Positions 1 through 64,000 of a DNA stretch of 64,000 nt are shown one piece after another. Positions within the stretch are counted from its first letter, which is position 1; the number at the start of each line of letters is the position of its first letter. Made by a program: the position numbers and the translations under genes. This stretch comes from a virus: IMG/VR virus record IMGVR_UViG_3300032030_000058, positions 9,733 to 73,732 of that record; one strand, 5' to 3'. The notes under the pieces were generated by a model. The model made no database searches. It worked only from the letters and a program-made list of their open reading frames with translations, and had not been told where the DNA came from.

Positions 1-267
1 AATGTTATAGGAGTCACTGATGAACCAAAGTTGATCGAACCGGAACCAAAACGAACAACAATATAAACTGTGCCTTGTAATAGCTTCTTTTCTCTGTCTT
101 TTCTAATAAAACTTTGTTCATCAGAAATTTCTATACTTTTAATATTTGAAATCATTTCAGAAGTTGCTTCATTTTCTTTTAGAGCACGCCAAACTAATTG
201 GACTTCATCTCCAATTATATTAATAATTTGTCCGTAATCTAAAACAACTTTTACTTCTTCTGACATA
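1..267 (-). CDS. hypothetical protein (partial; C-terminus beyond window start)
   Basis: ATG at 265-267 on the minus strand (MSEEVKVVLDYGQ...) is read open to position 1 with no stop in the window. Confidence 0.4.
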
Positions 268-268
268 A

Positions 269-754
269 TTAATTCTTCATTCCTAATGCTTTTTTGATTT
301 TATCTTCGAAGGATGGCTTTGCAACAGGTTTTGCTAATCCTTTAGCGATTTTTTGCTTATTTTTGTTATAAGCGTTGATTGGTTGAGCAGGATTAAATTT
401 TTGTGGGCCTTGTGGAGCAACTTTTACATTAGAAGCAAACTTTTGCGCTACTTTATTTGCGCCATTTAGTTGTTTTTGGTTAGCAACTTGGGCAGCCACT
501 TTTGCTTTTTGCTCATTTCTTAATTTGATTTTATTAGCCATTTCTTGCTTCTTTTTAAATTTAGCGCGTTTTAATTCTCCGGCAAGTTTCTTTTTATTTT
601 GTTTATCATGAAAGTTACTAATATTTCTAGCAACTCCCTTAATAGCGTTGCCACCTGCTTGAACAGCTTTAAATGGGGTACTTACCATACCGCCACCAGA
701 AGCAGCCCCTCTTAATGCGCCTTGCACGCCAGCACCAATAATTGAATCTGCCAT
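269..754 (-). CDS. Gly/Lys-rich basic protein, possible virion-associated
   Basis: 161 aa ORF with Gly-rich N-terminus and Lys-rich repeats, tightly packed with neighbouring minus-strand genes. Confidence 0.5.
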   Translation of the reverse strand: MADSIIGAGVQGALRGAASGGGMVSTPFKAVQAGGNAIKGVARNISNFHDKQNKKKLAGELKRAKFKKKQEMANKIKLRNEQKAKVAAQVANQKQLNGANKVAQKFASNVKVAPQGPQKFNPAQPINAYNKNKQKIAKGLAKPVAKPSFEDKIKKALGMKN

Positions 755-757
755 ATT

Positions 758-1150
758 TTAACCCTCGACTTTCGTTTCGCCTTTTATTGTTCCACGCCAT
801 TCCTGAATAGATAATTCCAAAATTCTATCTATGTATCCCTTGTGATTGCGTGGACTGATTCGGTACGAACCTTTACGTGTCCCTTGTGGGTAAACCATAA
901 ACGAACTACCTTCCTCGTCTAATTTAGAAGCGTAACTGCCGTTGCTGGTATGAACAACGACACCCTTCTGTTGAAATAATAACATATTATATGTTTGTGC
1001 AGGAATATTAATTTGAATTTCCCCGCCTATATTTGTGACAGTAATTGTATTAACTAAATTGCCACTGAGATGCTTCGCATCAAATTCTTCTTGCAACCTT
1101 CTTACAATAATGTTTGCGAGCATTTCTAATTCTTTTTCACCGATTTTCAT
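758..1150 (-). CDS. hypothetical protein
   Basis: 130 aa ORF; start overlaps the stop of the upstream gene (ATGA coupling). Confidence 0.5.
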   Translation of the reverse strand: MKIGEKELEMLANIIVRRLQEEFDAKHLSGNLVNTITVTNIGGEIQINIPAQTYNMLLFQQKGVVVHTSNGSYASKLDEEGSSFMVYPQGTRKGSYRISPRNHKGYIDRILELSIQEWRGTIKGETKVEG

Positions 1151-1680
1151 TTTTTCTCTTTTTCTTTTCTAGAAAAGAATCCATCTAATAAATAATCTGT
1201 AGCTTCTTTTCTTTCCTCGACACGAACATCCTTTTGCATTTCATATGCCCACTTAGGAAGCGGATTAATAGGAATAGCAACTGCTTCACATAATGTTACG
1301 CATCCAGTTACCTGAATCATAATATCAATATTATCTCTTAAACCTTTTAAAATTAGCAATAATGCTATTAATGGGATAATTACTTTGCAAAAACCACTAA
1401 GCACTTGTCCCACCATTGTATATTTTGCATTCATAGCAATTTTAACATATCGAATCGCGGAAATGATAACGGCAGCAACAATTACAATGCCAATAATTCC
1501 CCATCCACTTATTTGAATTGCAGAAACTTTTTTAAATAAATCAAATCTCCAGGCAATAAAAGCGAATGGTAAACCGGCGGCACAAACGAACCAAAGAACT
1601 AATCTAGACCAAAAAGTGGTTTTTGGATGTGCATCCAACCACGTTCCTAAACTTGTAATTGCTACTTCGTTATTATCCAT
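1147..1680 (-). CDS. membrane protein
   Basis: 177 aa with about 4 hydrophobic helices. Confidence 0.55.
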   Translation of the reverse strand: MDNNEVAITSLGTWLDAHPKTTFWSRLVLWFVCAAGLPFAFIAWRFDLFKKVSAIQISGWGIIGIVIVAAVIISAIRYVKIAMNAKYTMVGQVLSGFCKVIIPLIALLLILKGLRDNIDIMIQVTGCVTLCEAVAIPINPLPKWAYEMQKDVRVEERKEATDYLLDGFFSRKEKEKK

Positions 1681-1683
1681 ATT

Positions 1684-2772
1684 TTAGTCCTCCTTTGGAA
1701 CTATCGATACCGCTCCATCTTCTGGTTTTGATTCAATCACTGGTGGAATGATAACCTCTTTAATTTCAGGTTCGGGCCTATCTTTTAAACCAACCAAGAC
1801 CTGTTCTTTCTTTACTCTTTCTACATATTCTTGTTTAGCTTCTTCTTGTTGAGTTAGAGCCTTAAATGTTGAATCTTTTAAGAAACGATAATGAACACTT
1901 GTTCTCATTTCAACATATTCAGCATCAATATCATTCATTTGCACGCCTAATAAATAACCCATGAACGCGGATGATATCATGCTCCATAATCTAGTTAAGA
2001 ATCTAACCCAGGCTGTGGCTGTATCGACATCACCTGCTAAGTCCCTAACTAATGATGCAAATATCATGCCTGTGATAATTGTCATAATTAATTTGCTCAT
2101 TAATCTAAGAGCGAGGAATGAACCCTTCTTTTTGCTTTCGTTTGCTGCTCTTTCAGACACAGTTCTGCTATCGGTAAGAGTAGAAACCGATAAGTAATAT
2201 TCTGGTTCAACAAACGACACTTTTTCACGCTTGTTTTTAATATCAAGAACGCCTTTAATTTGCTCGGATGTTAATGCCTTGTAATAAATACCATTGTAGC
2301 GTTGTGGTTTTATTAATTCTTTGATTTGCGTATCTTCAAGTTTTATCACAGATGTATCATCAATTTGAAGAGCTCTTAATCTTCTCAACTTAATGGTTTC
2401 AATATCTTCTTTTTCAAGAACTTTTCTTATCCATTGTCTAAACGCATTAATACTTTTTTCTTTTACTTGCGCTAAAGAAGTTAAGAATGCACTTCTAGCC
2501 TTTGATATTCTGCTTTTTGCTGACTGTGCATTGCCTGCTTGTCCGATAAACATGGACGAAACCATAGACATAATCACAATCGCAGCAATAATTAATTCAT
2601 TTGTTAGAAATTCTGTGGAACTCCATTGTGTTGGATCGATAATAAATGTAGTGAATGAACATACCGCGATTAATGCTAAGCACATCATCAGCGATAATAC
2701 ACCAAGAATTATCTTTTGATTGGATAATTTTTGTATGGTTTCAGATTCGGTTAATTTTTGCTTTACACTCAT
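1684..2772 (-). CDS. membrane protein with central coiled/charged region
   Basis: 362 aa with N-terminal TM helices, a charged middle and C-terminal TM helices. Confidence 0.55.
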   Translation of the reverse strand: MSVKQKLTESETIQKLSNQKIILGVLSLMMCLALIAVCSFTTFIIDPTQWSSTEFLTNELIIAAIVIMSMVSSMFIGQAGNAQSAKSRISKARSAFLTSLAQVKEKSINAFRQWIRKVLEKEDIETIKLRRLRALQIDDTSVIKLEDTQIKELIKPQRYNGIYYKALTSEQIKGVLDIKNKREKVSFVEPEYYLSVSTLTDSRTVSERAANESKKKGSFLALRLMSKLIMTIITGMIFASLVRDLAGDVDTATAWVRFLTRLWSMISSAFMGYLLGVQMNDIDAEYVEMRTSVHYRFLKDSTFKALTQQEEAKQEYVERVKKEQVLVGLKDRPEPEIKEVIIPPVIESKPEDGAVSIVPKED

Positions 2773-2978
2773 AATCTTTTTACCTTATCAGAAATTAACA
2801 CAAATCCAACAACTAACAAATACAGACCTAAGAACACGTAGATGAATATTGCCCATCTAGAGCTCAATAACGCTACAAAGTCTGTTCCCATAATCGCATT
2901 AGCAATAATTAATGCAAGAATGGCTAAGGCGAAGAATGCTCCGCCCAAAATGATTAAAATTAAATTTCTTTTTTTCAT
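2769..2978 (-). CDS. small two-TM membrane protein
   Basis: 69 aa with two hydrophobic helices and a Lys-rich C-terminus. Confidence 0.5.
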   Translation of the reverse strand: MKKRNLILIILGGAFFALAILALIIANAIMGTDFVALLSSRWAIFIYVFLGLYLLVVGFVLISDKVKRL

Positions 2979-3004
2979 AGTGGCTAAACTTTCCTTTTCT
3001 TTTT

Positions 3005-3982
3005 TTAATATTGTCTACCATCCTCTGGTTTTTCTTCAGGGACTGGTTCTTCAACTGGTTCATCATCTGGTTCATCTTCAACAACTTCGGAATGACTTTC
3101 GATAATGTTATCTAATTTTTCCATAATCTTATCTAATTCTGCATATTTACCCTTTAGATAAGCGTCGATGTTCTCTTTTATCTTTTGTGTGATAGATAAG
3201 TCACCGATATTTAAGTTAGATAATTCATCTAAGATTGCAGTTCTGCTTTCAGGAGTATCTTCTTGCATCAATGCTACACATTTTGCCAAAACTCCAACCG
3301 CACGCATAATTTCTTCTTCATTTCCTGCAATTTGAGCAAATAAAGGAGTGATTAAATCAGTAATTTTTTGTTCAAGTGCTTTTCTAACTGTTTCAGGGAC
3401 CACATTTGCCACTGTTTCAGTTGCTGCCTTCTCTAATTTGCTTTCTAATCTCTTATCTTTCACAAAATAACGAACGATAGCAATTAAAATACCACTAGAG
3501 AGAATAAAATTAACAATTGTAATGATATTTTTAACACTAAATAAGTTTGTCCAGTCTTTATCAGAGGCTTGTTGATACATTGTCGAGAATTTTCCGAGTA
3601 ATTCTTGATCAACCACAAATTCAGCACTGATTTTGTTCTCACCTTCTGCTAAAGCGAACATAAATTCACCACTAGTTGATTCGCTTTCGACTAATGCGAC
3701 GTCATTCACCTTTACATTTTGCGCTAAATAGAACAAATCATGCTTTACAGTGAGTGTAACAATGTCACCAACATGTCCTTCCATGATATCAGCTTTAATT
3801 TCGCCATGTTCGAACACTGGAATCACCACAGAACACTCAAATATTTCTTCTACTGGCTCTACTGGTTCATCGCCCTCAGCTTTTACGACCACAAAATCAT
3901 GAGAATTGCTTAATGTTACGCCACATGACACGCCGCCTAATAGTGCGAGGCCTAATAAAGCACTAAAAATTCTTTTTTTCAT
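3005..3982 (-). CDS. secreted/membrane-anchored protein with signal peptide
   Basis: N-terminal Sec-type signal (MKKRIFSALLGLALLGG...), internal TM segment, acidic PEEP-rich C-terminus. Confidence 0.55.
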   Translation of the reverse strand: MKKRIFSALLGLALLGGVSCGVTLSNSHDFVVVKAEGDEPVEPVEEIFECSVVIPVFEHGEIKADIMEGHVGDIVTLTVKHDLFYLAQNVKVNDVALVESESTSGEFMFALAEGENKISAEFVVDQELLGKFSTMYQQASDKDWTNLFSVKNIITIVNFILSSGILIAIVRYFVKDKRLESKLEKAATETVANVVPETVRKALEQKITDLITPLFAQIAGNEEEIMRAVGVLAKCVALMQEDTPESRTAILDELSNLNIGDLSITQKIKENIDAYLKGKYAELDKIMEKLDNIIESHSEVVEDEPDDEPVEEPVPEEKPEDGRQY

Positions 3983-3984
3983 AC

Positions 3985-4410
3985 TTATTTATCTCCTTCT
4001 GATTGAAATTTAACAAAATCTTTAATAGTTTCACTCATTGTAACCATGTTTTCAGATACTTCTTGTTTAAATTTTGCAATTTCAATCAATTTTTGTGAAA
4101 CTTCGGCTAATTTTTTGTCTACTTTTTCTTCATATTCTTTAAAAATATCTTCTTTTGTGGTGATATACCATTCTTTGCCGTCAAAAATAATAACATCACC
4201 TTGTTTTGGCTTCATCGCTCTTGAAGCATTTTTAATTTTTAAACCGATTGTTACCATTTTAAAATCCTCTTGTTTCATTTTAATATATTTTAATGGTAAT
4301 TGAAATATAAAAAAATAGAACGAATTGCTTCGCCCTATTCTTTTAGCCACTGGAGGAGAAACATAATCTACTTCCAATGTTATTTTATTGAATTTCCTCG
4401 TTTTCTTCAA
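3985..4410 (-). CDS. hypothetical protein
   Basis: 141 aa ORF in operon. Confidence 0.5.
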   Translation of the reverse strand: MKKTRKFNKITLEVDYVSPPVAKRIGRSNSFYFFIFQLPLKYIKMKQEDFKMVTIGLKIKNASRAMKPKQGDVIIFDGKEWYITTKEDIFKEYEEKVDKKLAEVSQKLIEIAKFKQEVSENMVTMSETIKDFVKFQSEGDK

Positions 4411-4852
4411 CTGTTTTCTTAGAAATCGAACTCATTAATTTTCCAAACTTCTCTAAATTGTCTAAACATGACTGTTTGATCTCTTGCAAAATCGATAATG
4501 CGCCCTTCTTGGTAGCATCACTTAATGCTGTATCATTCACAATATCGATAGTTTGTTTATCACATGCACCGATTAAATCCAAAATCTTTTGAGAAATCTC
4601 ACTTTGAGGAGCCTCTTGACCGGTAATGACCGCAGGATTGCTTTGTTTTTCTTGTTCCACAACATCAACGGAATCTTCTACTGGTTCTTCTTCTGGTTCT
4701 TCAATTTGTGGTTTGAAATAATCGTCTAAATCAGCACTAAAATCCTCTTCATCACATAATTGAGCGTGAAGAATTTTTTTTGCTCTTTCATCACCGTTAC
4801 GTGCTGCTTCACGAAGTTTTTGCATTTGTTCAAAAGGAATATAACGTGCCAT
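4385..4852 (-). CDS. acidic hypothetical protein
   Basis: 155 aa, Glu/Asp-rich. Confidence 0.5.
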   Translation of the reverse strand: MARYIPFEQMQKLREAARNGDERAKKILHAQLCDEEDFSADLDDYFKPQIEEPEEEPVEDSVDVVEQEKQSNPAVITGQEAPQSEISQKILDLIGACDKQTIDIVNDTALSDATKKGALSILQEIKQSCLDNLEKFGKLMSSISKKTVEENEEIQ

Positions 4853-4853
4853 A

Positions 4854-5405
4854 TTAATATTTCAACTCCCATTCATCATCATCTACACCCTCGTAGTATT
4901 CATCGAGAGCATCTTCTAGATTTTCAATATTTAATTGATTTAAAATTCTTTTAGGGACCATGCCTTTTTCGAGAATTAATTGCTTATCTTTTTCTGGAAG
5001 TGGTGCGCTTAATTGATCTTCTAGAAAATCAACCACATCTTGTTTAGAAAGATTAATGTTTCCAGTAAGATTTTCGCCATCTTTATTAATAACTTTAGAA
5101 ACATGTGATGGAACTTCGTCAACATCTTCATCATAACCGAGTTTTTTCCACTCAGGTTGGATGCCCAAAGTTTGTTTTAATTTTTCTTCGTAACTATCAT
5201 CAACACTATGAACATTTGCCATTCCTTGTTTCTTGACAAATATTTTTTCTTCATCGGTTAATTGTTCGCCTCTGCTGTGTTTTCTAAGTAAATCAGCCAT
5301 TTTGGCATTATTATCTTCGAAACTACCGCCACCAGATGCTTTATTTGCTCCAGTAGTAAATCTACCATTTTCGTCGTGATTTGGATTGCCTTTATTTTCT
5401 GTCAT
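4854..5405 (-). CDS. hypothetical protein with N-terminal GNPNHDENGRF motif
   Basis: Start placed at internal ATG 5403-5405 (MTENKGNPNHDENGRFTTG) preceded by AAGGAC; the longer ORF to 5444 overlaps the upstream gene. Confidence 0.5.
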   Translation of the reverse strand: MTENKGNPNHDENGRFTTGANKASGGGSFEDNNAKMADLLRKHSRGEQLTDEEKIFVKKQGMANVHSVDDSYEEKLKQTLGIQPEWKKLGYDEDVDEVPSHVSKVINKDGENLTGNINLSKQDVVDFLEDQLSAPLPEKDKQLILEKGMVPKRILNQLNIENLEDALDEYYEGVDDDEWELKY

Positions 5406-5409
5406 AATA

Positions 5410-5880
5410 TTAGTCCTTATTATATCTTTCTTCTTCAACTTCAATTACTTCTTCATCTTTGCCAAAATTCATTTTGAATAACTTTTCGGCTTCTTCTTTT
5501 TCTTTTTTGATTAAATCAGGACAAATAATATTTAAAGAAAATTCCATCATAGAATCTTTTTCTTCTGTATAATTTGCAGCACGATATCTTCTAAAAATAT
5601 CTTGTTCTAAAGAACAATGTCTAAAATCCCAATTATTAGAAATAGTAGCAAAATAATCTGCTTGTGCCATTAATTCTAAATCTTTAGCAAGAAATTCTAA
5701 ATTATCTTCAAAACCATCTTCACCTTTATCAAAATCTGGCAAATCGTTAAAATCTTGATGCAAAATTTCAACATCTTTATCGAGAAGTCCTTTAACTGCT
5801 TCTTCAATCTTTTCTAATGATTTTTCAATATCATCTTTTGAACGACCTTTTAATGGAATACTAACAAAAACTTTTTTCAT
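5410..5880 (-). CDS. hypothetical protein with scaffold-like C-terminal EEAEKLFKMNFG motif
   Basis: 156 aa; its C-terminal region matches the C-termini of the two scaffold-like proteins. Confidence 0.5.
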   Translation of the reverse strand: MKKVFVSIPLKGRSKDDIEKSLEKIEEAVKGLLDKDVEILHQDFNDLPDFDKGEDGFEDNLEFLAKDLELMAQADYFATISNNWDFRHCSLEQDIFRRYRAANYTEEKDSMMEFSLNIICPDLIKKEKEEAEKLFKMNFGKDEEVIEVEEERYNKD

Positions 5881-5882
5881 AA

Positions 5883-6161
5883 TTATTTCTTATCTCCTTT
5901 TTCAAAATTCATTCCAAATAATTTTCCTGCTTTTTTTGCTTCTTCATCAGAATCTATATATTCAGCGGTACTTGGTTCTTCCATAGCCTTTTGTAAGAAA
6001 GCAAAATGTGCGCTTTCTTCATCAATAATTTTCTTTAGACTTGGAATTAAATGCTCTTTGTTGTTTTCCTTCAACCAATTAATAAAATCTTTGTAATCAT
6101 TAATTGTATCTTCTTCGCCTTTTGCTAAGAATTCTAATTTTTTTAATAATTCTTTTTCCAT
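5883..6161 (-). CDS. hypothetical protein with scaffold-like C-terminal motif
   Basis: 92 aa; C-terminus DEEAKKAGKLFGMNFEKGDKK. Confidence 0.5.
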   Translation of the reverse strand: MEKELLKKLEFLAKGEEDTINDYKDFINWLKENNKEHLIPSLKKIIDEESAHFAFLQKAMEEPSTAEYIDSDEEAKKAGKLFGMNFEKGDKK

Positions 6162-6183
6162 AATGAAATACCTCTATGAAAAA

Positions 6184-6987
6184 TTATAACTTAATATAAT
6201 CCTTCATTCCATATTTTTTATATACTTCATTCACTGGTTTTAATAAATAATCTTTATCTCTATCGGTAAAATATTTTAAAATTTCCTTTTTATAATTTTT
6301 AGGAACACCATAAAACGCTTCTGCAATTGCACACGAAATGGCACATAATGTGTCTGTGTCCCCACCAATACTTACTGATGTTCTTACACAATCTTCAAAG
6401 TTTTTGCTAATTAAAAAACAGAAAATTGCTTGTGGAACTGTGTTTTGGCACGTTTCATTAAAATGATATGTTTGCACTAAATCATAATAATTAAAACTAG
6501 CAATCTCTGGATATTCTTTTTCTGCATATGCGCGTATATCCTCTTTATTTTTATTATGTAAAGCCATAAAAATACACATGGCTGTTACTTCAGCACCTTT
6601 AAGTCCTTCAGGATGGTCGTGAGTGCAACTTGTCACCCTCCACGACAATTTCTTTACTTCTTCTTCATCATTAGCAAAATATGCTACAGGACTGATACGC
6701 ATCGCTGCCCCATTTCCGAAACTGTTATATGGACGTGGATGTTTATCTACCAACCAACGAGCAAATGAACCGCCATATCCCCTACCAGGAAATAAACGGC
6801 CATATGTTTGTAACATATCAACAATCGTTTTGCCACGGTCCTTTAATAATGATGCGGCCACGGCACATGTCATAACCGTATCGTCCGTGAAAAAACATTT
6901 TTTATTAAAAATATCAAAGGCTTTCCATCTATGATTGTGAAATTCATAAATTGAGCCAACTGTATCACCAATAATTGCACCTAACAT
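6184..6987 (-). CDS. ADP-ribosylglycohydrolase (DraG/ARH family)
   Basis: N-terminal GAIIGDTVGS, FTDDTVMT, GNGAAMR and C-terminal GGDTDT motifs typical of PF03747; own promoter and AAGGAGGG RBS. Confidence 0.85.
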   Translation of the reverse strand: MLGAIIGDTVGSIYEFHNHRWKAFDIFNKKCFFTDDTVMTCAVAASLLKDRGKTIVDMLQTYGRLFPGRGYGGSFARWLVDKHPRPYNSFGNGAAMRISPVAYFANDEEEVKKLSWRVTSCTHDHPEGLKGAEVTAMCIFMALHNKNKEDIRAYAEKEYPEIASFNYYDLVQTYHFNETCQNTVPQAIFCFLISKNFEDCVRTSVSIGGDTDTLCAISCAIAEAFYGVPKNYKKEILKYFTDRDKDYLLKPVNEVYKKYGMKDYIKL

Positions 6988-7014
6988 TTTAACCCTCCTT
7001 TGGTAATCAATTAT

Positions 7015-7042
7015 ATATTATAGGAAAAATTAAAATGTGTCA
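7015..7042 (-). promoter_or_regulatory. minus-strand promoter (TTGACA-16-TAATAT) for the ADP-ribosylglycohydrolase gene
   Basis: TGTCAA at 7037-7042 on the plus strand = -35 on the minus strand; -10 at 7020-7015. Confidence 0.5.
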
Positions 7043-7050
7043 AGCACTTT

Positions 7051-7227
7051 TTACATTTTTTCATATTTTGGGCATGGTTTACTTTCGTAGTAAACTTCTT
7101 TTGGTTTTAGATCGAATTTTGAACAATAAGTCGCCAAAAAATTAACTAATCCATATTTACATGTCAAACATGGAATAGTTGATTTATCTGGTAATTGAAT
7201 TGTTAATTCTTCATTTTCATCAATCAT
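7051..7227 (-). CDS. small Cys-rich (zinc-ribbon-like) protein
   Basis: Start at ATG 7225-7227 preceded by AAGGAG; CxxC...CxxxC-like spacing (CLTC...CSK...CPKY). Confidence 0.45.
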   Translation of the reverse strand: MIDENEELTIQLPDKSTIPCLTCKYGLVNFLATYCSKFDLKPKEVYYESKPCPKYEKM

Positions 7228-8833
7228 ATGCTTCTCCTTCCTCATGTCGTGGCTTATAATAATACTCGTTTCCAAGTTTCTTTAAATCATTACCCATAGG
7301 TTTGTTTTTGTCACTTCCTAAGATAACTTCCATATCTAAATAATAGTGACCACCTTTTTTCTCTACTTTGGTAATTTTATATTGATATCCTCTTTGGATA
7401 ATCATTTCATTTTCTCCGTGTCCGCTCGCTGAATATGGCGCAACATACGCCATTTTTACACCCTTCGGACAATAAATATTAAACACAATATTACCTGTGT
7501 GATAACCAGTTCCTTTAGCCGCACCGCAACTGACAAATCCATTATCGGTCCAGGACATACCCACTAATGAATCGCGTTGTTCCTCTGTCATTTCTTCTAA
7601 TGACATTTTTTTACTAGATCCTGGTAAAACAAACATGCTGGTGTAATTGGCAATATATCTATTTAACCAAATATCTTCATCCCAGGTACATTTATCGATA
7701 GCATTAGTTAAATTATTAACACCTTCAGAAAATGTTTGCATTCCTTCATAACCAAAACTATATCCACCCGCATCATGCTTAATACCACGTAACGGTTTAT
7801 TAAAACGACTATATCCAGAACCGGTATAGGCCTTGATAACAGAATGTTCAGCACTACTCATAGAATCCCAATGTTTTTCAGCGTTTGAGCTAAAATGGCT
7901 ATACGCCGAATCAAAGTTCTTCATCCATGTTGCCTTGTCTTTTCTTTGTTTAGAATATGCCGCATTAGGATTTTGGAACTTAGCCTGGAATTCACGTGCT
8001 AAAACAACATTAGGATTATCATCGTTATAATTAACTAACTGTTCATTTAATGAATTACTAAGACTTTCAATGTTTTCTAATTCATCAATATACTTTAAGT
8101 TAATTTGTTCTTTAGCTTTTTCGTATTCTTGGCCTGCTTCTTCAAAAGCATCGAGTTTTTTAAGGAAAATTTTAGCCCTTAATTTTTCTTCGGCATTTGA
8201 ATTTTCATTATCTAAAATACCTTGATACCAGTCGCGCTTTTTCTGAATCGATCCACTTTCGGATAATTCTTTCCAATCGCTAGGATATTTTGTGGAATAA
8301 GCCCAAACACCGGAAAGGCCGTCCATATTATTGACGGCTAATTCCTGAGCAATATCCTTTTCAATATCCTTTTTCTGTTGCTTTAATATTTCAATTTGTT
8401 GTGTAATATGAATCTTCTCATTATCGATTGCGACCGCGTATAATAAAGCACGTAATTCTTCATCGGAAGCATTCTTTAACTTAACCGCATCGAAACCGAG
8501 CTGCTCATTTTTGAGTTCGCCCATCATATCTTCGCGTGACATCGAATCGAACACTTCTTGACGTTCTGGGTTCACTAAGTCTTTATTTGCAGCAACATAA
8601 TCAACAGCCTGTTGTTTTAATGCTTCTTTTTTTCTACCAATTAATGCAGATAATTTGCTTTGAACATCGTTATATTTTTCAGGTATTTCGAGCTTCATCA
8701 CACCCACATCATCGCCAGGAGCACTAGCAAATTGACCACCCTTGCCACCTGGGGCACCGGCTGGTTCATGATTAGGATTTCCTTTATTTCCTTCGTTTTC
8801 AACAACGACTACTTCTTCTTTGTTTTCTTCCAT
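7220..8833 (-). CDS. ADP-ribosyltransferase, Alt-like (C3/VIP2 R-S-E class domain in C-terminal half)
   Basis: GYSRFNKPLR (Y-x-x-x-N-x-x-LR arginine region), MAYVAPYSA, and GENEMIIQRGYQYKI (ExE motif) align with iota/C3-type ART motifs; N-terminal KGNPNHE...GGQF motif. Confidence 0.75.
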   Translation of the reverse strand: MEENKEEVVVVENEGNKGNPNHEPAGAPGGKGGQFASAPGDDVGVMKLEIPEKYNDVQSKLSALIGRKKEALKQQAVDYVAANKDLVNPERQEVFDSMSREDMMGELKNEQLGFDAVKLKNASDEELRALLYAVAIDNEKIHITQQIEILKQQKKDIEKDIAQELAVNNMDGLSGVWAYSTKYPSDWKELSESGSIQKKRDWYQGILDNENSNAEEKLRAKIFLKKLDAFEEAGQEYEKAKEQINLKYIDELENIESLSNSLNEQLVNYNDDNPNVVLAREFQAKFQNPNAAYSKQRKDKATWMKNFDSAYSHFSSNAEKHWDSMSSAEHSVIKAYTGSGYSRFNKPLRGIKHDAGGYSFGYEGMQTFSEGVNNLTNAIDKCTWDEDIWLNRYIANYTSMFVLPGSSKKMSLEEMTEEQRDSLVGMSWTDNGFVSCGAAKGTGYHTGNIVFNIYCPKGVKMAYVAPYSASGHGENEMIIQRGYQYKITKVEKKGGHYYLDMEVILGSDKNKPMGNDLKKLGNEYYYKPRHEEGEAYD

Positions 8834-8839
8834 AGCACT

Positions 8840-8868
8840 ATTATAAAAAAATAAATCGGTTTATTCAA
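8840..8868 (-). promoter_or_regulatory. promoter TTGAAT-17-TATAAT positioned for a leaderless ADP-ribosyltransferase mRNA
   Basis: On the minus strand the -10 TATAAT ends 6 nt before the ATG at 8833; no SD is present; the -35 overlaps the terminator hairpin of the upstream gene. Confidence 0.4.
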
Positions 8869-8878
8869 CCGAGTTATT

Positions 8879-9112
8879 TTATTTCATTGCGTTTTCAATT
8901 CTTTCGGCTTCTAACAAGTCTTCGTAAAGGCCGTCCATGTTTTCATTTTCACTTTTGAAGTATTCTAATACATAACTAGGAATTTCAGATGCGTCACCTA
9001 CAACAATATAGTGATCTTTGATGTCTCTATCCCATTTGTCTGGATTTGCCTCCATCCATTCCCAGGCAATATATTCTTTACTTAACATTTCGTCCCATTC
9101 TTTTTCGTTCAT
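8879..9112 (-). CDS. acidic hypothetical protein
   Basis: 77 aa, own promoter (TTGACA at 9157-9162 on the minus strand) and GGAGAA RBS. Confidence 0.5.
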   Translation of the reverse strand: MNEKEWDEMLSKEYIAWEWMEANPDKWDRDIKDHYIVVGDASEIPSYVLEYFKSENENMDGLYEDLLEAERIENAMK

Positions 9113-9171
9113 ACTTTTTTCTCCTTCTGCATATATATTATTCTATTTATGCAAATGTGTCAATAGGTTTT

Positions 9172-10152
9172 TTAATATTTTATTTTATTCCAGGGAATTT
9201 CTTCCCAATGTGTTAACGGAATGGGATATTTTTTATTATCGTGTTGGAAATTCAATTGAGTGTTCATTTGTCCTTGCTTGTTAAGGGAACTGGATAAATA
9301 AATTTTTAATCCATTTTTATCTACAACCGTTTTTCTAAAAAAGAAAGGTTTACCTGTTTTATGATTTCGTCTCACTATTTCATTTCTATCTGAGAATCCA
9401 TGAGTCAATCTTTCTCTTTGATCGTTTGCGATTTCTCTTAAATCTCGCTCACTACCAAATTCATTAAATATTGCTTCTTTTAGTGCTGTTGAATTATAGT
9501 GCATTAACTTCATGCCATAAATTTGTTCAGCAATATTACCGTTTTGAGCGATGTTAATCAATGTATCTCTGTCGTCATTTAATAAATTTAAACACATAAA
9601 CATAAATGTGTTGGTTCCATGATTTTTCATATCATGTTTTGTGTTCAAAAATTGAGCATCACCACGGTCCCTTAATAAATGTAAAGGAATAGATGGATTA
9701 TCATAAGAATTAAAATCTCTTAAACGAATATATTTAAAATCTATTTTTAAATAACGAGTTTTTCCGGTCTTTGGATTATGCAAAACAACACGATAATCAA
9801 TTCCTCTATTTTCGTCAATTCTTTCGTCACCAAATCCTTCGCTGACTTTTTCATAACCAATATTATACAATCTAGTTAATGTTGAATCGATATTTTGAAT
9901 AAACAAAGGCATTGCAATTAATTTATCAAAAACTCGATCAGCGTCGTCTTCTGGCTTAATATCTAACGGATTATTTTTGCTAGAGTTAAAAATTGTTTTA
10001 TTGCCAACTTTTATAAGTTTTGTTTTCCAAGAACTTTTGCCTTCATATTGACCGGTATCATCATTATAATCTTTAGGAATAAATTGACCGCCATTAGGCT
10101 GCCCGGCATTAGCATGTAATCTGCCAGTTGCATCTTGAACTGCCATATGCAA
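9172..10152 (-). CDS. hypothetical protein with N-terminal NGGQF motif
   Basis: 326 aa ORF. Confidence 0.5.
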   Translation of the reverse strand: MHMAVQDATGRLHANAGQPNGGQFIPKDYNDDTGQYEGKSSWKTKLIKVGNKTIFNSSKNNPLDIKPEDDADRVFDKLIAMPLFIQNIDSTLTRLYNIGYEKVSEGFGDERIDENRGIDYRVVLHNPKTGKTRYLKIDFKYIRLRDFNSYDNPSIPLHLLRDRGDAQFLNTKHDMKNHGTNTFMFMCLNLLNDDRDTLINIAQNGNIAEQIYGMKLMHYNSTALKEAIFNEFGSERDLREIANDQRERLTHGFSDRNEIVRRNHKTGKPFFFRKTVVDKNGLKIYLSSSLNKQGQMNTQLNFQHDNKKYPIPLTHWEEIPWNKIKY

Positions 10153-10155
10153 CTC

Positions 10156-11058
10156 CTACATTAAAGATTCAAAAATTTCTGGATTGCTGGTCATGATTTC
10201 TTCTAATTCATCATCAGTAACTAAATCTGCATCATCACCAAACATTTTTTTAGCATTAGCCTTAGCAATTTCTGCTTGTTTTTCATTGAATTTGCCAGTT
10301 TTACCCCATGGTTTGCTTTGTTCCACTTTGACTTCTTCTTTGACTTCTTCTTGAACAGGAGCAGCTTGTTTCTTAGACTCAATAACTTTTTCAAGTTTCT
10401 TCTTCGCTTCACCTAAAGTTTCAATGCCACCATGTTTAGCACTGATAACATTTTGTTGTTGTTTGCTATCGTGTGCTTTTTCAATAGCGGCTTTTTCTGC
10501 TTGTGATTTAGCACCGGACTTGGTTTGCCAGTTTTCGGATTCGCCCTTGAATTCGCCTAATTTTGAGTCGTATTCCTTGGCCATATCCCAAACTGTTTTA
10601 GCACTGACCTTGGTAGATAAGCCTTCAGTGATAACCTTACCACCTTTTGTATACCATTTGTCTTTGTATTTGTCCCAATACGCACCAGATTTTGAACCGA
10701 ATTGTTGTTCGACATCTTTAATATAAACAACTCCATCTTCGTTTCCGCCAGTTAATGTTGGAGGAACAGTTTTGCCTCTGCTTGGGCCATATTTTGGATC
10801 AATGGATTGACCATTGACGGATTTATATGTGAATCGGCCTCCACGGTCACGGGGCTGAGAAGATTCTGGATTTTCTGCTTGTCTAATTTTGCCGTTTTCA
10901 CGAGTTGTTCTTGTATTAGAATCACCTTTTTTAAAAGGATGACCACCACCAGTAGATTCTTTATACTCGCCAAAACCTGTATTAAGACCTTCAGTTTCTT
11001 CCATTTTTTTAACGATATGCTTTTTAGCATCTTTACTTGGTTTATATTTTTTTGCCAT
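10156..11058 (-). CDS. basic low-complexity protein, possible internal virion/DNA-associated protein
   Basis: 300 aa, Lys/Gly-rich, RDRGGRFTYK motif near N-terminus, AKKMFG near C-terminus. Confidence 0.5.
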   Translation of the reverse strand: MAKKYKPSKDAKKHIVKKMEETEGLNTGFGEYKESTGGGHPFKKGDSNTRTTRENGKIRQAENPESSQPRDRGGRFTYKSVNGQSIDPKYGPSRGKTVPPTLTGGNEDGVVYIKDVEQQFGSKSGAYWDKYKDKWYTKGGKVITEGLSTKVSAKTVWDMAKEYDSKLGEFKGESENWQTKSGAKSQAEKAAIEKAHDSKQQQNVISAKHGGIETLGEAKKKLEKVIESKKQAAPVQEEVKEEVKVEQSKPWGKTGKFNEKQAEIAKANAKKMFGDDADLVTDDELEEIMTSNPEIFESLM

Positions 11059-11119
11059 AATAAATTACCTCATTCATAGTTATTTTACTAATAAATGATT
11101 TAATACACAATAAATAAAA

Positions 11120-12136
11120 TTATTTATATCGCCAAATATATCCACCTGCTTGTTTATATTTTCCATCACAACAAAATTTTATACTGCTTCTAGATGCACC
11201 AGTTTGTCTATGAGCCTCAATAGTGCTTTCAAATTCAGCAATAAAATTCATATTCATATCATATTGTATAACAGGCCTACGAACATCTATTAAAACTAAA
11301 GGTTCAATATGTAATGGATAATTATCATTTTCTTTAAATTTCCAAACATAATTTTTATATCTTTTTCTATTTCCGTAGCAACACTGTCTTAAACAACTTT
11401 CAGATGTATTCCCAAAGTATTTTACAACGGTATATACATTTGGCCATTCTCTTATAAAATAACCATTTGCATCATATTGCAAAACAGGTTTTCCAAACTC
11501 ACCAAATCTACCTTTTAACCAAGTGTGATGTCCTTTTTTAAATTCAGTTCTAGGACATAAATGTTTTCCTTTATGCATTTTGCTAATTAATTCTTTTGTA
11601 TCTTCGCTATGTTTGTGTGTATGGTGTTTACTACCCTTGTTCTTCTCACCCATTTTTCTACGAGCTTCTGCACTAATTTTATGCCCGGTCGCACCACTTC
11701 CGCCTTCTGTTCCGTTATATCCATGCTTAAAGGAATCAAACAACGCAATATAGTATTTTTCACGTTCATTTGCCAATTCAGGCGTTTCAATTCCTTCTTC
11801 CAACACTTCATGTTCAAATTTATCCCAGCCATATTTCTGAATTGCGGCCCAAAATTTCTTTTGGCCTGGTTGATTATAACCGTGGCCGTTTCTGCCCCAA
11901 CGCGAACGAATAAAACGCTGATTGGTGATGCCAATATAACATTTACCGTTTATTTTATTTGTGTGTTTATAAACAGTCCAGGTCGGAACATGAACAACGC
12001 CGCGTTTTTTCTTAATGATGCCGTAATTGGATAGAACGTGTTTTAATTGGTCCTCTTTCAAATTAAAAAACATAGCAGTATCTGCACGACTGTGTTTCTC
12101 TACTATGTAATAATTGTATAGTTCTTCTCTTGTCAT
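11120..12136 (-). mobile_element. free-standing GIY-YIG homing endonuclease with NUMOD-type DNA-binding repeats
   Basis: GKCYIGIT...R...YGWDKFEHEVLE...EREKYYIALFDS...GYNGTEGG GIY-YIG core, followed by His/Lys-rich repeats and two tandem ~50 aa repeats (PVLQYDANGYFIREW... / PVIQYDMNMNFIAEF...). Confidence 0.9.
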
Positions 12137-12207
12137 AAAATAAAATGCTCCTGTCCGATGCTCAGCGGGCCGGCCAGCACCGAATGGAGCATCTCTTTTA
12201 TATATTA

Positions 12208-12236
12208 ATTATAACATACCATATATATTAATGCAA
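12208..12236 (-). promoter_or_regulatory. promoter TTGCAT-17-TATAAT for the GIY-YIG endonuclease gene
   Basis: -35 at 12236-12231 and -10 at 12213-12208 on the minus strand, followed by a GC-rich leader hairpin. Confidence 0.55.
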
Positions 12237-12237
12237 A

Positions 12238-12273
12238 TAAAAAAGAGAGGAACTCTTATAACATTCCTCTCTA
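12238..12273 (-). terminator. terminator downstream of the capsid gene
   Basis: AGAGAGGAA...TTCCTCTCT stem plus T-run on the minus strand. Confidence 0.65.
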
Positions 12274-12291
12274 ATTTTTCAATTCAACCAA

Positions 12292-13602
12292 CTATGCTGC
12301 TGGAGTGGTGAATGCTGCAGTTGAGATAACTGTAACTTTACCATTGTGAGCACCGAAGAGTTTGTAACCAGTTGAAGCAGTTAAGATACCGCTTAAATCT
12401 TGGTATGGAAGCACTTCGATTGCAGCTCCTGGAACACTGTCACCAACTGCTGGAATGCTTGCAGAAGCAATAGCGTAAAGTTTTGTGACTAATAATCCAG
12501 GTCTTAATGGACTAATCCATGTTCCAGTGATCATGTTCATGCTTGCGTCATAGGAGAAGTTGAGTGTTGGTTCAACAGCTGCGACGTCAGAAACGTGAGC
12601 ATAAACACCAATTCTCTTATTATCTAAGACGAATAAATCGTGATAGATACGAACGTTCACTTTGTAACCATCGAAATCTTGGACAACGCCAGGACCGAAT
12701 GTCTTAACGTGTTCATATTTAACGACGTGAGCAACTTTGGATGGATCGCAGACGATAAAGTCGATTTGTTTATTGCCTGTATCCCATGTGTAACCACCGT
12801 TACCAGAGTTGAGTAATTTAATCATAGTTCTGAAACGTGAATTTGGAACAGTGATTAATTTTCTACCTTCGTATTCTTCGATTTTGAAACTAATGTTACC
12901 TTTGAATTCAGAAGCATCGATAGTTCTGATTAATTCATTAGTATTTCTTAATTTGTTTCTGAAAGATGTAGAACAGAAGATAACTTGTCTTTCTGCTGGA
13001 ACTTCAGCGTTATCTAAAGTTTCGAAAGCAAGATTTAAGTGATAAATAGGACCATTTAATGTGTATCCTAATTGACCAGCAACTGGATCAGCGATTGCTG
13101 TGCTGTTAACTGTGCCAGCGTATTCTGCTAATTTTGAGAACACATAAGCATCAACTTCAGGAACAACGTTAACTCTGTTGGTTTCTTTTAAAGCCATAGC
13201 GACTGCTAAACCATCAGTTTCTTCATCGTCCATTAATTCGATTCTTAATTGAATAGCACGATCAACTCTGAGTGTGAACTCTTCCCACACAACAGCGATA
13301 TCGCCTTCTGGATAACCGTAACCTTCGCCTGCTGCATAAGGTGTAGCGGAACCGGCTGCGTAATCACCAGAAACTGGGACATTAGCACGGCCATAGTCTT
13401 TTAAACCAGCACCCATGAATTTTGCGACTTTAACGGTCTTTGTGCCTGTGAATTTTAAGAAGTCTTTTTCACCATCTAAGATAGAGGAACGAGCTTCTGC
13501 TACATATACTTCATCCCAGGCTTTTGTAGCGTATTTTTGAATAAGAGCAATAGCATTACCTGCCATAATATTTTTTCCTTCCTCCGATTTAACGGAACTC
13601 AT
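12292..13602 (-). CDS. major capsid protein (HK97-fold, phi29-like with C-terminal Ig-like domain)
   Basis: 436 aa; sits directly downstream of two acidic scaffold-like genes, has its own strong terminator, and has a Thr/Ser/Val-rich C-terminal ~100 aa that looks like a BIG2/Ig-like extension. Confidence 0.6.
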   Translation of the reverse strand: MSSVKSEEGKNIMAGNAIALIQKYATKAWDEVYVAEARSSILDGEKDFLKFTGTKTVKVAKFMGAGLKDYGRANVPVSGDYAAGSATPYAAGEGYGYPEGDIAVVWEEFTLRVDRAIQLRIELMDDEETDGLAVAMALKETNRVNVVPEVDAYVFSKLAEYAGTVNSTAIADPVAGQLGYTLNGPIYHLNLAFETLDNAEVPAERQVIFCSTSFRNKLRNTNELIRTIDASEFKGNISFKIEEYEGRKLITVPNSRFRTMIKLLNSGNGGYTWDTGNKQIDFIVCDPSKVAHVVKYEHVKTFGPGVVQDFDGYKVNVRIYHDLFVLDNKRIGVYAHVSDVAAVEPTLNFSYDASMNMITGTWISPLRPGLLVTKLYAIASASIPAVGDSVPGAAIEVLPYQDLSGILTASTGYKLFGAHNGKVTVISTAAFTTPAA

Positions 13603-13660
13603 TATGGAAATATGCTATGTTTCTTTTTTGTGGCTTATCAAGTTTAACTTATAATATATA

Positions 13661-14059
13661 TTATAACTTAAACAGTTTTTTTGCTTCTTCCCATTCTTCT
13701 TCGTCGTCGTCACCGTTTTCGGATTCTCCTTCCTCAGTGACTTCTTCTTCATCAGAATCGGATTTAGCATCTTCAAGTTTGTTTTCGAATTCTTCTTTAG
13801 ATTCGCCAGGACCAATTTCTTTAGCGGCTTCAGCTTCTTCAGCGGTTACGCCTTCAGCACCAGCACCTTCTGGACCTGCATCTTTTTCGAAGTCTTCGTC
13901 AAGTTCTAACCCGATAGCGCTGCATAATGTGCCTAAATCTTCTTTAGACATTTTACCTTCACGGAAGAGAGGCCATAAAATACCATCTGCGATATCTTCT
14001 GGGGTTAAACCTGCATCTTGAAGTTTTTGCATCATTTCTTGGATTTCTTCATTATTCAT
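13661..14059 (-). CDS. acidic scaffold-like protein
   Basis: 132 aa, highly acidic, C-terminus EEWEEAKKLFKL. Confidence 0.5.
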   Translation of the reverse strand: MNNEEIQEMMQKLQDAGLTPEDIADGILWPLFREGKMSKEDLGTLCSAIGLELDEDFEKDAGPEGAGAEGVTAEEAEAAKEIGPGESKEEFENKLEDAKSDSDEEEVTEEGESENGDDDEEEWEEAKKLFKL

Positions 14060-14077
14060 GTGTGATTTACTCCTTAA

Positions 14078-14839
14078 TTAATGAAACTTCAACTTAAATA
14101 ATTTTTCTGCTTCCTCTTCTTCACTCATTTGAGGCGCAGGTTTTTGCTCATTACCGAGCGCTTTAATACGTGTCACAGGAGCTGGGGCTGGGGCTGGGGA
14201 AGCAGCTTCCGCTTCTTTCTCAGCATTAGCTTCGCCTTTCCATTCAGGATGGGTTTCTAATTCGGAGTTAATATTATCTAATGTAACTTCAAGGCCTTTT
14301 CCTTTAAGAATTAATTTGACATCCTCGTAACGATCCGCATCAACACCGGATTGCATAAGAGCGATAGTTTCCGACATATCAGTAAGTTTTTTGTCTGTGT
14401 CTGATTTTTCTTGTTCCCAAGACGCTTTATCAGCATCATACATTTCTTTCTGTGTGTCGTATCTTTGTGCATTAGCAACTAAAGCATCAAGTTCTTCTTC
14501 ATTTTTGACACCATAACGGCCATAAATGTAGTTAAACGTTTTCTCTCTAGTTTTAACACGAGTATCACCAACTAACTTATCCACATCATCCTGAGTGAAA
14601 GTTTTAATGGATGTGTCGATAGCACCGTTTTCCTCGACTAATTCTGTTTCTGCTGGTTGGGACACACCATTAGCTGCATCTTCTTCAGTATAAACAGCGC
14701 CAGCTTCGGCTTCATTTTCCTCTGCGGAAGTGGCAGCAGGATCGGATGTTTCAGTCATTTCTGGTGATTTGGAAACAACTTCTTCATCTGTTTTTTCTTC
14801 TTCGCCTTCCAAAATTGGTTTTTTTTCTAAATCTTCCAT
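14078..14839 (-). CDS. scaffolding protein (acidic, coiled)
   Basis: 253 aa, Glu-rich, C-terminus EEEEAEKLFKLKFH, immediately upstream of the capsid gene. Confidence 0.55.
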   Translation of the reverse strand: MEDLEKKPILEGEEEKTDEEVVSKSPEMTETSDPAATSAEENEAEAGAVYTEEDAANGVSQPAETELVEENGAIDTSIKTFTQDDVDKLVGDTRVKTREKTFNYIYGRYGVKNEEELDALVANAQRYDTQKEMYDADKASWEQEKSDTDKKLTDMSETIALMQSGVDADRYEDVKLILKGKGLEVTLDNINSELETHPEWKGEANAEKEAEAASPAPAPAPVTRIKALGNEQKPAPQMSEEEEAEKLFKLKFH

Positions 14840-15077
14840 GTTTAACCTCCTGGAACGAGTAATTAACGTAAAAATAATTTACTAGAATTATATTAGCATG
14901 TATTTTTCGTGTGTGTAAATAAAAAATGATAAGGTTTTGTGCGTGGGCGTGAAGAATAACAATATGCTGGAAAAAAATGTTGACTTGGGTGGGCCGAAAA
15001 ATTTGTGGAGGCATTTAGAAAAAACCCAATCGGCAAAAACCCCCTCAACACCCCTCCCCCTACCTGATGTCCTCAAA

Positions 15078-15104
15078 CAAAAAATGACTAGCGTCCTAGT
15101 CATA
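15078..15104 (-). terminator. rho-independent terminator (minus-strand direction) in the late-operon upstream region
   Basis: Perfect 8 bp stem ATGACTAG-cgtc-CTAGTCAT followed by a T-run on the minus strand. Confidence 0.5.
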
Positions 15105-15283
15105 GTTCGAGAGGTTGCAGCCTCTTAGTTATAAAGGAGGATGTTCATTATATGTCCGAAATGAAAACCTACAGCTTTAGTATACAGCATCGATTCGTTA
15201 CCGTGCAAGAAAATTCCATCACCAGACAAGTTGGATTGCCCATAGAGCTTTTGAAAAAAATCGCACTATACTAAAAATAATTG

Positions 15284-15312
15284 TTGACAACATATATTAA
15301 TGGATATATAAT
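15284..15312 (+). promoter_or_regulatory. early sigma-A-type promoter P1 (TTGACA-17-TATAAT)
   Basis: -35 15284-15289, -10 15307-15312, AT-rich UP element aaaataattg. Confidence 0.7.
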
Positions 15313-15343
15313 TTAGGTAGTTAAAAACAAAGGAGCAAAAAAT

Positions 15344-15727
15344 ATGACACTAAATGAACTCTTAAAAAAACTTAGCACCATTAAAAAATATCGCTGGTTC
15401 CATGTGGTTTACACTAGCACTATCAATGGTTACAAAAAAACCACTACAAGCATTGTTAGGTTTGCTGACTATAAAAAGGCTGATGGCACCATGAACGAGC
15501 CTAAAAAGACCAATGTAAGCGAGTATATCATGCATTGTGAAAATACCGGCAATACCAATTTACAAGTATTCGTTACCAAATGCAAAAACCATAAGCCACA
15601 TAGTGTTTATGAGTATATGGGCAAAGAGATTAGTAAAGAGGAATATTATGAGGGTTCTCACAAAAAGCCATCTTCACCATCTCAATGTTTCTATCTCACC
15701 ATTGACAACATTGTAGCAATTTACTAA
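15344..15727 (+). CDS. early hypothetical protein
   Basis: Promoter 15284-15312, AAGGAG RBS, 127 aa. Confidence 0.6.
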   Translation: MTLNELLKKLSTIKKYRWFHVVYTSTINGYKKTTTSIVRFADYKKADGTMNEPKKTNVSEYIMHCENTGNTNLQVFVTKCKNHKPHSVYEYMGKEISKEEYYEGSHKKPSSPSQCFYLTIDNIVAIY

Positions 15728-15740
15728 GGGGGTTATAAAA

Positions 15741-15914
15741 ATGTTCAAAGTTGGAGATACCATTAAAATTATCTACATGGAAGGAGAGCCACAATATAGT
15801 GGCAAAATAGGCACCATTACTCACATTGACGATATTGGTCAATTACATGGGACTTGGGGTGGTTGTGCACTAATTCCAAATGTGGACGAGTTCCAAAAAA
15901 TTGAGAGCCGATAA
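15741..15914 (+). CDS. small early protein (57 aa)
   Basis: AAGGGGG RBS 6 nt upstream of ATG; followed by terminator 15904-15930. Confidence 0.5.
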   Translation: MFKVGDTIKIIYMEGEPQYSGKIGTITHIDDIGQLHGTWGGCALIPNVDEFQKIESR

Positions 15915-15930
15915 CATCGGTTCTTTTTTT
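15904..15930 (+). terminator. intrinsic terminator
   Basis: CCGAT-aac-ATCGG hairpin plus T8. Confidence 0.6.
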
Positions 15931-15978
15931 TAGCATCAATCGACCGTGCAAGAAGGAGATGGCGGCGGATGTCGATGG

Positions 15979-15996
15979 TTCCTAAAATCTTAGGAA
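15979..15996. promoter_or_regulatory. palindromic operator TTCCTAAAATCTTAGGAA upstream of P2
   Basis: Near-perfect 18 bp inverted repeat ~20 bp upstream of the -35. Confidence 0.5.
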
Positions 15997-16016
15997 AAAT
16001 TTTCTATAAATAATTG

Positions 16017-16045
16017 TTGACAATATATATACAATAATATATAAT
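16017..16045 (+). promoter_or_regulatory. early promoter P2 (TTGACA-17-TATAAT)
   Basis: -35 16017-16022, -10 16040-16045. Confidence 0.7.
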
Positions 16046-16072
16046 GGTAGTGTAGATAAGGAGATAAAAACT

Positions 16073-16198
16073 ATGTTCGCTAAAACCTATGTAATTATGC
16101 CATTGGAGTGGGATTATGATAATGACCACCATAATATGATAAGATACCTATCTAATCAAGGTATCATTGTTCCTAGTGATATTGTTCGCTTGGATTAA
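16073..16198 (+). CDS. small early ORF (42 aa), possibly the 5' part of a frameshifted gene
   Basis: Promoter 16017-16045, AAGGAG RBS; a further 41-codon ORF follows in the +1 frame (16213-16338) without an RBS before the terminator. Confidence 0.35.
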   Translation: MFAKTYVIMPLEWDYDNDHHNMIRYLSNQGIIVPSDIVRLD

Positions 16199-16212
16199 TT
16201 GTGTGGCTCTAT

Positions 16213-16338
16213 GGAGTGTTCAAAGGGCTATGCGGTTGGCACCATTACAAAACTTAAAAAGGAATATCCATATGTCAAGTTTGGACTATTCGAGGGAGCA
16301 ACTTGGGGTTCACTGACCATTGTTCAAGAGTTCTAATT
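16213..16338 (+). pseudogene. possible downstream fragment of a frameshifted early gene
   Basis: ORF MECSKGYAVG... in a different frame from 16073-16198, no SD, same transcription unit. Confidence 0.25.
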
Positions 16339-16339
16339 G

Positions 16340-16367
16340 AAGTATCCTGATGCGGGATACTTTTTTT
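16340..16367 (+). terminator. intrinsic terminator
   Basis: GTATCC-tgatgc-GGGATAC plus T7. Confidence 0.65.
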
Positions 16368-16452
16368 ATGCGATGCTGGACCGTGCTAAAAAATCCGATG
16401 GCGGATCCAGGATGAAGCTCACCATCAATGTTTGTTAACTTATAATTTTGTG

Positions 16453-16481
16453 TTGACAATATATATAAAATGATATATACT
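16453..16481 (+). promoter_or_regulatory. early promoter P3 (TTGACA-17-TATACT)
   Basis: -35 16453-16458, -10 16476-16481. Confidence 0.65.
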
Positions 16482-16505
16482 ATAATTAGAAAGAAGGAAC
16501 AAATC

Positions 16506-16931
16506 ATGAGTGAAAAACAAAAGCAAGAAGCCATTAAAAGAATGAGACTTCTACAAATTATGAATAGCGTCATTACCGACTTTAAAAATAATGGTCGTAT
16601 TTATTATAGTGAAAGGCAGAATTCAATGTTTCCAGCCACACTGTATTGGTTAGACAATAAACCTGAATGGGTTGCAATGGTCAAGGACTTTGAAAAAAGA
16701 AATCATGCCCTTGTCTATCATGCTCAATTAACTCACACACAAGTGGGAGACTTGCTATCGTTATTATATGTTTCTAATGACGAGTCAAGCTGGGAAGAGG
16801 ACCGCGAATGGATAGTCAATGAAGATGGCTTGATGTATTCAATGGTCATTAATCTTGACGACGACACATTCAGCGACATGGGGACCATTCAAGTTCGACC
16901 AGCGATGGGAGGTGTAGTAAGAACGGCGTAA
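16506..16931 (+). CDS. early hypothetical protein
   Basis: Start at ATG 16506 preceded by GAAGGAAC RBS; promoter 16453-16481. Confidence 0.6.
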   Translation: MSEKQKQEAIKRMRLLQIMNSVITDFKNNGRIYYSERQNSMFPATLYWLDNKPEWVAMVKDFEKRNHALVYHAQLTHTQVGDLLSLLYVSNDESSWEEDREWIVNEDGLMYSMVINLDDDTFSDMGTIQVRPAMGGVVRTA

Positions 16932-17042
16932 CAGCCGCTCTTTTTTTTAGCTTCAATTACCGTGCTAATACAGTGGATCCAGATTCAGATGCGGATCGTC
17001 TTCTGGCGTTCGAATCTTTTTAAAAAAATTTAATTTTAGGTA

Positions 17043-17071
17043 TTGACAATATATATAAAATAATATATACT
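17043..17071 (+). promoter_or_regulatory. early promoter P4 (drives ncRNA candidate)
   Basis: -35 17043-17048, -10 TATACT 17066-17071; 27/29 identical to P3. Confidence 0.65.
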
Positions 17072-17077
17072 ATATAT

Positions 17078-17289
17078 GTAAGATGAATAAACAAGTGTTG
17101 GGAAGATGATGTTCTCTTACAGCGAATAACCAAAGACTGCTATAGTGTCATAATAGGCGTAAGGTGGACGAAACCCTGGTTGGTTGGGCCGACGACTCGT
17201 ATGGTGTTTGCTACGTCACAACGTTAAATAGAACGTAGAACATAACTTAATAGTTTGGGAGAAGGTGGTTCGAAACACCTTCTTTTTTT
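17078..17289 (+). ncRNA. candidate ~210 nt non-coding RNA (promoter to terminator with no ORF and no RBS)
   Basis: Canonical early promoter 17043-17071 followed by no SD or ORF longer than 8 codons, internal hairpins (GTAAGA/TCTTAC, CTACGT/ACGTAG), intrinsic terminator 17259-17289. Confidence 0.45.
17259..17289 (+). terminator. intrinsic terminator ending the ncRNA candidate
   Basis: GAAGGTG-gttcgaaa-CACCTTC plus T7. Confidence 0.65.
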
Positions 17290-17393
17290 GCACCTGATAA
17301 CGCAACTGGATCTAAATCGCCGCATCAGATGAACCGTGCTAAACAGCATCATCTGGAATTCGGATGGAGCTGGGAAATTCTTCAAAAATAATG

Positions 17394-17422
17394 CTTGACG
17401 ATATATATACAATAATATATAA
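17394..17422 (+). promoter_or_regulatory. early promoter P5 (TTGACG-17-TATAAT)
   Basis: -35 17394-17399, -10 17417-17422. Confidence 0.65.
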
Positions 17423-17451
17423 TATAAGTAGTTAATAGGAGGAATACTAAT

Positions 17452-17868
17452 ATGACCATTAGACAAACATTATCAAACTACGTTATAAGTGAAATGACCA
17501 ACGAGGAACTATTCACTGAACTATCAAATTCTTTACCATTCAAGAGCAAAAGAGAGCATACTAAATGGTTATCGTTAAAGGGCACACAACAATGGTTGAC
17601 CATGACCGAAAAAGTTCTTAAACGAGCCAATACGCAAGTTTACCATGTCAAATTGGAACGTGGTTCACGTATTGAAATCAATGGTACAGGTTTCTATTCA
17701 TTTGAGGACTATTACACAAGTATCAAACTTGAACCAAATGAGAGCCATCGTTACATCAAGGAACAAACCATTGACCATATTCGTCAACAAATTGCTACTA
17801 GTATCCTTAAAAATGTCAAGAGATGGAAAGATATTGGTATTGATATGGCTGACCTAAGAGTGTTGTAA
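17452..17868 (+). CDS. early hypothetical protein
   Basis: Promoter 17394-17422, AGGAGG RBS, 138 aa. Confidence 0.6.
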   Translation: MTIRQTLSNYVISEMTNEELFTELSNSLPFKSKREHTKWLSLKGTQQWLTMTEKVLKRANTQVYHVKLERGSRIEINGTGFYSFEDYYTSIKLEPNESHRYIKEQTIDHIRQQIATSILKNVKRWKDIGIDMADLRVL

Positions 17869-17883
17869 ATCAAACCATAAACA

Positions 17884-17920
17884 TAAAAAAGAGAAGGGTT
17901 ATTCGCCCTTCTTTTCTTTT
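17884..17920. terminator. bidirectional terminator
   Basis: AGAAGGG-ttattcg-CCCTTCT flanked by an A-run and a T-run; the same hairpin family recurs at 60397-60430. Confidence 0.6.
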
Positions 17921-18141
17921 TCCATCGCAGCTTTGGCCAGATCCTTGATGTATTGAGCCGTGCTGTATTTGGATCTCAGGAAGTCATAGATCATCATCTG
18001 TTCTGGATCATCTTTCTTAAACATGATGGTCATTGAACAGTAGTTACTCTTGTTATACTTCTTGATGTAATCTCTCTTCCTCTTGTAATATTCTTCTGTT
18101 GGCATAAATTCTCCTCCTTCTCCATCAGCATCTGGATCCAC
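17899..18141 (-). CDS. hypothetical protein (minus-strand gene inside the early cluster)
   Basis: Own minus-strand promoter 18161-18189 (TTGACC-17-TACAAT), GGAGGAG RBS, bidirectional terminator 17884-17920. Confidence 0.55.
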   Translation of the reverse strand: MDPDADGEGGEFMPTEEYYKRKRDYIKKYNKSNYCSMTIMFKKDDPEQMMIYDFLRSKYSTAQYIKDLAKAAMEKEKKGE

Positions 18142-18160
18142 TATCCGTGCTGTGTATATA

Positions 18161-18189
18161 ATTGTATATTAGGATTCCAGATTGGTCAA
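18161..18189 (-). promoter_or_regulatory. minus-strand promoter for 17899-18141 (TTGACC-17-TACAAT)
   Basis: -35 18189-18184, -10 18166-18161 read on the minus strand. Confidence 0.55.
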
Positions 18190-18196
18190 GAAAAAA

Positions 18197-18225
18197 TTTA
18201 CAAGTATATATAAAATGGTTATAAT
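18197..18225 (+). promoter_or_regulatory. promoter P6 (TTTACA-17-TATAAT), drives sRNA candidate
   Basis: -35 18197-18202, -10 18220-18225. Confidence 0.6.
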
Positions 18226-18231
18226 AATGAT

Positions 18232-18338
18232 GAAGGTGAATTAATTAAGCCCCCAATTAAATAACGCAATTCATTAAACTTTTTCATTTCAAACTAAAAA
18301 TCCATCACCTTCAGCAGTCCCTCGTGGACTGTTTTTTT
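18232..18338 (+). ncRNA. candidate ~105 nt small RNA
   Basis: Promoter TTTACA-17-TATAAT at 18197-18225, no ORF longer than 5 codons, closing helix GAAGGTGA/TCACCTTC, terminator 18313-18338. Confidence 0.4.
18313..18338 (+). terminator. intrinsic terminator
   Basis: CAGTCC-ctcgt-GGACTG plus T8. Confidence 0.65.
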
Positions 18339-18413
18339 TGATTCAGCTAACCGTGCTATACGGCGACGCCAGATGAATCAAAATTGAGCTGGAAAAAAAT
18401 TTAATTTACCCCC

Positions 18414-18442
18414 TTGCAAATATATATACTTTGATATATAAT
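18414..18442 (+). promoter_or_regulatory. early promoter P7 (TTGCAA-17-TATAAT)
   Basis: -35 18414-18419, -10 18437-18442. Confidence 0.65.
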
Positions 18443-18470
18443 ATAGATAGTTAAAAGGGAGATAAAAAAC

Positions 18471-18761
18471 ATGACAACTACTTCAAAACAAACTAAGGCT
18501 TGGAAAGAACTTTTCTCAGCCATATTCGAAGAAAATGGATACTTCGAAAACTTACGTCAATTCGCAAAGGACCATGGTTATAGCAATCAAGACATGACTG
18601 AAATGCTTTATGAAAGCTACATGCACAATTGCCCTGAAGGTATGGGACCTTATTATTTCATGGACAGTATGGAAGAGCATTACGAGGACATGAAAGACAG
18701 CGTGGAAAATATTTACGATATGGTGGACTGGCTATGGGACCATCAAGCGTGGAAGGAGTAA
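18471..18761 (+). CDS. early acidic hypothetical protein
   Basis: Promoter 18414-18442, AAGGGAG RBS. Confidence 0.6.
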   Translation: MTTTSKQTKAWKELFSAIFEENGYFENLRQFAKDHGYSNQDMTEMLYESYMHNCPEGMGPYYFMDSMEEHYEDMKDSVENIYDMVDWLWDHQAWKE

Positions 18762-18765
18762 AACA

Positions 18766-19059
18766 ATGGAAAACAAATACTATGAGCTTGGTTGGAGGCT
18801 TAATTCAACACAAAGGAAAGCCCTAAAAGACCTTGGCTACCATGTGTATGCAACTCGTTCTTGGGACGAAGGTTGTGGCTCTACATTGGAACATCGTGTC
18901 CTTGTTAACCACGAAACAGACGTCATTACAAACTTCCCAGCATTGGACGACAACAATCCTGAAGACATGGCTAACGACTTCTACGAGCGCATGGAAGAAT
19001 TCAATGCTACCAGCGACCTAGAAATCACCCCTGAAATGAGAACCATCTTGGAAATGTAA
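18766..19059 (+). CDS. early acidic hypothetical protein
   Basis: Coupled 4 nt after upstream gene, GGAGTAA RBS. Confidence 0.55.
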   Translation: MENKYYELGWRLNSTQRKALKDLGYHVYATRSWDEGCGSTLEHRVLVNHETDVITNFPALDDNNPEDMANDFYERMEEFNATSDLEITPEMRTILEM

Positions 19060-19065
19060 AGGAGG

Positions 19066-19098
19066 GAGAGGCTGCCATCAGCAGCTTCTTTTTTTTAT
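19066..19098 (+). terminator. intrinsic terminator
   Basis: GCTGC-catca-GCAGC plus T9. Confidence 0.65.
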
Positions 19099-19248
19099 GC
19101 CTCCTTCACTGCACGGTTAGAAGCTGGATTCGCCTGAATTCTGGAGATTCATCTGGAAGCTCACCTGGGGATTCATCTGGGCGATTACCGTGCTCGATCG
19201 ATGTCCACAGAGCTTCTACCAGAATCCAAAAAATAATTAAAATAATGG

Positions 19249-19277
19249 TTGCAAGTATATATACATTAATATATAAT
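19249..19277 (+). promoter_or_regulatory. early promoter P8 (TTGCAA-17-TATAAT)
   Basis: -35 19249-19254, -10 19272-19277. Confidence 0.65.
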
Positions 19278-19306
19278 ATAGGTAGTTAATAGGAGGAACA
19301 TATCCC

Positions 19307-20038
19307 ATGGAAAAAACAACAAACATATTGCTTGGTCTAGCAATTAAACACAATGGTAATTGGAGTAGCATTTACCATGACTTACAACAAAAGGACTATG
19401 AAGGTGCAGAGGCACTCGCAGAGGCTTATACAGGCTCTTTTATCACTATCCTTGACGAAGAATATCCTGACTACTTAAAACAAGCCCACAAGCCACCATT
19501 TGTGCTATTTTATAATGGCGACATTTCTTTATTAAAAAAGGAACACACACGAGTATGCGTATCAACAAGTAGAGCAACTGACGAAGACTCACTTTCTTTC
19601 TTGCACTCTTTAATTAACAATGACTACAACGACATTGACTATGTTATAAGCGAAACCACACACAACATTGAAATAGACAGGAAGAAACACCACGCCATTT
19701 GCGTTGCAGGTTGTGGTCTTGAACTCGTCAATTGCACCAACTACGACTTAATAATCAGTGAATATCCTAGTGGCACACCAAAAGCCTCGGAAGGTATGCT
19801 TGGAGCATATCGTATTATGGCAGGTATTTCTTCAAAAATAATGGTCGGTAAAGTTAAAAGACTAAGCGGAACGAATGCCCTTATCTCCTTCGGTTTATAT
19901 CAAAACAAGGACATATTAGTTATGCCTGTTAAACCAAAGGAAAACATTGAGGAAGACCTTGGCAATAATAAACTTATCTACGACGGAGCAATACCACTAG
20001 TAGACAAGGAACAGTTAGCGTTCTATCTAGGTCATTAA
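19307..20038 (+). CDS. DprA/Smf-like (Rossmann/SLOG-type) protein, divergent
   Basis: HHAICVAGCGLEL...LIISEYPSGTP...GAYRIMAGISSKIMVGKVKRLSGTNALIS matches the DprA core (TIAVLGSGLD...LLISEYPPGTP...RNRIIAGLS...SGSLITA); the canonical SGLARGID motif is replaced by SETTHNIEID. Confidence 0.55.
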   Translation: MEKTTNILLGLAIKHNGNWSSIYHDLQQKDYEGAEALAEAYTGSFITILDEEYPDYLKQAHKPPFVLFYNGDISLLKKEHTRVCVSTSRATDEDSLSFLHSLINNDYNDIDYVISETTHNIEIDRKKHHAICVAGCGLELVNCTNYDLIISEYPSGTPKASEGMLGAYRIMAGISSKIMVGKVKRLSGTNALISFGLYQNKDILVMPVKPKENIEEDLGNNKLIYDGAIPLVDKEQLAFYLGH

Positions 20039-20042
20039 AAAA

Positions 20043-20070
20043 GTGTCGGAAATTTATCCGACATTTTTTT
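20043..20070 (+). terminator. intrinsic terminator
   Basis: GTCGGAAATTTATCCGAC plus T7. Confidence 0.65.
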
Positions 20071-20114
20071 CTGGGGCGGTCACCGTGCTATGCGGCAGAT
20101 GATCCGGATCCAGC

Positions 20115-20132
20115 TTCCTAAAATTTTAGGAA
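20115..20132. promoter_or_regulatory. palindromic operator TTCCTAAAATTTTAGGAA upstream of P9
   Basis: Perfect 18 bp palindrome 24 bp upstream of the -35. Confidence 0.5.
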
Positions 20133-20156
20133 ATTAAATTCACCTAAAAATAATTG

Positions 20157-20185
20157 TTGACATCAATTTGTATATAATGTAATAT
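20157..20185 (+). promoter_or_regulatory. early promoter P9 (TTGACA-17-TAATAT)
   Basis: -35 20157-20162, -10 20180-20185. Confidence 0.65.
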
Positions 20186-20212
20186 ATATAACGTAAACAG
20201 GAGGTATACCAA

Positions 20213-20431
20213 ATGAAAACAACCATCTCATTCTACAACTCAACTACTGCCTTATGGGTAAACTTTGACGACAAATTTATGGCTCTCAAAGACCAGCACT
20301 CAAAAGGTGAAATGAGTGAAGTTTACGATTTCGGTGTTGGCTTAATCGAAGTTAAGGCAACTGATGGTGAAATCGAAGCTACTCGTAAAGTGCTTGAAAC
20401 ACAAGGGTTCACATTCATTTATATCGAATAA
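20213..20431 (+). CDS. early hypothetical protein
   Basis: Promoter 20157-20185, AGGAGG RBS, 72 aa. Confidence 0.6.
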   Translation: MKTTISFYNSTTALWVNFDDKFMALKDQHSKGEMSEVYDFGVGLIEVKATDGEIEATRKVLETQGFTFIYIE

Positions 20432-20523
20432 GAAGGATGTCCATCAGGGCATTCTTTTTTTATGTCTCAATCACCGTGCTATATTGCCACGATCCGAACA
20501 TCTAAAAAACTATAAATAATTAT

Positions 20524-20552
20524 TGACTTCTATATATAAAAGGATATATATT
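20524..20552 (+). promoter_or_regulatory. early promoter P10 (TTGACT-17-TATATT)
   Basis: -35 20524-20529, -10 20547-20552; first of a tandem pair. Confidence 0.6.
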
Positions 20553-20624
20553 ATAGACAGGTAGTTGAAGAGAGCACCTCAAAAAATCAACTACAAAAAA
20601 AATTAAAAAAAATAAAAAAACCTA

Positions 20625-20653
20625 TTGACACATTTTAAAAAATAATGTAATAT
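20625..20653 (+). promoter_or_regulatory. early promoter P11 (TTGACA-17-TAATAT)
   Basis: -35 20625-20630, -10 20648-20653. Confidence 0.65.
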
Positions 20654-20741
20654 ATAGGTGTAAGGTAAAGAACGAGGAACGTTCACGAGGGCCTTACGAA
20701 CAAACTTAAAACGTGGAAGAACCACTATAGGAGAATTAAAA

Positions 20742-21023
20742 ATGTTTGTAAAAATTACTCGAATTAACAACCAAAATCACGAAAAAGAATTAGTAGTCAA
20801 CACTGACGAAATCGTCTTTCTAAGCGAATGCGAAGACCACATCAACTATGACAAGCCTATCGCATACGAAGAAACCACTGACGAAGACACAGGTATCATT
20901 ACCAAAGTCCCAAGTGAGTGGGAAATCGAAAAACGTTATGTTATCGGTTTCAAAAACGGAAAACACCCACAAATCGTAGACAAAACCAATTACGAAAAAT
21001 TAGCCGAAATCTTACTCAAATAA
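20742..21023 (+). CDS. early hypothetical protein
   Basis: Tandem promoters 20524-20552 and 20625-20653, ~80 nt structured leader, TAGGAGAA RBS. Confidence 0.6.
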   Translation: MFVKITRINNQNHEKELVVNTDEIVFLSECEDHINYDKPIAYEETTDEDTGIITKVPSEWEIEKRYVIGFKNGKHPQIVDKTNYEKLAEILLK

Positions 21024-21046
21024 GAAAGTAGGGTAAAATAGCCACT

Positions 21047-21082
21047 GGAAGAGAGCCCACCTCGAACTCTCTTCTTTTTTTG
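21047..21082 (+). terminator. intrinsic terminator
   Basis: GAAGAGAG-cccacctcgaa-CTCTCTTC plus T7. Confidence 0.65.
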
Positions 21083-21145
21083 TCTTCGCGACGGCGGATG
21101 GAAGGCGGATCAACGTGGGCATCCTATGGCACGGTCATATGATTC

Positions 21146-21163
21146 TTCCTAAATTTTTAGGAA
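21146..21163. promoter_or_regulatory. palindromic operator TTCCTAAATTTTTAGGAA upstream of P12
   Basis: Third copy of the same palindrome, 15 bp upstream of the -35. Confidence 0.5.
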
Positions 21164-21178
21164 ACTTGCAAATTTGTG

Positions 21179-21207
21179 TTGACAATATATATCAAATAAT
21201 ATACAAT
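21179..21207 (+). promoter_or_regulatory. early promoter P12 (TTGACA-17-TACAAT)
   Basis: -35 21179-21184, -10 21202-21207. Confidence 0.65.
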
Positions 21208-21231
21208 GGTAGCATAAGGAGGGCATATCCC

Positions 21232-21537
21232 ATGAAAAGCAAATACGTAGAGTATAGAGATTTCTATATTACATCATTCGTTGACTACGATAAGGAATTG
21301 TTCGTTATGGTCAACATCAGTGGCGACACACTAGTGGAAAACTTCACTAGCAACTTCTTCTCTAAAGAAGACTTAGTTATTGACTATTATAAGTTAATCT
21401 CCAAATGTGCCACAGGAGGGGACGAAGACGATATTATTCCATACACACGCAAGTATATGGCGCATATCGTGAGAGTTTCACAAGAGGAACTTAATATGGA
21501 CTATATTAATTTCTCTCTAAAGGGGGTCCAATTATGA
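21232..21537 (+). CDS. early hypothetical protein
   Basis: Start at ATG 21232 after TAAGGAGGG; promoter 21179-21207. Confidence 0.6.
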   Translation: MKSKYVEYRDFYITSFVDYDKELFVMVNISGDTLVENFTSNFFSKEDLVIDYYKLISKCATGGDEDDIIPYTRKYMAHIVRVSQEELNMDYINFSLKGVQL

Positions 21538-21755
21538 GACGCTACTACATAATTACCGACCTTGTCCACAGTCAAGACTATCTTACGTGGGCGTATGACC
21601 ATAGTGACATCCTTGGTGCAGCAATATGCTTTGCTGAAAAACAAGGCGTCACCATCAATGACCTGCGTATGTATGCCTGCTCCACCAAAAAAGAGTGGGA
21701 CGCATACGGAACAGCTCACTTCTCTCGTATCAAAGCGTGGCAATGCACCAAATAA
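21534..21755 (+). CDS. early hypothetical protein
   Basis: ATGA overlap with upstream gene; followed by two terminators. Confidence 0.55.
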   Translation: MRRYYIITDLVHSQDYLTWAYDHSDILGAAICFAEKQGVTINDLRMYACSTKKEWDAYGTAHFSRIKAWQCTK

Positions 21756-21989
21756 GGCATCAAACGGCTCGATTCAGCCGTTTTTTGTTGTTTTCCGAGT
21801 AATTCCTCGTTTTCATACACAAACACATCTTAAACGGCGGATTCGTAACATCCGCTTTTTTGATGCTTCAGGGACGTTCACCGTGCTAACCAGATGAATC
21901 GAGTTAGTACCAGAATCATCCCACATCTAAGATGTGAATTACTGTCCATCAAAAAATTAATTTTTTTTGCAAATTATTCATTTTTATAT

Positions 21990-22185
21990 TAACTATAAAA
22001 TAGAATAATTATGCAAAGGGACCATTTTGGTGAATCGAGTTAGCGTTTTGCTATTATTATCTTACATATATATATACATACACATATTGGGAATTATAGG
22101 AAAATTCTAACTCAACTAATCAAATTTAACATTAGTAGATAGACTACTAAAAAAATCAACGTTCTATAAATAATTATTGACTTGG
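21990..22185 (+). repeat. ~190 bp direct repeat, copy A
   Basis: ~80% identical over ~110 bp to 28250-28445 (tttggtgaatcgagttagcg...atatatatacatacacatat...) and shares the identical ctataaataattattgac promoter-like end. Confidence 0.6.
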
Positions 22186-22347
22186 CACTTTTTGGCGTTT
22201 TTTGAGCTTTTTGCTTTCCTTTCTTCTTCTAAGAATTCTTCTTCTTCTCCTTGCGATGCTTCTGGATCAGGACCTAGCACGGATAGCTTCATGTGCATGT
22301 CCAGGACCGGGTTAGCATCAGGGTGAAAATTTGTTACAAAAATATAT

Positions 22348-22375
22348 TGACAACCATTTTCAAATAATATATACT
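22348..22375 (+). promoter_or_regulatory. promoter P13 (TTGACA-16-TATACT), drives sRNA candidate
   Basis: -35 22348-22353, -10 22370-22375. Confidence 0.6.
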
Positions 22376-22381
22376 GTAGTT

Positions 22382-22487
22382 GCAATGATGGAGATATGTA
22401 TTCTCCTATAACTTAAAAACCCATAGTCATGTTAATTCCTTTCATTGCACTAATCTGTCAGTTTACATAGCCTGGCAGATTTTTTTA
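22382..22487 (+). ncRNA. candidate ~105 nt small RNA
   Basis: Promoter TTGACA-16-TATACT at 22348-22375, only 8- and 12-codon ORFs, internal hairpin GGAGA/TCTCC, terminator ATCTGTCAG/CTGGCAGAT plus T7 at 22453-22487. Confidence 0.4.
22453..22487 (+). terminator. intrinsic terminator ending the sRNA candidate
   Basis: ATCTGTCAG-tttacatagc-CTGGCAGAT plus T7. Confidence 0.6.
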
Positions 22488-22599
22488 TGCCCAGCTCAGG
22501 ATCTGGACAGGATCTGAATCCGATTTCGCATATTAGCACGGTAGGTTAATTATAGAATCGATGCCGCTTCAGAAAATGAAAAAATACTATAAAAATATA

Positions 22600-22628
22600 T
22601 TGACATATACATGTATATAATGTAATAT
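22600..22628 (+). promoter_or_regulatory. early promoter P14 (TTGACA-17-TAATAT)
   Basis: -35 22600-22605, -10 22623-22628. Confidence 0.65.
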
Positions 22629-22653
22629 ATAATTGTCAATAGGAGGTCACAAT

Positions 22654-23268
22654 ATGGCTATAAAAATCTCAACTACAAACTCAAAACTAGGGTTCATGAT
22701 TCCTAGTATATCACTACCACCGCAACACTCTTGTCGTCCTGACGCGCCTTGTGCGAAGGGTTGCTATGGTAAAAAGGGCAATTTCTTATTTAGTAACGTT
22801 CAACAGTCTCATATGGTCAACTTTGAAGAATATCAAAAAAATCCTAACGGGTACTTCAAACAAATTATTGAATACTTAAATTGCGGACTCATATCACATA
22901 AATTCTTTCGTTGGCATACTGTCGGCGACATCGTAGACTACAATTATTTTCTCGGAGTCGTTAGTGTGGCGCGTAAATGTAAAGACACTAAGTTCTTACT
23001 ATTCACGAAGAAGTTCGACATCATCAACGACTACGTGGGCGCCGGTAACACTATTCCTAGAAATTTATCAATTGTGTTTTCCGCGTGGCATAAGGGTTTT
23101 AAAGTCGACAATCCTTATGACTTCCCTGTCGCGTATGTGTTCTTTAAGAAGACAGAACTCAATCCTGACATCCCAGCTATGGCTATCCCTTGTTCTGGTC
23201 ACTGTCCATCTTGTTTAGCCTGTTGGAGTCTTAAAAAAGGTCAATCAGTGTTCTTCAATCAACACTAA
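22654..23268 (+). CDS. Cys-rich early protein (N-terminal CxxxxxCxxxC and C-terminal CSGHCPSCLAC clusters)
   Basis: Start at ATG 22654 after AGGAGG; promoter 22600-22628; 204 aa. Confidence 0.55.
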   Translation: MAIKISTTNSKLGFMIPSISLPPQHSCRPDAPCAKGCYGKKGNFLFSNVQQSHMVNFEEYQKNPNGYFKQIIEYLNCGLISHKFFRWHTVGDIVDYNYFLGVVSVARKCKDTKFLLFTKKFDIINDYVGAGNTIPRNLSIVFSAWHKGFKVDNPYDFPVAYVFFKKTELNPDIPAMAIPCSGHCPSCLACWSLKKGQSVFFNQH

Positions 23269-23328
23269 TTAAACCGCCGAAGTAGGGACGCGGTATATAA
23301 GACAGCCTTGGGATAGCGGACCAACGCT

Positions 23329-23359
23329 AGAAGGGAATCGATCCCTTCTTTTTTTTATG
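23329..23359 (+). terminator. intrinsic terminator
   Basis: GAAGGGA-atcga-TCCCTTC plus T8. Confidence 0.65.
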
Positions 23360-23496
23360 CGGATTTATCTAGCACGGTAATGGATCCACGGCGGCGATTC
23401 TCTGGATCCAGACAGCTTCAGATCAAGATGAATAACCGTGCCGGAAGCTGTACGATCAGAATCCATCCTGGATCAGAAAAAAACTGTAAATTTATA

Positions 23497-23526
23497 TTGA
23501 CATATATATATCCAATAATATACAAT
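23497..23526 (+). promoter_or_regulatory. early promoter P15 (TTGACA-18-TACAAT)
   Basis: -35 23497-23502, -10 23521-23526. Confidence 0.6.
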
Positions 23527-23552
23527 GAGAGTGTCAATAGGAGGATATACAA

Positions 23553-23924
23553 ATGACAAACTACAACACTTTAACACCTTACAAACATCATCAAATCGAA
23601 GACTGGGGCGGCGTTATCAGTGACGACTTCAAATCATTCGCTCGCAAGTGGCAAAACTTCTTAAAACGCATGTGTGCAAATAACGGTTGGGAGCTATGCA
23701 ACTTCAATCGCGGACACTACTACTGTTCCTGGTTCATCAAAAACGGTGACAAATACGTTTACTGCTCATTCGGAGACGTCAGGCACTTCTCCAGAGACTG
23801 GTATAAACTCATTCTCCATCGCGTCGCAAAAAATGAACGCGACTATACCGGTGGAAGTAACTGGTACACCGAACTCGAAAATCTCGAAGGAGCAATTACC
23901 AGACGGTTCCAGACTGGATATTAG
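23553..23924 (+). CDS. early hypothetical protein (Cys/Trp-rich)
   Basis: Promoter 23497-23526, AGGAGG RBS, bidirectional terminator 23934-23968. Confidence 0.6.
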   Translation: MTNYNTLTPYKHHQIEDWGGVISDDFKSFARKWQNFLKRMCANNGWELCNFNRGHYYCSWFIKNGDKYVYCSFGDVRHFSRDWYKLILHRVAKNERDYTGGSNWYTELENLEGAITRRFQTGY

Positions 23925-23933
23925 TTCAAAAAA

Positions 23934-23968
23934 TAGAAAAGAGCTGATCATCTCAGCCCTTTTTTATT
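23934..23968. terminator. bidirectional terminator between convergent genes
   Basis: GCTGA-tcatc-TCAGC with an A-run upstream and a T-run downstream. Confidence 0.55.
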
Positions 23969-24761
23969 TCTTAGAATTAATAGCACGGTTACGCCAGCTC
24001 TGCATCAACTTCCTGGTTCTTCTCATATCCGTCTTCATCTGCAATGGTAAACTCGCATCACCAAAACTCTTCTTCACCACCTGCATCAATTTTAAACGGT
24101 CCCTGTAGAAGCGATACTGTTGAACCTCATACGAAATATATTCCTGAGCCGAAACACGCCTTAAACGGCCGATTTCAGCGAAAGAAACAGGAATCAATCT
24201 GTGGCGACAGTTCTTACGTGTGCATAGGTATGGCGGCTGAAGCATCACTTCGTCCACACTTAGTAACCCGGCGTTAAATATATATGCCTTCTCTTCATCT
24301 GAATACTCAGCGTTCTTTTTATAATAAATTCTGCCCTGATACGCAGCGTGGTCTTTAGCTGGATCTGTGAACTCCGTGCAATAGTAGAACTTTGAATCCC
24401 CCTGAAGAACATCCACGAGCTCTTCATGCTTCTTACGGTACTCGATATTATCCACAACATCGTTCTTGATCTTCTCCAGCATCGGGGTATCATCTCTAAG
24501 CACGGCATATATCGATGCGGCGCGATCATCTGCATCAACTTTCCGGGCTGCACCAGCTACGGTATGTTTGTAGAAATTCATGGCAAATAACCAGAGCGAG
24601 TGCCGCTCATTATCGTTCAGATGCTGAACATTCTGGATGATCTTCTTCACCTGACGCATCACTGATCTTTTATCAGCACGGTTAAGTACGCTAGATGTGA
24701 TCACCGCCACGATCTTTAGCTCTGCATTATATATTAAATTCTTATAATACCCTGTGTTCAT
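23964..24761 (-). CDS. hypothetical protein, possible MuF-like minor head protein (follows the portal)
   Basis: 265 aa, GC-richer codon usage shared with the portal gene; the position after the portal parallels SPP1 gp6-gp7. Confidence 0.35.
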   Translation of the reverse strand: MNTGYYKNLIYNAELKIVAVITSSVLNRADKRSVMRQVKKIIQNVQHLNDNERHSLWLFAMNFYKHTVAGAARKVDADDRAASIYAVLRDDTPMLEKIKNDVVDNIEYRKKHEELVDVLQGDSKFYYCTEFTDPAKDHAAYQGRIYYKKNAEYSDEEKAYIFNAGLLSVDEVMLQPPYLCTRKNCRHRLIPVSFAEIGRLRRVSAQEYISYEVQQYRFYRDRLKLMQVVKKSFGDASLPLQMKTDMRRTRKLMQSWRNRAINSKK

Positions 24762-24799
24762 GGTTTTATTATATAAAAAAGAGCTCCTAAATGGAACTC

Positions 24800-34568: not shown

Positions 34569-34969
34569 TATTTTTTCCTCCAATATGAATGCATAATTTT
34601 TTTGCGGCAATCCCACGTATCATATAATGTATGATGATTAGTATATGTTACGTGTAGGTTTCCGGCATTGATAATATACTGAACAGGTCTTAAATAATGA
34701 TGTGCCTGTTCAATAGTAAATCGTTTATTATTTGGATCGCGTAGTTCTGGACATTTCACCCAGCCTTTACTTTCCAAGTATTTTCCCCATACGACTCTGT
34801 CATTGGGCATGCGACATAGCTCAACACCAATCTTACATAAATCGGTATAGGTTTGTTCCCAGGATTGGTCCAGCGCTGCTGATATAGCGCGAATGACACA
34901 GTCACCGGCTTTCTTTTGTTTTGGGTTTTTGTTTAGATACTCATAATTCATATAAGTTTGTCCTTTCAT
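34568..34969 (-). CDS. hypothetical protein
   Basis: 133 aa, own promoter (TTGACA 35004-35009 on the minus strand), AAAGGA RBS. Confidence 0.5.
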   Translation of the reverse strand: MKGQTYMNYEYLNKNPKQKKAGDCVIRAISAALDQSWEQTYTDLCKIGVELCRMPNDRVVWGKYLESKGWVKCPELRDPNNKRFTIEQAHHYLRPVQYIINAGNLHVTYTNHHTLYDTWDCRKKIMHSYWRKK

Positions 34970-35065
34970 TTCTTAACTATATATTATAGGAATAATAAAA
35001 ATATGTCAATAAAAAAATAAAAATAATTTTGCATAAAAAAATATATATGAAATATATATAAAAAA

Positions 35066-36610
35066 CTAGTGTTCTTTAAATTTAGTTTTCCAAAGTTTGA
35101 TAGAAGGATAGAAAGGTGCCTGGCTATATGCTACGCTGTCTAGGCAGTGATCGTTGCCTGGTGCTCTCGCTTCACCTTTTTCGCCCTTACGAGCTACTTT
35201 ATATTCTCTTACTGTGTTCTTACACCAGTCCTTATTCACATGAAAACAACTGTATGCCATCAGCATTCTTTCGAAGTCGACACGTGTTTGAATTGGCTTC
35301 TTTGTTGAACCTGTAAATTTGAAATTGTATAGACCAAATTCCCTGGCCATCGCTGTTAAGTTATCAATCGTTCCTTGATCGGCGTTATCCACAAAACAGT
35401 TTACGGTTCCTTTCATGAGCAAATTACCACGTGGTGTATTGGAATATTTTTTGGTCCAGTCTACGAGTGTGTTCATTAACTGACGCAATAAAACTGGATA
35501 AGGTAAATCATCTTGATTATCTGTGTTTGTTGCATTATCGCCTTTGTTATTACTATGGAAATATTCATCCACAACGTAGACATCATTAAAGTCACGTGTA
35601 ATCCCAGAAAGAATCATAGTTGTAGCCGATCTAACTTTTACACTTGGATCTTCACCTTTTTTAATTTGAATTTTCTTGCCCTCACCGTTTGATAAACCTG
35701 TATCGATACCAACTGCAAAATACATGATATCATCCTTAGCCATAATATCTTCAGCACTAACTAAACAGTTCTCTTTAAATTCTGGATAACATAAACCTGT
35801 TGTCGCGCCGAATAAGCCTAAGAAGTTGGTTTTATATAAGTCCGGTGAACGACGTTTCATTTCCTGAGCTGCTAAGTCCCAGGTATCATCTCTAAATTCA
35901 TTAATTTTATAATTGGATTGATGTAGATAAAGACCGACACCGAATGGACCAACAAAGTTTTCGTCTTTGTAGTCGTCCCACATGTGAGTTTCCATATATT
36001 CTTCTGTAGGTTCAAGACGGTTTTTAAAAAATTCAGTAAATACCCAGTGATCAGCACTCCAAGGGTTCATGATTCCGGTAATTTGAATGCTGATTTCTTT
36101 TGCTGTTTTTTTATCCACACGAAGAGAACCATCCAACTGTAAGAAGTCGGAGTAGTTTTGAATCTCATACATTTCTTCGAGGTAGACATCAGTTAAATAT
36201 CCATGAGCGAATTTTGTAGATGTGATGGAAGTTGGGTTGTTCATGCCCTTGAATAAAATCTTTTGGCCAGTTTTCTTATAGGTAATTTCTAAAGGCTGTG
36301 TTGTTGTTTTAAATTCCTTTTGCAATCCTAAATCTTCAATACACGCTAAAATGTTAGGGAAAGTCGATGTTCTGTTATCAACATCGTTTTGTCTAACTAT
36401 GATAATATTTCTTCGATCGTCACTAAGAATTTTCAAAATCGGCTCATACCCATCCATATCTTGTGATTTTTTCGAAGCACGTGAACCAACATAAAAACGG
36501 TACCTGCCTTTAAAATTAAAAAACAGACCGTTGTTGTATCCTCTGCCGAATAATTTTTGCAAATCTATGACTTTTTTATCACCTTGAATAGTGTAGATAT
36601 CTTCTCTCAT
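35066..36610 (-). CDS. terminase large subunit
   Basis: YRFYVGSRASKKS Walker-A-like, VYLEE Walker B, C-terminal RNase-H-like nuclease motifs (AVGIDTG..., VYVVDEY, NCFVDNAD, GNDHCLDSVAY). Confidence 0.75.
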   Translation of the reverse strand: MREDIYTIQGDKKVIDLQKLFGRGYNNGLFFNFKGRYRFYVGSRASKKSQDMDGYEPILKILSDDRRNIIIVRQNDVDNRTSTFPNILACIEDLGLQKEFKTTTQPLEITYKKTGQKILFKGMNNPTSITSTKFAHGYLTDVYLEEMYEIQNYSDFLQLDGSLRVDKKTAKEISIQITGIMNPWSADHWVFTEFFKNRLEPTEEYMETHMWDDYKDENFVGPFGVGLYLHQSNYKINEFRDDTWDLAAQEMKRRSPDLYKTNFLGLFGATTGLCYPEFKENCLVSAEDIMAKDDIMYFAVGIDTGLSNGEGKKIQIKKGEDPSVKVRSATTMILSGITRDFNDVYVVDEYFHSNNKGDNATNTDNQDDLPYPVLLRQLMNTLVDWTKKYSNTPRGNLLMKGTVNCFVDNADQGTIDNLTAMAREFGLYNFKFTGSTKKPIQTRVDFERMLMAYSCFHVNKDWCKNTVREYKVARKGEKGEARAPGNDHCLDSVAYSQAPFYPSIKLWKTKFKEH

Positions 36611-36705
36611 ACATATTTAATTATATATTACTTTGAAAATAAAATAAAACATATTATAATATGTATATAGTTGCAAACGGGAATTGGCCTCGGCCGATTC
36701 TTTTT

Positions 36706-37017
36706 TTATTTATTGGGATATATCTCGCCAGCTTCAGGATCGAACACAAGCCTATTCTTATTTAAGTTATCCAAGAACGCGCCGATTTTCATTAATGTGT
36801 CACTGCGTAGCGCGTCATATTCTTTATTGTATACAAAAATATATTCTTTAATTTTGTTTTGATAAACAATCGTGCCGATGAAATAGTTTTTCTTTTTGTA
36901 AATCGTTTTATCTTTTCTGCGTGAAAAAACAAAAATGACGTTATTGATATCTTCTCTTGGTGGCCTTGTCATTTTTCCTGGGACAAAATCTAAATATTCA
37001 CTGGTAAGTCCGTTCAT
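36706..37017 (-). CDS. hypothetical protein
   Basis: 103 aa, ATGA-coupled to upstream gene. Confidence 0.45.
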   Translation of the reverse strand: MNGLTSEYLDFVPGKMTRPPREDINNVIFVFSRRKDKTIYKKKNYFIGTIVYQNKIKEYIFVYNKEYDALRSDTLMKIGAFLDNLNKNRLVFDPEAGEIYPNK

Positions 37018-37304
37018 AATAATACCTCTTTCAATAAATCATATTCTTCTTGGGTTTTACAACGATAAACTTGTTGCCCATTTATTAAAATATAATAAGC
37101 AATTTCATCTTCACCAAAGTTTTTTCTTGTTTTAAAACTAATACCACCAATAGTTGGCAACATAAATGTCTTAAAAATATCTAGTGCTTTGAGTTCTTGC
37201 TCAATGATATTAGCCCATTTATTGTTACAATTTTGAGTAAAAATATCAGCTTCTGTATCTGCTATTATTTTTAAGTTCTCTAATGCCTCTAAACCTTTAC
37301 TCAT
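37014..37304 (-). CDS. paralog family B protein (ELKALDI...EEYDLLKEVLL)
   Basis: 96 aa, shares internal ELKALDIFK and C-terminal QEEYDLLKEVLL with five other ORFs. Confidence 0.55.
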   Translation of the reverse strand: MSKGLEALENLKIIADTEADIFTQNCNNKWANIIEQELKALDIFKTFMLPTIGGISFKTRKNFGEDEIAYYILINGQQVYRCKTQEEYDLLKEVLL

Positions 37305-37437
37305 TTTCTTTCTCCTTATCTTTAATTATTTTATAAAAAACTTTTGCAAAAAAATCTCCAATTATATTATGAATAACGAGTAATCCAAATAGTGAAATGA
37401 ACACTATAAAAAGCCATAATGGTATTTCTACAATCAT
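37300..37437 (-). CDS. possible 45 aa membrane peptide
   Basis: ATGA-coupled to both neighbours; hydrophobic core. Confidence 0.3.
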
Positions 37438-37778
37438 AACAATTCCAAATCTCCTTTTTCGTTCAATAATTTGTATTTTTTTCCAAACCTATCAGTAAAA
37501 ATATGAATTTCTTTAACTTTTAGCGAAGGAATATCTAACCATTTTCTTTCTTCATGTTTTATCATTACATTTCCATCACATAAACAAGGAAGAATATATT
37601 TTATTTGTCCGTTGTATTCAACTTCAAACCATGTTCCATAATAATTGCTAAATACTTGAACAAACTTAACTTTTGTTCCTTTAGGACAAATAAGAGGATA
37701 TTGGCATCCTGTATTATAAAACCATCTTTCATTTTCGGTTTCTATCGTAACATATTTAAAATCTTCTAAATTAAACAT
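37434..37778 (-). CDS. hypothetical protein
   Basis: 114 aa ORF ending KGDLELL. Confidence 0.5.
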   Translation of the reverse strand: MFNLEDFKYVTIETENERWFYNTGCQYPLICPKGTKVKFVQVFSNYYGTWFEVEYNGQIKYILPCLCDGNVMIKHEERKWLDIPSLKVKEIHIFTDRFGKKYKLLNEKGDLELL

Positions 37779-38191
37779 AATTTTCCTTCTTCATTCATTT
37801 TGGCGACATATTTCAAACCCCATTCAGTCCAAATTGCTGCATAGATTATCATGCCATTTTTAATATCATCTAATTGTGATTGTGATAATTTTTTAGGCAT
37901 CTTAATAATCATTGGTTTTGTGCCGTTGTCCCACACATATTCATCACATAATTCTGCGATGGAATGAGCGGTTTTTACCACGTCACTGTCCCAGACACAA
38001 TCCATAGAACGACCACCTAATTCATCATATTCTATATGTTCGCCTTTATCTTCATCAAAATAATAAATACAATAGGCACCTTCTTCGCCAACAACATCGT
38101 CTTTATTATATTCAATAGAAGATACAACATTTGGAATCATTCCGTATATTTTGTTTTTAGTTTTTACATAAATGTTCATGCTGCAACACAC
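37766..38191 (-). CDS. paralog family A protein
   Basis: Contains SIAELCDEY and C-terminal YAAIWTEWGLKYVAKMNEEGKL. Confidence 0.55.
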   Translation of the reverse strand: MCCSMNIYVKTKNKIYGMIPNVVSSIEYNKDDVVGEEGAYCIYYFDEDKGEHIEYDELGGRSMDCVWDSDVVKTAHSIAELCDEYVWDNGTKPMIIKMPKKLSQSQLDDIKNGMIIYAAIWTEWGLKYVAKMNEEGKLCLI

Positions 38192-38318
38192 TCCCTTACT
38201 CTTTTTCTGTTTCTTACTATTCGATAGGCCGCTTCAATTTCTTCTTCACTTAACGCTTCCAATAAATCAGCAAGCTCTAATACCGCGGCATTTTTAATTT
38301 TTTCATCATTTTCGTTGT

Positions 38319-38660
38319 TCATAACAATTCCCAATCTCCTTTATCGTTCATTTTTGCTACATATTTCAAACCCCATTCAGTCCAAATCGCACCATAGATT
38401 TCTTTTATAAAATCGTTCCTTACTTTGTTATAACAATTTCTTTCACTTTTCATCGACCTATAACTTGTTCTTTCCCAAATACCTATTTCTGTAATTAACA
38501 CAAACTTATCACACAAATCTTCAATAGTGTCGGCTTGGGCAATAATTTCGTCATTTGATATTATTATCTCTTGAGCGATAAGTGTTTCTAATTCAAGTGT
38601 TGACATTTCATCTCTAAAACTTTTTAGTATTCTTTCGTCTTTCGTTCTAACGTATTTCAT
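38319..38660 (-). CDS. paralog family A protein
   Basis: ADTIEDLCDKF ... YGAIWTEWGLKYVAKMNDKGDWELL. Confidence 0.55.
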   Translation of the reverse strand: MKYVRTKDERILKSFRDEMSTLELETLIAQEIIISNDEIIAQADTIEDLCDKFVLITEIGIWERTSYRSMKSERNCYNKVRNDFIKEIYGAIWTEWGLKYVAKMNDKGDWELL

Positions 38661-38992
38661 AGTAGTTCTAATTCTCCTTTATCATTCATTCTCGCGACAT
38701 AGATAAGGCCCTTGTTCTCGACATGAATTGCTCCATAAACAGGACTTTCCGGATATTTTAATTTTTGCTCTTTTAATCTTGTTAAGTCTGTGTGATCAAA
38801 TTTTAAGATGAAATCCTTGCAGCCCTTATTTCGTTTGATTTTGATAAAACAATCGCATAGTTTTTCGATGGAATCAGCTCTAGCAATAATTTTGCTCGAT
38901 TTAAAATCACCATTTTCTTGATAAAGATATTCTGTCATTGTTTTATCTTGTAATGGAAAAATATGTCCATCTTCTGTTCTTATTAAACTCAT
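38657..38992 (-). CDS. paralog family A protein
   Basis: ADSIEKLCDCF ... YGAIHVENKGLIYVARMNDKGELELL. Confidence 0.55.
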   Translation of the reverse strand: MSLIRTEDGHIFPLQDKTMTEYLYQENGDFKSSKIIARADSIEKLCDCFIKIKRNKGCKDFILKFDHTDLTRLKEQKLKYPESPVYGAIHVENKGLIYVARMNDKGELELL

Positions 38993-39393
38993 ACTAGCAC
39001 TGCCTTTCCTAATAGATTCATATCATAACCACTCTCGATGAATTGAACAGTTAAGTTATGATTCACTCGATTTCCTAGTTTCTCATAAATGTATTGATAG
39101 TCGTCATGATTAAAATGAGTGTCTAACATATAATTGATAAAACGTTCTATTTTTCTTCTTAGCGTATCTTCTCCAAACCAGTGATTATCAGCCACAAAGA
39201 ATGACAACCACTCTAAGCATTTGCATTTAAATTCTAGTTCGGTTTCGACATCTTCTAAGCGAAAATAAGCATTTAGTTTTGGAGCAATAATTATTTCATT
39301 GTGGTTGTTAATAAATACTCTTAATCCTTGTGGATTGCAAATTGCTTTGTTTATTAAATTTTGAACTTCTGGCGTTCTCATAATAATTTCCAT
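38989..39393 (-). CDS. hypothetical protein
   Basis: 134 aa ORF. Confidence 0.5.
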   Translation of the reverse strand: MEIIMRTPEVQNLINKAICNPQGLRVFINNHNEIIIAPKLNAYFRLEDVETELEFKCKCLEWLSFFVADNHWFGEDTLRRKIERFINYMLDTHFNHDDYQYIYEKLGNRVNHNLTVQFIESGYDMNLLGKAVLV

Positions 39394-39704
39394 CCCCCTT
39401 CTTTATTCATTTCAGCAACATATTTTAATCCGTTAGCGGTCCAAATAGCTCCATAGATATAAAAACCACTAACCAACATTTTTAATAATTCAGATTGTCT
39501 TAATTTACCAAATTGCAATTTTGTGTAAATTTTATAACTGCCATGTTTCACAGTCACATAACGATTGAGCAGTTCATCAACTGTATCTGCGCTTTTATAA
39601 TGTCCCCCTATACATACTTCATTTGGTTTTAAGTTATAGTAGGTGTCTTTAACAATCAAGCCACGCACATCTATGATTCTGTCCTGATACTTGACATAGT
39701 TCAT
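39378..39704 (-). CDS. paralog family A protein
   Basis: ADTVDELLNRY ... YGAIWTANGLKYVAEMNKEGGWKLL. Confidence 0.55.
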   Translation of the reverse strand: MNYVKYQDRIIDVRGLIVKDTYYNLKPNEVCIGGHYKSADTVDELLNRYVTVKHGSYKIYTKLQFGKLRQSELLKMLVSGFYIYGAIWTANGLKYVAEMNKEGGWKLL

Positions 39705-40201
39705 TAATAACGATATCTCCTTTTAAATATCACTCTGTCCTTTAACAACTTCTCGATAAACTCAGGATCACAATCATATAATGTTTGGAAATTATAATGT
39801 GCATCTTGCATCGGTGAATTCACGAACAGAATCGCGGCATCTTCATTATTTTTATCGATACTGACACAGATTTGGGCCGCTTCAAATTCTTTTCTAATTT
39901 CATCGGTCATGACTAAAGAACATTTTGTTTTTTGGTCCGGTTGTAGTTCTTCCTTAAATTCAAAACCGGAAAAATCCTCTTCACGTTCTTTTGTTGTCGC
40001 TTCTTCATAACAATGTTCTAAAAAACGAACACACTGAACAAAAAGTGGATTGTCCTCTTTTAATGTGACAGGGTGAGCAAAGATTTTAACTTCGTTGTCC
40101 TCGTCGGAATAAAATTGGAATCCATGCTCTAAAAGAAGCTCTGGATGTTTTTTAAATTTGTAAATTAATTGATATACGTAAGTAGTCTTTTTAGTTTTCA
40201 T
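39704..40201 (-). CDS. hypothetical protein
   Basis: 165 aa ORF. Confidence 0.5.
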   Translation of the reverse strand: MKTKKTTYVYQLIYKFKKHPELLLEHGFQFYSDEDNEVKIFAHPVTLKEDNPLFVQCVRFLEHCYEEATTKEREEDFSGFEFKEELQPDQKTKCSLVMTDEIRKEFEAAQICVSIDKNNEDAAILFVNSPMQDAHYNFQTLYDCDPEFIEKLLKDRVIFKRRYRY

Positions 40202-40455
40202 ACAATTTCATATCTCGCTTTCTCTGCTAATAATTTTAAGTCTTTTTGCATGTCCCTGTATAGTTTGTAGATGTGGGACATATCATTGATATCAAATAGA
40301 TTTTTTAACGGTTTTAAGAACCCGATAATTTTTTTCTTATTGGTATAAAAGACAATGTGTGTTTCCGCTAACGGATCGTCACGAAGAATATCAATGACTT
40401 CTTCACATTTTAATATGGTATAACCCATTTCGGTTACAGTATCATAGAAGTTCAT
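40198..40455 (-). CDS. hypothetical protein
   Basis: 85 aa ORF. Confidence 0.5.
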   Translation of the reverse strand: MNFYDTVTEMGYTILKCEEVIDILRDDPLAETHIVFYTNKKKIIGFLKPLKNLFDINDMSHIYKLYRDMQKDLKLLAEKARYEIV

Positions 40456-40457
40456 TT

Positions 40458-40805
40458 TTAATCACCAATAATGCCGTATAATTGCACATATTGAGCGTTT
40501 AAATTTTTAGACATTTCATAGGATAGTTCTGGCTCGTAACGATAAATTACATCGCCGTTCATTAACTGTAATTCGATGCCGACATAATTTGCCATTTTTC
40601 CGCCTTGGCTGACATATACACCGTCCGGTCCATATTCAGCCCAACCTCTGATGTGATAATACTTTGTGTCTGTGATCTGAGAATAGACTAAAGCATAGTA
40701 ATAGGTCTTTGAGCCGGTGACCATTTGGTTTCCACCCGGACCTTTTACATTCTCACATGATGTTAATAACATTAGTGGCAATAATGCTAATAATAATTTT
40801 TTCAT
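40458..40805 (-). CDS. lipoprotein
   Basis: Signal peptide MKKLLLALLPLMLLTSC with lipobox LTSC. Confidence 0.6.
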   Translation of the reverse strand: MKKLLLALLPLMLLTSCENVKGPGGNQMVTGSKTYYYALVYSQITDTKYYHIRGWAEYGPDGVYVSQGGKMANYVGIELQLMNGDVIYRYEPELSYEMSKNLNAQYVQLYGIIGD

Positions 40806-40807
40806 TT

Positions 40808-41062
40808 TTAAATTTCCTCCAAATGCTTTTTAATGTATTCGTTCCATTTTCCTTCAAAATGTTTCATTTCAAGATATCGATCGTTGGCTTCTTTTTCGTT
40901 TGCTATAACACCGAATCCACCGCCGAAGAAATAGATGGCAAAGATTATTCTTTCGCCTATATAGGCCGCTTCGGTTTTAGCCACAAAACAGAGCACTAAC
41001 AAGATAGTAGATGTAATTAAGAATGTGACAATCGGAGCTTTTGTATATGACCAGATTCTCAT
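40808..41062 (-). CDS. small membrane protein
   Basis: 84 aa with two hydrophobic helices. Confidence 0.5.
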   Translation of the reverse strand: MRIWSYTKAPIVTFLITSTILLVLCFVAKTEAAYIGERIIFAIYFFGGGFGVIANEKEANDRYLEMKHFEGKWNEYIKKHLEEI

Positions 41063-41086
41063 AATAATTCCTCTTTTAATAATTGC

Positions 41087-41449
41087 TTAGATTTCTTTAA
41101 CTTCATCTAAACGATAGAATCCATCAAGTTCGAATTCAGGAGCCATAAGAGCATAATCGAAGCCGATTTTCATATCTTCAGGAAGTTCTTCGAATTGCTT
41201 TTTCATTTCGATATCTGTAATCACACCCCTGGCATGATAAACATTCTTTTCTTTGTCGAATGAAATATCAATTTCGGTTTCGTATTGAACTCCTGGTTGA
41301 ATATAATCATCGCTTTGGGCCGTTTTATTTAAGGCTTCTTCAAAATGATTTTTGATTAAAGCAGTAATTTTGCTTTTGTCTTTAATGATGCCGATCGTTG
41401 AACGTTCTTCAAAATCTTCATAGAACGCGAATGTTAGTAATGTTTTCAT
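41087..41449 (-). CDS. hypothetical protein
   Basis: 120 aa ORF. Confidence 0.5.
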   Translation of the reverse strand: MKTLLTFAFYEDFEERSTIGIIKDKSKITALIKNHFEEALNKTAQSDDYIQPGVQYETEIDISFDKEKNVYHARGVITDIEMKKQFEELPEDMKIGFDYALMAPEFELDGFYRLDEVKEI

Positions 41450-41850
41450 AATAAATCCTCCTTATTAAAAGCCCATGTAACCTTATAATCTTTTATAAAA
41501 TATTGTGGCATTCCTTTTGATTTGTAAGTGAAATACCATCCATCATGTTCGTCATATCCAAATGTTAAATATGAACGACTATGGTAAGTATATCCTCTAA
41601 TCCCTTGTGTGTTTTTGACTAGAATACCATGACTACTTTTTAATGTCGCTAATATCGTATGAAGATCAAATTCGATATCTTCTTCATCATCTTCTAATTG
41701 ACCAAGTTTTTGTTGTCCTAAAAACAAACTATTTAACTCTCTTTGATTCCCACAATTATCAGTTATACATGAATTAGAATTATCTTTTTTAATTCTATAA
41801 AAGCCTGTTTCTAGTCCAATTATATTAGTTTCTTTTTCTGTATATCTCAT
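41446..41850 (-). CDS. hypothetical protein
   Basis: 134 aa ORF. Confidence 0.5.
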   Translation of the reverse strand: MRYTEKETNIIGLETGFYRIKKDNSNSCITDNCGNQRELNSLFLGQQKLGQLEDDEEDIEFDLHTILATLKSSHGILVKNTQGIRGYTYHSRSYLTFGYDEHDGWYFTYKSKGMPQYFIKDYKVTWAFNKEDLL

Positions 41851-42209
41851 AACAATTCCAATTCTCCTTTCTCATTCATTTTAGCGACATAAATTAAACC
41901 TTTATCGGTATAGATTGAACCCATTATTTGCCCAATTTCTTTGCAACGAATATCATAATTGCCTAAAAGTCTGTGTGTTTTAGATAAAGCAAATGTTATT
42001 CCATCTTTGTGAGAAATCTTATAATAATCACGATTATCAATATCGACAAACTCGTCACACAATTCTTCAATGGTGTCGGCAGACTTAATTATACAGCCTT
42101 CAAAATCTATACCGTTGTCTTGCAAATCAGCAACTTGTTCGCAGTGTTTTTTATAACTAACAATATATTCTTGCTCATAAAGACTGTCGTAAACTCTAAC
42201 GTATTTCAT
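41847..42209 (-). CDS. paralog family A protein
   Basis: Start at ATG 42207-42209 (MKYVRVYD) after AAGAGGTG; ADTIEELCDEF ... GSIYTDKGLIYVAKMNEKGELELL. Confidence 0.55.
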   Translation of the reverse strand: MKYVRVYDSLYEQEYIVSYKKHCEQVADLQDNGIDFEGCIIKSADTIEELCDEFVDIDNRDYYKISHKDGITFALSKTHRLLGNYDIRCKEIGQIMGSIYTDKGLIYVAKMNEKGELELL

Positions 42210-42388
42210 AGCAACACCTCTTTTACTAAGTCTTCTTTTTTCTTTTCGTGAGAATCGCATAATGAACACATAAAGCATTCTCCATACTCCTCACAAACCC
42301 AACCTTTTTCAGGAGCATAATAACTATGTTTACAAGTATGTTTGCATTTGCTATCTTTCATGAACGGCATGTTGATACATCTTTCCAT
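42206..42388 (-). CDS. small Cys-rich protein ending LVKEVLL
   Basis: 60 aa with CKHTCKH...CEEYGECFMCSLC. Confidence 0.4.
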   Translation of the reverse strand: MERCINMPFMKDSKCKHTCKHSYYAPEKGWVCEEYGECFMCSLCDSHEKKKEDLVKEVLL

Positions 42389-42516
42389 CCTTCATCAGTT
42401 ATTATTTCTGTCTTAATACTTTTGTATTGACCTTGCAAGAATTCAACTCCTCTTCGTGAATACAGTATTCTAACTGTTCCATCATTCATATAGAGAATAA
42501 ATCTTATTGTTGGCAT
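42358..42516 (-). CDS. possible 52 aa ORF
   Basis: ATG embedded in the KEVLLCQQ stop region of the upstream gene; no independent support. Confidence 0.25.
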   Translation of the reverse strand: MPTIRFILYMNDGTVRILYSRRGVEFLQGQYKSIKTEIITDEGWKDVSTCRS

Positions 42517-42830
42517 AATAATACCTCTTTTAATAGATCGTATTCTTCTTTTGTAAAAACACTGTTTTCCTCATAAGGGGGCATTGGTTCGTCAGCACTC
42601 TTAACAATTCTTCTAATAATGTCTAGTGCTTTTAATTCCTTGTAATCTTGAAACACTTGTTCCGGATGAATAAGACGTGGCTTTAGAGCTTCATATTCTC
42701 CAAGAACATTTTCAATGATGCTAAAAGAGCCTATAATGAATCTTCTATCTAATCCATTCTTTGTGTATGACAAAACAAAATCTTTTAATTGTTTTGATAC
42801 ATCTAACGGTGTCATTTTTTCATTTTCCAT
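42504..42830 (-). CDS. paralog family B protein
   Basis: ELKALDIIRRI ... TKEEYDLLKEVLL. Confidence 0.55.
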   Translation of the reverse strand: MENEKMTPLDVSKQLKDFVLSYTKNGLDRRFIIGSFSIIENVLGEYEALKPRLIHPEQVFQDYKELKALDIIRRIVKSADEPMPPYEENSVFTKEEYDLLKEVLLCQQ

Positions 42831-42842
42831 AGCAAATCCCCC

Positions 42843-43001
42843 TTATTTCTTTTGTTTTGGAATTACGACATAGACATCGCCGAACTTTCTCACTTCGGTT
42901 TTGCCATAGTTCTCTTTCTTGCACATACAAGCAAGTGCAGCTTCAAATGTTTTAAATTGTTCCCCAGTAATTAATAAATAATTTTCTAATTGTTTATCCA
43001 T
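42843..43001 (-). CDS. small hypothetical protein (52 aa)
   Basis: GGAGGAG RBS 4 nt before ATG 42999-43001. Confidence 0.45.
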   Translation of the reverse strand: MDKQLENYLLITGEQFKTFEAALACMCKKENYGKTEVRKFGDVYVVIPKQKK

Positions 43002-43146
43002 AATCTCCTCCTTATTTTACTAGCATTTTTAATTATTAATTTTACATCTAATTTAGAATTGTTTTTGACCTCTCTTTGTATCATAAACTCCTTAAAGTAA
43101 GGTAATAGTTGATGATATACTAAATCCCCGTATTTGTCGTAATCGA

Positions 43147-43467
43147 TCACAACAGTTCCAATTCCCCTTTCTCATTCATTTTTGCAACAGGTTCTAATCT
43201 CATAGCGCCATTATCTAATTCAATCCAAATTGCGCCATAGATAGTGTCATTTTTATCTGTGTAGAAATATTTCATTTCTTCAAAGTCCTTTTCTAATTCA
43301 GTTGCAGTCTTAGGTCTTCTAAATCTATAAGGAGCAACTAATATAAACTCGTCGCATAATTCTTCAATGGTATCGGCTTGTTTGATAATTTCATAAGTTT
43401 TAAATTGCTCAATGACAAAATCTTTTTCAATGTCAAATATTCCGTAGTTTGTTCTAATATATCTCAT
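43147..43467 (-). CDS. paralog family A protein
   Basis: ADTIEELCDEF ... YGAIWIELDNGAMRLEPVAKMNEKGELELL. Confidence 0.55.
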   Translation of the reverse strand: MRYIRTNYGIFDIEKDFVIEQFKTYEIIKQADTIEELCDEFILVAPYRFRRPKTATELEKDFEEMKYFYTDKNDTIYGAIWIELDNGAMRLEPVAKMNEKGELELL

Positions 43468-43652
43468 AACGAAACCTTTCTCTCCATTAAAATAACAAAA
43501 TCAAGTCTGTCACTATCATTGTATGTTTTCCATTCGTGTATCTGGACAATATACCAACCTTTTTCGTTTTCATCTTTTAACCAACTATTAAAGTTATAAA
43601 CAATCATATTTCTTGCTCTTTCTATCTTTTGTTCTTTCATAATAATTCCCTC

Positions 43653-43871
43653 TTAATTCATTGGATATTCAGATTTATCCATGATGAAAATTTCAACAGT
43701 ATATAAATCTCCTTCTTTAGCCATAATTTTAATACAACCGTCGAAGTTCTTCAAAAAATCTGTTAAACAAGTTTCATGCACTTGAATAATTTTTTGTTCT
43801 CCGTTTGCTGCATTCATATCTCTGTTTTCCATCACTTTCTTTAAATGATGTTTTCGATAATTTGGATTCAT
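43653..43871 (-). CDS. hypothetical protein
   Basis: 72 aa, own promoter (TTGACA 43922-43927 on the minus strand) and GGAGGA RBS. Confidence 0.5.
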   Translation of the reverse strand: MNPNYRKHHLKKVMENRDMNAANGEQKIIQVHETCLTDFLKNFDGCIKIMAKEGDLYTVEIFIMDKSEYPMN

Positions 43872-43898
43872 ATTTATTCCTCCTTGTTTCTTGCCTAT

Positions 43899-43927
43899 AT
43901 ACTATTACAAAAATAAAAATGTGTCAA
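43899..43927 (-). promoter_or_regulatory. minus-strand promoter with conserved UP element (copy 1)
   Basis: Minus strand reads caaaattattttaaaaaatatATTGACAcatttttatttttgtaa-TAGTAT; ~50 bp near-identical to the copy at 60349-60405. Confidence 0.55.
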
Positions 43928-43965
43928 TATATTTTTTAAAATAATTTTGTAAAAAAAAGATTCTA

Positions 43966-44412
43966 TTAAAAGAATCCATAATTGCTGCCGTTTGGCCAGT
44001 GCCTTCTTCTGTTCTTGATATTGAAGTTTAACAATCCGGCTCTTTGTAAGATTTCGCGGCAACGAATACAAACTTCAACATCTCTTAACACTTTAATTGT
44101 GAAAATCTGTCCCTTTTCATCATCAGTTCCAGAAAATTCACCAAGAGCTTTTAAGCCTTCATTATATGTATATTTGGCTTGCACAATAATAGCATCTTTC
44201 CATTTTTCTAATTGAAATGGCGTCATTCTGTCCCATTTATAATTCCTGAACGATACAGTATCGATCCAATCCATAAGATGGTCTGTGACATCTTCTAAAA
44301 AATCTTCTGCGCTAAGGCTCTCATTAAAAGAACCTTCAAGAGCATCTCTTAAATCAAATCCGCCCTTAGCAGAGTTCTTAAATTCATCAGGAGTTACATA
44401 CACTTTTGCCAT
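43966..44412 (-). CDS. hypothetical protein
   Basis: Start at internal ATG 44410-44412 (MAKVYVTP) after GAGGAA; the annotated upstream extension overlaps the neighbour. Confidence 0.5.
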   Translation of the reverse strand: MAKVYVTPDEFKNSAKGGFDLRDALEGSFNESLSAEDFLEDVTDHLMDWIDTVSFRNYKWDRMTPFQLEKWKDAIIVQAKYTYNEGLKALGEFSGTDDEKGQIFTIKVLRDVEVCIRCREILQRAGLLNFNIKNRRRHWPNGSNYGFF

Positions 44413-44422
44413 AGATTTTTCC

Positions 44423-44713
44423 TCACATTCTATTATATATTTCAGACATAGCATCGGCAAGTAATTTTGAGATATCTGTGTTATACACACCAATACTAAA
44501 TTGCACGAAGAAAATATAAGTCGCATCAGCATCTTCATCAACCATAGTTAGCTGCATAAGGCGAGTTTTTTGCGAGTATCTAATTTCATAATCAGGTAAT
44601 TCTTTGGCTAAATGTTCCAAATATTCCCTAACTTGTTTTTCTTCTTTAACAGTCGCATTCAGATTCTGTTGGTATATCTTCATAATAAATTTCAGGCTCC
44701 TTCCAATAAGCAT
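44423..44713 (-). CDS. hypothetical protein
   Basis: 96 aa ORF. Confidence 0.45.
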   Translation of the reverse strand: MLIGRSLKFIMKIYQQNLNATVKEEKQVREYLEHLAKELPDYEIRYSQKTRLMQLTMVDEDADATYIFFVQFSIGVYNTDISKLLADAMSEIYNRM

Positions 44714-45083
44714 TTAAATAGTTCGGGAACGGTTCCGCTAAATACCATCCCACAACCGGTTCTTTTACATATTTACACGCTTCCCAGTATATATCACTGT
44801 CTTTTGTGATTTCAATTGGTATAGTTCGATCAGCAAGCGGAAACACTTCAAATGTGGATTTTAATCGATTATTATTCTCTTTAACGAAAAACGGATTTTT
44901 AGACAAGGAAAGATTTTCATCGACTATTATTCCGTCCTTATATCGTTTTGTGGCTAATTCGACAAGAAAAACGCTATTACGTGTAACGCGGCATACTTCA
45001 AAAATAACTTTTATGCCCGCGAAACACAATATATAAATATCTTGCGTATATACACGATATTGATTTGTAATCACTTCTTTCAT
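44646..45083 (-). CDS. hypothetical protein
   Basis: 145 aa ORF. Confidence 0.45.
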   Translation of the reverse strand: MKEVITNQYRVYTQDIYILCFAGIKVIFEVCRVTRNSVFLVELATKRYKDGIIVDENLSLSKNPFFVKENNNRLKSTFEVFPLADRTIPIEITKDSDIYWEACKYVKEPVVGWYLAEPFPNYLNAYWKEPEIYYEDIPTESECDC

Positions 45084-45310
45084 ATTCCTATCTTTAACTG
45101 ATAATCTGTTACGACTATGCGTTTAATTTTTTTGTTCTTTAAATCCTCAGCGATTAAATTATACCATATTGATTTGAAAAATAATTCACCGGTTTCATCA
45201 TCGTATATAGTTAATTTTGTAGCGCCGTTTTCTAATGTATCAATAAGGTCCTTAATAGTCATATTATTTTCCAGTGGAACCAAATCCGCCTTCTCCTCGC
45301 TCTTCGCCAA
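45080..45310 (-). CDS. hypothetical protein
   Basis: 76 aa ORF. Confidence 0.45.
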   Translation of the reverse strand: MAKSEEKADLVPLENNMTIKDLIDTLENGATKLTIYDDETGELFFKSIWYNLIAEDLKNKKIKRIVVTDYQLKIGI

Positions 45311-45701
45311 GTTCCAAAACTGGTTCAGCTAGAACGACTGGCTCGACAACAATTTGGCAAATCTTGTCGCCACGTTTGAAATCATATCTATTATTTGTTG
45401 TGTTGATAAAATACGCTTTGATTTCGCCGCGATAACCACTATCAATTGTTCCAATCTGAGTTATAATTCCTTTTATATTCATACTAGAACGTGGACGGAT
45501 GGTGGCCATATAACCATCAGGAACCTCTAATCCAAAGCCTAACGGAAATAATAGCTGGTTATATTGTGTGAGTCCATATGTAGTATCTAATGGATTTAAG
45601 GCAAAATCCTCTTGTGCAAAGCAATCAATACCAGCATCGTTATAATGTGCTCTAACTGGTGGAATTAAGTCTTCTCTAAATTTAATTAATTTGATTTTCA
45701 T
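45264..45701 (-). CDS. dut: dUTP diphosphatase (dUTPase)
   Basis: AGIDCFA, RPRSSMNIKG, GTIDSGYRGE, ERGEGGFGSTG motifs. Confidence 0.9.
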   Translation of the reverse strand: MKIKLIKFREDLIPPVRAHYNDAGIDCFAQEDFALNPLDTTYGLTQYNQLLFPLGFGLEVPDGYMATIRPRSSMNIKGIITQIGTIDSGYRGEIKAYFINTTNNRYDFKRGDKICQIVVEPVVLAEPVLELGEERGEGGFGSTGK

Positions 45702-45704
45702 ATT

Positions 45705-45896
45705 TTATTCTCCGATCTTTTCTGTTACGTATTCATATTCCATACTTTGTCTAATTGTTTTTTTGCAATATGGACAAATCATATATTCCATGTCCCTAAA
45801 GCCAGGAATTTGTTCTTCTTCGTATACCCTAAATTTTTTATTACATTTGGGGCAAATCTCAATATAACTGAAATTGTTAATGTCTTTTAAGTTCAT
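45705..45896 (-). CDS. zinc-ribbon protein
   Basis: CPKCNKKF...CPYCKK. Confidence 0.5.
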   Translation of the reverse strand: MNLKDINNFSYIEICPKCNKKFRVYEEEQIPGFRDMEYMICPYCKKTIRQSMEYEYVTEKIGE

Positions 45897-46062
45897 TTTT
45901 TAGCTCCTTATGATTATTACACACATCACAGAAATTAAACCTCAAACAAGCGCTGCAACATCTCACATGTCGCTTTTTTTGACAAAGTTCTATTTCTCTT
46001 CTTAAAGATTCCAATAGCTCATATTCATCTAAACTCATTTCTCGTATTCTCCCTTTATGCAA
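45877..46062 (-). CDS. Cys-rich small protein
   Basis: CCSACLRFNFCDVCNNH. Confidence 0.45.
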   Translation of the reverse strand: MHKGRIREMSLDEYELLESLRREIELCQKKRHVRCCSACLRFNFCDVCNNHKELKNELKRH

Positions 46063-46244
46063 TTGTATTTTGTGCTAAAAAAATTATTTAATTTAATTTC
46101 TATGGTTCTTAAATTGCGCCCTTCGTCGGATCCTTCCACAAAATTATCGAAAGCATCGCACAATAACGCTATTAATAACCCTGCATGCCAGTCGCCTAGC
46201 ATTTCTTCTAGATGCTTATACATCTTTTTTACACCTTTTTTCAT
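46035..46244 (-). CDS. hypothetical protein
   Basis: 69 aa ORF. Confidence 0.45.
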   Translation of the reverse strand: MKKGVKKMYKHLEEMLGDWHAGLLIALLCDAFDNFVEGSDEGRNLRTIEIKLNNFFSTKYNCIKGEYEK

Positions 46245-46245
46245 A

Positions 46246-46479
46246 TTACCATTTAAACCCCAATTTCTTTCCTTGCCTTCTCATATGATGTAATCTCACT
46301 TTTGAAATTGTGGTTCCTCCTTCCTCTATCTTTTTTAATGTGATGTCTTTAATTGACATTTCTTCATAATTATAAATATTTTGAAGAATGTATTTGGGCC
46401 TTTCATAACGGATAACTTTCCATCGCCCATCATAAATTTTTCCGATTCTTTTGTTTGCCATATTGTTTATGCCTTTCAA
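46246..46479 (-). CDS. hypothetical protein
   Basis: 77 aa ORF. Confidence 0.45.
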   Translation of the reverse strand: MKGINNMANKRIGKIYDGRWKVIRYERPKYILQNIYNYEEMSIKDITLKKIEEGGTTISKVRLHHMRRQGKKLGFKW

Positions 46480-46586
46480 AATAAGTTAAGTCAAGCAATC
46501 CTGCTATAACATAAATAAGAAATATAATTGGAAATAAAATGATGCAAATTGTGATATATAGGACTATTTCCAATAACTCTGGCACA

Positions 46587-46871
46587 TCATTTCACCTCCG
46601 TCCATTTTTCTTCGATTAAATTTCCAATTGCTCCGACTTTGAAACCATCAATTCTTATACGAGCAAATTTGCGTGGCAATTCTTCCCATGAACGAACTTC
46701 GAGAACATTAAGTATATCTTTTATTAAGGAAACATCTAAAAGAATAACATCATTAGTTTTTATGTTTTGCCACTCATTGCTATCTTTATATTCGAAACCT
46801 AAATAAGCGACAAGGGCTCCAGATTCATCTACCCCTAAAAAGCTATATTTAATTTTTGCGTTTTTAATCAT
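46587..46871 (-). CDS. hypothetical protein
   Basis: 94 aa ORF. Confidence 0.45.
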   Translation of the reverse strand: MIKNAKIKYSFLGVDESGALVAYLGFEYKDSNEWQNIKTNDVILLDVSLIKDILNVLEVRSWEELPRKFARIRIDGFKVGAIGNLIEEKWTEVK

Positions 46872-46886
46872 AACAATAAACCTTCT

Positions 46887-47222
46887 TTAAATAGTAAGTA
46901 ACCAATCTGCTCTAGACCAGCCACCATCCCAATCAATGCGTTTCACGACTGCATTAGCAATATGTGGTGGAAATTTGAATTCAATAGGATTTCTTTTGCC
47001 ATCAACATATCTTCCATCACAATATTCAACCTCTGGATCGCCAAATACTGTTTCAGGAGCAGCAATACCAATATAGCCCCATTCGCCTTTATTAGAAATA
47101 ATATAATCACACAACTCTTGAACGGTTACTGGTTTAATTGCTACATAAATATCATGAGAACAACAATCGCCACGTACCGGACCGCAAAATGTTTGTTTGA
47201 ATGCTTCATTTAAATTGTTCAT
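46887..47222 (-). CDS. hypothetical protein
   Basis: 111 aa ORF. Confidence 0.45.
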   Translation of the reverse strand: MNNLNEAFKQTFCGPVRGDCCSHDIYVAIKPVTVQELCDYIISNKGEWGYIGIAAPETVFGDPEVEYCDGRYVDGKRNPIEFKFPPHIANAVVKRIDWDGGWSRADWLLTI

Positions 47223-47226
47223 ATTC

Positions 47227-48624
47227 TTATCTCCTTTTGAGCCATCCAGCTCGTTTTTTATATTTTCCTATGCAATACGGGAAATTGATGTCCACGTAAT
47301 CATATACTTCTGGTTCTGGTTTCCCTTCACATACTCGTTCGATTCGACCCACACTCTGAATCGTATCAACTTTGTTGCTGTTCAACATCGCCCAGTGTAA
47401 GCAACTTAATTCTTTTATATCAAGTCCTTCTTTAGTTAATGCGTAGGAACCAACAATGACGTTATAGTCTACTAATCGATTAAGAATCTCAACTCTTTTT
47501 TTCTTTGTGACTTTTCCGACTAGTAACACACTTTTTATGCCTCGATCAAGAAGCATTTGATGGAGTGTTTCACAATGTTCAACTCGTTGACACAGCACGA
47601 TTTGTTTTTTGTGCGTTTTCAGCGTTTTTATAACATTCTCGACTATTTGTTCGTTTCGCTTTGTATTGTGTCCTAAATAGTCTAAAAGCGTCATATAATT
47701 GAATGTTCCGTCCGCATCTAACACTTCATATGTCCAAGGTGTATCTAAATCGACTCTAATATGTGTGGCTCGAAGCGTGTTAGTCTTACTTTTATCAATT
47801 GTGAACGTGGGTTCAAATTGACCAAGCATATTACACCCTAACGTTGTATACATACTTTTAATCATTGTATCGCTACGTTCTGGCGTAGCACTTAATCCAA
47901 ATTTGTATCGCGCTGGTATTTTCTCAATGACCTTAACGAACATTTTTCTAAGAGTAGGACTACCAGCACATTTATGACACTCGTCACAGACCACAACATC
48001 AAACAAGTCCTTATAATAATCTTCTTCTACATCAACTAATGTTTGAATAGTGGACACTGTAATTCCGTTTGTGACCATGTTCAGTTTTCCTTCGGTAATT
48101 GTACCTACTGGAATATCAGGATATAATAGATGGATTCTATCCACCGTCTGCCTTAGCAAATCTCCTGTATGACATAGCCATAATGCGTTATGACCTATTC
48201 TTTTAATGATTTCAATACCACAATTGGTTTTGCCAGAACCAGCTGCGGCTTCTAATACACCGCCTTTGGCAACAATCATTTTTTGTACAGCTTGTTCTTG
48301 ATAATCAAATAGTGGCATGCTTATTTTCATGTTTTGGTCAAGAACAACACCGTTGTCGTTCAGTTTCAATTCAATATCAGAATTTTTAATGAACGGCCAA
48401 ATCGCATATAATACTCCAAACGGAAGAATTAATCTGGCCATACCATAATTCACGAATAGTTTCATTTCTTGTGGAATATGATAACGCGCAATTTGATCTT
48501 GTTTGCCTAATCTAGTTAATGTTTGCCATTCTGGATTGGTGACAATTAAATTTTGCACACACCAAGAATATAATTCAGTTGAAGGACTATCTATTGTGAT
48601 TCTATTACTAACCAATACTTTCAT
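47227..48624 (-). CDS. SF2 DEAD/DEAH-box helicase
   Basis: Motif I AAGSGKT, motif II CDECH, motif III SAT. Confidence 0.8.
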   Translation of the reverse strand: MKVLVSNRITIDSPSTELYSWCVQNLIVTNPEWQTLTRLGKQDQIARYHIPQEMKLFVNYGMARLILPFGVLYAIWPFIKNSDIELKLNDNGVVLDQNMKISMPLFDYQEQAVQKMIVAKGGVLEAAAGSGKTNCGIEIIKRIGHNALWLCHTGDLLRQTVDRIHLLYPDIPVGTITEGKLNMVTNGITVSTIQTLVDVEEDYYKDLFDVVVCDECHKCAGSPTLRKMFVKVIEKIPARYKFGLSATPERSDTMIKSMYTTLGCNMLGQFEPTFTIDKSKTNTLRATHIRVDLDTPWTYEVLDADGTFNYMTLLDYLGHNTKRNEQIVENVIKTLKTHKKQIVLCQRVEHCETLHQMLLDRGIKSVLLVGKVTKKKRVEILNRLVDYNVIVGSYALTKEGLDIKELSCLHWAMLNSNKVDTIQSVGRIERVCEGKPEPEVYDYVDINFPYCIGKYKKRAGWLKRR

Positions 48625-49015
48625 TGATCATGTCCTCCAACAATTTTAATTCACTAATGTTTACGCTTTTTTTATTGGATTTTAGATATTGTTCAAATGG
48701 CATCCAATACCAGTTTTCGTCTCTTTCAAAATAGATGGCGAATCCTACATTTTTAATTCCGGCAAAGTTAGTAGCATAATCCATTGCTGCCATTTGATTG
48801 GGTTCAATTCTTTCGAATGGAAATGATGGTTTTTTTGCAGTGTGCTTCGAATCGATTAAGAACACAACATTATCATTATGGCCTTTTATAGCAATGATAT
48901 CACAAGGCTGTCCATTGATTTTAAGCGGCATGTTATAAACCCAAAATCCGAAATTTCGTAGGAGTTCTGTTAGATTTTTTTCACTTTTTGTTCCAATTTT
49001 AATCTGTTCACCCAT
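48608..49015 (-). CDS. Holliday-junction-resolvase-like PD-(D/E)xK nuclease (Hjc/VRR-NUC-like)
   Basis: GQPCDIIAIKG...VVFLIDSKH resembles the Hjc catalytic core. Confidence 0.45.
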   Translation of the reverse strand: MGEQIKIGTKSEKNLTELLRNFGFWVYNMPLKINGQPCDIIAIKGHNDNVVFLIDSKHTAKKPSFPFERIEPNQMAAMDYATNFAGIKNVGFAIYFERDENWYWMPFEQYLKSNKKSVNISELKLLEDMINESIG

Positions 49016-49021
49016 ATGCTG

Positions 49022-51583
49022 CTACTCCCCAAAAATAAATCCTTTATTATCTGTGGCCAGCTTTAGACCAACATATACTTCGCCTTCGTTTCGGTCCTTT
49101 CTCACCGGATAGCCTTTTTTAGGCATTTCCGCTTTGAAACGACGTTCATTATATTGGAACTCACCATTTTCTTTACACCAGTTCTTATATTCACGATATA
49201 GAATTTGCGTATTAATTTCCATATCAGGATGTGCCACTGTCATATCATTTAAGAAAGCCACAATAACATCGAGTTCTTTCTTATAATCGATCAATGCTTC
49301 ATCCAAACATTTTGGTGTAGGAATGTTGTCTTTATAATCATTATGTAATTTTACTGCGCCTTTAATCATCCATCCTAGGATTTGAGCACGTTCAGCATAA
49401 AGTTTTTTAGGCATTGTGACATCTTTGTCTTTGCCTTTAAATTTATTAAGGAAAGGAATGAAATAAATTCTTCTCCAGGTACCATCATCGGTTGCACGAA
49501 TGATTGGTTTGTTATTTGTGGACATCCATGGGTTAAATGTTGGTAGGAAATCGTAAGAATCACCGAATTTCTTTTGAGCAGTAATCTTTTCACCAGATAA
49601 CATTTGTTTGAAATAGACTTCATCTAGTTTTTGACCTTCAGCGGTTTCGGATGTAGTAATTGCACGTTTACCGGCCAAAGCATTCAAAGAGAATTCTTTT
49701 GATTGAACAGATGTATTTCCTTTTGAAACAAGCATTTCACTGCTCATAGATGTGGCATAATCGCCGAAACAGTCACTAAATACTTTAATAAATGTTGATT
49801 TACCATTACTACCATTTCCATAAAGAATAAACATACGGTCTTTATTTGTTCTACCAGTTAGAGATTCACCTAAAGCCATTTGCACGACCTCGATAATTTC
49901 CTCAGTTTCTTCTGGATTGTCTCTTTTAAATATATCGTGTAAAAATTTCATCCAAACTTTTGGTTCATCAAAACTGACACCACAATTTGTATTTCTAGAT
50001 AACATATATTTCTTATCAAAAGGATATACTTCACCAGTGTAGAGATTAACCACACCGCTCTCAGTATTTAACAGTTCTTCTTGTCTATCAAAGTTGCTGT
50101 TTTTCACTGGAATATCATGAAGAGCCTGTAATTCACTAATCATGGCATTTTTTCCGTTAGTATTTGAAACACGTTGCAAATTCTTTTCTTGTGCTTTTAA
50201 TAATTCATCTAATTTCTTTGGATCTTCTTTAGATTCTTCGCCTTGTCTAATAGCTTCTTCTAATTTACGACGAGTATTAAAAATTTCACTCTTTAATATT
50301 TCAATTAGTTTATTCGCGTATTTTCTCACGCAACTTGGCATGTTTCTAGCCCAGGTTTTACCGGTCCAAAACATAAACGATTTATCATCCTCATTATATT
50401 TAAAATATTCGCCAAAATAGTCATAAAAACGTTCAGCATTTCCAGTATCATTTAATGGATAATGTTTGAAAATGAGATTAGTCGTATCAATGATTGGATC
50501 GCCACGTTCATCAAATTCTACGATAGCGGTTTGCGATTGAATCACGTTAACAACATTTTCCGTATTACCGCTCACAATAGGAACAGTTTTACTTGTGGTA
50601 ATAACTTCTTTTGGACTTGGATGATAAACATCTCTTTGGCTGGAAGTGGCTAATTCAATAGTTTGACTTCCGTATGTGCCGGAAGATAACGAAATCCCGT
50701 TTCTATTCGTTGCGTTTCGTTTTTGGTCCCATTTTTCACGAATCAATTTACTTCTTCTAAAAATACGGTCCATTTGCATTTTATCGCACCCAGTCCAGAA
50801 AGCTAAATATTGGCATAATGCAGCATCGGCACGACTGTGGTCGTCACCATATGCGGACATATCGCCATTAAATAATCTAAAGAAATCGTTGGCACTTGGA
50901 CTATGCTCGATTGCATCTAAAACTTCATCATCGCTTAAAGAAACGACTGGTGAAGATGAAATGTTACGAGGAGCACTACTACCAAACGCAAAACCTTCGA
51001 AATCATCATCAACTGGCGTGTATCGTTCAGTTTCTTCTTGCTTTAAGTATTTTTCCCATAAGTCTGCCAATTCCTCTTCACGATCCATGACAGGCATAGG
51101 TTTTACGACATTTCCAGTAACAGTAAAGAAACGACCAGTGCTATAAACTTCAATATTATCTTTACGACATCTACCATCAGGTTTTTTGCCTTTAATGATG
51201 ATATGAATACCTTTTCCACTTGGAGATAATTCTGTGTAAGAATTTAAAGTTTCAATAAATTCAGTGGCGATTTGCTTGAAATCTTCTTCTCCATGGTTGT
51301 CTAAGTCAATTCCAGAAATGAATGTGTTATCTTCTGGATTTTGGCCTAAACAAAAACCAAGACCATCAAAATGATATTTCACACAGCCCAGCATAGCAAC
51401 CCTAAATGATGTCCATGAATGTGGATCGGTGGAGCTGCCGTATTGACCTGTAATAGCATTAAATGGAACCTTGGTTGTTTTTCCATCTTTTTGTAATAAT
51501 TTAAAGCCAATCCATCTACGGAGATTTTTCATTTCCTGTGGTATTTTGGCATATTGAGTTTCTAGTTCTTCTAATGTTTTCAT
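49022..51583 (-). CDS. DNA primase/helicase (primase-polymerase N-terminal domain fused to D5-like SF3 helicase)
   Basis: C-terminal Walker A ILYGNGSNGKSTF and D5_N-like region; N-terminal ~300 aa prim-pol-like domain. Confidence 0.75.
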   Translation of the reverse strand: MKTLEELETQYAKIPQEMKNLRRWIGFKLLQKDGKTTKVPFNAITGQYGSSTDPHSWTSFRVAMLGCVKYHFDGLGFCLGQNPEDNTFISGIDLDNHGEEDFKQIATEFIETLNSYTELSPSGKGIHIIIKGKKPDGRCRKDNIEVYSTGRFFTVTGNVVKPMPVMDREEELADLWEKYLKQEETERYTPVDDDFEGFAFGSSAPRNISSSPVVSLSDDEVLDAIEHSPSANDFFRLFNGDMSAYGDDHSRADAALCQYLAFWTGCDKMQMDRIFRRSKLIREKWDQKRNATNRNGISLSSGTYGSQTIELATSSQRDVYHPSPKEVITTSKTVPIVSGNTENVVNVIQSQTAIVEFDERGDPIIDTTNLIFKHYPLNDTGNAERFYDYFGEYFKYNEDDKSFMFWTGKTWARNMPSCVRKYANKLIEILKSEIFNTRRKLEEAIRQGEESKEDPKKLDELLKAQEKNLQRVSNTNGKNAMISELQALHDIPVKNSNFDRQEELLNTESGVVNLYTGEVYPFDKKYMLSRNTNCGVSFDEPKVWMKFLHDIFKRDNPEETEEIIEVVQMALGESLTGRTNKDRMFILYGNGSNGKSTFIKVFSDCFGDYATSMSSEMLVSKGNTSVQSKEFSLNALAGKRAITTSETAEGQKLDEVYFKQMLSGEKITAQKKFGDSYDFLPTFNPWMSTNNKPIIRATDDGTWRRIYFIPFLNKFKGKDKDVTMPKKLYAERAQILGWMIKGAVKLHNDYKDNIPTPKCLDEALIDYKKELDVIVAFLNDMTVAHPDMEINTQILYREYKNWCKENGEFQYNERRFKAEMPKKGYPVRKDRNEGEVYVGLKLATDNKGFIFGE

Positions 51584-51623
51584 GTGTCTGTTTCCTTTTT
51601 TGTTAGGTTGTAATTTAATTATT

Positions 51624-51699
51624 TGGCAACGATGCCTGGGCTCGAACCAGGGAATATTAGAGTCAAAGTCTAATGCCTTACCAACTTGGCTACATCGTT
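51624..51699 (-). tRNA. tRNA-Gln (anticodon UUG)
   Basis: 76 nt; acceptor AACGATG/CATCGTT, anticodon stem TTAGA/TCTAA with loop CTTTGAC, T-arm CCTGG-TTCGAGC-CCAGG, encoded CCA. Confidence 0.85.
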
Positions 51700-51786
51700 A
51701 TAATGATGGCGAAGTTACCCAATTACCGACTTTCATAGAACTAATTAGCGTTCTCCAGTTTTCATCGCTTCGCCTGGGATAAATTT

Positions 51787-51873
51787 TGGCGGAAAGCCAG
51801 GGACTCGAACCCTGAATGCCTTTCGGCACAACGGTTTTCAAGACCGCCTGAATACCAATTATCACAGCCCTCC
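51787..51873 (-). tRNA. tRNA-Ser (anticodon UGA), class II
   Basis: 87 nt; anticodon loop CTTGAAA, long variable arm GCCGAAAGGC, T-arm CAGGG-TTCGAGT-CCCTG, encoded CCA. Confidence 0.8.
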
Positions 51874-51874
51874 G

Positions 51875-51962
51875 TGGCGGAAGGTATAGGATTCGAACCT
51901 ATGCGCCCATCGGGCCTAGCGATTTAGCAAACCGCCCCCTTCAGCCAACTTGGGTAACCTTC
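51875..51962 (-). tRNA. tRNA-Ser (anticodon GCU), class II
   Basis: 88 nt; perfect acceptor GGAAGGT/ACCTTCC, anticodon loop TTGCTAA, long variable arm, T-arm ATAGG-TTCGAAT-CCTAT, CCA. Confidence 0.8.
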
Positions 51963-51965
51963 CGT

Positions 51966-52227
51966 AACGTTATATCACCAGATGAACGACTCCTGGATCT
52001 CAGACTTGAACTTGCGCAATTTGTTCGCGTAGTATGGCAGCTCACTTTCCACCTTGATATAACGGCATGTTTATAGAGCCATCTGCTTTGCTCTTTTATT
52101 TACCCGCCATAGAATCGCGCAGGATAACCCTGGGCCTTTATTCTAAACGGGGCGGCGCCATTACGGGGCCTCTAAAACTATGTTGACGGAGTATTTATAG
52201 CGCATACCCTAACGAGTGACGTTATAT
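51966..52227. other. GC-richer structured non-coding region next to the tRNA cluster, bounded by direct repeats GT(A/G)ACGTTATAT
   Basis: Direct repeats at 51963-51974 and 52216-52227; internal 10 bp inverted repeat GTTATATCAC/TTGATATAAC; no ORF. Confidence 0.35.
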
Positions 52228-52276
52228 TTTTTAAGCCTAACTGGGCCCACTGGTCAACCTCAGTGTATTTTATTAA

Positions 52277-52813
52277 TTAGAATGGTAATGAATCATCGCT
52301 AATTTCAATCGAGTCTAAGTTTTTGCCTTCGACACCATCAGCGACTTTTTGCATTTTTGGATGGGTAGTGTTCCATTTTGATTCTGTGAATGAATTTCCA
52401 TCCACATCATTACCAGGTTTTCCACCATCGACAGCTTCTCTCACTGTGGCAGTTAATCTAAATTCTCTGCCCATGAGATATTGCAACACTTCATCAAATT
52501 CTTTGCCAAATCTTTCTCTGTAATCTGGGCAATTTTTTGTTGCGACTAATAATTGATTAATGAAGTAATAGTTGAACGCTCTGTCGCCATCTTTTCTTGT
52601 AATGGTATACCACAAGTAGCGGCCTCTGAATTTTTGTTCAACATCTTCTCTAATTTTGAGTTTGAACTCTAATTGTTCTTTTCCAGTAGATGTAGTTTTA
52701 TATCTATATGAAACAATTGTGACTTCATATTCTCCTTCATCAACTGGGGTGAATTCTAGTTTAGGAGCAGCATCTCCAAACAGTAATTCTTCGTTTTCAT
52801 TAATTTCTGGCAT
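52277..52813 (-). CDS. single-stranded DNA-binding protein-like (acidic DDSLPF tail)
   Basis: C-terminal ISDDSLPF resembles the SSB DDDIPF tail; located in the replication/recombination module. Confidence 0.45.
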   Translation of the reverse strand: MPEINENEELLFGDAAPKLEFTPVDEGEYEVTIVSYRYKTTSTGKEQLEFKLKIREDVEQKFRGRYLWYTITRKDGDRAFNYYFINQLLVATKNCPDYRERFGKEFDEVLQYLMGREFRLTATVREAVDGGKPGNDVDGNSFTESKWNTTHPKMQKVADGVEGKNLDSIEISDDSLPF

Positions 52814-52825
52814 GTTTCTTTCCTC

Positions 52826-53314
52826 CTATTTTTTTGCCTTAATGTAATGAGCCTTTTTTTGGACTATCTTTTTATAAAATGTAGCATGGCCGAATAGTTT
52901 TCGGCAGATAGCTAATGATACACCAACCGCTGGATCGAAATCATCATCCAGGCTACATTTAATAACTTCTTTTGTGTCGTCCGAAAATTGAACAACAATA
53001 ACTTTCTTTTCTTGGTCGACAAATACAGTTTTAATGATATTGTCGGAAACTTTAAATAATGTATTTTTGATAGGTTGTGGCTGTGGGCCTTTTTGTGCTT
53101 TTGATATGTATGTTTCCGCTGCATCATAATATGCTTTTTGCACATCTTCATATGAGCAGCAAGATGATACATCAACTTTTGCAGTCATGTTACTAAAAGG
53201 GCCAATGAGTTTCAATTTCACATCCATGGTTCCATCCACGTTGTATGAAAAATCATACTCTGTAATTAAATTTTCTTTAACTAATCTTTCGACTTCGTCT
53301 GATACCATACTCAT
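52826..53314 (-). CDS. hypothetical protein
   Basis: 162 aa ORF. Confidence 0.5.
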   Translation of the reverse strand: MSMVSDEVERLVKENLITEYDFSYNVDGTMDVKLKLIGPFSNMTAKVDVSSCCSYEDVQKAYYDAAETYISKAQKGPQPQPIKNTLFKVSDNIIKTVFVDQEKKVIVVQFSDDTKEVIKCSLDDDFDPAVGVSLAICRKLFGHATFYKKIVQKKAHYIKAKK

Positions 53315-53799
53315 TTTAACACATCAACTCCTTTTAAGTCCTTGTCTTTACATTCCTTAGAACAATAAGCGTAACCGTATTTTTGGATGGAACGTAAATA
53401 TGTGTTCATATCAATTTCCTTGCCGCATACGGAACATTTAAGTTCTGGAATGAATTTTCTAATTCTAATACATGGAACAACCTCGCCAAATGCTTTTGTG
53501 GTTGTGACATATAATTGAATTTTTTTGCCGACTAATTTATCAGCAGTCACAGCTCCATAAATTTTTTCTATGGTTTCAATGTTAATATTGTTAAGGCCTA
53601 ATTGTCTATCAATTTCTTCAAAATAAACAATTGGTCTAACATCGAATGTGCCGTCTTTTGGATTCTCAATTTTTTCTTCTTGGATGGCTTTGATGGTTAA
53701 AACTTTATCAAGTTCGTCCTCAAACATTTCCGCGATTAAAAATCTCTTATCCATCATGTCTTTTAATCTTTTGTGTGGTGTTTTTAATTCTTCTGACAT
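53311..53799 (-). CDS. hypothetical protein (Cys cluster near C-terminus)
   Basis: 162 aa; CSVCGKE...CSKEC. Confidence 0.5.
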   Translation of the reverse strand: MSEELKTPHKRLKDMMDKRFLIAEMFEDELDKVLTIKAIQEEKIENPKDGTFDVRPIVYFEEIDRQLGLNNINIETIEKIYGAVTADKLVGKKIQLYVTTTKAFGEVVPCIRIRKFIPELKCSVCGKEIDMNTYLRSIQKYGYAYCSKECKDKDLKGVDVLK

Positions 53800-53802
53800 A
53801 TT

Positions 53803-54642
53803 TTATTTCTCCTTTTCATCTGGATATAATTTTGTATATGGTTGTGGAGCATAAATTTGCTTTTTCGCAACACATACTGGGCATTTTCCACAACCAATAG
53901 GTTTTTCTAAGCCCATTTTAATTCTTTGATATCTTGGTGCCTTTTCTTTAAATCGTTCAAGAGCAGCGTCGAGCATGAATTGATCGATTCTTACAAGTTC
54001 TGCATTAGGTGGTGTTTCTTTAGTCACAACATTGAGAACGAAAGGCAGTTTATCACCAGTTCTTTGTTCTGCAATGGCCTGATATAATGCACCTTCTAAC
54101 ATGTATTCGTATGCTTCGATATAGTTCAGCTTCATGTTATGGCCATCTCGTTCTACCCACACTGGTTCTAAATCTTTCATGACCTTTCCATCGACAATGG
54201 CTTTGCCAGGGAAGAATGAGTCGATTTTGATTTTAACAGGAACACCGGCAATTTCGCCTGTCATAATGACTTGGTGTTCACCGCCCCAGTATCGAGCGAG
54301 AATATGATCGCCATCATCATTTTCATAATTTTCAATGAATGCGATGGTTGTTTCTACTCCATTAAACGCCGCATATATTTTGCCTGTTTTAGGTGAATAG
54401 AGGCTATCTTTATTCTTTTCAATAAACTCAGCTTCTTCTTCGCTAAAGTGCGCATCCACCCAGCTCCCGTATAATAACGAGTCTGTTTTAGGCTTTTCAT
54501 ATTCGCCGTTAATCATGGCCATGGCCATAACTTCGCATTCTTCAAAATTTTTGAATTGCGAGAACCCCATGTAGTTTTTTCTACCGTATTCTCCATGATA
54601 ATTTTCATTTGTTAAGTTTTCATCTAAATTGTATTCGGACAT
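53803..54642 (-). CDS. PD-(D/E)xK family exonuclease (YqaJ/Cas4-like) with C-terminal Cys cluster
   Basis: KIKIDSF...IVDGKVMKDLEP core and C-terminal CGKCPVC. Confidence 0.5.
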   Translation of the reverse strand: MSEYNLDENLTNENYHGEYGRKNYMGFSQFKNFEECEVMAMAMINGEYEKPKTDSLLYGSWVDAHFSEEEAEFIEKNKDSLYSPKTGKIYAAFNGVETTIAFIENYENDDGDHILARYWGGEHQVIMTGEIAGVPVKIKIDSFFPGKAIVDGKVMKDLEPVWVERDGHNMKLNYIEAYEYMLEGALYQAIAEQRTGDKLPFVLNVVTKETPPNAELVRIDQFMLDAALERFKEKAPRYQRIKMGLEKPIGCGKCPVCVAKKQIYAPQPYTKLYPDEKEK

Positions 54643-54659
54643 AAATACCTCATTTCCAA

Positions 54660-54863
54660 TTATAACATTTTCAAGAGTTCTTGATAATCATAACCTAGCG
54701 CATCTGCCACTTTTTTGACCGCAATAGGTTGCGGTTTCGATTTGGTTCTGTTTCTGGTCCAATTCGTGAGTGTGGCTTGGCTGATACCAGATAGATTAGC
54801 AAGTTCTTTTAATGTTAAGTTTTTTTCTTTTCTTAATTCATTAATCTTTTCGCCGAATGTCAT
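54660..54863 (-). CDS. XRE-family HTH transcriptional regulator
   Basis: NELRKEKNLTLKELANLSGISQATLTNW helix-turn-helix. Confidence 0.75.
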   Translation of the reverse strand: MTFGEKINELRKEKNLTLKELANLSGISQATLTNWTRNRTKSKPQPIAVKKVADALGYDYQELLKML

Positions 54864-55228
54864 TTTCTGGCTCCTTTCTTTGCATTTCGCAATATGTTTT
54901 GGAACTTAGACATGTCCTCTAAACTAATCATATCTAGCATATTACTTGAATAGAAGAATTCATCCTTGCTAGGGTTCCCGTTCTCGTCCAATTTCAGAAC
55001 AATACGTGGCAACTCATAAGTCACGATTATTGACATTTCTCCTGTTTCTTGATCCTCTACTACGCGCGTTTCCTTAATCTTAAATTTAACGTGCGCAAGT
55101 AAGGACTTGGTTTTGGCTAATTCTTCACTGTCTTTTTTCAGTTTCTTATATTCTTCGCTTTCAACTAATTCGACTAGGTGATTAATTTTCTCTTCAATGG
55201 CTAATAATTGTTTGGTTCTTTTTAACAT
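54860..55228 (-). CDS. hypothetical protein
   Basis: 122 aa ORF. Confidence 0.5.
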   Translation of the reverse strand: MLKRTKQLLAIEEKINHLVELVESEEYKKLKKDSEELAKTKSLLAHVKFKIKETRVVEDQETGEMSIIVTYELPRIVLKLDENGNPSKDEFFYSSNMLDMISLEDMSKFQNILRNAKKGARK

Positions 55229-55229
55229 A

Positions 55230-55481
55230 TTAGAGCTCCTTTATCATTTTGATGATAAGTTCTTTTTCCGCTTCGTTTTTTGGCATAATTCTGAATAAAT
55301 CACAACCAATAATATCGAGTGGATTCTCGCCTAATGCTGTTCCGATTTTAGCGGCTAAACTAGCACTGCAACGATGATTTTCGGCGTAGCCGACTGCATG
55401 GATTGCAATGCCGATTTTTTCCGCTAATTGTTTTTGAGTAAGACCATGTTTTACTCTGTAAAAGGCAATATTGTTACTCAT
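55230..55481 (-). CDS. XRE-family HTH transcriptional regulator
   Basis: FYRVKHGLTQKQLAEKIGIAIHAVGYAE helix-turn-helix; own promoter (TTGACA 55527-55532 on the minus strand). Confidence 0.7.
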   Translation of the reverse strand: MSNNIAFYRVKHGLTQKQLAEKIGIAIHAVGYAENHRCSASLAAKIGTALGENPLDIIGCDLFRIMPKNEAEKELIIKMIKEL

Positions 55482-55550
55482 ATAAATCTCCTTTCTTAGT
55501 TATATATTCTCATAATAATTTAAATATGTCAATAATTATTTTCATTTTAA

Positions 55551-55796
55551 TTATAAATCTTTGCTATTTATTTCAATGATTGTGCCGCACTTGGTGCATC
55601 TATATTTAACCATGCCTAATGAGTCACTTCCAATCCATTTAAGAAGGTCGCTTCCACATTCTGGACACGTAGGCCGTGTATATGGTTTTGAGTTGATACA
55701 ACAACCGATTTCAGCGTGTTGTTCCATTAAATCGATGAACTGTTTAATTTCTTCTGGTGATCCAGTAATTATATAATCACGATATTGTAGAATCAT
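55551..55796 (-). CDS. zinc-ribbon protein
   Basis: CPECGSD...CTKCG. Confidence 0.5.
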   Translation of the reverse strand: MILQYRDYIITGSPEEIKQFIDLMEQHAEIGCCINSKPYTRPTCPECGSDLLKWIGSDSLGMVKYRCTKCGTIIEINSKDL

Positions 55797-56338
55797 AATA
55801 GTTCCTCTTTCTTTTCATATTTCCATTCATATCCATACATTGTTTTGAATTTTCCTCTTGCACAAGCTGCTATGTTACCTTCCGAATAGCCAAGTTTTCT
55901 AGTTACTTCTCTTACACCTTCATATCTAGCAATAACTTTGCCATCTTTGATTTGTAAGATTGCTTTTTGGTTTTTCTGTTTTGCACATTCTATGGTTTTT
56001 CTAAAGTTGATTTGCAGCCCAGTATTGTGCGCATGTAACATATTTTCTTTTCTATCGTTCCATTCCAGGTTGCTAACAGTATTGTTATATTTATTGCCAT
56101 CGATATGATTCACTTCTTCTTTGTTTAAAGGATTAGGAATAAAGGCTTGTCCTACCAGTCTATGGATTTTGAATAATGTTTTCTTACCGTTGATTTTCAA
56201 AGTAATAACTTGGTAGATTCCATAATTATTATTCAGTTTTAATATTCTTCCTGTTTGTGCGTTTCTTACTCGCCCATAGCTGCTTATTTGATATATTCCG
56301 TTAGAGTTAGGTATATCTTTCCATTCTTCTTGGTTCAT
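55793..56338 (-). mobile_element. HNH homing endonuclease with N-terminal NUMOD4 motif
   Basis: EEWKDIPNSNGIYQISSYGRVRN (NUMOD4) and NHIDGNKYNNTVSNLEW...N (HNH_3 core). Confidence 0.85.
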
Positions 56339-56706
56339 AGTAATTCCTCCCTTGTTAATGCCCAGGTTTTGCCATAGTCTTTATAATAAAATCTAAATCT
56401 TTTTTTCAGGTTGGCGTCCCAAACTTCTATTATATTTCTCAAAGTATAAACATGATAGTGACCTGCTTTTTTGATTTTTCCTTCTATGACAAAATACGGA
56501 ATTAAATTATTTATTTGCCATTCAAGAAATTTAACCAAAGGCATTTCAATTTTTTCTTCATAATCTTCTAATTGACCGAGTTTGTTAAGTGAATGTCTTA
56601 CATATTCGCCAATGACTAATGGTTTCAGTTCTTCATCAACGCTTTCATCGATAACAAGATTTATGTCATACCAACCATCTTCTCTTTTTTTGGTTCTTCT
56701 ATTCAT
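56335..56706 (-). CDS. hypothetical protein
   Basis: 123 aa ORF. Confidence 0.5.
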   Translation of the reverse strand: MNRRTKKREDGWYDINLVIDESVDEELKPLVIGEYVRHSLNKLGQLEDYEEKIEMPLVKFLEWQINNLIPYFVIEGKIKKAGHYHVYTLRNIIEVWDANLKKRFRFYYKDYGKTWALTREELL

Positions 56707-56915
56707 AATAATTTACCCCATTCTTTCTTATAAGTTTTTATAATGTTGAACTCATTATCTTTTGTGTTAACAAGCACAAACTTATTATCCACACACATAA
56801 TTGCTAAATCGCTATTGTTTTTAATTCTTTTTAATGCGCTGAAAATATCTTTGTAAATATCAGTAACATCTTCTAAATGTAAATCTTTCATTCTTCTACC
56901 TCCACATAGCACCAA
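56703..56915 (-). CDS. hypothetical protein
   Basis: 70 aa ORF. Confidence 0.45.
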   Translation of the reverse strand: MVLCGGRRMKDLHLEDVTDIYKDIFSALKRIKNNSDLAIMCVDNKFVLVNTKDNEFNIIKTYKKEWGKLL

Positions 56916-57493
56916 CTTCGAGGCGCTTTGGTTAATGGATAAGTATATTCATAACCACATTTTATGGGTTGAACAAGAACATCTTTTTCTTTATGAATGT
57001 CTTGTGCGAAATTATTTTTATAATATTTTCTCTTAAAACCTTTATAGAACTCACTCAATTCCTTTGGTGCATCAAAGATTTCTAGTTGTGAGATGTTAAT
57101 GGCATAACCTATATTTCCGTCGAGATATTTTTTGATTTCTTGTTTTGTTAAACAACTATTTTCAAATAAATTTTTTGGATTTTCTTCGTTTGGTGTCCAC
57201 CAAATAATTTCCACATTATCACAATAGAAACGAGCAACTACTTTGCCATTGTATTTAGAAATATATCTATGATTTTTATTAGAAAGAGTATGTTTTCTAT
57301 ATTTTCCAACAGAGTAATACCATTTGTTTGTTTTTTCATCTAATGTTAATTCTTGTTGATTATCTTTCGTGCAATAAATATATATCCAACCAACATAATC
57401 AATAGGGAACATTTTTCTAACTTCTTTTGTTTTAAGTCTGTTAAGAATATTTGCAACTGGTCTAGGGTGTATACTCATTAATATTGATCTCAT
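56888..57493 (-). CDS. hypothetical protein
   Basis: 201 aa ORF. Confidence 0.5.
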   Translation of the reverse strand: MRSILMSIHPRPVANILNRLKTKEVRKMFPIDYVGWIYIYCTKDNQQELTLDEKTNKWYYSVGKYRKHTLSNKNHRYISKYNGKVVARFYCDNVEIIWWTPNEENPKNLFENSCLTKQEIKKYLDGNIGYAINISQLEIFDAPKELSEFYKGFKRKYYKNNFAQDIHKEKDVLVQPIKCGYEYTYPLTKAPRSWCYVEVEE

Positions 57494-57771
57494 AATAGCA
57501 CCTCTTTTAATAAATCATATTTTTCTTTTGATATGCGTTTTGCGTATCTAAAATCATCACCTACTAATAAATAATATTCATCTTTAACTCCTAGAACTCT
57601 GACATCAGCATACTCTTTAATAATCTCTAATGCTTTGAGTTCTTGTTCAATGTTATTTACACATTCGAGCATTACTACATCTTCTTGCCAATAATGTAAA
57701 CTAATATATCCATTTTCTACGAGCCATTTAAAATCATCTAACCCTTTACTCATTTCGTTCCACCTCTCCAT
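57490..57771 (-). CDS. paralog family B protein
   Basis: ELKALEIIKEY ... EKYDLLKEVLL. Confidence 0.55.
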   Translation of the reverse strand: MERWNEMSKGLDDFKWLVENGYISLHYWQEDVVMLECVNNIEQELKALEIIKEYADVRVLGVKDEYYLLVGDDFRYAKRISKEKYDLLKEVLL

Positions 57772-57912
57772 TAAATTGTTTTGCTAATTTTGTGGCTTCT
57801 TCTTTATCGAATGTTTTAGCTCTGTCTTTATTATCTGTGAAATAATACCAACCAGTGGCATTCTTAATTTTATAAAGATAATGGCCATTGCTGTTCTTGA
57901 CTATGTATTGTT

Positions 57913-58152
57913 TCATAAATTTTCGTCCTCCAAATAATAAATTTCAGAAATACCATACGCATAATATCCTAGTTCTTTTTTACAATTGTGACATTCAATG
58001 GTTCCCTCGCATGGCATAAAACATCCACAGACATCTTCACTATATACGGGCTTATCACGATTGAATCCCACTAATGTTGAACCACAATAAGGACATTTGA
58101 GAAAACTGTATTTATCAATATAGCCTTGTTCTAATGCTTCTTCGTATGTCAT
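57913..58152 (-). CDS. zinc-ribbon protein
   Basis: CPYCGS...CHNCKK. Confidence 0.5.
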   Translation of the reverse strand: MTYEEALEQGYIDKYSFLKCPYCGSTLVGFNRDKPVYSEDVCGCFMPCEGTIECHNCKKELGYYAYGISEIYYLEDENL

Positions 58153-58472
58153 TATAGAACCTCCTTTAATTGGCTAAATTCTTTCTGGGTGAGGAATAAA
58201 TGCTGAGCACCATTCACACCCTGATTAGATGCAACTTTGTTATATTGCAAAACGTTTTTGCATTGTTTCACTAACACGCAATTAACGTTTTTTTCTTTGA
58301 TAATTTTCAGAACTTTAGATTCTTTCCAACTAGCATAATCTAAATAATGGTAATCATTTTCTAGTTTTTCAAATTGGTAAAGAGCAGCTTTCACGATACG
58401 AAAATATTTTTCCTTATCATTAAAGCTAATAAAAGGATTCTCGATATATTCCATTGCTTCTAATGGTGTCAT
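58152..58472 (-). CDS. paralog family B-like protein
   Basis: KVLKIIKEKNVNCVL ... QKEFSQLKEVL. Confidence 0.5.
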   Translation of the reverse strand: MTPLEAMEYIENPFISFNDKEKYFRIVKAALYQFEKLENDYHYLDYASWKESKVLKIIKEKNVNCVLVKQCKNVLQYNKVASNQGVNGAQHLFLTQKEFSQLKEVL

Positions 58473-58870
58473 AACAACACCTCCTTTAATAAATCATATT
58501 CTTCTTGGGTTAATGGTTTCTCACTAACTTGTTTTATAATTTGAAAACCTAATTCTAAATGTTCTTCATAGTTTTGATAATCAAGTGCCTTATACCCTAT
58601 TAGAAATAAACCAACATTTACTTTTTTCTCTTTAATAATACTAAGAGCTTCGATTTTCTTTTCGTTTTCAAGAAAATACAAGACTACTAGCCATAAATCC
58701 TTATACGCTTGATTTTTATTGTAATTTTCGCTTTTGTTTCTTTCTATATCGTTAAAAAACATATCAATAGGGAAAGCAGAATTACCAATGTCATAACATA
58801 GTTCTCGTAATTCTTCTATTTCAAGTTCGGTAAGGACTGTGTTTAAATCAAATAATTTGTCAAAAGTCAT
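58469..58870 (-). CDS. paralog family B protein
   Basis: IEALSIIKEKKVNVGLF ... QEEYDLLKEVLL. Confidence 0.55.
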   Translation of the reverse strand: MTFDKLFDLNTVLTELEIEELRELCYDIGNSAFPIDMFFNDIERNKSENYNKNQAYKDLWLVVLYFLENEKKIEALSIIKEKKVNVGLFLIGYKALDYQNYEEHLELGFQIIKQVSEKPLTQEEYDLLKEVLL

Positions 58871-58891
58871 AACAATATACCTCGTTAGATT

Positions 58892-59560
58892 CTATTCTTC
58901 TGGGTTGTATTTGAATACCACATCAAAATAGGTATCAAGAACCTTGTCAACATCTGCCATAAGCTCTTCATCATTAGAAAGTTTGAAGAACCAGTCTAAA
59001 ATGGCTTTTCCTTTTGTTAAATCTTTTTCAAAATCAGCATCACTCCAATAGAAACATTTGAAATCTTTATCGTAGTGTGAGTATCCGAATCTTTCAAAGA
59101 AACTTAAACCGTTCTTGATATCAAACGAACCAAATGCGTGACTATATCCGGTGCTACCTAAAACAACAGAGAATAGGTCTGGAAAATGGTCTTGGAAAAA
59201 TTCGTTAATCCCAGAATGCGAACCGAAAACACGATCGTATAATTTGCTTTCAAGTTCTCCGTTGGCAGCATACATTCCACAGTATAATCTTTCGCCATAT
59301 AGACTTAAACTAATATAAGTGTGTTTTCCTAAAGTTAATTCTTCTTTTTCTCCAAGTTTTTCTTGGAAATATTCTAATAGTTTAATGACATAAGAAAGAT
59401 ATTTGCTCTTTCTTTCAATTTCATCTGGCTTGAATGCTGTAATGCTTTCAAAAATTTGATAATCTTTTTCGTGAGCAGCGTCTGCATCAACTTTAACGAC
59501 TGCTAAAAATTTAACTGTTTCTTTTAATCTATCAATTTCTCTTTGTAAATATTTGTTCAT
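58892..59560 (-). CDS. hypothetical protein
   Basis: 222 aa ORF. Confidence 0.5.
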   Translation of the reverse strand: MNKYLQREIDRLKETVKFLAVVKVDADAAHEKDYQIFESITAFKPDEIERKSKYLSYVIKLLEYFQEKLGEKEELTLGKHTYISLSLYGERLYCGMYAANGELESKLYDRVFGSHSGINEFFQDHFPDLFSVVLGSTGYSHAFGSFDIKNGLSFFERFGYSHYDKDFKCFYWSDADFEKDLTKGKAILDWFFKLSNDEELMADVDKVLDTYFDVVFKYNPEE

Positions 59561-60054
59561 AACATTACCTCCTTTAACAAATTAAATTCAAGTTCGGTTA
59601 ACGGTTCTTTGCTTTTTTCTGTTATATAATAAGAATTTGTTCTTCCTACTTTATAAGATTCTATATATTCATCATACCCACCATTTATATCTTCGTGTTC
59701 TATAAATAAAGTATAAAATAAACCAACATCAACCTTTTTCGCTTTTATAATATCTAATGCGGCCACTTTCTTAGCACTTTCTAGTTTCGCAGCATCTTCT
59801 GCTTCAAGTAAGGATTCGGCCACGTCCTCAATCATGTTAAAATATTCATCTGTGACATTTTCATAATCGATGCGATATCCGTTTCGTTGCAGGATCATTT
59901 CTATGGTTATAACACAATCCATACAACCATCCTCAAACATACAGTAGCATTCATTACAACACCAGTGATAACCGCAACAATAATATGGCTCATAATCGCC
60001 CATCATACTAATGCAGTGTTGATTAAATTTCTCTCTCCAAATGTGCTTACTCAT
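59557..60054 (-). CDS. paralog family B protein with N-terminal Cys cluster
   Basis: VAALDIIKAKKVDVGLF ... ELEFNLLKEVML. Confidence 0.55.
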   Translation of the reverse strand: MSKHIWREKFNQHCISMMGDYEPYYCCGYHWCCNECYCMFEDGCMDCVITIEMILQRNGYRIDYENVTDEYFNMIEDVAESLLEAEDAAKLESAKKVAALDIIKAKKVDVGLFYTLFIEHEDINGGYDEYIESYKVGRTNSYYITEKSKEPLTELEFNLLKEVML

Positions 60055-60325
60055 GTAGTTTTCTCCTTGGTCTTTTCTTAATCAAAATATCTAATATTTC
60101 GTTACATAAATCGCCCATGCTCAAATCCAGGTTCGGATAGGTTTTATGCACTTTATTTAACGTGGTCTGCCATTGCTGTGTTGTGTATTCATGTAATTTA
60201 TCAATGAGAGCACAAGCATAGCGTGGGCAATACCCATCTTCGTTTGGACATAGGCACGAGTCGCATAAGAACCGATCGTGTTCATTAAATATTAAGTCTA
60301 ATACCGCTATTAATTCAGGTTTCAT
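60047..60325 (-). CDS. Cys-rich hypothetical protein
   Basis: 92 aa, own promoter (TTGACA 60371-60376 on the minus strand), AAGGGGG RBS. Confidence 0.5.
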   Translation of the reverse strand: MKPELIAVLDLIFNEHDRFLCDSCLCPNEDGYCPRYACALIDKLHEYTTQQWQTTLNKVHKTYPNLDLSMGDLCNEILDILIKKRPRRKLHE

Positions 60326-60348
60326 ATTAATACCCCCTTTGTGACTAT

Positions 60349-60376
60349 ATATTATAATAAAAATAAAAATGTGTCA
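60349..60376 (-). promoter_or_regulatory. minus-strand promoter with conserved UP element (copy 2, TTGACA-17-TAATAT)
   Basis: Same 50 bp block as at 43899-43955. Confidence 0.55.
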
Positions 60377-60396
60377 ATATATTTTTTAAAATAATT

Positions 60397-60430
60397 TTGC
60401 AAAAGAAAAAGAGGGTTATTCGCCCTCTTC
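60397..60430. terminator. bidirectional terminator
   Basis: AGAGGG-ttattcg-CCCTCT flanked by A- and T-runs. Confidence 0.55.
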
Positions 60431-60567
60431 TAAGACCTCTTCGTATTCACGTGGATGATCTTTTAACTCAGTTGCTTCTGAGTAGATTCTGTCGTCACCT
60501 ATAACACGGAGCTTACCAGAATCGGCTTTGATTAAGTAGAAGTTGCCTTTATCAATTTTGTGTATCA
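60415..60567 (-). CDS. small hypothetical protein (50 aa)
   Basis: AGAGGTAA RBS before ATG 60565-60567; ends inside bidirectional terminator 60397-60430. Confidence 0.4.
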
Positions 60568-60579
60568 TAATAATTACCT

Positions 60580-63500
60580 CTATTCTACTGCGTAAGAAAC
60601 AACAACAAATAATGAACTATTGTTTGCTAAATTATCTGTTATAACGAAGTTTCCACTTGAACCTTGAATAGTTCCAACAGTATTATTTCCTGTAATACGA
60701 ACAGGTAATGATATATTACCATTTTGATTAAATGTTCCTTGGCTTAAACTAAATAATGTTGAACCTAAACCTATTGTTGAGCCAGTTTCATTAGTTGCGT
60801 CAATAGTTAGAGTTATAACATTTCCTGTTTTGTATAATTTCTTTATTTTATAAGTCAAACCTGCAACATCAGTAATTCCACTGCTTAAATCAGTTTGTTT
60901 CTCATACCCATTGTTTCCTAACCACGTTCCTAATGGTGTATAACTATTCTCACCATCTTCACGGTGCATTACATAATCTCCATCACTATCTGGATTGCTC
61001 GGAGCAGTTTCGAGTTTTGCTTTTAAGTCAGGTAAGTAATCTGTATTATGACCTGCTGGCATTGCGACATCACCTGTGTGAGCGTCAATGAGTTCTTCAC
61101 TACCCCAGTTATCACATTCTTGAAGTTCAATGAATGGAGTGGCTGAAGATTGGGTTGGGGTGGCTTTTAGACAAAACACTTTAACACCAGCCATACCTGA
61201 TTTTGCAACGTCTGTGCTAGTAAAGTTACTATCGTGAACATATAATTCGTCATTATTGTTTCCACCGATATATATTGATTTATCAGTATTCGCACAATCT
61301 GAATAAGTATTTACAACTTTATATCCCGCAGAGTTCAAACACTGTTTGTCTTTTACAACTTCTGATAGAGTTGAATAAAACGTAGTGGAAGAAGAAGACC
61401 AACTACTTGTTGACGAAAATGTATGTTCAAACATATTTACATTAACCGTCCCATCGCTACCATATTCATCACCATCGAAGTAAAGATTACCATTAGCGTC
61501 CACCATTGGGATACCTTTGAGTTCGACATCATCTATTGGATAAGTGTTGGAATAGTAAGGTTCGTATTCACCATCACGTTCACCATCCCAATGGAAGTTG
61601 ATACAAATATCGTGGTTATAGGTAGTGCCATATGTTCCTGTTGCAAAGTTAATAAACCCACAATTTAAAGGAACGCTAAATGTTGGCTGTTGTGGTGTTG
61701 GATATACTAAATATGAAGAACCCATATAATTACCATTTTCATCATAAAACCATATTCCTGCAATGTTGGTTGGTTGAAAAATACAATATGTCAAGCCACC
61801 GATAACCATAATTTTATTTTTAGACCTAATAATGTTAGGATATGTTTCTTTTTCTCCTGTTGCAATATTAAATGAGCCAACTTCCCATTCTTCGTCCCAT
61901 TGGTTGAACCTTGTAATCTTCTTACCACTAATCTTGACGTGTAAAGGAGTTGGTTCTGAGTAGGCATAATAATCTTTAGGGAAATACTTTTTGAACCATG
62001 CAATACCAGCACCTGCATTTGCTTGCTCTAGTGAGTAGATGTAATCAGCAACTGTTGCACCGAACATTGTTGTAAGGTCAAATAATTTCATATTCTTTGC
62101 TTCCAAAGTTGTTATGCTTGCGTCAATGACATAGAAGTTGATTGCACCAGCACTATTGCTTGTTGCTGGAGAAACTATAATTTCATCAGTTAACCAAGTG
62201 TTAGCGGTAATTGATACACTACCATCCCAAATATTGACAATGCCACCTTTTAATGTTCCAGACACGCTACTTTTTATAGTTCTGCTTAATAAATATTTAT
62301 GACCAGCAACAAAGTTAATATAGTAATTAGATGAAACTGATATTTGAGTTGCACCTTCATTTTTAGTGGCTGTTAATACATTATTACTTGCAGATAAAGT
62401 TGCGTGCGCAGAACCCCATTTAGTAGTTCCGTCCGAAAAATTACCATTTTGAATTAACTGGTTCCAGAAAATGGTTCCACCGACAATGCTCTTGACTTTG
62501 CAAGGGTCGCCAACTTCTTCACTACCAGCAGTAGTTCTAAAATTATATGCGACTTTGTCATTGATAACTAATTTACTATCAAAGTTATTGGCTAATCTTG
62601 ACTTACCTGTAATTTGTGTGCCTTCGACAATTTCATCAACTGTATCTGAAACTTCTTTAAGTTCAGTTTGTGACACGACATTATCTGGTATCCAGTTAAT
62701 ATCATTACGAGAACCGACACCTTCGATAAAGCTCTTAATGTTGATTTGGTATGTTAAAGTCACTAAGGCTGGGCAAATGTTAGGACTTTCATATTGTGTT
62801 TCGAGTGTGCCACCGTTAAAGACCTTGATATTCTCTGGAAGAATAATCTCTGGTTGGTCGGTAGGGGCTGCAAGTTCGTAATTAAGAACGACATTATTAT
62901 TTTGCAACCATTGTTTGACACCTGCCACAGTATTTGCAACCGAAATTGGAACTCTAATAGCAATTTCTCTGCTTGTTCCATATCCTCTAATTGCAAAGTT
63001 TCCGTCATCTACAAAAGGCGAATATACTAATTTGTTGCAAACAAAATTGTTAATTCCGTATGCTTTTAAATTAAAACCTGAAGATATTACCTCATAAGCA
63101 TTAGTTCCTTGTTGGTTAATCCCATAATCCAATGTCCATAAATCAATTACACCAACATTCACCTTACTGACATCATCGTGAACAGAACCAGCACTACGCA
63201 TTACAGGAACGTTTAAAGGATATGTGTTTCTCTCAAATGGTTTATATGTTCCATTTAGAGAAGAGTTAGAGATGTTAATACAGATATCATGGTTGTAAGT
63301 TGGATTGGACGTGCCCACATAAATACTAAAATTAATATAGCAACAATTACTTGGGGTTATTATTCTTATTCCATTATTTAAAGCGTAAATAGAGAAAGTA
63401 CTTATATAATTTTCATTCTCGTCATAATAAATAACCCAACCACTACGAGCAACACTTTCTTTTTTAACCACCCAATAATAAGTGTCAGGCATTACTCTAA

Positions 63501-64000: not shown

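What the first reader, a model, noticed from the sequence alone, without database searches (positions are those of the whole stretch)
15979..21163. Conserved 18 bp palindrome TTCCTAAAATTTTAGGAA upstream of three early promoters
Three perfect or near-perfect copies (15979, 20115, 21146) lie 15-24 bp upstream of the -35 of P2, P9 and P12. This is a classic dimeric HTH operator geometry. A regulator, perhaps one of the two XRE proteins at 54660 or 55230 or a host factor, likely modulates this subset of early units.
Basis: seen in the sequence. Interest (0 to 1): 0.5.

Follow-up and report, generated by a model that had tools for sequence, protein, structure and literature searches.

The report
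Conserved palindrome upstream of three phage promoters
An 18-bp palindrome sits just upstream of three strong promoters in an uncultured 79-kb phage and is conserved in some related phages; this fits a binding site for a two-subunit regulatory protein, but nothing identifies that protein, so it is a real but fairly ordinary regulatory element.

Summary
TTCCT-N8-AGGAA occurs exactly three times (15979, 20115, 21146) in the window. It occurs nowhere else in the 79,025-bp circular genome I rebuilt around the window. Chance expectation is 0.04 to 0.2 copies. Each copy lies 20, 24 or 15 nt upstream of a near-consensus TTGACA-N17-TAxAAT promoter, at the distal edge of an A/T-rich UP-like tract.

The flanks of the three copies are unrelated. 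In diverged relatives the arms stay invariant while the centre varies. Homologous cassettes carry the same half-site variant (TTCCTGG) on opposite arms. That points to a symmetric dimer reading double-stranded DNA, not to an RNA hairpin or a duplication remnant.

- The sites lie at about -60 to -75, not over the core promoters.
- Their helical phase is not fixed.
- The promoters are already near consensus.
- Nothing links the sites to the two XRE proteins.
- The palindrome is patchy: 4 of about 11 sampled lineages have it.

I rate it a new member of a known kind, with modest interest. A more striking neighbour is a family-wide motif, wACCGTGCwA. All 30 copies are confined to 13.4-26.6 kb, with one in essentially every spacer of the small-gene module.

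The parts
15979..15996 (.). Palindrome copy 1, TTCCTAAAATCTTAGGAA. It lies 20 nt upstream of the -35 hexamer at 16017.
   Evidence: Homologous cassettes in L019 (9258) and L124 (6018) carry it as well.
20115..20132 (.). Palindrome copy 2, TTCCTAAAATTTTAGGAA (perfect). It lies 24 nt upstream of the -35 hexamer at 20157.
   Evidence: The orthologue in L014 at 1605 has one central change.
21146..21163 (.). Palindrome copy 3, TTCCTAAATTTTTAGGAA. It lies 15 nt upstream of the -35 hexamer at 21179.
   Evidence: The orthologue in L014 at 3154 is identical, although the spacer just 5' of it has diverged.
15997..16016 (+). A/T-rich UP-element-like tract between palindrome 1 and the -35 hexamer.
   Evidence: Read directly from the sequence. 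The function is inferred.
16017..16045 (+). Sigma-A/sigma-70-type promoter, TTGACA-17-TATAAT (12 of 12). It drives a split small gene at 16073-16198 and 16199-16336.
   Evidence: An intact 87-aa homologue of the split gene is in L112.
20133..20156 (+). A/T-rich tract between palindrome 2 and the -35 hexamer.
20157..20185 (+). Promoter TTGACA-17-TAATAT (10 of 12). It drives a 72-aa gene at 20213-20431.
   Evidence: The gene has no Pfam or PHROG match.
21164..21178 (+). Short A/T-rich tract between palindrome 3 and the -35 hexamer.
21179..21207 (+). Promoter TTGACA-17-TACAAT (11 of 12). It drives genes at 21232-21537 (101 aa) and 21534-21755 (73 aa).
   Evidence: Neither gene has a family match.
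15943..15949 (+). ACCGTGC spacer motif 29 nt upstream of palindrome 1. It belongs to the shared intergenic architecture, not to the palindrome.
20082..20088 (+). ACCGTGC spacer motif 26 nt upstream of palindrome 2.
21129..21135 (-). ACCGTGC spacer motif in inverted orientation (GCACGGT on the + strand), 10 nt upstream of palindrome 3. It is the only conserved island in a spacer that has otherwise diverged from L014.

Best explanation
The palindrome, consensus TTCCT(A/G)(A/G)-N4-(T/C)(T/C)AGGAA, is a recognition site on double-stranded DNA for a symmetric dimeric DNA-binding protein that has not been identified. The protein could be phage-encoded or host-encoded.

The site sits at the upstream edge of the A/T-rich UP-like tract of 3 of the roughly 15 sigma-A-type promoters in a module of small accessory genes (about 15.2-23.95 kb). 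Because it is centred near -60 to -75, the bound protein would not occlude RNA polymerase. Because the three core promoters are already near consensus, the protein more likely tunes or shuts down these units than switches them on. It could do this by touching or displacing the alpha C-terminal domains at the UP tract, as phi29 p4 does at its strong A2c promoter. It could also do it by bending or looping DNA.

Shown here: the site exists, is non-random, is under selection as a dyad, and is always promoter-associated. Inferred: that a protein binds it, the sign of regulation, and the mechanism.
For: 1. Non-random: 3 copies against 0.04-0.2 expected, and none elsewhere in the 79-kb genome.
2. An island of conservation: the palindromes are 89-94% identical to each other. 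Their 40-nt upstream flanks are 25-33% identical without gaps, and 0.60-0.62 with gaps, against 0.54 +/- 0.07 for control spacer pairs.
3. Purifying selection: in the close relative L014 the spacer 5' of copy 3 has diverged with indels. Identity becomes about 100% from 2 nt before the palindrome through the promoter.
4. Dyad signature: the 9 copies come from four lineages, namely the window, L014, L019 (also sampled as L015) and L124. In all of them TTCCT and AGGAA are invariant, and changes fall in the central 4 bp.
5. Same variant on either arm: homologous cassettes, which share ACCGTGCAAGAAGG upstream, carry TTCCTGGAATTTTAGGAA in L019 and TTCCTAAAATTCCAGGAA in L124. The same variant half-site TTCCTGG therefore arose on opposite arms. 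This is expected for two identical subunits reading two half-sites, and it is incompatible with a strand-specific RNA stem.
6. Constant context: the order is always terminator, ACCGTGC, G+C-rich spacer, palindrome, A/T tract, -35.
7. Precedent: phi29 p4 binds inverted repeats (CTTTTT-N15-AAAATG) upstream of sigma-A promoters and reads flanking and central A-tracts indirectly (PMC3100819).
Against: No binding protein is identified.

The distance to -35 varies (15, 20, 24 nt here; 20, 30, 30 and 31 nt in relatives). The site therefore falls on both faces of the helix, which is unusual for contact-dependent regulators.

Only 4 of about 11 sampled lineages have the element, so it is dispensable for the module.

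The genes behind palindrome-bearing promoters are not orthologous between lineages and have no known function.

No module-encoded protein shares the palindrome's distribution across lineages.

No host regulon was detected.
Confidence: 0.55

Rival explanations
1. One of the two phage XRE-family HTH proteins (54660-54863 or 55230-55481) is the dimer that binds the palindrome and regulates these three promoters.
For: Both are genuine HTH_3-type proteins (E 2.9e-13 and 4.8e-05). In the Pfam hits on record for the called genes of the 79-kb genome, the 67-aa one is the only protein flagged as a sequence-specific DNA binder. The half-site spacing of 11 bp suits an HTH dimer.
Against: There is no palindrome, half-site or other obvious operator at their own promoter region. 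Small XRE/Cro-type regulators usually autoregulate. They normally act from sites overlapping the core promoter, not from -60 to -75. Homologues could not be located in the related phage contigs, so co-occurrence with the palindrome is untested. Dozens of small ORFs with no family match are equally eligible.
Confidence: 0.1
2. A protein-independent architectural element. The A4T4-type centre bends DNA, or the palindrome extrudes as a small cruciform. Either would boost or insulate the adjacent strong promoter without a dedicated regulator.
For: The centre is always A/T-rich and often AAAATTTT-like. The element abuts the UP-like tract. From my own knowledge, upstream curved A-tract DNA enhances some Bacillus phage promoters (work on SP82 by McAllister and Achberger). 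An unrelated viral contig, L007, has the same 18-mer 16 nt upstream of a consensus promoter.
Against: What is conserved is the G/C-containing arms, while the A/T centre varies. That is the opposite of what curvature alone predicts. The hairpin is weak, about -4 kcal/mol as DNA. Twelve other strong promoters in the module do without it.
Confidence: 0.12
3. The palindrome is not a transcription signal. It is another cis-acting DNA site of the region-wide system marked by the ACCGTGC array, for example in replication initiation, packaging, DNA entry or end protection. It would be promoter-adjacent only because every spacer in the module holds a promoter.
For: It lies inside the 13.2-kb region that holds all 30 CCGTGC copies of the genome, and always 10-29 nt from one of them. 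Copies 2 and 3 flank the conserved 93-aa gene, its A-rich tract and its tandem promoters. An AT-rich non-coding stretch with an inverted repeat lies at 21.9-22.2 kb.
Against: The ACCGTGC array is present in all lineages but the palindrome in only some. So the array does not need the palindrome. The palindrome always keeps the same side and proximity to a promoter.
Confidence: 0.1
4. A recombination or cassette-boundary sequence: a short shared sequence at which promoter-gene cassettes are exchanged between co-infecting relatives.
For: There is a sharp switch from diverged to identical sequence 2 nt before copy 3 in the window-versus-L014 comparison. Gene content behind the palindrome differs between lineages. 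The phyletic distribution is patchy.
Against: Eighteen base pairs is short for homologous exchange. The ubiquitous promoter core and the ACCGTGC motif would serve better as junctions. Dyad-symmetric conservation and the same variant on either arm are not explained by this model.
Confidence: 0.06
5. An RNA hairpin in read-through or antisense transcripts, acting as a processing or stability signal.
For: It can form a 7-bp stem. In L019 the AA-to-GG change would give G-U wobbles on the + strand.
Against: In L124 the same variant is on the other arm, which would give A-C mismatches on the + strand. The stem is weak and AU-rich. The site lies between an intrinsic terminator and the next promoter. 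There is no Rfam match.
Confidence: 0.03

Closest known systems
Phage phi29 p4 binding sites (sites 1-4 between promoters A2c and A3 in a Bacillus phage)
   Same: These are inverted repeats bound by a dimer upstream of host sigma-A promoters in a Firmicute-type phage. The ends are conserved around an A/T-rich, indirectly read centre. One protein can repress strong promoters and activate a weak one from upstream positions (PMC3100819; the alpha-CTD mechanism is from my own knowledge of Mencia, Monsalve, Rojo and Salas, 1996-97).
   Different: The sequence and span differ: CTTTTT-N15-AAAATG over 27 bp, against TTCCT-N8-AGGAA over 18 bp. No p4-family Pfam hit is on record for the called genes of this genome. 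There is no evidence of a partner like p6. The promoters here are all strong.
Lambdoid and 434-type Cro/CI (XRE-family) operators
   Same: They are short dyads of 14-18 bp with conserved outer bases and a tolerated but affinity-tuning A/T-rich centre. They occur in multiple copies per phage. XRE-type proteins are encoded in this genome.
   Different: Those operators overlap the core promoters, are clustered next to the regulator gene, and are autoregulatory. Here the sites lie 15-31 nt upstream of -35, are spread over 5 kb, and are 33 kb away from the XRE genes.
Class I CRP-type activator sites
   Same: The site is a palindrome centred near -60 to -75, next to where the alpha-CTD docks.
   Different: Class I sites keep strict helical phasing (-61.5, -72.5 and so on) and serve weak promoters. 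Here the phase varies and the promoters score 10-12 of 12 against consensus.
Host-takeover or pre-early modules of SPO1 and T5 (the context, not the palindrome)
   Same: This is a block of many small genes, each with its own strong host-type promoter and terminator.
   Different: From my own knowledge, those modules lie in terminal repeats and have no reported TTCCT-N8-AGGAA element. Here the module sits between the head genes and the portal gene. Its timing and its relation to the genome ends are unknown.

Membership tests
Dimeric HTH (XRE/Cro/CI-type) operator | Inverted repeat whose half-sites are about one helical turn apart. | tested here: met
   The half-sites TTCCTAA and TTAGGAA are 11 bp apart centre to centre. 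The arms are invariant in 9 copies.
Dimeric HTH (XRE/Cro/CI-type) operator | The operator overlaps -35, -10 or the start site, so that binding occludes RNA polymerase. | tested here: not met
   The palindromes end 15-24 nt upstream of -35, and 20-31 nt upstream in relatives.
Dimeric HTH (XRE/Cro/CI-type) operator | A copy at the regulator's own promoter (autoregulation). | tested here: not met
   There is no copy or half-site near 54.6-55.6 kb. Only three copies exist in the whole 79-kb genome.
Dimeric HTH (XRE/Cro/CI-type) operator | The regulator gene and the site co-occur across related genomes. | tested here: inconclusive
   No XRE homologue was found in the related contigs. Those contigs are partial, so absence cannot be called.
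Dimeric HTH (XRE/Cro/CI-type) operator | Specific binding of the cognate protein to the site. | not testable with these tools
   This needs EMSA, footprinting or DAP-seq.
Upstream activator or p4-like site acting through the alpha-CTD | The site is centred upstream of -35, roughly -60 to -90, next to a UP element. | tested here: met
   The inferred centres are -59.5, -64.5 and -68.5 in the window, and -64.5 to -75.5 in relatives. An A/T-rich tract fills the gap to -35. Start sites are inferred, not mapped.
Upstream activator or p4-like site acting through the alpha-CTD | Fixed helical phase relative to the core promoter. | tested here: not met
   The gaps are 15, 20, 24, 20, 30, 30 and 31 nt, which fall on both faces of the helix.
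Upstream activator or p4-like site acting through the alpha-CTD | The target promoter is weak without the factor. This applies to activation only. | tested here: not met
   The promoters match 12, 11 and 10 of 12 consensus positions at optimal 17-nt spacing. This favours repression or tuning over activation.
Upstream activator or p4-like site acting through the alpha-CTD | A p4-family protein is encoded in the genome. | tested here: not met
   No such Pfam family appears in the precomputed hits for the called genes across the genome, nor among the small module proteins scanned.
Intrinsic terminator or structured RNA | A stable G+C-rich stem with a U-run, or covariation that preserves pairing. 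| tested here: not met
   The fold energy is about -4 kcal/mol. The L124 variant breaks pairing on the + strand. There is no Rfam hit.
Host global-regulator regulon site | The same motif recurs in intergenic regions of a bacterial genome. | tested here: inconclusive
   The exact 18-mer gives 71 single hits scattered across phyla, with no clade or promoter enrichment. The host is unknown and degenerate sites were not searched.

The most novel reading that the evidence does not exclude
The palindrome and the ubiquitous wACCGTGCwA motif could be two cis-acting parts of a previously undescribed system. That system would mark a 13-kb 'special' region of this phage family, made up of the small-gene module and the portal-proximal genes. 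One possibility is a set of loading or stop sites for a phage DNA-binding protein that controls stepwise DNA entry, end protection, or a region-wide transcriptional shut-off. The conserved antisense 66-aa gene at 17899-18099 is a candidate for that protein. In this reading the palindrome would be a lineage-specific add-on that recruits a second factor.
Probability: 0.1. Interest if true: 0.7.

Novelty: new member of a known kind. Interest (0 to 1): 0.3.

Why it matters
If a protein binds here, the element defines a small regulon of three transcription units inside the accessory-gene module of a widespread, uncultured 79-kb phage family. The family's conserved 93-aa module protein falls into 83 protein clusters in public metagenomes. 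The 18-mer is also a clean bait for fishing out the regulator. It would be one more case of phage control exerted from upstream of strong host-type promoters rather than by occlusion. On its own this is incremental. The broader intergenic architecture around it is the more unusual feature and deserves its own follow-up, especially the region-restricted ACCGTGC array.

Tried and rejected
- Known phage relatives. Megablast of the region against INPHARED found no match. Protein searches hit only distant Firmicute phages at about 28-34% identity.
- Host operator. The exact 18-mer in 185,579 genomes gave 71 scattered single hits, and only 5 had even a weak promoter nearby. I rejected this as evidence for a host regulon.
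- Widespread phage element. The exact 18-mer hit 11 IMG/VR contigs, about 7 independent ones, mostly inside genes. Only L007 and L011 show it next to a promoter, and they share no proteins with this phage. A generalised pattern (TTCCT-N8-AGGAA, then 12-34 nt, then a consensus promoter) gave 12 hits in about 6 families with non-palindromic centres, which is near chance.
- Literature. No paper holds the 18-, 16- or 14-mer.
- RNA element. There was no Rfam hit, the fold is weak, and pairing is broken in L124.
- Duplication remnant. The flanks are at background identity.
- Degenerate extra copies or half-sites at other promoters. None were found.
- Analogous upstream palindromes in palindrome-free relatives. 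None were found. The recurrent dyads there lie inside the core promoter.
- Phyletic profiling of module proteins against palindrome presence. No protein matched.
- XRE co-occurrence. No usable homologues were found.
- Autoregulation by the genes downstream of the palindromes. They have no Pfam or PHROG match.
- Structure of the conserved antisense 66-aa protein. Only a single-sequence model was allowed. It has pLDDT 70 and pTM 0.30, which is too weak for a fold search.

Full report
**Observation**

The 18-mer is present as described, at 15979 (one mismatch), 20115 (exact) and 21146 (one mismatch). No other match at up to three mismatches exists in the window. Shuffles give a mean of 0.21 matches, and none reaches three. 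With only the arms specified (TTCCT-N8-AGGAA), three copies are observed against 0.04 expected. No degenerate copy with an A/T-rich centre exists.

The window is 100% identical to pieces of an ENA metagenome contig, ERZ27257205 k141_7069919. That contig is 79,166 bp with a 141-bp end overlap. I rebuilt a 79,025-bp circular genome from it. The 15 kb outside the window adds no copy and no relevant half-site.

**Context**

The phage has no close relative in INPHARED. Its proteins resemble Firmicute phage proteins only distantly.

From about 15.2 to 23.95 kb lies a + strand module of small genes, between the head genes and the portal gene. Almost every gene has its own near-consensus TTGACA-N17-TATAAT promoter and its own intrinsic terminator.

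Every spacer in the module has the same order: terminator, then 13-17 nt, then wACCGTGCwA, then a G+C-rich stretch, then an A/T-rich UP-like tract, then -35. In three of about 15 spacers the palindrome is inserted between the G+C-rich stretch and the A/T tract. It lies 20, 24 and 15 nt from -35. If transcription starts 7 nt after the -10 hexamer, the dyad centres fall at about -64.5, -68.5 and -59.5. That start position is an inference.

**Is it selected?**

The three copies are 89-94% identical to each other. Their flanks are at background identity, so they are not remnants of a longer duplication.

The same module architecture occurs in many metagenomic relatives. The conserved 93-aa module protein has 83 clusters in the large protein database.

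- The close relative L014 keeps copies 2 and 3. For copy 3, the spacer just upstream has diverged with indels. Identity becomes essentially complete from 2 nt before the palindrome through the promoter.
- L019 (also sampled as L015) has three copies, and L124 has one.

Across the nine copies the arms TTCCT and AGGAA never change, and substitutions fall in the central four positions.

The most informative case is a set of homologous cassettes that share ACCGTGCAAGAAGG upstream:
- the window has TTCCTAAAATCTTAGGAA;
- L019 has TTCCTGGAATTTTAGGAA;
- L124 has TTCCTAAAATTCCAGGAA.

The same variant half-site, TTCCTGG, therefore appears on opposite arms. This is what two identical protein subunits reading two half-sites of duplex DNA would tolerate. 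It breaks any strand-specific RNA stem. The hairpin is in any case weak, about -4 kcal/mol, and nothing in Rfam matches.

**What it is not, or not demonstrably**

It is not a classic occluding operator, because it never overlaps the core promoter.

It is not phase-locked. The gaps of 15, 20 and 24 nt here, and 20, 30, 30 and 31 nt in relatives, put it on both faces of the helix.

The target promoters are 10-12 of 12 matches to consensus. Activation seems unnecessary, and tuning or shut-off is more plausible.

The nearest mechanistic precedent is phi29 p4. It is a dimer that binds inverted repeats with A-tract-dependent indirect readout, upstream of sigma-A promoters (PMC3100819). From my own knowledge, it represses a strong promoter and activates a weak one through alpha-CTD contact. 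No p4-like protein is evident here.

**Who binds?**

This is unresolved.

Their own promoter region has no copy or half-site. Co-occurrence could not be tested.
- The genes downstream of the palindromes have no family matches and are not orthologous between lineages.
- No module protein tracks the palindrome's patchy distribution.
- The palindrome is absent from L020, L112, L114, L116-L120, L121 and L123.
- The exact 18-mer in bacterial genomes looks like chance.
- One unrelated viral contig pair, L007 and L011, carries the identical 18-mer and a TTCC...GGAA variant, each 16 nt upstream of consensus promoters in repeated cassettes. This is either convergence or a hint that such dyads are generically useful upstream of strong promoters. 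A generalised scan did not show a widespread element.

**Verdict**

This is a real, selected, dyad-symmetric cis element, most likely a protein-binding site that modulates three promoters. The XRE assignment is unsupported. The element is a new member of a known kind and of modest interest.

**Side finding**

The hexamer CCGTGC, with extended consensus wACCGTGCwA, occurs 30 times in the 79-kb genome. All copies lie between 13,385 and 26,620. None lies in the other 65.8 kb, where about 7 would be expected under an independent-base estimate of my own.

It is in every module spacer and in the neighbouring head and portal-region genes. There it occurs in all three reading frames, and partly at positions conserved between relatives. 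The same confined array is present in every relative examined. In L112 two copies are fused into the perfect palindrome ACCGTGCACGGT.

In the window-versus-L014 comparison it is the only conserved island in an otherwise diverged spacer. In several lineages its orientation flips near the conserved 93-aa gene, but not in all of them.

A conserved antisense 66-aa gene inside the module (17899-18099, - strand) has a helix, extended segment, helix, helix pattern that would suit a ribbon-helix-helix protein. The evidence is inconclusive. This array is more unusual than the palindrome and is unexplained.

Noticed in passing
window 13385-26620 (for example 15943, 16380, 16959, 17333, 18350, 19187, 20082, 20473 on +; 21129, 22536, 23372, 23983, 24676, 26037, 26206 on -): The motif wACCGTGCwA occurs 30 times (as CCGTGC) in the 79-kb genome. 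All copies lie within this 13.2-kb region and none elsewhere. There is one in every module spacer, 13-17 nt after the terminator T-run, and others inside the neighbouring head and portal-region genes in all three reading frames. The same confined array is present in every relative examined. In L112 two copies are fused as ACCGTGCACGGT. The function is unknown; it could be a protein-binding array, a Chi-like or packaging signal, or a nick site.
   Followed up: partly
window 17899-18099 (- strand): This is the only antisense gene inside the + strand module. It encodes a 66-aa basic protein (MPTEEYYKRKRDYIKKYNK...), and homologues are present in the six lineages compared (A4). Its helix, extended segment, helix, helix pattern would fit a ribbon-helix-helix DNA binder. 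There is no Pfam or PDB sequence hit, and the single-sequence model is weak (pLDDT 70).
   Followed up: partly
whole window; ENA ERZ27257205 k141_7069919 (loci L104, L106, L107, L109); Logan SRR9006805 (loci L105, L108): The window is 64 kb of a 79,025-bp circularly assembled phage genome (79,166-bp contig with a 141-bp overlap). Identical sequence is present in a second sequencing run. The unseen 15 kb encodes three very large proteins (1243, 1507 and 1509 aa).
   Followed up: yes
window 17043-17290; 22347-22495; 20523-20625: These strong promoters are followed by no plausible ORF. One gives a transcript of about 210 nt ending at the terminator at 17260-17290. One gives about 110 nt ending near 22470-22495. 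A third gives a short hairpin plus a poly-A-rich tract just upstream of the promoter of the conserved 93-aa gene, and that tandem arrangement is conserved in L019 and L020. They are candidate small RNAs or an origin-like AT-rich element. There are no Rfam hits.
   Followed up: partly
window 21930-22180: An AT-rich non-coding stretch inside the module. It has a 17-nt inverted repeat (21972-21988 / 21994-22010) and an alternating purine-pyrimidine run. It could be an origin or a packaging site.
   Followed up: no
module spacers, for example 16403, 16975, 18134, 20106, 23382, 23404: Short motifs specific to each lineage recur in the G+C-rich spacers. The window has CTGGATC and GGATCC (6 of 7 GGATCC copies in the genome lie in the module). 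L019 and L114 have TCCTGGA instead (10 and 9 copies). In L019 this motif overlaps the variant arm of the palindrome.
   Followed up: partly
window 16073-16198 and 16199-16336: The gene behind palindrome 1 appears split into 41-aa and 45-aa ORFs (TAA followed directly by TTG). Relative L112 has an intact 87-aa homologue at 5313-5576. This could be a pseudogene or a recoding site.
   Followed up: partly
L007 10190-10208 and 10387-10404 (IMG/VR UViG 3300025151_005356); L011 732-749: An unrelated viral contig carries the identical 18-mer and a TTCCTAGAATTTCTGGGAA variant. Each is 16 nt upstream of TTGACA-N16-TATAAT in repeated small-gene promoter cassettes. No proteins are shared with this phage.
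   Followed up: partly
window 7012-7061, 9132-9181, 34978-35027, 43896-43945, 55501-55550, 60346-60395 (- strand): A second family of long, near-identical promoters (TTGACACATTT...TATAATATATAG) heads the - strand operons, including the XRE operon. Host-type promoters are therefore not confined to the 'early' module.
   Followed up: no
window 6184-6987 and 7220-8833 (- strand): An ADP-ribosyltransferase toxin-like gene (PF03496; PHROG Bxa-like) sits next to an ADP-ribosylglycohydrolase gene (PF03747). This may be a writer/eraser pair for host takeover.
   Followed up: no
window 28986-31196 (-) and 51624-51963 (-): A fused polynucleotide kinase / phosphatase / RNA ligase (736 aa) and three tRNA genes (Gln-TTG, Ser-TGA, Ser-GCT). 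Together they suggest a tRNA-repair countermeasure.
   Followed up: no
window 37000-43500 and 57400-59800 (- strand): Arrays of paralogous small genes share conserved 5' ends and overlapping stop/start junctions (repeat families D2, D3, D8, D11-D13).
   Followed up: no
window 19307-20038: A DprA-like gene (PF02481, DNA_processg_A) lies in the module. It is also present in L020, L119 and L123, which is unusual cargo for a lytic-looking phage.
   Followed up: no

Follow-up and report, generated by a model that had tools for sequence, protein, structure and literature searches.

Results and Discussion

The locus and the early block

The unit described here occupies positions 17043-17289, plus strand, of the window, the whole stretch of 64,000 nucleotides that was analyzed. 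The window comes from an uncultured tailed phage that encodes a Terminase_3 large subunit (35066-36610), a primase-polymerase/D5 helicase and a major capsid protein with 28% identity to the capsid of Listeria phage P40, and a comparison at the DNA level identified no cultured phage close to it. Only three tRNAs were found in the window by ARAGORN, all within 51.6-52.0 kb: tRNA-Gln(UUG), tRNA-Ser(UGA) and tRNA-Ser(GCU) (51624-51963, minus strand). Also encoded are an RNA repair enzyme that fuses a polynucleotide kinase-phosphatase to an RNA ligase (28986-31196, minus strand) and, among the late genes, an ADP-ribosyltransferase (7220-8833, minus strand). The combination of the RNA repair fusion, the ADP-ribosyltransferase and the tRNAs hints at a conflict with host anticodon nucleases.

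The early block extends over 15.2-24.0 kb on the plus strand and is built of short cassettes, each of which opens with a near-consensus sigma-A promoter (TTGACAATATATAT..ATATATAnTATA), continues with one or two small genes and closes with an intrinsic terminator. Cassettes are separated by a short repeated motif. The 9-mer ACCGTGCWA occurs 13 times in the window against 0.49 expected occurrences, and 12 of the 13 copies lie inside the early block (15200-23989), typically 10-50 nt past each terminator. Examples are found at 15943, 16380, 16959, 17333, 18350, 20082, 20473 and 21880, with minus-strand copies at 22534, 23370 and 23981. The motif is also present 3′ of terminators in the related phages L018, L019, L023, L046 and L050, which are described below. 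The block forms a mosaic in which near-identical promoters, terminators and this motif delimit the individual units. At the locus of interest, the copies ACCGTGCTA at 16959-16967 (plus strand) and 17333-17341 (plus strand) form the left and right boundaries of the cassette, and the next promoter begins at 17395. The 9-mer may serve the shuffling of cassettes, as a boundary or recombination site, or it may be the binding site of a regulator.

Two other features of the region were observed. About ten CCGTGC hexamers, most of them on the minus strand, are clustered at 24374-26625, in and around a gene of 590 amino acids (24800-26572) that has no Pfam match. The only reverse-strand gene within the early block (17899-18141, minus strand; 80 amino acids) has its own divergent promoter (18189-18161) and is conserved at the DNA level in L018, L042, L046, L047, L048 and L050. 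Its product may be a small DNA-binding regulator.

Promoter, predicted transcript and coding capacity

The cassette starts with an early sigma-A-type promoter (17043-17071, plus strand) composed of a -35 element TTGACA (17043-17048), a 17-nt spacer and a -10 element TATACT (17066-17071). It scores 11 out of 12 in a promoter scan and differs from the promoter at 16453 at a single position in 32 bases. The initial annotation had described it as nearly identical to another early promoter, its P3, at 27 of 29 positions. The near-identity holds, although the correct count across the -35 to -10 region is 28 of 29. The same type of promoter precedes the homologous units in the relatives. Transcription likely starts at G17078, the seventh base past the -10 element, and the geometry of promoter and terminator predicts a transcript of about 205-212 nt, from about 17078 to about 17288.

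The same annotation had reported no open reading frame longer than 8 codons and no Shine-Dalgarno sequence. The first statement is accurate for ATG starts, the longest of which opens an 8-codon frame in the loop of the 5′ hairpin H1, but it overlooked a GTG frame of 24 codons and a TTG frame of 15 codons. The second statement is correct, as none of the ATG, GTG or TTG frames is preceded by a properly spaced Shine-Dalgarno sequence. Such short frames could be taken for a micropeptide gene or for what is left of a decayed protein-coding cassette. However, no open reading frame is common in position, frame or sequence to the seven members of the family described in the next section, and the combination of a Shine-Dalgarno sequence and an ATG is absent from every one of them. 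Moreover, a neutral remnant would not retain 70% identity in its core, or compensatory base pairs, at such divergence. A very small or decayed protein-coding gene is therefore a very unlikely reading of the locus.

Homologous units in related phages

Relatives of the phage were retrieved by means of the capsid gene because the neighboring early proteins are too variable; the latter proved to be poor anchors, while the capsid gene worked. Twelve distinct relatives were obtained (57-84% capsid identity), with up to 10 kb of early block from each. A cassette with the same promoter, a non-coding body and a terminator was found with statistical support in five other metagenomic phages. The homologues in L018 (IMG/VR 3300028591_000238) and L023 were recognized by reading the capsid-retrieved relatives, and those in L047, L046 and L050 were found by nhmmer. 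A profile made from the window, L047, L018 and L023 recovers L046 (E = 1.5e-6) and L050 (E = 3.5e-6). The same four-member profile matches L019 at the terminator only, for which reason we count five secure homologues and one probable one. In what follows, the seven members are the window, L018, L023, L047, L046, L050 and L019. The membership of L019/L051 was assigned by inspection only. The unit was found in 7 of the 12 relatives. In the other five (L042, L044, L048, L057 and L058), a search within 10 kb of the capsid gene did not detect it, and it is therefore probably accessory.

Three members are longer (285-330 nt), owing to insertions that lie, for the most part, between hairpin H1 and the core. 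The flanking genes vary between phages; in L046, for example, the homologue of the gene upstream of the unit in the window (16506-16931) does not adjoin the RNA unit. Among the early-gene clusters of the 12 phages, none co-occurs with the RNA, and no partner protein was found. Since the flanks differ and no partner gene accompanies it, the unit is an independent, autonomous cassette.

The window includes other promoter-terminator units devoid of open reading frames (18197-18333 and 22347-22490). No homologues of these two were detectable by nhmmer in the same loci of the relatives and, therefore, conservation of the body of the unit at 17043-17289 is not trivial. This comparison also bears on the possibility that the locus is a DNA-level module, such as an empty shuffling cassette or a binding or origin region, of which any transcript is a by-product. 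The construction of the early block from cassettes bounded by ACCGTGCWA, promoter and terminator and the existence of the two other empty units are compatible with a module of this kind. Nonetheless, the body is conserved across phages and accumulates compensatory changes in strand-specific hairpins, a type of conservation that the other empty units lack, and the failure to detect the unit in 5 of the 12 relatives argues against an essential origin. We consider a DNA-level module unlikely.

Several additional small units were noticed. The 5′ end of the 18197-18333 unit, UGAAGGUGA, is able to pair with UCACCUUCA just before its terminator, and the unit faces away from the sole reverse-strand gene of the block. 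The promoter at 20523 is followed by no open reading frame before the next promoter at 20625, and this arrangement is not conserved in the relatives examined. Small promoter-terminator units without open reading frames that include CACCUCCU, the anti-Shine-Dalgarno sequence of 16S rRNA, are present in L018 (430-260, minus strand) and L044 (within 1392-1889, minus strand). These may be small RNAs that mask ribosome-binding sites; nhmmer linked them neither to each other nor to the window.

Searches outside the group of relatives were negative. A blastn comparison of three members with 50,697 phage records (INPHARED) returned matches to AT-rich promoter segments only. The exact core pattern identified only the known relative in IMG/VR, and its 17 matches in GTDB genomes all fell in unrelated coding sequences or in the promoter of a tRNA, as expected by chance. 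The predicted RNA belongs to a family without match in Rfam or in the records of cultured phages, carried by uncultured phages that form a clade and have contigs of about 80 kb.

Secondary structure of the predicted RNA

The first element of the RNA is hairpin H1 (17078-17120, plus strand), formed by GUAAGA (17078-17083) and UCUUAC (17115-17120), which begins at the inferred position +1. This stem, already noticed in the initial annotation, is conserved in all homologues: a GUAAGG/CCUUAC-type pairing is present in the seven members at the same distance from the -10 element, with one compensatory change, G-C to A-U, in the window. H1 folds at -8.2 kcal/mol.

H1 is followed by a core with the layout of a three-way junction (17127-17186, plus strand) that corresponds to the GC-rich core of the earlier description and is the best-conserved sequence block of the unit. 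Helix P1 (17127-17133 with 17180-17186; UAACCAA/UUGGUUG) would close P2 and P3 into the junction. In L023 and L050, it is kept through a change of A-U to G-C, and it is partly broken or weakened in L047 and L019. P2 is a short hairpin (17135-17137 with 17147-17149) found in all members as GAC/GUC, ACC/GGU, ACCU/AGGU or ACCAUU/AAUGGU. P3a/P3 (17156-17160 with 17168-17170 and 17174-17175) exposes the 7-nt loop AAGGUGG (17161-17167). P3 is present in all seven members as CGU/RCG with a loop of 6-8 nt, AAGGUG or a near variant, and a GG/CC helix (P3a) is the element on which P3 usually stacks.

Two further hairpins lie between the core and the terminator. P4 (17202-17221, plus strand) pairs UGGUG (17202-17206) with CACAA (17217-17221), with one G-A mismatch in the window. 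Its stems covary among members (UGGUG/CACCA, CAGU/ACUG, CAGUG/CACUG, UAGUG/CACUA and AGUG/CACU). P5 (17211-17238, plus strand) pairs CUACGU (17211-17216) with ACGUAG (17233-17238). This stem, which had also been proposed from the window, finds confirmation in L047, where it is kept as UUACUG/CAGUAA through three double changes, and it is restricted to the subgroup formed by the window and L047. Because P4 and P5 interleave, they would be either alternative structures or the two parts of a pseudoknot.

H1, P2, P3, P4 and the terminator were verified pair by pair in every member, and the formal covariation count was limited to four sequences (window, L047, L018 and L023). In the alignment of these four fitted to the covariance model, 83.8% of the cells pair, compared with 23-47% when the partners are slid by 1-3 columns, and 7 of 20 pairs changed on both sides, a number reached by 4 of 500 shuffles; these values come from an alignment that was fitted to the proposed structure and leans towards it. 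RNAalifold re-predicted P1, P2 and P3 from the same alignment, although the consensus energy was weak (-2.75 kcal/mol). Neither the whole transcript (-51.7 kcal/mol, z = -0.53) nor the junction (z = +0.86) folds better than shuffled sequences. Covariance models built on a 104-nt core (R1 and R2) recover only the window, L047, L018 and L023; the long members L046, L050 and L019 are missed, with scores within noise. The description of the RNA as structured in the initial annotation is thus modestly supported, by short covarying helices but not by a folding energy in excess of that of shuffles. In our reading, the RNA would consist of several short, evolutionarily maintained helices with conserved loops rather than a compact, highly stable fold.

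The terminator and the possibility of a cis-acting leader

The unit ends at an intrinsic terminator (17259-17289, plus strand) with a stem formed by 17259-17267 and 17276-17284, the 8-nt loop GUUCGAAA (17268-17275) and a U7 tract that extends to 17289. A simple terminator scan of the window left it off its list, and the earlier assessment of a strong terminator is nonetheless supported by its folding energy (-14.4 kcal/mol, z = -3.3; none of 200 shuffles folds as well). The terminator stems covary in all seven members. The loop is GUUGCAAA in 5 of the 7 members, GUUCGAAA in the window and unrelated in L050, and both GUUCGAAA and GUUGCAAA include a 6-nt palindrome (UUGCAA/UUCGAA). The GUUGCAAA loop is not exclusive to the RNA, since the terminator that follows the capsid gene of L044 (11288-11325, plus strand) has the same 8-nt loop; an identical sequence is found in L045 (~2797-2834).

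A three-way junction followed by an intrinsic terminator is also the layout of a cis-acting leader, in which the junction would sense a ligand or a protein and the terminator would control read-through into the gene at 17452-17868, as in a riboswitch-like attenuator. AAGGUG-like strings recur in H1, the P3 loop and the 5′ arm of the terminator, which could suggest alternative pairings. However, a separate full-strength promoter at 17395, located 105 nt beyond the terminator, serves the next gene, and the genes located downstream vary between phages. Neither H1 nor the P3 loop follows the changes in the terminator stems (GAGGCG, GAGGUCG, AGAGUG), conservation of the junction strand J2/3 does not extend to L046, L050 or L019, and there is no riboswitch match in Rfam. 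A terminator/antiterminator switch based on the AAGGUG/CACCUU strings was discarded for lack of covariation, and the AGAAGG...CCUUCU arrangement is simply how terminators usually look in this phage. With an independent promoter for the next open reading frame, downstream genes that are not conserved and a terminator that does not covary with the upstream AAGGUG copies, we regard a riboswitch, an attenuator or another cis-acting leader as improbable.

The unit at 17043-17289 has the sequence features expected of a stand-alone early non-coding RNA: its own promoter, its own terminator, no coding capacity and conservation with compensatory changes. The initial proposal of a stand-alone non-coding unit of about 210 nt with an early promoter and a terminator is upheld by the existence of homologous cassettes, the lack of a conserved open reading frame and the compensatory changes. 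Judging from these comparisons, the locus is most likely a gene for a stand-alone early non-coding RNA.

Comparison with known RNA classes

The window and the six homologous loci were searched with Rfam 15. At the gathering thresholds, the only matches were two tRNAs elsewhere in the window, and at E <= 10, only inconsistent sub-threshold matches were obtained. ARAGORN detected no tRNA or tmRNA at the locus. The initial annotation had pointed out that the terminator loop resembles a T-loop but that the region is not a tRNA, and both ARAGORN and Rfam are in agreement with this; the likeness is not conserved. A tRNA-like element was discarded because a T-loop (GUUCRANYC closed by a 5-bp stem) is not conserved, and what is found in the window is the 8-nt loop GUUCGAAA on a terminator stem.

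Background for another candidate is provided by the packaging RNA (pRNA) of phi29 (RF00044), an RNA of about 120-175 nt with multiple helices, expressed from an early promoter, whose sequence diverges fast while the helices are kept. The RNA described here resembles it in these aspects: early promoter, multiple helices and fast divergence of the sequence with retention of helices. They differ in that there is no covariance-model match to RF00044, the present phage has a classical TerL and the unit was not detected in many relatives. The last two observations make a phi29-type or other essential RNA unlikely. The 6S RNA was also discarded, given that there is no match to RF00013 and the RNA is a local series of hairpins (H1, junction, P4 and terminator), unlike the end-to-end rod of 6S RNA, an irregular long hairpin that has a bubble at its center and its 5′ and 3′ ends paired.

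Other candidates were considered and dropped. For a type III antitoxin (ToxI-like) or pseudo-ToxI, the criterion was a tandem array of repeats of approximately 34-36 nt, and Tandem Repeats Finder reported only AT-rich promoter spacers. As for a mimic of CRISPR repeats, the match of the window to CRISPR-DR64 (17.1 bits) is antisense to the RNA, and that of L023 (20.1 bits) is in the sense orientation and falls elsewhere along the RNA. Mimicry of the 3′ end of 16S rRNA (h45 and the anti-Shine-Dalgarno sequence), noticed by eye, was not significant in Smith-Waterman comparisons against shuffles, and the matched positions were inconsistent. A CsrA-type sponge was set aside since the GGA counts are, by our own estimate, near those expected by chance.

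The possibility that the locus specifies an essential structural or mimic RNA (a phi29-type pRNA, a 6S-like RNA polymerase decoy, a tRNA-like decoy or a solitary CRISPR-repeat mimic) draws on the early-region position, on complementary AACCAA/UUGGUU blocks that recall the loop pairing of pRNA, on the T-loop-like loop of the window and on the weak CRISPR-DR64 matches (17.1 and 20.1 bits). Against it stand the absence of Rfam matches to pRNA, 6S RNA or tRNA and of an ARAGORN tRNA at the locus, the classical Terminase_3 large subunit of the phage, the 5 of 12 relatives in which the unit was not detected, the lack of conservation of the T-loop-like sequence, and the fact that the DR64 matches differ in strand and RNA region between the two phages and fall far below the gathering score of 40. 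An RNA of these types is extremely unlikely.

To our knowledge, almost no non-coding RNA of a virulent phage has a known function, and these RNAs are poorly cataloged, above all for phages that infect Gram-positive bacteria or bacteria of the gut or rumen. In the T4-type PeSL (promoter-early stem-loop) arrangement, mobile regulatory boundaries surround protein genes. The gene described here is similar in that it behaves as a shufflable unit of an early mosaic; in contrast, its cargo is itself a conserved non-coding RNA. Phage early non-coding RNAs are already known. The Staphylococcus Kayvirus vB_SauM-515A1 produces lncRNA2 from a 525-bp non-coding region with a typical early promoter, at 8-9% of the counts per million, and it is, like the present one, a stand-alone non-coding unit driven by an early promoter, in that case in a virulent phage of a Gram-positive host (PMC7698491). 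It is longer than the RNA described here (about 210 nt, as predicted from the sequence), and the Kayvirus non-coding regions adjoin tRNA genes, unlike this unit. In Pseudomonas phages, small non-coding RNA candidates have been mapped by ONT-cappable-seq or Grad-seq (PMC10914365). As in our case, they are short transcripts without open reading frames located between a start and a terminator and are proposed to be regulators, but most of them arise by premature termination in 5′ UTRs or by processing of 3′ UTRs (PMC10914365). The RNA considered here would instead be produced by an independent cassette that has its own promoter and is conserved despite differing flanks.

What is new is a separate RNA family that has no sequence or model match in the databases searched. 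Its ends are predicted, its secondary structure can be tested and its conserved loops are clear; the gene lies in an accessory early block of host-takeover or anti-defence type, and the family would provide a covariance model for annotating, in this phage clade, a region that gene callers leave blank.

Possible function

The initial annotation had considered a regulatory RNA, a decoy or an anti-defence RNA plausible. The gene is a reasonable candidate for an RNA-based host-takeover or anti-defence function. Since it has a promoter identical to the ones that drive the early genes, the RNA would be transcribed at a high level by the host sigma-A RNA polymerase right after infection. RNA decay that depends on the 5′ end is well established in Firmicutes, where RNase J1 and RppH carry it out. 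With the 5′ end in a hairpin from the first nucleotide and the 3′ end in the terminator hairpin, the RNA is expected to be long-lived: H1 at +1 and the terminator would confer resistance to 5′- and 3′-end-dependent decay, and the RNA would accumulate. It would then act in trans, as an accessory host-takeover factor and not as an essential structural RNA. The exposed conserved loops of P3 and P4, and possibly the palindromic one of the terminator, could bind and titrate a protein or an RNA. We infer this gene and mechanism as the best overall explanation of the locus, and consider it probable as a whole, a degree of confidence that applies mainly to the identity of the gene; titration by a decoy is, by itself, a tentative proposal that we find possible but not favored by the odds.

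The proposal takes into account a feature shared with early mRNAs. The GUAAGG/CCUUAC hairpin at +1 is also the first element in the leader of an early gene that is widely conserved (20744-21024, promoter at 20625). The leader of this gene (20655-20745) has GUAAGGU...ACCUUAC at +1, and the same hairpin is found in leaders of L018 (~4190-4110, minus strand), L042 (within 4683-4978, minus strand) and L057 (within 4991-5283, minus strand). Besides, the P3 loop of the RNA repeats the GUAAGGUG string in single-stranded form. The +1 hairpin and GUAAGGUG in common suggest that the RNA and the early leaders are seen by the same factor, which the RNA could titrate as a decoy or sponge. The main alternative that fits this general reading is regulation of a host mRNA by base pairing. 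Duplex predictions against the translation-initiation regions of the phage ranked no gene cluster consistently high, and neither a conserved phage mRNA target nor a ligand emerged.

A more specific version, which we put forward as a rather doubtful one, is that the RNA is a counter-defence or host-takeover effector, a stable decoy. Its conserved, exposed AAGGUG-type P3 loop and its GUAAGG/CCUUAC 5′ hairpin would mimic the leaders at the 5′ end of early mRNAs of the phage itself. The decoy would titrate a host factor (an RNA-binding protein, a ribonuclease or an immune sensor) by which these mRNAs would otherwise be attacked, and a dimer could form through the palindromic UUGCAA/UUCGAA terminator loop. 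Should the RNA be a decoy or regulator, an RNA-based tool would be added to the early functions of phages.

Other elements were observed in the leaders of early genes. In the leader of 20744-21024, another small hairpin, whose loop is AAGAA, directly precedes the Shine-Dalgarno sequence. In the early block of L019 (minus strand), nearly every mRNA leader has a hairpin of 3-4 bp with a GAAGAAC-type loop just 5′ of the Shine-Dalgarno sequence, for example, at about 7400, 6740, 5750, 5090, 4570, 2270 and 1130. The stems of these hairpins covary (GGUG/CACC, GGCG/CGCC, AGGG/CCCU and GUGG/CCAC), which suggests that they are a common site of post-transcriptional control.

Follow-up and report, generated by a model that had tools for sequence, protein, structure and literature searches.

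Phage-borne DprA homologues with a selectively lost ssDNA pocket and a conserved RecA-contact face

DprA is a member of the SLOG superfamily. Its pneumococcal representative (SpDprA, structure 3UQZ) loads RecA during natural transformation and belongs to the competence regulon. Two short motifs, G-S/T/A-R and F/L/Y-x-x-R-N/D, are the signature of ssDNA-binding DprA domains (Wang et al. 2014, PMC3950713). For HpDprA, the same study names R52 in motif 1 and F140, R143 and N144 in motif 2. Pneumococcal ssDNA binding has been mapped to R115 and to K119, K144, K175, K202 and K225 (Lisboa et al. 2014, PMC4066776).

DprA-like proteins also occur in conflicts between phages and their hosts. ShosA and PsyrA, the antitoxins of ShosTA and PsyrTA, combine a DprA fold with a SAM domain and have been repurposed in this way; ShosA acts through RecA binding (PMC12961424). 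Phages themselves carry DprA/Smf copies. Those of jumbo phages and of Enterococcus phages belong to Pfam family PF02481, lie among recombination genes and are interpreted as proteins that bind ssDNA or mediate RecA action (PMC7824862, PMC11210271). Finally, some mobile elements damp RecA on entry, for example through PsiB of conjugative plasmids or AriS of a Listeria prophage, both with experimental support for their action on RecA. Phage proteins that act on RecA are rarely documented, and the AriS study (2022) found none in the literature (PMC9043618).

Here we describe a phage gene whose product is a DprA homologue without the ssDNA pocket and with the RecA-contact surface retained. The window, that is, the whole stretch of DNA analysed, comprises 64,000 nt (positions 9,733-73,732 of IMGVR_UViG_3300032030_000058). 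The original prediction had placed a divergent DprA/Smf-like protein in this window, and the ORF lies exactly where it was proposed (Table 1). All quoted peptides are found in the translation: SETTHNIEID (aa 115-124), AICVAGCGLEL (aa 130-140), LIISEYPSGTP (aa 148-158), YRIMAGIS (aa 168-175) and SGTNALIS (aa 187-194).

Table 1. Positions in the window of the DprA-derived gene, its parts, its expression signals and the phage genes around it.
Feature	Position	Strand	Remarks
Coding sequence of the DprA-derived protein	19307..20038	+	243 aa from an ATG start; coordinates include the stop
N-terminal SAM-like helical domain, aa 1-40	19307..19426	+	helices 3-14, 19-28, 34-40
DprA Rossmann-fold domain, aa 41-230	19427..19996	+	Pfam PF02481
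Remnant of ssDNA motif 1 (G-S/T/A-R), T87-S88-R89	19565..19573	+	Gly lost, Arg kept
Degenerate SGLAxGID loop, S115-E-T-T-H-N-I-E122, and loop to aa 128	19649..19690	+	replaces the following alpha-helix
Shortened GxG-loop region, aa 137-147	19715..19747	+	about 12 residues deleted
Remnant of ssDNA motif 2 (F/L/Y-x-x-R-N/D), M164-L-G-A167-Y168	19796..19810	+	key Arg and Asn lost
Conserved C-terminal part, aa 187-230	19865..19996	+	carries counterparts of SpDprA RecA-contact residues
Sigma-70-type promoter	19249..19277	+	-35 TTGCAA 19249-19254, 17-nt spacer, -10 TATAAT 19272-19277
Ribosome-binding site (RBS) AGGAGG	19291..19296	+	10 nt upstream of ATG
Intrinsic-terminator-like hairpin	20044..20070	+	TGTCGGA / loop AATTTA / TCCGACA, then T7; read from the sequence
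Small-gene block	15268..24108	+	units carry their own promoter and terminator; inserted after the scaffold/major head region and before the portal; presumed early module
Scaffold/major head	12292-14839	-	one flank of the small-gene block
Portal	24800-26572	-	other flank of the small-gene block
Phage exonuclease	53803-54642		distant replication module
Phage SSB	52277-52813		distant replication module

The window protein is a true DprA/Smf homologue along its whole length. Against PF02481 (DNA_processg_A) it scores 74.8 bits (E=7e-21, gathering cut-off 29.6), with aa 41-230 matching profile positions 5-209 of 212. A score above the gathering cut-off over most of the domain identifies the protein as DprA/Smf and goes beyond generic Rossmann similarity. 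The original prediction had aligned only the C-terminal two thirds. Its DprA core holds; the restriction to that part does not, since homology also reaches the N-terminal 40 residues, which form a SAM-like three-helix domain. A phmmer search of the PDB matches 3UQZ, the structure of pneumococcal DprA, and also the antitoxin ShosA. The profile of the degenerate clade to which the protein belongs (see below) matches the canonical DprA profile at E=2.7e-76. Because the protein stays below the cut-off of the dprA equivalog NCBIfam TIGR00732 (59.3 bits versus 191.15), its sequence marks it as a DprA family member by descent that is uncertified as a functional equivalent. The PHROG families that it matches are all of unknown function.

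An AF2 model built with 22 relatives is highly confident (pLDDT 93.5, pTM 0.91). In Foldseek its best match is SpDprA 3UQZ (E=1e-17, TM 0.73). SpDprA is the best match in sequence as well as in structure, which bears out the divergent DprA that had been predicted. The top 14 structures are all DprA or ShosA. The first structure of another fold class (LOG/MCP-type) follows at E=6e-4, more than 8 orders of magnitude weaker than DprA. As modelled, the window protein has the extended Rossmann fold and the N-terminal SAM-like domain of its nearest solved DprA structures, and it shares with SpDprA an architecture that has no C-terminal winged helix. Among the viral structures of BFVD there is no close relative of the protein (best E about 1e-3).

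The ssDNA pocket is a different matter. Both published signature motifs fail in the window protein. The motif 1 glycine (the glycine of GSR in SpDprA) is invariant in 116 canonical relatives and absent here; the arginine R89, counterpart of SpDprA R115 and HpDprA R52, is kept. Motif 2 has lost its key residues, and the next arginine after the remnant, R169, is kept. Four of the six SpDprA ssDNA residues are lost. K119 has become E93, K202 has become S161, and K144 and K175 fall within lost segments, so that only R115 and K225 have counterparts (R89 and K184). R208 and N209 of SpDprA are lost as well.

Two structural elements that flank the pocket are missing too. The SGLAxGID loop (SGLAKGID in SpDprA) and the helix after it have given way to the degenerate loop, as had been predicted for the loop. 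The deletion in the GxG region takes away the YPxxN element together with the helix behind it, where SpDprA has K175. In a model of the canonical relative P0022 (pLDDT 96.2), helices span residues 123-133 and 152-164. The model of the window protein lacks both, with a loop (116-128) and a short turn instead; it retains every other secondary-structure element in unchanged order. The original prediction noted one degenerate motif. Motif loss is real, and its extent was underestimated: neither ssDNA motif is intact, and both helices beside the pocket are gone. From the lost motifs, the lost SGLAxGID loop and the two lost helices, we propose that the protein would no longer work as an ssDNA-bound RecA loader.

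The conventional reading of phage DprA copies would make the protein a recombination mediator all the same (PMC7824862, PMC11210271). It would be a streamlined phage DprA with a remodelled basic ssDNA surface, which loads host RecA on phage ssDNA and aids recombination-dependent replication or repair of the phage. The protein is a member of the DprA family, it retains R89, R169, K184 and the RecA-face residues, and a fully canonical DprA occurs on one viral contig (L011, 131 kb). Its degenerate loop contains a basic run (R125-K126-K127-H128, continuing into H129) that is conserved in the closest relatives and that could form, together with K182, K184 and R185, a remodelled nucleic-acid site. 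Against this stand the failure of both signature motifs, the loss of four of six mapped DNA-binding residues and the deletion of both helices. Pocket positions are free to vary among relatives, which is unexpected under selection for DNA binding. The gene is located in a presumably early small-gene block apart from the exonuclease, SSB and primase genes, unlike the jumbo-phage and Enterococcus-phage copies. The protein is also acidic (net charge -10, pI 5.3), though neither net charge nor pI, as a proxy for lost DNA binding, tells phage copies from canonical ones (phage pI 5.0-5.8, canonical 5.1-8.8). Overall we consider a mediator, the chief rival reading, doubtful, while granting it a real chance of being right.

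Loss of the pocket does not mean decay of the gene. The dN/dS of the window gene ranges from 0.17 to 0.27; against its two closest relatives, one 95% and the other 76% identical, it is 0.27 and about 0.18. These values and the conservation across the clade show the gene to be under purifying selection and not decaying. A functionless remnant of a captured host dprA would fit the extensive motif loss and the deletions, and there are viral copies that are even more decayed (L012-L015). It does not fit the dN/dS values, an intact ORF with its own promoter, RBS and terminator, the confident model, the many positions that are invariant across the degenerate clade, or a synteny that holds down to 32-36% identity. 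A remnant is hence scarcely credible, and the dN/dS values together with the conservation across the clade exclude a pseudogene.

Selection acts unevenly on the protein. We compared mean conservation between canonical and degenerate relatives for different classes of sites, with dimer and RecA-contact residues defined after Lisboa et al. (2014, PMC4066776). At pocket positions it falls from 0.93 in the canonical to 0.37 in the degenerate group, a figure that is partly circular as three of those motifs served to tell the groups apart in the first place. The SGT-x-x-T motif played no part in that definition and collapses in the degenerate group too. For the RecA-contact residues, mean conservation is 0.63 in the canonical and 0.70 in the degenerate group. 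The beta1-beta2 region (ITILDxxYP...PPFVLFYxG) gives 0.65 and 0.68, the SAM-like domain 0.42 and 0.41, and all positions together 0.51 and 0.41. Within the SAM-like domain, members of the phage clade share conserved residues at G17, W19, Y23 and K29.

The retained RecA face can be followed residue by residue. Counterparts of SpDprA RecA-contact residues in the window protein are L197, D202, I203, D226, G227 and A228. By sequence alignment, the acidic EDE triad corresponds to S194, D202 and D226, M238 to L197, G266 to G227 and A267 to A228. Thus two of the three acidic residues of the RecA triad are kept (D243 and E265 have acidic counterparts, E235 is replaced by S194), and so is the G-A pair. 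The C-terminal helix reads N220-N221-x-L-I-Y-D-G-A-x-P230. Its pattern N-x-x-I/L-x-x-G-A, the counterpart of SpDprA I263, E265, G266 and A267, is kept in 64 of 71 degenerate cluster representatives. From the conservation of the site classes and from the retention of this helix it follows that selection has been relaxed at the DNA pocket specifically, and that the rest of the protein, with the pneumococcal-type RecA surface, has stayed under constraint. The conserved residues of this face could serve folding rather than RecA binding. In the dimer zone, L269 is replaced by a proline, and dimerisation of the window protein may be altered.

The protein belongs to a broad family of short DprA proteins (about 230-275 aa). 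After a 70% identity filter, the sample holds at least 90 degenerate and 116 canonical clusters. In a representative library of 1.84 billion proteins, 71 of the 136 new top matches have lost two or all three of the pocket motifs. When the motif columns are excluded, 34 degenerate sequences form one clade of a neighbour-joining (NJ) tree, and five very decayed ones sit on a neighbouring branch; such a tree is unable to show repeated independent loss.

Within the contexts sampled, the degenerate clade is always phage-borne. All ten degenerate members with informative context are on phage contigs. In eight of them (L001, L004, L006, L009, L016, L017, L098 and L099) the gene sits, as in the window, in a block of small + strand genes adjoining a portal gene of about 580-605 aa. 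The syntenic position of the gene is kept in phages down to 32-36% identity. Across related phages there is no conserved partner gene beside the DprA-like gene, and the neighbours vary by lineage. In one of these blocks, RNAP alpha-CTD-like and sigma-70 region-4-like proteins are encoded in the neighbourhood of the DprA-like gene, a hint of host takeover. We came across no account of a DprA lineage that is restricted to phages and has a degenerate pocket; phage DprA copies as such are already known.

The nearest cellular relatives are the short chromosomal DprA proteins of Erysipelotrichales / 'Bacilli' gut bacteria (28-34% identity). They share the length class and the signature LAIKYxGDW / ITILDxxYP / PPFVLFYxGDISLL with the window protein. 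In contrast to it, they keep both of the missing helices, and 74 of the 80 nearest bacterial genome copies keep the canonical motifs. Among 185,579 species genomes, the nearest copies (at most 34% identity) come from Erysipelotrichaceae, Solobacterium, Eggerthia, Coprobacillus and 'Bacilli' gut or rumen MAGs. P0022 is one of these canonical proteins. Its gene lies on a bacterial chromosome in the order rpoB-rpoC-dprA-topA-xerC, and the linkage of dprA to topA is seen at this one locus. The phage gene is probably derived from the short DprA of Erysipelotrichales-type bacteria.

ShosA offers another precedent for a DprA fold in phage-host conflict. A phage protein could mimic the DprA-like antitoxins (ShosA of ShosTA, PsyrA of PsyrTA) and replace the labile host antitoxin when transcription is shut off. 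Phage inhibition of RNAP leads to loss of ShosA expression and triggers ShosTA (PMC11961720, PMC12961424), and an early phage-made substitute would make sense given this trigger. The PADLOC ShosA/PsyrA profiles match the window protein at 48.9, 29.1 and 27.3 bits, and ShosA structures are among its PDB matches. The match to ShosA of 48.9 bits, however, is split into two partial stretches and is weaker than the DprA match. The clade profile finds SpDprA as its best PDB match and favours it by 11 orders of magnitude (7.7e-37 versus 4e-26 for ShosA), and the clade groups with chromosomal DprA of Erysipelotrichales.

The biochemistry of ShosA does not fit well either. The antitoxin keeps and needs its ssDNA-binding arginines R139 and R234. 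In the window protein the counterpart of R139 (R89) is kept; that of R234 is A167, a clade-variable position, which leaves the arginine pair incomplete. ShosA has no direct binding to ShosT (PMC12961424), so that a simple decoy would fail. It has an extra C-terminal helix, in which the window protein differs. ShosA is encoded by the host beside a PRTase toxin, whereas the window gene has no adjoining toxin gene (ShosT PRTase or PsyrT). An antitoxin mimic is, in our view, improbable.

The original prediction also suggested that the protein could sequester a signalling nucleotide. In this case it would be a nucleotide sponge or a processing SLOG/LOG-type protein that removes a defence signal, comparable to the anti-Avs protein ORF83. 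DprA does fall within the SLOG superfamily. ORF83, a phage anti-defence protein annotated as Smf, is predicted to bind AMP (bioRxiv 10.1101/2025.06.06.658234). In structure, however, it is LOG-like and has no DprA dimer or RecA residues, the opposite pattern to the window protein. DprA is the only Pfam match of the window protein, and no LOG/SLOG Pfam family is found even at E<=10. The nearest LOG/MCP-type structure lies at 6e-4, compared to 1e-17 for DprA. Judged by a profile match or a PGGxGTxxE-type motif, with LOG-like structures nearest, the protein falls outside the LOG and other SLOG nucleotide-binding families. The glycine-rich loops of the pocket are lost and unconstrained, and the two pocket helices are deleted. 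The sequestration claim thus fared badly, and we regard a nucleotide sponge as very unlikely.

The expression signals bear on the time at which the protein would act. Nearly all genes of the window are on the - strand; the exception is the small-gene block at about 15.3-24.1 kb that contains the window gene. The units of this block have a near-consensus TTGACA-17-TATAAT promoter at the 5' end and a hairpin with a T-run at the 3' end. The promoter of the window gene belongs to a repeated family whose members share a conserved AT-rich spacer, and in two related phages (L004 and L006) the orthologous genes carry this element too, at -57. All six strict sigma-70 consensus promoters of the 64-kb window are on the + strand, between 15.3 and 22.4 kb, inside the block. 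In related phages, strict sigma-70 promoters are likewise confined to the corresponding block. A terminator scan also reports the site downstream of the gene, on the opposite strand.

Promoters of the sigma-70 type and terminators for single genes are the classic signature of early genes that are read by unmodified host polymerase. Because the window gene has its own promoter inside the only block with strict sigma-70 promoters in the window, it is most likely an early gene, transcribed by host sigma-70 RNA polymerase. The original prediction called the gene early-expressed. Its own promoter, RBS and terminator, within a sigma-70 promoter block, agree with this, and the timing itself we infer from this arrangement.

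Taken together, we favour a DprA derivative with a dead DNA pocket that works by protein contact, with RecA as the most likely target, and we hold this reading with somewhat less than even confidence. The gene would be a phage-adapted derivative of a host short DprA (SAM plus Rossmann) and would be read early by host sigma-70 RNA polymerase from its own promoter. The protein would retain the DprA fold, the SAM-like and beta1-beta2 regions and the C-terminal RecA-contact surface, with the ssDNA pocket gone. It would then most likely bind host RecA as a decoy or modulator; host DprA is a less likely target. RecA is the likeliest partner because no other functional surface is as well retained as its contact face, because RecA is constitutively present at infection, and because the phage has recombination genes of its own. 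As a consequence, RecA-dependent host responses would be blunted (SOS, recombinational repair, RecA-dependent defence or prophage induction), and the phage would meanwhile use its own exonuclease/SSB recombination genes. The proposal that an early phage copy could subvert host recombination is compatible with the findings and is the reading that we prefer.

In its most far-reaching form, the hypothesis concerns a large undescribed family of early phage proteins descended from host DprA. Such a 'DprA decoy' would have discarded the pocket and kept the RecA face. As infection begins it would bind host RecA and so shut down the SOS response, recombinational repair, or RecA-dependent defence and prophage induction. 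We offer this only as a tentative possibility. PsiB and AriS would be functional analogues; the window protein has no kinship with them in sequence or fold, and their action on RecA is experimentally supported, whereas that of the window protein would follow from its retained surface.

DprA homology in a phage is in itself ordinary. What is noteworthy is the selective pattern of loss, the size of the clade and the RecA-decoy hypothesis. A large and diverse clade of DprA, carried in every sampled context by gut or rumen phages of Erysipelotrichales-type hosts, has selectively lost its pocket and has stayed under purifying selection, and because of this the routine annotation 'recombination mediator' is probably wrong for the degenerate clade. 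If the retained RecA surface is functional, nature would have provided in this clade a family of host-takeover factors that target RecA, and with it tools for probing the DprA-RecA interface. If the decoy hypothesis is true, these proteins would join the short list of direct RecA antagonists that phages encode and whose structural logic is defined.

The phage itself has no near relative in INPHARED. A megablast search of the 6-kb neighbourhood against INPHARED has no match, and tblastn with the window protein finds only three phage matches, all distant. The ORFs that neighbour the window gene have no Pfam match except GP88, about 2.6 kb downstream, and no PRTase is among them. The phage is large and tailed, with about 35% G+C. 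The window encodes a major head protein, scaffold, portal, terminase, primase-helicase, an ADP-ribosyltransferase, a PNK/phosphatase/RNA-ligase fusion and three tRNAs.

Conservation of the early promoters is not limited to the -35 and -10 hexamers. It includes the 17-nt spacer between them, which is partly palindromic and has the consensus TTGACAATATATATA(C/A)AAT(A/G)ATATATAAT. The same spacer is present in two related phages (L004 and L009). Because the spacer is both conserved and partly palindromic, we suggest that it is a putative operator for a shut-off regulator.

A second element, the ACCGTGCTA motif, is repeated in the same region. Searching for the pattern CACCGTGCTA with at most one mismatch yields 10 copies vs 1.3 expected, spanning positions 16379-23990 of the window. 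All 10 lie in the early block, in G+C-richer spacers where a terminator is followed by the motif and then by the next promoter. A near-copy, TTACCGTGCTCG, is found upstream of the DprA-like gene. The motif is a candidate regulator-binding or RNA-processing site. A tandem pair of 24-nt direct repeats (CTGGAGATTCATCTGGAAGCTCAC / CTGGGGATTCATCTGGGCGATTAC) is located in the spacer that precedes the promoter of the DprA-like gene.

Coordinates of repeated elements and genes (positions in the window unless another contig is named)
Feature	Position	Strand
Early promoter copies (range 15268-23547)	~15284, ~16017, ~16453, ~17043, ~17395, ~18414, ~19249, ~21179, ~22347, ~23497	
ACCGTGCTA motif copies	16379, 16958, 17332, 18349, 20081, 20472, 21879	+
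ACCGTGCTA motif copies	22534, 23370, 23981	-
TTACCGTGCTCG near-copy	~19188	
24-nt direct repeat pair	19141-19188	
GP88-family gene	22633-23268	+
ADP-ribosyltransferase gene	7220-8833	-
Kinase/phosphatase/ligase fusion	28986-31196	-
Recombination cluster	52277-54642	-
1133-aa ORF	60580-63981	-
Alpha-CTD-like and sigma-70 region-4-like genes (L099)	3718-4221 and 5420-5863	
Canonical DprA (L011)	9995-10768	
Decayed DprA-like genes (L012, L013, L014)	~10001-10777	
Decayed DprA-like gene (L015)	2300-2998	

The early block that holds the DprA-like gene also encodes a GP88-family protein (PF17338, 82.7 bits), whose gene is kept in the corresponding blocks of L004 and L016, the closest relatives. In the related phage L099 the early block encodes small RNA polymerase alpha-CTD-like (PF03118) and sigma-70 region-4-like (PF04545) proteins, which are candidate transcription-takeover factors.

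Elsewhere in the window, a 735-aa protein fuses polynucleotide kinase, phosphatase and RNA ligase (phrog_8238, E=1e-199). It is a tRNA/RNA repair enzyme in a single chain, and therefore implies that host anticodon-nuclease-type defences exert pressure on the phage. Amid the structural genes sits a gene for a 536-aa protein with a C-terminal ADP-ribosyltransferase domain (Bxa-like / exoenzyme-type), which could be a virion-delivered toxin modifying the host. The recombination cluster comprises an exonuclease (phrog_1227), an SSB and two ~161-aa proteins without known function, one of which may be a single-strand annealing protein that has gone unrecognised. The 1133-aa ORF is the largest uncharacterised gene of the window, since a PHROG search with it gave zero matches at E<=1e-5.

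One viral contig (L011, a 131-kb IMG/VR UViG) carries a fully canonical DprA that retains every motif; a gene for a phage sigma factor lies nearby. Hence both intact and pocket-dead forms of DprA circulate in phages. A second viral group (L012-L015) is still more decayed: GSR is absent, VAK stands in place of SGT, the C-terminal Gly-Ala pair is missing in some members, and only the SAM-like/beta1-beta2 signature is retained. In this group the gene lies directly upstream of clamp-loader-like and primase genes. Two 'genome' copies on bacterial MAG contigs (L048, L086) are degenerate as well. The one in the Candidatus Colivivens equi MAG lies on what is possibly a phage contig binned into the MAG, and the one in the Mycoplasma sp. 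MAG is possibly a host gene under reductive evolution.

What the first reader, a model, noticed from the sequence alone, without database searches (positions are those of the whole stretch)
37014..60054. Second paralog family (B) whose conserved C-terminus ...EEYDLLKEVLL encodes the RBS and start of the downstream gene
Family B comprises 37014-37304, 42504-42830, 57490-57771, 58469-58870 and 59557-60054, plus the related 58152-58472 and 42206-42388. The full members share ELKAL(D/E)II(K/R) and a C-terminal (E/K)EYDLLKEVLL; 58152-58472 (QKEFSQLKEVL) and 42206-42388 (LVKEVLL) share only the tail. At the nucleotide level the last codons read ttaaaGGAGGtnntnttATGA. The KEV codons form the SD and the stop overlaps the next gene's ATG. 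The family A C-terminus KGELELL likewise encodes AAGGAG. The conserved junctions may act as recombination linkers that shuffle small-gene cassettes.
Basis: seen in the sequence. Interest (0 to 1): 0.55.

Follow-up and report, generated by a model that had tools for sequence, protein, structure and literature searches.

The report
Phage gene tails encoding next gene's start
Six to seven small early genes of an uncultured phage belong to a large, never-annotated protein family whose conserved last helix (…EEYDLLKEVLL) also spells the ribosome-binding site and start codon of the next gene; this is ordinary translational coupling, though it sits on an unusually shuffled gene family.

Summary
Seven minus-strand genes end in …KEVL(L), encoded as AAR GAG GTN YTN TTA TGA. 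The downstream ATG overlaps the stop in five of them and sits in the same register in the other two.

Six are true paralogs. One (42206-42388) shares only the tail.

The family is large: 2,956 clusters at 50% identity in metagenomes. It has no Pfam or PHROG model, no hit in 50,697 GenBank phage records, and one confirmed hit in GTDB genomes.

Codon statistics show two layers of constraint:
- LTQEEYDLL is conserved as protein, because its synonymous sites vary.
- The last five codons are tuned as a translation initiation region. In KEV, Glu is GAG in 35 of 38 tails against an 18% background, while the two Glu just upstream are GAA in 64 of 69.

The "recombination linker" idea is only partly supported. 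Two chimeric genes have breakpoints at the internal ALEIIKEK patch, and one homology block ends exactly at ATGA. Two decayed "ghost tails" lie upstream of other genes. No close relatives were available to map indel breakpoints. The protein's function is unknown.

The parts
59557..60054 (-). Family B member B5 (165 aa): Cys-rich N-domain plus C-terminal module (KVAALDIIKAKKVDV ... LTELEFNLLKEVML)
   Evidence: module profile E 1.8e-18
58469..58870 (-). Family B member B4 (133 aa). It is chimeric: the N-domain is ~80% nt identical to L002 and the C-module is 88% nt identical to L001.
   Evidence: AF2 model pLDDT 86.8, all-alpha
58152..58472 (-). Family B member b6 (106 aa). It is a full member (ESKVLKIIKEKNVN ... 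LTQKEFSQLKEVL) and forms a TAATG junction with the next gene.
   Evidence: E 9.9e-21; AF2 pLDDT 92.5, long helix 17-61 plus a small helical C-domain
57490..57753 (-). Family B member B3 (87 aa from MSKGL; the ORF extends to 57771)
42504..42830 (-). Family B member B2 (108 aa). The tail KEVLL is followed by CQQ because the stop in TTATGA is TGC; the downstream ATG is kept in register at 42516.
37014..37304 (-). Family B member B1 (96 aa, MSKGLEALE... ELKALDIFK ... TQEEYDLLKEVLL)
42206..42388 (-). b7: Cys-rich small ORF that shares only the tail (DLVKEVLL). It is not detected by the protein module profile, and its start is ambiguous (42388 or 42361).
   Evidence: (DNA tail profile E 1.9e-6, model positions 19-45)
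59557..59600 (-). Tail/TIR of B5: AAG GAG GTA ATG TTA TGA, serving as SD, spacer and ATGA start of gene 58892-59560
58469..58512 (-). Tail/TIR of B4: AAG GAG GTG TTG TTA TGA, ATGA start of b6
   Evidence: E 1.2e-14
58149..58192 (-). Tail/TIR of b6: AAG GAG GTT CTA TAA TG, start of gene 57913-58152
57489..57528 (-). Tail/TIR of B3: AAA GAG GTG CTA TTA TGA, ATGA start of gene 56888-57493
42514..42556 (-). Tail/TIR of B2: AAA GAG GTA TTA TTA TGC, ATG start of gene 42358-42516
42206..42232 (-). Tail/TIR of b7: AAA GAG GTG TTG CTA TGA, ATGA start (42208) of a family-A gene (MKYVRV...)
37014..37056 (-). Tail/TIR of B1: AAA GAG GTA TTA TTA TGA, ATGA start of gene 36706-37017
   Evidence: E 2.6e-13
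58631..58657 (-). Internal conserved patch (KIEALSIIK) of B4, where the two homology blocks (L002-like and L001-like) meet. Equivalent patches lie at 59743-59769, 58296-58322, 57616-57642, 42612-42638 and 37170-37196.
58867..58905 (-). Probable decayed ('ghost') tail upstream of B4: ACCCAGAAGAATAGAATCTAACGAGGTATATTGTTATGA. It provides the last codons (PEE*) of gene 58892-59560 and the SD of B4, and it aligns with an intact family-B tail at the same place in L002.
   Evidence: E 0.25, spans model positions 5-45; marginal on its own
41058..41082 (-). Intergenic tail-like TIR TTATTAAAAGAGGAATTATTATGAG upstream of gene 40808-41062. It would read LLKEELL* but lies outside any ORF.
   Evidence: D4, D6; E 0.028

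Best explanation
Family B is a lineage-expanded family of small, all-helical early proteins of uncultured tailed phages. The family carries no annotation in any database tested.

A typical member has three parts:
- a variable N-terminal part;
- a long helix ending in (K/E)LKALEIIKEK;
- a small helical C-domain whose last helix is LTQEEYDLLKEVL(L).

That last helix is conserved as protein. Its final five codons are also the translation initiation region of the next gene:
- K-E-V is read from AAR-GAG-GTR, which is the Shine-Dalgarno sequence (complement of the 16S rRNA 3' end).
- L-L is read from TTG-TTA, which is the 5-7 nt spacer.
- The A of the last Leu codon plus the TG of the TGA stop form the ATG.

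A ribosome that finishes the family-B gene therefore terminates on top of the next start codon, with an SD just behind it, and re-initiates. This is translational coupling, and it lets long strings of small genes be expressed from one early transcript without intergenic space.

What is shown: the geometry, the codon-level selection for the SD, the protein-level conservation upstream of it, the size and distribution of the family, and its mosaicism.

What is inferred: that coupling actually operates.

A by-product is that the two to three conserved coding patches are the only stretches of DNA homology between otherwise unrelated phages. Domain and cassette exchange appears to occur at them. These patches are the 5' MSKELTPLEAL, the internal ALEIIKEK, and the 3' tail with its TIR.
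For: Geometry:
- The ATG is in fixed register after KEV in 7 of 7 window members.
- Among 45 members on ~30 contigs, 35 have a -4 (ATGA) overlap and 44 of 45 overlap the next ORF.
- By comparison, 15 of 53 non-B junctions in the window have the -4 overlap.

Codon evidence in the window:
- Glu is GAG in 14% of gene-body codons (80 of 574) but 48% in the last six codons.
- It is GAG in 7 of 7 KEV motifs, while the EEYD glutamates are GAA.

Codon evidence in 41 non-redundant tails:
- KEV Glu is GAG in 35 of 38, against an 18% background.
- The two upstream Glu are GAA in 64 of 69.
- Val is GTG or GTA in 36 of 39, against 38%.
- The next Leu is TTG in 24 of 38, against 14%.
- The last Leu is xTA in 26 of 26.

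Natural experiment: in L028 the ATG is displaced. There KEV uses GAA, and a new L-E-V (TTG GAG GTA) supplies the SD.

Extended tails:
- Four proteins with extended tails keep GAG and the ATG in the canonical place; only the stop is lost.
- Extensions such as LLC.. and LLW.. among representatives fit TGA changing to TGC or TGG with the ATG preserved.

Protein-level constraint:
- Tyr is TAT/TAC 14/10 and Asp is GAT/GAC 17/13, so these sites are polymorphic.
- AF2 places EEYDLLKEVL in a confident terminal helix.

Generality in this phage: other families end KGELELL, KEDLL, REELL, KEELL and KRR*. These are the SD read in the other frames.

Family size and lack of annotation: 2,956 representatives at E<=1e-3. 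There is no Pfam or PHROG model, no PDB sequence hit and no source name.

The NNA-UGA bias caused by overlapping starts is documented generally (PMC7246954).
Against: - No expression data exist, so coupling is inferred from sequence only.
- For the three residues K-E-V themselves, protein constraint and SD constraint cannot be separated cleanly. In every extended-tail case examined but two (L024, L028), the SD is still in use.
- Four of the seven window tails have AGAGGT rather than GGAGGT.
- The start of b7, and hence its status as a gene, is uncertain.
Confidence: 0.8

Rival explanations
1. Recombination-linker model. The conserved tail plus junction, and the internal ALEIIKEK patch, are maintained because they serve as short homology substrates. 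Phage recombination shuffles small-gene cassettes and protein domains through them, comparable to PeSL cassettes in T4-type phages.
For: - The only DNA homology between the window and 26 unrelated viral contigs consists of islands of roughly 30-60 nt, mostly 80-96% identical, at the tail and at ALEIIKEK.
- B4 is chimeric. It is ~80% nt identical to L002 from 31 nt upstream of its ATG to the ALEIIK patch, and 88% identical to L001 from that patch to ATGA. All three are unrelated downstream.
- P0007 in L001 is chimeric too: an L008-like N-domain (84%) joined to a B4-like C-module.
- Near-identical C-modules sit on four or more unrelated N-termini.
- Tandem arrays of 2-3 members occur in L002, L014, L015 and L019.
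- Ghost tails lie at 58867-58905 and 41058-41082.
- Downstream genes fall into 32 clusters among 45.
- The relative L033 keeps the replication core but has a different small-gene set.
- Phage recombinases are known to recombine short diverged homologies (PMC3945230), and PeSLs are a precedent (PMC2839356, PMC4122927).
Against: - Synonymous sites in the tail are not homogenised, and Tyr and Asp are more mixed than background. Every synonymous bias that is present improves the SD.
- Homology blocks must end at conserved patches for trivial reasons, because every member shares them.
- Mosaic joints at gene borders are also expected from illegitimate recombination followed by selection.
- The tail flanks only family-B genes, not every cassette.
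- It contains no promoter or terminator.
- No close relatives were found to map indel endpoints.
- An annealing recombinase was not identified in the window; only an exonuclease, an SSB and a weak RecU hit were found.
Confidence: 0.35
2. Pure protein motif. The C-terminal helix is conserved only for protein function, and its resemblance to an SD followed by ATGA is incidental.
For: - The motif extends 13-14 residues, far beyond any SD.
- It forms a confident helix in the AF2 models.
- K-E-V-L is kept in L024 and L028 even with a GAA codon.
Against: - GAG is used in 35 of 38 KEV motifs against an 18% background, while the adjacent Glu codons follow the background.
- Val is restricted to GTR and the last Leu to xTA.
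- The ATG stays in fixed register even when the stop is lost.
- 44 of 45 members overlap the next ORF.
Confidence: 0.03
3. Pure nucleotide signal. The whole tail is conserved as RNA or DNA (an extended TIR, RNA structure or protein-binding site), and the peptide it encodes is irrelevant.
For: - Tail-like sequences also occur outside ORFs (41058-41082) and on an unrelated ORF (b7).
- Thr is ACC in 17 of 35 tails against a 15% background, which is an unexplained synonymous bias upstream of the SD.
Against: - Third positions of Tyr, Asp and Leu in LTQEEYDLL vary freely while the amino acids stay fixed.
- Conservative replacements (Y/F, D/N/S, E/K/Q) preserve helix character.
- The tail co-occurs with the ALEIIKEK helix and a YN motif in a single confidently folded domain.
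Confidence: 0.04

Closest known systems
Translational coupling through 4-nt ATGA stop/start overlaps with the downstream Shine-Dalgarno inside the upstream ORF. This is general bacterial and phage operon architecture. The C-terminal NNA-UGA codon bias is documented in PMC7246954.
   Same: The ATGA overlap, an SD 5-8 nt upstream of the ATG inside the upstream coding sequence, and codon bias at the last codons caused by the overlapping start.
   Different: The SD/spacer/ATG unit is locked into a conserved structural helix of one large protein family at a fixed register. The same dual-coded 45 nt therefore recur six to seven times in one genome and across thousands of metagenomic relatives.
PeSLs, the mobile promoter-early/stem-loop regulatory cassettes of T4-type phages (Arbiol et al. 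2010, PMC2839356; Comeau et al. 2014, PMC4122927)
   Same: Short repeated sequences with a gene-expression role lie at the borders of small, variable, function-unknown early genes. They are proposed to act as homology for cassette shuffling.
   Different: PeSLs are non-coding promoter-plus-terminator units that flank each cassette. Here the repeat is protein-coding (a helix) plus an SD and ATG, it belongs to one gene family, and it has no promoter or hairpin. Shuffling is documented here mainly at an internal protein motif and has not been shown between near-identical genomes.
Relaxed homologous recombination by phage recombinases as a source of mosaicism (De Paepe et al. 2014, PMC3945230), and the classical 'linker/boundary sequence' idea for lambdoid phages (Susskind & Botstein; Clark et al. 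2001; from my own knowledge, not checked here)
   Same: Mosaic joints coincide with short, diverged homology patches.
   Different: No recombinase of the Rad52, Sak or RecT type was identified in the window. The events are inferred from three-way comparisons of metagenomic contigs only.

Membership tests
Translationally coupled overlapping gene pair | [quoted passage not shown] | tested here: met
   ATGA in 5 of 7, TAATG in 1 of 7, and the ATG in register with a displaced stop in 1 of 7. Among relatives, 35 of 45 have the -4 overlap and 44 of 45 overlap the next ORF.
Translationally coupled overlapping gene pair | A Shine-Dalgarno sequence complementary to the 16S 3' end lies 5-9 nt upstream of the downstream ATG, inside the upstream ORF | tested here: met
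   A(A/G)GAGGT(G/A), then 5-7 nt, then ATG in all seven. The host 16S sequence is unknown, so complementarity is to the canonical anti-SD.
Translationally coupled overlapping gene pair | Selection acts on the nucleotide sequence beyond what the protein requires | tested here: met
   GAG in 35 of 38 against 18% background. GTR in 36 of 39 against 38%. TTG in 24 of 38 against 14%. Neighbouring Glu codons follow the background.
Translationally coupled overlapping gene pair | Downstream translation depends on translation of the upstream gene | not testable with these tools
   This needs reporter constructs or ribosome profiling. The host is unknown.
PeSL-type mobile regulatory cassette (T4-type phages) | The repeat contains an early promoter and a stem-loop terminator | tested here: not met
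   The tail holds only the SD, spacer and ATG, with no hairpin or promoter hexamers. A separate 67-nt promoter-like repeat exists at 43892-43958 and 60342-60408, but it heads whole operons rather than individual cassettes.
PeSL-type mobile regulatory cassette (T4-type phages) | Insertions, deletions and replacements between close relatives are bounded by the repeats | tested here: inconclusive
   No close relative was found. Two chimeras join at the ALEIIK patch and one block ends at ATGA. Two ghost tails were found.
Any curated protein family (Pfam-A, PHROGs v4, PDB sequences) | A significant profile match to the module | tested here: not met
   The window members have 0 Pfam hits above cut-off and 0 PHROG hits at E<0.01. 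No Pfam family is hit by more than 1 of 150 members. Eight canonical members have no relevant PHROG hit. The PDB profile search found 0 hits at E<=10. Fold searches returned only generic helical matches.

The most novel reading that the evidence does not exclude
Family B, together with family A, may be a built-in diversification system. Thousands of small early proteins would share three conserved coding patches: the 5' MSKELTPLEAL, the internal KALEIIKEK, and the 3' LTQEEYDLLKEVLL with its SD and ATG. These patches would double as recombination handles, so that N-domains, C-modules and downstream genes are continually re-assorted among co-infecting phages. Each transferred gene would carry its own ready-made initiation region. 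This would be a coding-sequence analogue of T4 PeSL cassettes, perhaps driving rapid turnover of host-takeover or anti-defence functions.
Probability: 0.2. Interest if true: 0.6.

Novelty: new member of a known kind. Interest (0 to 1): 0.33.

Why it matters
The mechanism, an SD and start codon embedded in the upstream gene's last codons, is textbook. The headline of the finding is therefore ordinary.

Three things are worth keeping:
- It is a clean natural example of dual coding in which the two layers can be separated codon by codon. Within a single motif, GAG is used in KEV and GAA two codons upstream.
- It reveals a very large protein family of about 3,000 clusters at 50% identity. The family has no entry in Pfam or PHROGs, was not found in GenBank phage records, and was confirmed only once in GTDB genomes. 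It is typically present in several copies per phage genome and sits in early operons.
- It gives concrete three-way chimeras showing domain exchange at a 27-nt conserved patch. That bears on how phage 'ORFan' regions turn over.

None of this resolves a long-standing question by itself.

Tried and rejected
- A megablast of 24 kb against 50,697 phage records found nothing. tblastn of a consensus module and of P0012 against the same records also found nothing, even at E<=1.
- Pfam and PHROG scans of the members, of canonical relatives and of 150 aligned members found no family. A PDB profile search returned 0 hits.
- The GTDB genome scan first failed for lack of a conserved enough pattern. With a tighter alignment it gave 1 confirmed locus out of 225 pattern matches. 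The confirmation step uses the atypical B4 module, so rarity in bacterial genomes is a lower bound, not proof of absence.
- The search for close relatives by the primase found none in IMG/VR. In JGI metagenomes it found only relatives at about 71% amino-acid identity, which is too distant to map indel endpoints.
- A first nucleotide-identity comparison used a gapped global aligner. It was misleading, giving 'body' identity 0.78, because cheap gaps inflate identity in AT-rich DNA. It was replaced by a protein-guided codon alignment.
- I first took retention of KEVL in proteins with extended tails as evidence for protein-level constraint. DNA of four such genes showed the SD and ATG still in the canonical place, so that argument was withdrawn. 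Only L024 and L028 bear on it.
- A C-terminal degron role for ...VLL was considered. Nothing here tests it.

Full report
CONTEXT

The window is part of a ~79-kb uncultured tailed-phage contig with about 31-35% G+C in this region. Nearly all genes between 36.7 and 60.6 kb lie on the minus strand. They include:
- a large terminase (35066-36610);
- a dUTPase-like gene;
- a primase/helicase (49022-51583);
- an exonuclease, an SSB and a RecU-like protein;
- an HNH/NUMOD4 endonuclease;
- two long runs of small genes without annotation.

No phage in GenBank is similar at the DNA level.

THE OBSERVATION

The last codons are AAA/AAG GAG GTN (K-E-V), then one or two Leu codons, then the stop.
- In B1, B3, B4, B5 and b7 the stop TGA overlaps the next gene's ATG (ATGA).
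- b6 has TAATG.
- B2 has the ATG in the same register, but TGC replaces TGA, which adds CQQ.
- For b7 the downstream family-A gene has to start at 42208 (MKYVRV...).

Three corrections are needed:
- b6 is a full family member, not tail-only.
- B3 probably starts at 57753.
- Only three of the seven tails read GGAGG. Four read AGAGG.

A protein alignment confirms the family.

The repeats are not a chance pattern:
- A DNA profile built only from 23 tails of other contigs recovers the seven window tails. E is 1e-14 to 2e-6 for six of them and 0.035 for b6. Nothing else in 64 kb scores better than E=0.028.
- In a protein-guided codon alignment, pairwise nucleotide identity is 0.73 in the last 14 codons, 0.62 at the ALEIIK patch and 0.41 elsewhere.

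WHAT THE FAMILY IS

An exhaustive HMMER search with a 56-position profile of the C-terminal module found many relatives among 1.84 billion cluster representatives: 2,956 at E<=1e-3 and 369 at E<=1e-10.

The consensus is (K/E)LKALEIIKEKxV(D/N)V..L......eYN.........LTQEEYDLLKEVLL, placed at the C-terminus behind unrelated N-terminal parts.

The family has no annotation in any resource tested:
- All relatives come from metagenomes (ENA, Logan, JGI). Many come from contigs of roughly 30-56 kb. None has a name beyond 'hypothetical protein', and only one listed protein has any Pfam domain on record.
- No Pfam family is hit by more than 1 of 150 members.
- There is no PHROG for it and no PDB sequence relative.
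- No cultured phage in INPHARED encodes it.
- Only one fragment among 185,579 GTDB species genomes was confirmed (this is a lower bound).

Structure prediction:
- The AF2 models are confident and all-helical. B4 has pLDDT 86.8 and b6 has 92.5.
- In b6 a 45-residue helix ends in the ALEIIKEK motif. A small helical domain follows, and its last helix is the tail.
- Fold searches return only generic helical bundles, so the function remains unknown.

Related contigs often carry two or three members in tandem.

TWO LAYERS OF CONSTRAINT IN THE TAIL

In the window, Glu is GAG in 14% of gene-body codons but in 48% of the last six codons. It is GAG in 7 of 7 KEV motifs, while the glutamates of EEYD are GAA.

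In 41 non-redundant tails from the fetched contigs and the window:
- KEV Glu is GAG in 35 of 38, against an 18% background.
- The two upstream Glu positions are GAA in 31 of 32 and 33 of 37.
- Val is GTG or GTA in 36 of 39, against 38%.
- The next Leu is TTG in 24 of 38, against 14%.
- The last Leu is TTA or CTA in 26 of 26, as required to form ATG.
- Tyr (TAT/TAC 14/10) and Asp (GAT/GAC 17/13) are more polymorphic than background.

So LTQEEYDLL is held by selection on the protein. The last five codons are additionally held as SD, spacer and start.

A natural experiment agrees with this. In L028 the tail is KEVLEVVDNE* and the next ATG is displaced. There KEV is AAG GAA GTG, and a new TTG GAG GTA eight nucleotides before the ATG supplies the SD.

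Four relatives with extended tails keep GAG and keep the ATG 5-8 nt after GAGGTG. Only the overlapping stop has been lost. This explains the LLC.. and LLW.. extensions seen among representatives.

For the residues K-E-V themselves, the protein and RNA constraints cannot be fully separated.

JUNCTION GEOMETRY ACROSS THE FAMILY

Of 45 members on about 30 distinct contigs, 35 overlap the next ORF by exactly 4 nt and 44 overlap it in some way. In the window, 15 of 53 non-B junctions have the 4-nt overlap.

Of 158 representatives, 118 have exactly two residues after KEV.

The phenomenon is general in this phage. Other families end KGELELL (AAA GGA GAA, family A), KEDLL, REELL, KEELL, or KRR* (AAA AGG AGA). 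These are the same SD read in the other two frames.

That overlapping starts bias the last codon toward NNA before UGA is documented across bacteria (PMC7246954).

The best explanation is therefore ordinary translational coupling. The unusual point is that the initiation region is locked into a conserved helix of an expanded family.

THE RECOMBINATION-LINKER IDEA

Evidence in favour:
- The only DNA similarity between the window and 26 otherwise unrelated viral contigs consists of islands of roughly 30-60 nt, mostly 80-96% identical, at the tail and at the ALEIIKEK patch.
- B4 is a chimera.
  - It is ~80% nt identical to L002 from 31 nt upstream of its ATG to the ALEIIK patch.
  - It is 88% identical to L001 from that patch to the ATGA.
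  - The three contigs are unrelated beyond the ATGA.
- The L001 gene is itself a chimera of an L008-like N-domain (84%) and the B4-like C-module, with the blocks meeting at the same patch.
- Nearly identical C-modules occur behind at least four unrelated N-termini.
- The 31 nt upstream of B4 align with an intact family-B tail in L002. In the window they form a decayed tail that supplies the stop of the unrelated 222-aa gene and the SD of B4.
- A second tail-like sequence is intergenic at 41058-41082.
- Downstream genes are mostly unrelated, falling into 32 clusters among 45. Some linkages recur, including other family-B genes, a family-A-like group, and relatives of the 201-aa gene.
- The relative L033, whose primase is 71% identical, keeps the replication core but has a different set of small genes with one family-B member elsewhere.

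Evidence against taking this as the reason for conservation:
- There is no homogenisation of synonymous sites.
- Homology blocks must end at patches that all members share.
- The best-documented joints are inside the gene rather than at the junction.
- No near-identical genomes were available.

I rate recombination at these patches as plausible (about 0.35, as a by-product). I rate it as unlikely to be the selected function.

COMPARISON WITH KNOWN SYSTEMS

The junction meets every sequence-testable criterion of a translationally coupled overlapping gene pair.

It resembles T4-type PeSL cassettes (PMC2839356, PMC4122927) in being a repeated expression signal at the borders of variable small early genes. 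It fails their defining composition, which is a promoter plus a stem-loop, and the bounded-indel criterion could not be tested.

Relaxed recombination by phage recombinases (PMC3945230) offers a mechanism. No annealase was identified in the window.

VERDICT

- The SD/ATGA reading is confirmed and is mechanistically ordinary.
- Cassette shuffling is suggestive but unproven.
- The protein family is real, very large and unannotated, and its function is unknown.
- Interest is modest (0.33). Novelty: a new member of a known kind.

Noticed in passing
window 43892-43958 and 60342-60408 (minus-strand sense): A 67-nt intergenic repeat, 91% identical, occurs at two sites. Each copy carries TTGACA-N17-TAGTAT or TTGACA-N17-TAATAT. 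The copy at 60.4 kb is preceded by a terminator-like hairpin (60431-60407). These are probably twin early promoters heading the two small-gene operons that hold families A and B.
   Followed up: partly
window 51624-51963 (-): A cluster of three tRNA genes (Gln-TTG, Ser-TGA, Ser-GCT) lies in the 693-nt gap between the SSB-like gene and the primase.
   Followed up: no
window 37434-43467 (family A: 37434-37778, 37766-38191, 38319-38660, 38657-38992, 39378-39704, 41847-42208, 43147-43467): A second paralog family has the C-terminus ...YGAIWT..GLKYVAKMN(E/D)KGELELL. Its KGE codons (AAA GGA GAA) are the SD read in another frame. It has no Pfam or PHROG hit. The same family precedes a family-B gene in the unrelated contig L001.
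   Followed up: partly
window 47227-48624 and 39704-40201 (3' ends): Two genes end in ...KRR* and ...KRRYRY*, with AAA AGG AGA. This is the third reading frame of the embedded SD, so all three frames of AAGGAG appear as C-terminal peptides in this phage.
   Followed up: no
window 41446-41850 and 56335-56706: A third small paralog pair ('family C') ends WAFNKEDLL and WALTREELL. The two share an internal 39-nt patch that is 87% identical (41671-41709 and 56545-56583). Neither has a Pfam hit, and 41446-41850 also has no PHROG hit.
   Followed up: no
window 55793-56338 (-): An HNH/NUMOD4 homing-endonuclease gene is embedded in the early small-gene operon. It also ends ...KEELL with an ATGA overlap.
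   Followed up: no
window 58867-58905 and 41058-41082 (-): Tail-like 'ghost' sequences lie outside family-B genes. One supplies the stop of the 222-aa gene and the SD of B4. The other is intergenic, upstream of gene 40808-41062.
   Followed up: yes
family-B tails in L001-L028 and the window, codon -8: The Thr in LTQEEY is ACC in 17 of 35 tails against a 15% background. This synonymous bias is not explained by the SD.
   Followed up: no
window 56888-57493 (-): The 201-aa gene downstream of B3 (phrog_3136, unknown function) follows a family-B gene in two other contigs as well (L013, L027). This is a recurrent linkage rather than free shuffling.
   Followed up: partly

Follow-up and report, generated by a model that had tools for sequence, protein, structure and literature searches.

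Hypervariable cassettes between conserved blocks in a family of small phage proteins, present in six copies at one locus

In gp38, the adhesin of T-even phages, hypervariable segments are flanked by conserved glycine-rich motifs (PMC3157838), and the hyperplastic regions of T4-like phages undergo modular shuffling mediated by PeSLs, which are intergenic stem-loops of the promoter/terminator type (PMC4122927). Both systems bear comparison with the locus described here, an array of six paralogous genes (family A) lying among the tightly packed small genes of a phage, in a window of 64,000 nucleotides (the whole stretch of viral DNA that was analysed). As far as can be read from their sequences, the six genes diverged long ago within their family, and their organization suggests that they may encode binders with different targets, involved in host interaction or counter-defence.

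Six members of a large family without a name

An earlier note on this DNA had recognized the six ORFs as paralogs, and this observation is borne out: all are on the minus strand, with stops where the note had placed them (Table 1), and they align end to end, from an N-terminal M-x-Y-V/I-R-T through a middle ADTIEELCDEF to a C-terminal IYGAIWTxxGLKYVAKMNEKGELELL. Two of the starts need comment. The first gene had been begun at an upstream GTG, while the ATG at 38179 is the start indicated by the N-terminus of the family and also by the public gene call. For the fifth, the length of 143 aa that had been given came from an upstream ATG at 42278, and the coordinate proposed at the same time, 42209, is the family start.

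Table 1. Position of the family A genes, of related ORFs and of junctions in the window
Feature	Position	Strand	Length	Remarks
Paralog 1	37766..38179	-	137 aa	hmmsearch E 1.9e-26; long V1 cassette
Paralog 2	38319..38660	-	113 aa	hmmsearch E 9.7e-34; AlphaFold2 pLDDT 77.6, pTM 0.65
Paralog 3	38657..38992	-	111 aa	hmmsearch E 1.1e-28; dN/dS 0.12
Paralog 4	39378..39704	-	108 aa	hmmsearch E 1e-25; sole basic copy, pI 9.4
Paralog 5	41847..42209	-	120 aa	hmmsearch E 1.2e-34
Paralog 6	43147..43467	-	106 aa	hmmsearch E 4e-30; GTGA stop/start overlap
Look-alike ORF	37434..37778	-	114 aa	ends NEKGDLELL
Family C gene	41446..41850	-		contains LGQLEDDEE…DYKVTWAFNKEDLL; starts on paralog 5 stop codon, translationally coupled
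Dual-use tail (example)	41847..41870	-		K-G-E-L-E-L-L-stop = AAA GGA GAA TTG GAA TTG TTA TGA
Equivalent junctions	38319-38342, 38657-38680, 39378-39401, 43147-43170	-
3.1-kb stretch	36611..39726	-	3.1 kb	holds paralogs 1 to 4 and the look-alike ORF

Membership was established with an outside profile, built from 115 homologues that do not come from the window and searched with hmmsearch against 987 window ORFs. The six paralogs scored E 1e-25 to 1.2e-34 and the next best ORF only 0.03, so that the six matches are far above chance; the profile (A3) is covered from position 1 to 112 in five of them, and from 3 to 112 in paralog 1. Each is a stand-alone protein of 100-145 aa with the same three-block architecture, except that the middle block is degenerate in paralog 4 (ADTVDELLNRY, without the conserved Cys), as are the N-terminus and the tail in paralog 1 (EEGKLCLI-TAG, without stop/start overlap). 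With paralog 2 as the reference of the alignments (A2 and A3), the blocks read MKYIRTKDG, IIKQADTIEELCDEFV and IYGAIWTDKGLIYVAKMNxKGELELL, and between them lie two hypervariable cassettes, V1 (residues ~10-37) and V2 (~56-87). The idea of a conserved scaffold carrying variable parts thus stands; that of highly divergent N-terminal halves stands only in part. The first nine residues are conserved, and there is no single variable half: the two cassettes are split by the conserved middle block and, both being hypervariable, they extend the variability outside the N-terminal half.

The contrast between core and cassettes is sharp: median pairwise identity, 0.73 in the core, falls to 0.18 in V1 and to 0.17 in V2; the cassettes, of 11-59 aa and 20-48 aa respectively, are usually unalignable between members. 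Across 121 diverse members, conservation reaches 90% or more at some 28 positions, of which many carry polar or charged residues, and one Cys is conserved as well; Y3, R5, T6, D43, T44, E46, E47, C49, D50, W92, T93, K102 and N104 are the strongly conserved polar residues of the core. Two AlphaFold2 models, of which that of paralog 2 was the first, reached a moderate overall confidence (the second with a pLDDT of 78.6), with 80-90 in the conserved blocks and 51-77 in the cassettes. Both give the blocks the same secondary-structure elements, and a beta-rich core is predicted to form from an N-terminal strand, a strand-helix-strand unit and a C-terminal hairpin with a final strand; in paralog 6 this hairpin has a five-residue insertion. 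Family A might also be understood as regulators or nucleic-acid binders of small size, with an SH3/KOW/Tudor-like barrel, that would tune phage or host gene expression and owe their sequence or partner specificity to the cassettes; we consider this quite improbable.

The family is very large and has no name. An exhaustive search of representatives recovered homologues in their thousands, intact, stand-alone and with a constant length around 110 aa, and essentially no domain fusions among them; three longer proteins (P0145, P0146 and P0130), considered as fusions, look like mis-called starts or read-through. All homologues come from uncultured phage contigs and from MAGs, the latter being Firmicutes, at least one of them ruminal, and most phages have a single family A gene per 20-kb locus. 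Among 50,697 GenBank phage records, a near-identity search with the array DNA gave no match, nor did tblastn with family A members (E up to 1) or with families B and C; no family A member was found there in a cultured phage. Searches of Pfam, PHROGs, NCBIfam and PADLOC with the six proteins and 121 alignment members gave no match at curated threshold and none shared at E <=1e-3: PHROG matches were limited to single members at E 7e-4 or weaker, and PADLOC, which models defence proteins, had none for the six paralogs. Pfam DUF5678 matched 10 of the 121 members weakly (best E 7.7e-4, all under the gathering threshold), over residues 32-53 of the reference paralog, that is about 22 residues in the strand-helix of the middle block. 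A profile search of PDB sequences remained at a best E of 0.66, and Foldseek found nothing in BFVD at E <=1e-3. An antitoxin of the T4 Dmd type was considered and rejected, similarity to Dmd in both fold and sequence not being found. The literature gave nothing specific on family A, on DUF5678 or on rumen-phage paralog families.

Tails that also serve the next gene

The last seven codons of a typical family A gene appear in a different light when read as nucleotides. Their general form is AAA GGA GAn ... TTA TGA, and in paralog 5 it amounts to a Shine-Dalgarno-like AAAGGAGA followed, after a spacer, by an ATG that shares nucleotides with the stop. Codon choice is biased accordingly. Gly107 is encoded by GGA or GGG in 67 of 71 genes, whereas Gly89 and Gly96 together use these codons in 23 of 132 cases (Fisher p 1.5e-28); similarly, 62 of 68 genes have TA at the end of their last codon, a feature seen in 19 of 70 at Leu111 (p 2.7e-15). 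This bias shows the dual role of these codons, which also supply the next gene with its ribosome-binding site and overlapping start. Of 86 distinct family A genes, 73 have an ORF of 30 aa or more that begins on the overlapping ATG; in the array, the stop of paralog 3 overlaps the ATG of paralog 2, whose own stop overlaps the start of a 48-aa gene downstream. A family A gene therefore fits into a coupled operon without silencing its neighbour. The family C gene that follows paralog 5 (31% identical, E 1.4e-6, to another at 56335-56706) belongs to the commonest identifiable family downstream of family A genes elsewhere. As this amounts to only 10-12 of 77 downstream genes, 52 of which are singletons, a fixed two-gene A-C module was rejected.

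The same junction motif is found in unrelated genes, with tails such as KEVLL, KEDLL or REELL and an NTA-TGA overlap at 23 of 44 small-gene ends. This has a bearing on the look-alike ORF of Table 1, which resembles a seventh copy. It matches the family profile at E 0.2-1.1 only, and a pairwise hhalign comparison gives P 3.3e-4 and a probability of 38% over 50 columns, from LCD to the end. Its tail has the nucleotides of the generic junction (AAAGGAGAT-TTGGAATTGTT-ATGA) and is explained by the second function of such codons. This ORF is at best a degenerate seventh member. One might then ask whether the six genes themselves are a nucleotide-level artefact of repeated junction or recombination sequences, their ORFs not being functional proteins. 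The generic character of the last seven codons, the look-alike ORF, significantly similar in its tail alone, and a position-specific codon preference at several conserved positions would all agree with this. Against it, conservation is not confined to the last eight residues, three blocks being conserved across the whole of the six proteins; random family members compared with each other show synonymous sites close to saturation in the middle and C-terminal blocks (pS 0.70), so that what is retained is similarity at the protein level, with an omega of about 0.14; and neither thousands of intact homologues of constant length nor a predicted folded core would be expected. We regard such an artefact as extremely improbable. 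A practical warning for annotation follows from these tails: conserved C-termini such as KGELELL, KEVLL or KEELL partly mirror the signals from which the next gene is translated (its ribosome-binding site and start codon), and can give unrelated ORFs the look of paralogs.

Old divergence, purifying selection and almost free reassortment

The earlier note had seen in the locus a fast-diversifying tandem array, which would imply a recent duplication in this phage, with the N-terminal half evolving quickly under positive selection. The crowding of all six copies into 5.7 kb does invite this reading, as does the pair of neighbours in which the stop of one overlaps the start of the other, but the comparison with outside relatives makes it very improbable. 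The in-genome paralogs are among the most distant members of the family from each other: they rank 101st to 330th of about 330 hits and are 31-48% identical to the reference paralog, when the best outside relative of each paralog is 65-98% identical. The near-saturated synonymous sites of the middle and C-terminal blocks likewise speak for an old divergence. Recent duplication tracts are absent, the copies being linked by nothing but short nucleotide repeats, 62-91% identical; recent gene conversion among them was dropped as an explanation, long identical tracts being absent. Selection was measured on orthologous pairs, since synonymous sites are saturated among the six paralogs, and dN/dS was found to be 0.12-0.19, hardly a sign of rapid diversification. 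The core has a dN of 0.30 with saturated dS. Pooled over cassettes omega is 0.09-0.21, each cassette type being under purifying selection.

The 3.1-kb stretch has no counterpart at the same position in L075, the closest relative found (TerL 83% identical in amino acids), where the homologue of 39727-40244 sits 37 nt from TerL and an unrelated family A member is found at another position. We read this stretch as an indel within a hyperplastic region that lies immediately upstream of the gene for the large terminase. As to the lytic lifestyle assumed in the earlier note, no integrase was seen among the ORFs scanned (64 of the contig's 79 kb), but the window has two XRE-type HTH genes; an Rfam scan of it returned tRNAs only, and a promoter/terminator scan of the array gave counts no higher than the shuffled expectation.

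Individual genes tell where the exchanges occur. Paralog 3 has a counterpart of 97.9% nucleotide identity on L092/L093, with flanks unlike those of the window, and paralog 4 is 77% identical to P0006. Paralog 1 is 88% (amino acids) and 90% (nucleotides) identical to a gene on L090 in unrelated flanks, and dS between the two varies by segment, from 0 in V2 to 0.44 in the N-terminus with V1 and 2.3 in the C-terminal block. Paralog 5 and P0009 have unrelated V1 cassettes, but from the middle block onwards, up to the C-terminus, they are 93% identical; the nucleotide match of paralog 5 on L091 is restricted to the 3' 236 nt, beginning at the middle block. Whole and half family A genes are thus met in unrelated contexts, with breakpoints at the conserved blocks and at gene junctions. 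Over the best-scoring 317 family members, of 50,086 pairs only 6 have both cassettes in common, when 85 share V1 alone and 133 share V2 alone; one V2 class of 10 members, that of paralog 6 (APYRFRRPKTATELEKDFEEMKYFYTDKNDT), occurs with 10 different V1 classes. The variable parts act as discrete modules that recur in many combinations: V1 and V2 types recombine almost freely, and diversity arises by recombination. Hypermutation by a diversity-generating retroelement, which gives variants of equal length and uses a nearby template repeat differing mainly at adenines, was rejected: cassettes differ in length and are unalignable, a template repeat is missing, as 37300-43700 contains no long repeats that are nearly identical, and no reverse transcriptase was found among the window ORFs scanned, which were a part of all ORFs.

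Possible roles and comparison with known systems

The explanation that we tentatively prefer takes the six genes as ancient members of family A in which the conserved core would be a scaffold, or would dock onto something invariant, while V1 and V2 would supply binding specificity. The six combinations of cassettes would then give the phage a repertoire with which to meet variation in its host targets, the likeliest of these being factors of host defence or takeover. Such a repertoire is not the rule, since most phages have a single copy in a 20-kb locus. A more ambitious version is possible, if doubtful: a combinatorial binder system with hundreds of types per cassette, in which recombination at the built-in conserved blocks would assemble repertoires against shifting variants of host defences or factors, the C-terminal codons acting as a portable adaptor of translational coupling that permits insertion anywhere in an operon. 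Conservation of so many polar residues in the core would be explained no less well by a site that binds a conserved ligand or partner than by a passive scaffold. It may accordingly be the core that carries the function, by binding an invariant ligand or partner (nucleotide signal, metal, conserved host or phage protein), with V1 and V2 as tolerated surface inserts swapped to evade host sensors or competing phages, and the six copies as redundant or dosage variants rather than six specificities. The conserved positions, with their Cys, the low core dN relative to saturated dS and the single copy of most phages speak in its favour. Cassettes under purifying selection (omega ~0.1-0.2) and recurrent combinations are, however, unexpected for neutral filler; six sensor-exposed variants would raise the chance of detection, not lower it; and paralog 4, whose middle block lacks the conserved Cys as well as several acidic residues, nevertheless has an orthologue, the 77%-identical one. 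We consider this alternative unlikely, though of some weight.

If the preferred binder model is true, swaps of V1 or V2 between paralogs would transfer specificity, and if the cassettes target host defences or factors, family A would offer a map of the relevant protein surfaces, together with a library of variants supplied by nature. For a small non-structural protein it is an unusual way to evolve that cassettes under purifying selection reassort almost freely. The family is also a sizeable piece of the viral dark matter of gut and rumen.

Phage counter-defence genes (anti-CRISPR, anti-restriction, signal-sponge) form clusters in variable accessory regions and encode small, often acidic, stand-alone proteins; their distribution is patchy, they are sometimes present in several copies, and they usually lack annotation. 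Family A, with its small, often acidic stand-alone proteins in a variable accessory region, may be likened to them. Indirect searches (PDB sequences, BFVD, GenBank phages) gave no homology or fold similarity to characterized counter-defence proteins, and no Aca-like HTH regulator adjoins the family A genes. To our knowledge, known counter-defence families do not show a two-cassette combinatorial architecture.

It is with gp38 that this architecture finds a likeness, short conserved blocks there bounding hypervariable specificity segments and acting as crossover points at which segments are swapped between phages (PMC3157838). The counterpart in family A would be its three blocks bounding V1 and V2, which reassort near-independently; a role in specificity is what we infer. 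There is no similarity of sequence or fold between the two: gp38 is a tail-fibre adhesin of the virion, with a solved fold and a known role in receptor binding (PMC3157838), whereas family A proteins are small, mostly acidic, non-structural by genomic position and present in up to six copies. PeSL-mediated shuffling offers the other likeness: there, small accessory genes gather in the plastic intervals that separate core modules, and recombination at short, conserved sequences on their borders exchanges them as cassettes (PMC4122927). Family A corresponds to this in its whole genes set in unrelated flanks, its breakpoints at junctions and an array that is an indel with respect to the closest relative. 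Unlike a PeSL, however, the boundary of a family A gene lies inside the coding sequence, its KGELELL tail encoding the Shine-Dalgarno and the ATGA junction, and further crossover points are found within the gene.

A constant core with two variable cassettes

Family A, to which the six small paralogous proteins of the array belong, combines a conserved, folded core with two cassettes that are individually conserved and exchangeable, a mobility of genes or half-genes, and translational coupling through its tail. That the six ORFs form a family, as the earlier note had claimed, is now well established: all lie on the minus strand with the stops it had given, and they align with one another over their full length. 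A profile made of 115 homologues from elsewhere, every window sequence being excluded, recovers the six among the 987 six-frame ORFs of the window at E values of 1e-25 to 1.2e-34, while the next ORF scores 0.03, so that chance is no explanation for the resemblance. The start of paralog 1 is the ATG at 38179 (137 aa), in agreement with the public gene call, and not the GTG at 38191, and paralog 5 starts at 42209 (120 aa), as previously proposed.

Across 121 members, three near-invariant blocks, at residues 1-9 (MKYIRTKDG), 38-55 (IIKQADTIEELCDEFV) and 88-113 (IYGAIWTDKGLIYVAKMNxKGELELL), frame two cassettes, V1 (residues 10-37) and V2 (56-87), where there is zero consensus. Pairwise identity has a median of 0.73 for the core but of just 0.18 for V1 and 0.17 for V2, cassettes whose lengths are 11-59 aa and 20-48 aa, respectively. 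AlphaFold2 models of the reference paralog, paralog 2 (pLDDT 77.6), and of a 100-aa family member, P0053 (78.6), both display an N-terminal strand, a strand-short helix-strand unit in the middle block, a long C-terminal hairpin and a final strand. The conserved elements score about 80-90 in both, so that the models predict a fold for the C-terminal block; confidence is lower in the cassettes (51-77), as expected where the alignment is uninformative.

This is a new, unannotated family. When 5.8 billion proteins were searched with a profile, 3,847 clusters matched at E <= 1e-3, none with a Pfam domain, and in the best 120 of these the few source names present read merely 'hypothetical protein'. 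Exhaustive HMMER search of 1.84 billion 50%-identity representatives gave 2,165 members, 1,574 of them at E <= 1e-10; the 150 top-scoring ones listed are, with few exceptions, proteins that stand alone, measure 100-145 aa and terminate exactly at the family A C-terminus. The six paralogs and all 121 aligned members had no above-threshold match in Pfam, PHROGs, NCBIfam or PADLOC, the sole recurrent signal being a sub-threshold one to DUF5678, in 10 of the 121, which spans ~22 residues in the reference paralog. No relative was found among PDB sequences, nor any match, even at E <= 1, in 50,697 GenBank phage records. IMG/VR has the family in 60 viral contigs, about 9-160 kb in length, and in GTDB (one genome per species) its occurrence is restricted to MAG contigs with the labels Firmicutes, Erysipelotrichaceae, Bacilli, Clostridia or Acutalibacteraceae; an explicitly ruminal isolate stands behind two of the 11 GTDB loci.

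Gene junctions and the tail

The tail is written in the codons AAA GGA GAn TTG GAA TTG TTA TGA, and its DNA is an SD-like AAAGGAGA followed by a spacer and an ATG that overlaps the stop. The NTA-TGA ending occurs in 63 of the 73 distinct full-length family genes for which DNA was compared. At Gly107, 67 of 71 genes have GGA or GGG, whereas Gly89 and Gly96 together have one of these codons in 23 of 132 cases (Fisher p 1.5e-28). Similarly, a final codon in -TA is found in 62 of 68 genes, while the Leu codon before it has this ending in 19 of 70 (p 2.7e-15). When the set is widened to 86 genes by N-terminally incomplete members, 73 have an ORF of 30 aa or more that begins on the overlapping ATG. 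The downstream genes are diverse (10-12 from family C, a third small family, 7 from family A and 52 singletons), and the commonest identifiable gene starting on the family A stop codon belongs to family C.

The arrangement is a generic one at minus-strand gene ends in 36700-46000 and 55200-60300, where AAAGAGG or AAAGGAG is followed by about 8 nt and ATGA; NTA-TGA overlaps the next start at 23 of the 44 small-gene ends there. Unrelated window genes with this junction end in KEVLL, KEDLL, REELL or KEELL, so that a shared junction produces convergent C-terminal peptides, KGELELL included, in unrelated proteins, and such peptides can mimic paralogy. The worry, voiced in the earlier note, that a repeated nucleotide junction lies behind the common C-terminal block is hence justified for the last seven residues or so, and unfounded for the rest of the protein. 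That the family similarity as a whole should be a pure nucleotide artefact is scarcely credible, being contradicted by the data. The generic junction also accounts for the C-terminal NEKGDLELL of ORF 37434-37778, which is a look-alike or degenerate relic of family A: its E value with the family profile, 0.2-1.1, is not significant, and hhalign gives P 3.3e-4 with a probability of 38%.

Exchange of cassettes and origin of the array

Homologues often have one cassette in common and the other different. Two outside members, P0009 and P0023, are 88-93% identical to paralog 5 over everything from the middle block onwards, with an unrelated V1; the V2 of paralog 6 is common to P0010 and P0045, and that of paralog 3 to P0080. 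Over 50,086 pairs from 317 members, both cassettes are shared (>=60% identity) in six pairs, V1 is shared with V2 unrelated (<30%) in 85, and the reverse holds in 133. Single-linkage clustering at 50% resolves about 246 V1 and 244 V2 classes; in one V2 class, all 10 members differ in their V1 partner. In the DNA, paralog 3 recurs with 97.9% identity on contigs L092/L093, where the flanks differ and the downstream gene corresponds to window 56555-56713, and paralog 1 recurs with 90% identity on L090 amid unrelated flanks; the match of paralog 5 to L091 covers the last 236 nt only, from the middle block on. Between paralog 1 and its L090 counterpart, dS rises from 0 in V2 through 0.44 in N+V1 to 2.3 in the C-terminal block, and this unevenness places breakpoints within the gene.

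Nei-Gojobori dN/dS is 0.12-0.19 overall for orthologous pairs and 0.09-0.21, pooled, inside shared cassettes, which indicates, for these few pairs, that selection at the level of point mutations is purifying and not diversifying. Between random pairs the middle and C-terminal blocks have a pS of 0.70 against a dN of 0.30; the family is therefore old, and constraint on the protein has maintained these blocks. Among 73 diverse genes, positions in the conserved blocks prefer particular codons: TAC at Tyr3 (57 of 68), GCC at Ala42 (49 of 62; background 0.11), GAC at Asp43 (47 of 66), ACG at Thr6 and CTT at Leu97, with p-values that disregard the relatedness of the genes. This preference persists although synonymous divergence is near-saturated overall; nucleotide-level selection, in favour of recombination substrates or of translation, may be its cause. 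Two free-standing genes of homing-endonuclease type lie within the window and could contribute to local gene conversion.

Within this genome, the other copies share no more than 31-48% identity with the reference paralog, and in-genome paralogs take places 101 to 330 among about 330 family hits. Nucleotide repeats between the copies are short (62-91% identity). In most related loci, 20 kb contain a single copy; tandem pairs occur at about a dozen, two loci have three and one has five, six being reached, among the related loci compared, in this phage only. In L075, the closest relative found (TerL 83% identical), the homologue of window 39727-40244 sits just 37 nt from TerL, so that the 3.1 kb with four of the six copies is absent there, and an unrelated family A member is found downstream of TerL instead; phages with 49% TerL identity carry zero to two copies near TerL. 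Distant paralogs, closer relatives outside and the gap in L075 together place the array in a plastic region, where it was put together from old lineages. A recent expansion within the genome does not withstand these figures, and recent duplication combined with positive selection, contradicted by the data, is a very unlikely origin.

Coordinates of window features, with outside relatives and neighbours where indicated
Feature	Coordinates	Strand	Remarks
Paralog 1	37766-38179	-	closest outside relative P0008, 88%
Paralog 2	38319-38660	-	reference paralog
Paralog 3	38657-38992	-	closest outside relative P0004, 98%
Paralog 4	39378-39704	-	closest outside relative P0006, 77%
Paralog 5	41847-42209	-	closest outside relatives P0070, 65% full length; P0009, 93% over 81 aa
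Paralog 6	43147-43467	-	closest outside relative P0045, 67%
Conserved blocks with codon preference (examples)	42048-42080; 43345-43377
Family B	37014-37304; 42504-42830; 57490-57771; 58152-58472; 58469-58870; 59557-60054	-
Family C	41446-41850; 56335-56706	-	KLGQLEDxEE…DYGKTWALTKEEL
~190-aa neighbour (examples)	L001 11212-11751; L004 3557-4354		outside contigs
HNH_3 with NUMOD4 and I-HmuI-like domain	55793-56338	-	directly after family C gene
GIY-YIG with NUMOD1/NUMOD3	11120-12136	-	adjoins major head gene
ADP-ribosylglycohydrolase	6184-6987	-	Pfam E 2.8e-37
537-aa protein	7220-8833	-	ADP-ribosyltransferase-toxin-like C-terminal region, PHROGs E 8e-23
736-aa protein	28986-31196	-	RNA ligase PHROG over full length, E 1e-200
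SPFH/Band-7 domain protein	31256-32731	-	Pfam E 6e-23; between terminase and RNA-repair gene
Putative dUTPase (by its sequence)	45264-45701
tRNA genes Gln(ttg), Ser(tga), Ser(gct)	51624-51963	-	just upstream of primase gene
1,133-aa ORF	60580-63981	-
Plus-strand genes	16470-16931; 19307-20038; 22633-23268	+	the last with GP88 domain

Neighbouring genes, possible role and known systems

The window belongs to a phage, since it holds genes for a primase-polymerase, a helicase, an exonuclease, a large terminase, a portal and a major head protein. Its TerL shares just 24-28% identity with the TerL of cultured Firmicutes phages, and an identical 6.4-kb stretch occurs in L003, a contig assembled from another run. 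An island of plus-strand genes interrupts the otherwise minus-strand genome at about 14000-24000, where GC skew and AT skew also change sign. The 1,133-aa ORF has no match in PHROGs or Pfam; by eye, its sequence seems to contain internal repeats and much Asn, Ser and Thr. A fibre or receptor-binding protein is a possible identity, though the position upstream of the early small-gene cluster would be unusual for one.

A second multi-copy family of small proteins, family B, has six ORFs in the window, related at pairwise E values of 1e-5 to 5e-13 and marked by an N-terminal MSKxLEALExxK, an internal ALEIIKEK and a C-terminal EEYDLLKEVLL. It has no Pfam, PHROGs or GenBank phage match, and many rumen-type phage loci contain it alongside family A. 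Taken together, families B and C, the latter with no annotation found anywhere, occur close to family A at 51 of 75 loci. Ranking second among the neighbours of family A is a ~190-aa protein (32 loci), whose L001 representative carries a precomputed 'faint' ASCH flag. Window ORF 56888-57493, outside that cluster, resembles ASCH at its N-terminus by eye only, and a Pfam scan of it was negative. The 736-aa protein also matches polynucleotide kinase and phosphoesterase/phosphatase families and looks like an RNA-repair fusion; RNA-repair enzymes are a phage means of undoing tRNA cleavage by host anticodon nucleases. The adjoining genes of the ADP-ribosylglycohydrolase and the 537-aa protein, within or near the structural module, encode a putative writer/eraser pair. 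A Band_7 gene is near a family A gene also on the unrelated contig L092 (3765-4751).

The observation of the earlier note is confirmed, and its interpretation, anti-defence or host-specificity factors with a variable target-binding part on a conserved scaffold, is supported in part. We may understand V1 and V2 as surfaces that would bear specificity, the six different combinations making up a repertoire against variable targets, which most plausibly would belong to host defence or be targets of host takeover; we hold this reading tentatively, with slightly more doubt than belief. Its main rival, which we consider unlikely, would make the many conserved polar residues of the core the site where a single invariant partner is bound or acted upon, the cassettes being swapped for evasion. 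A regulatory role in binding nucleic acids appears decidedly improbable, in view of the acidic pI (family median 5.3) and of fold matches that are weak and inconsistent. In the role proposed here, family A would probably resemble the clusters of small counter-defence genes.

In its mode of diversification, family A follows the design of conserved motifs and hypervariable segments of the T-even gp38 adhesins (PMC3157838), and works similarly to the PeSL-mediated cassette exchange in the hyperplastic regions of T4-like phages (PMC4122927). It is nevertheless a member of neither system: its boundary elements are coding, and its protein is small, non-structural and without detectable relatives. 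The evolutionary mode of family A is a new variation on the known modular exchange of phages.
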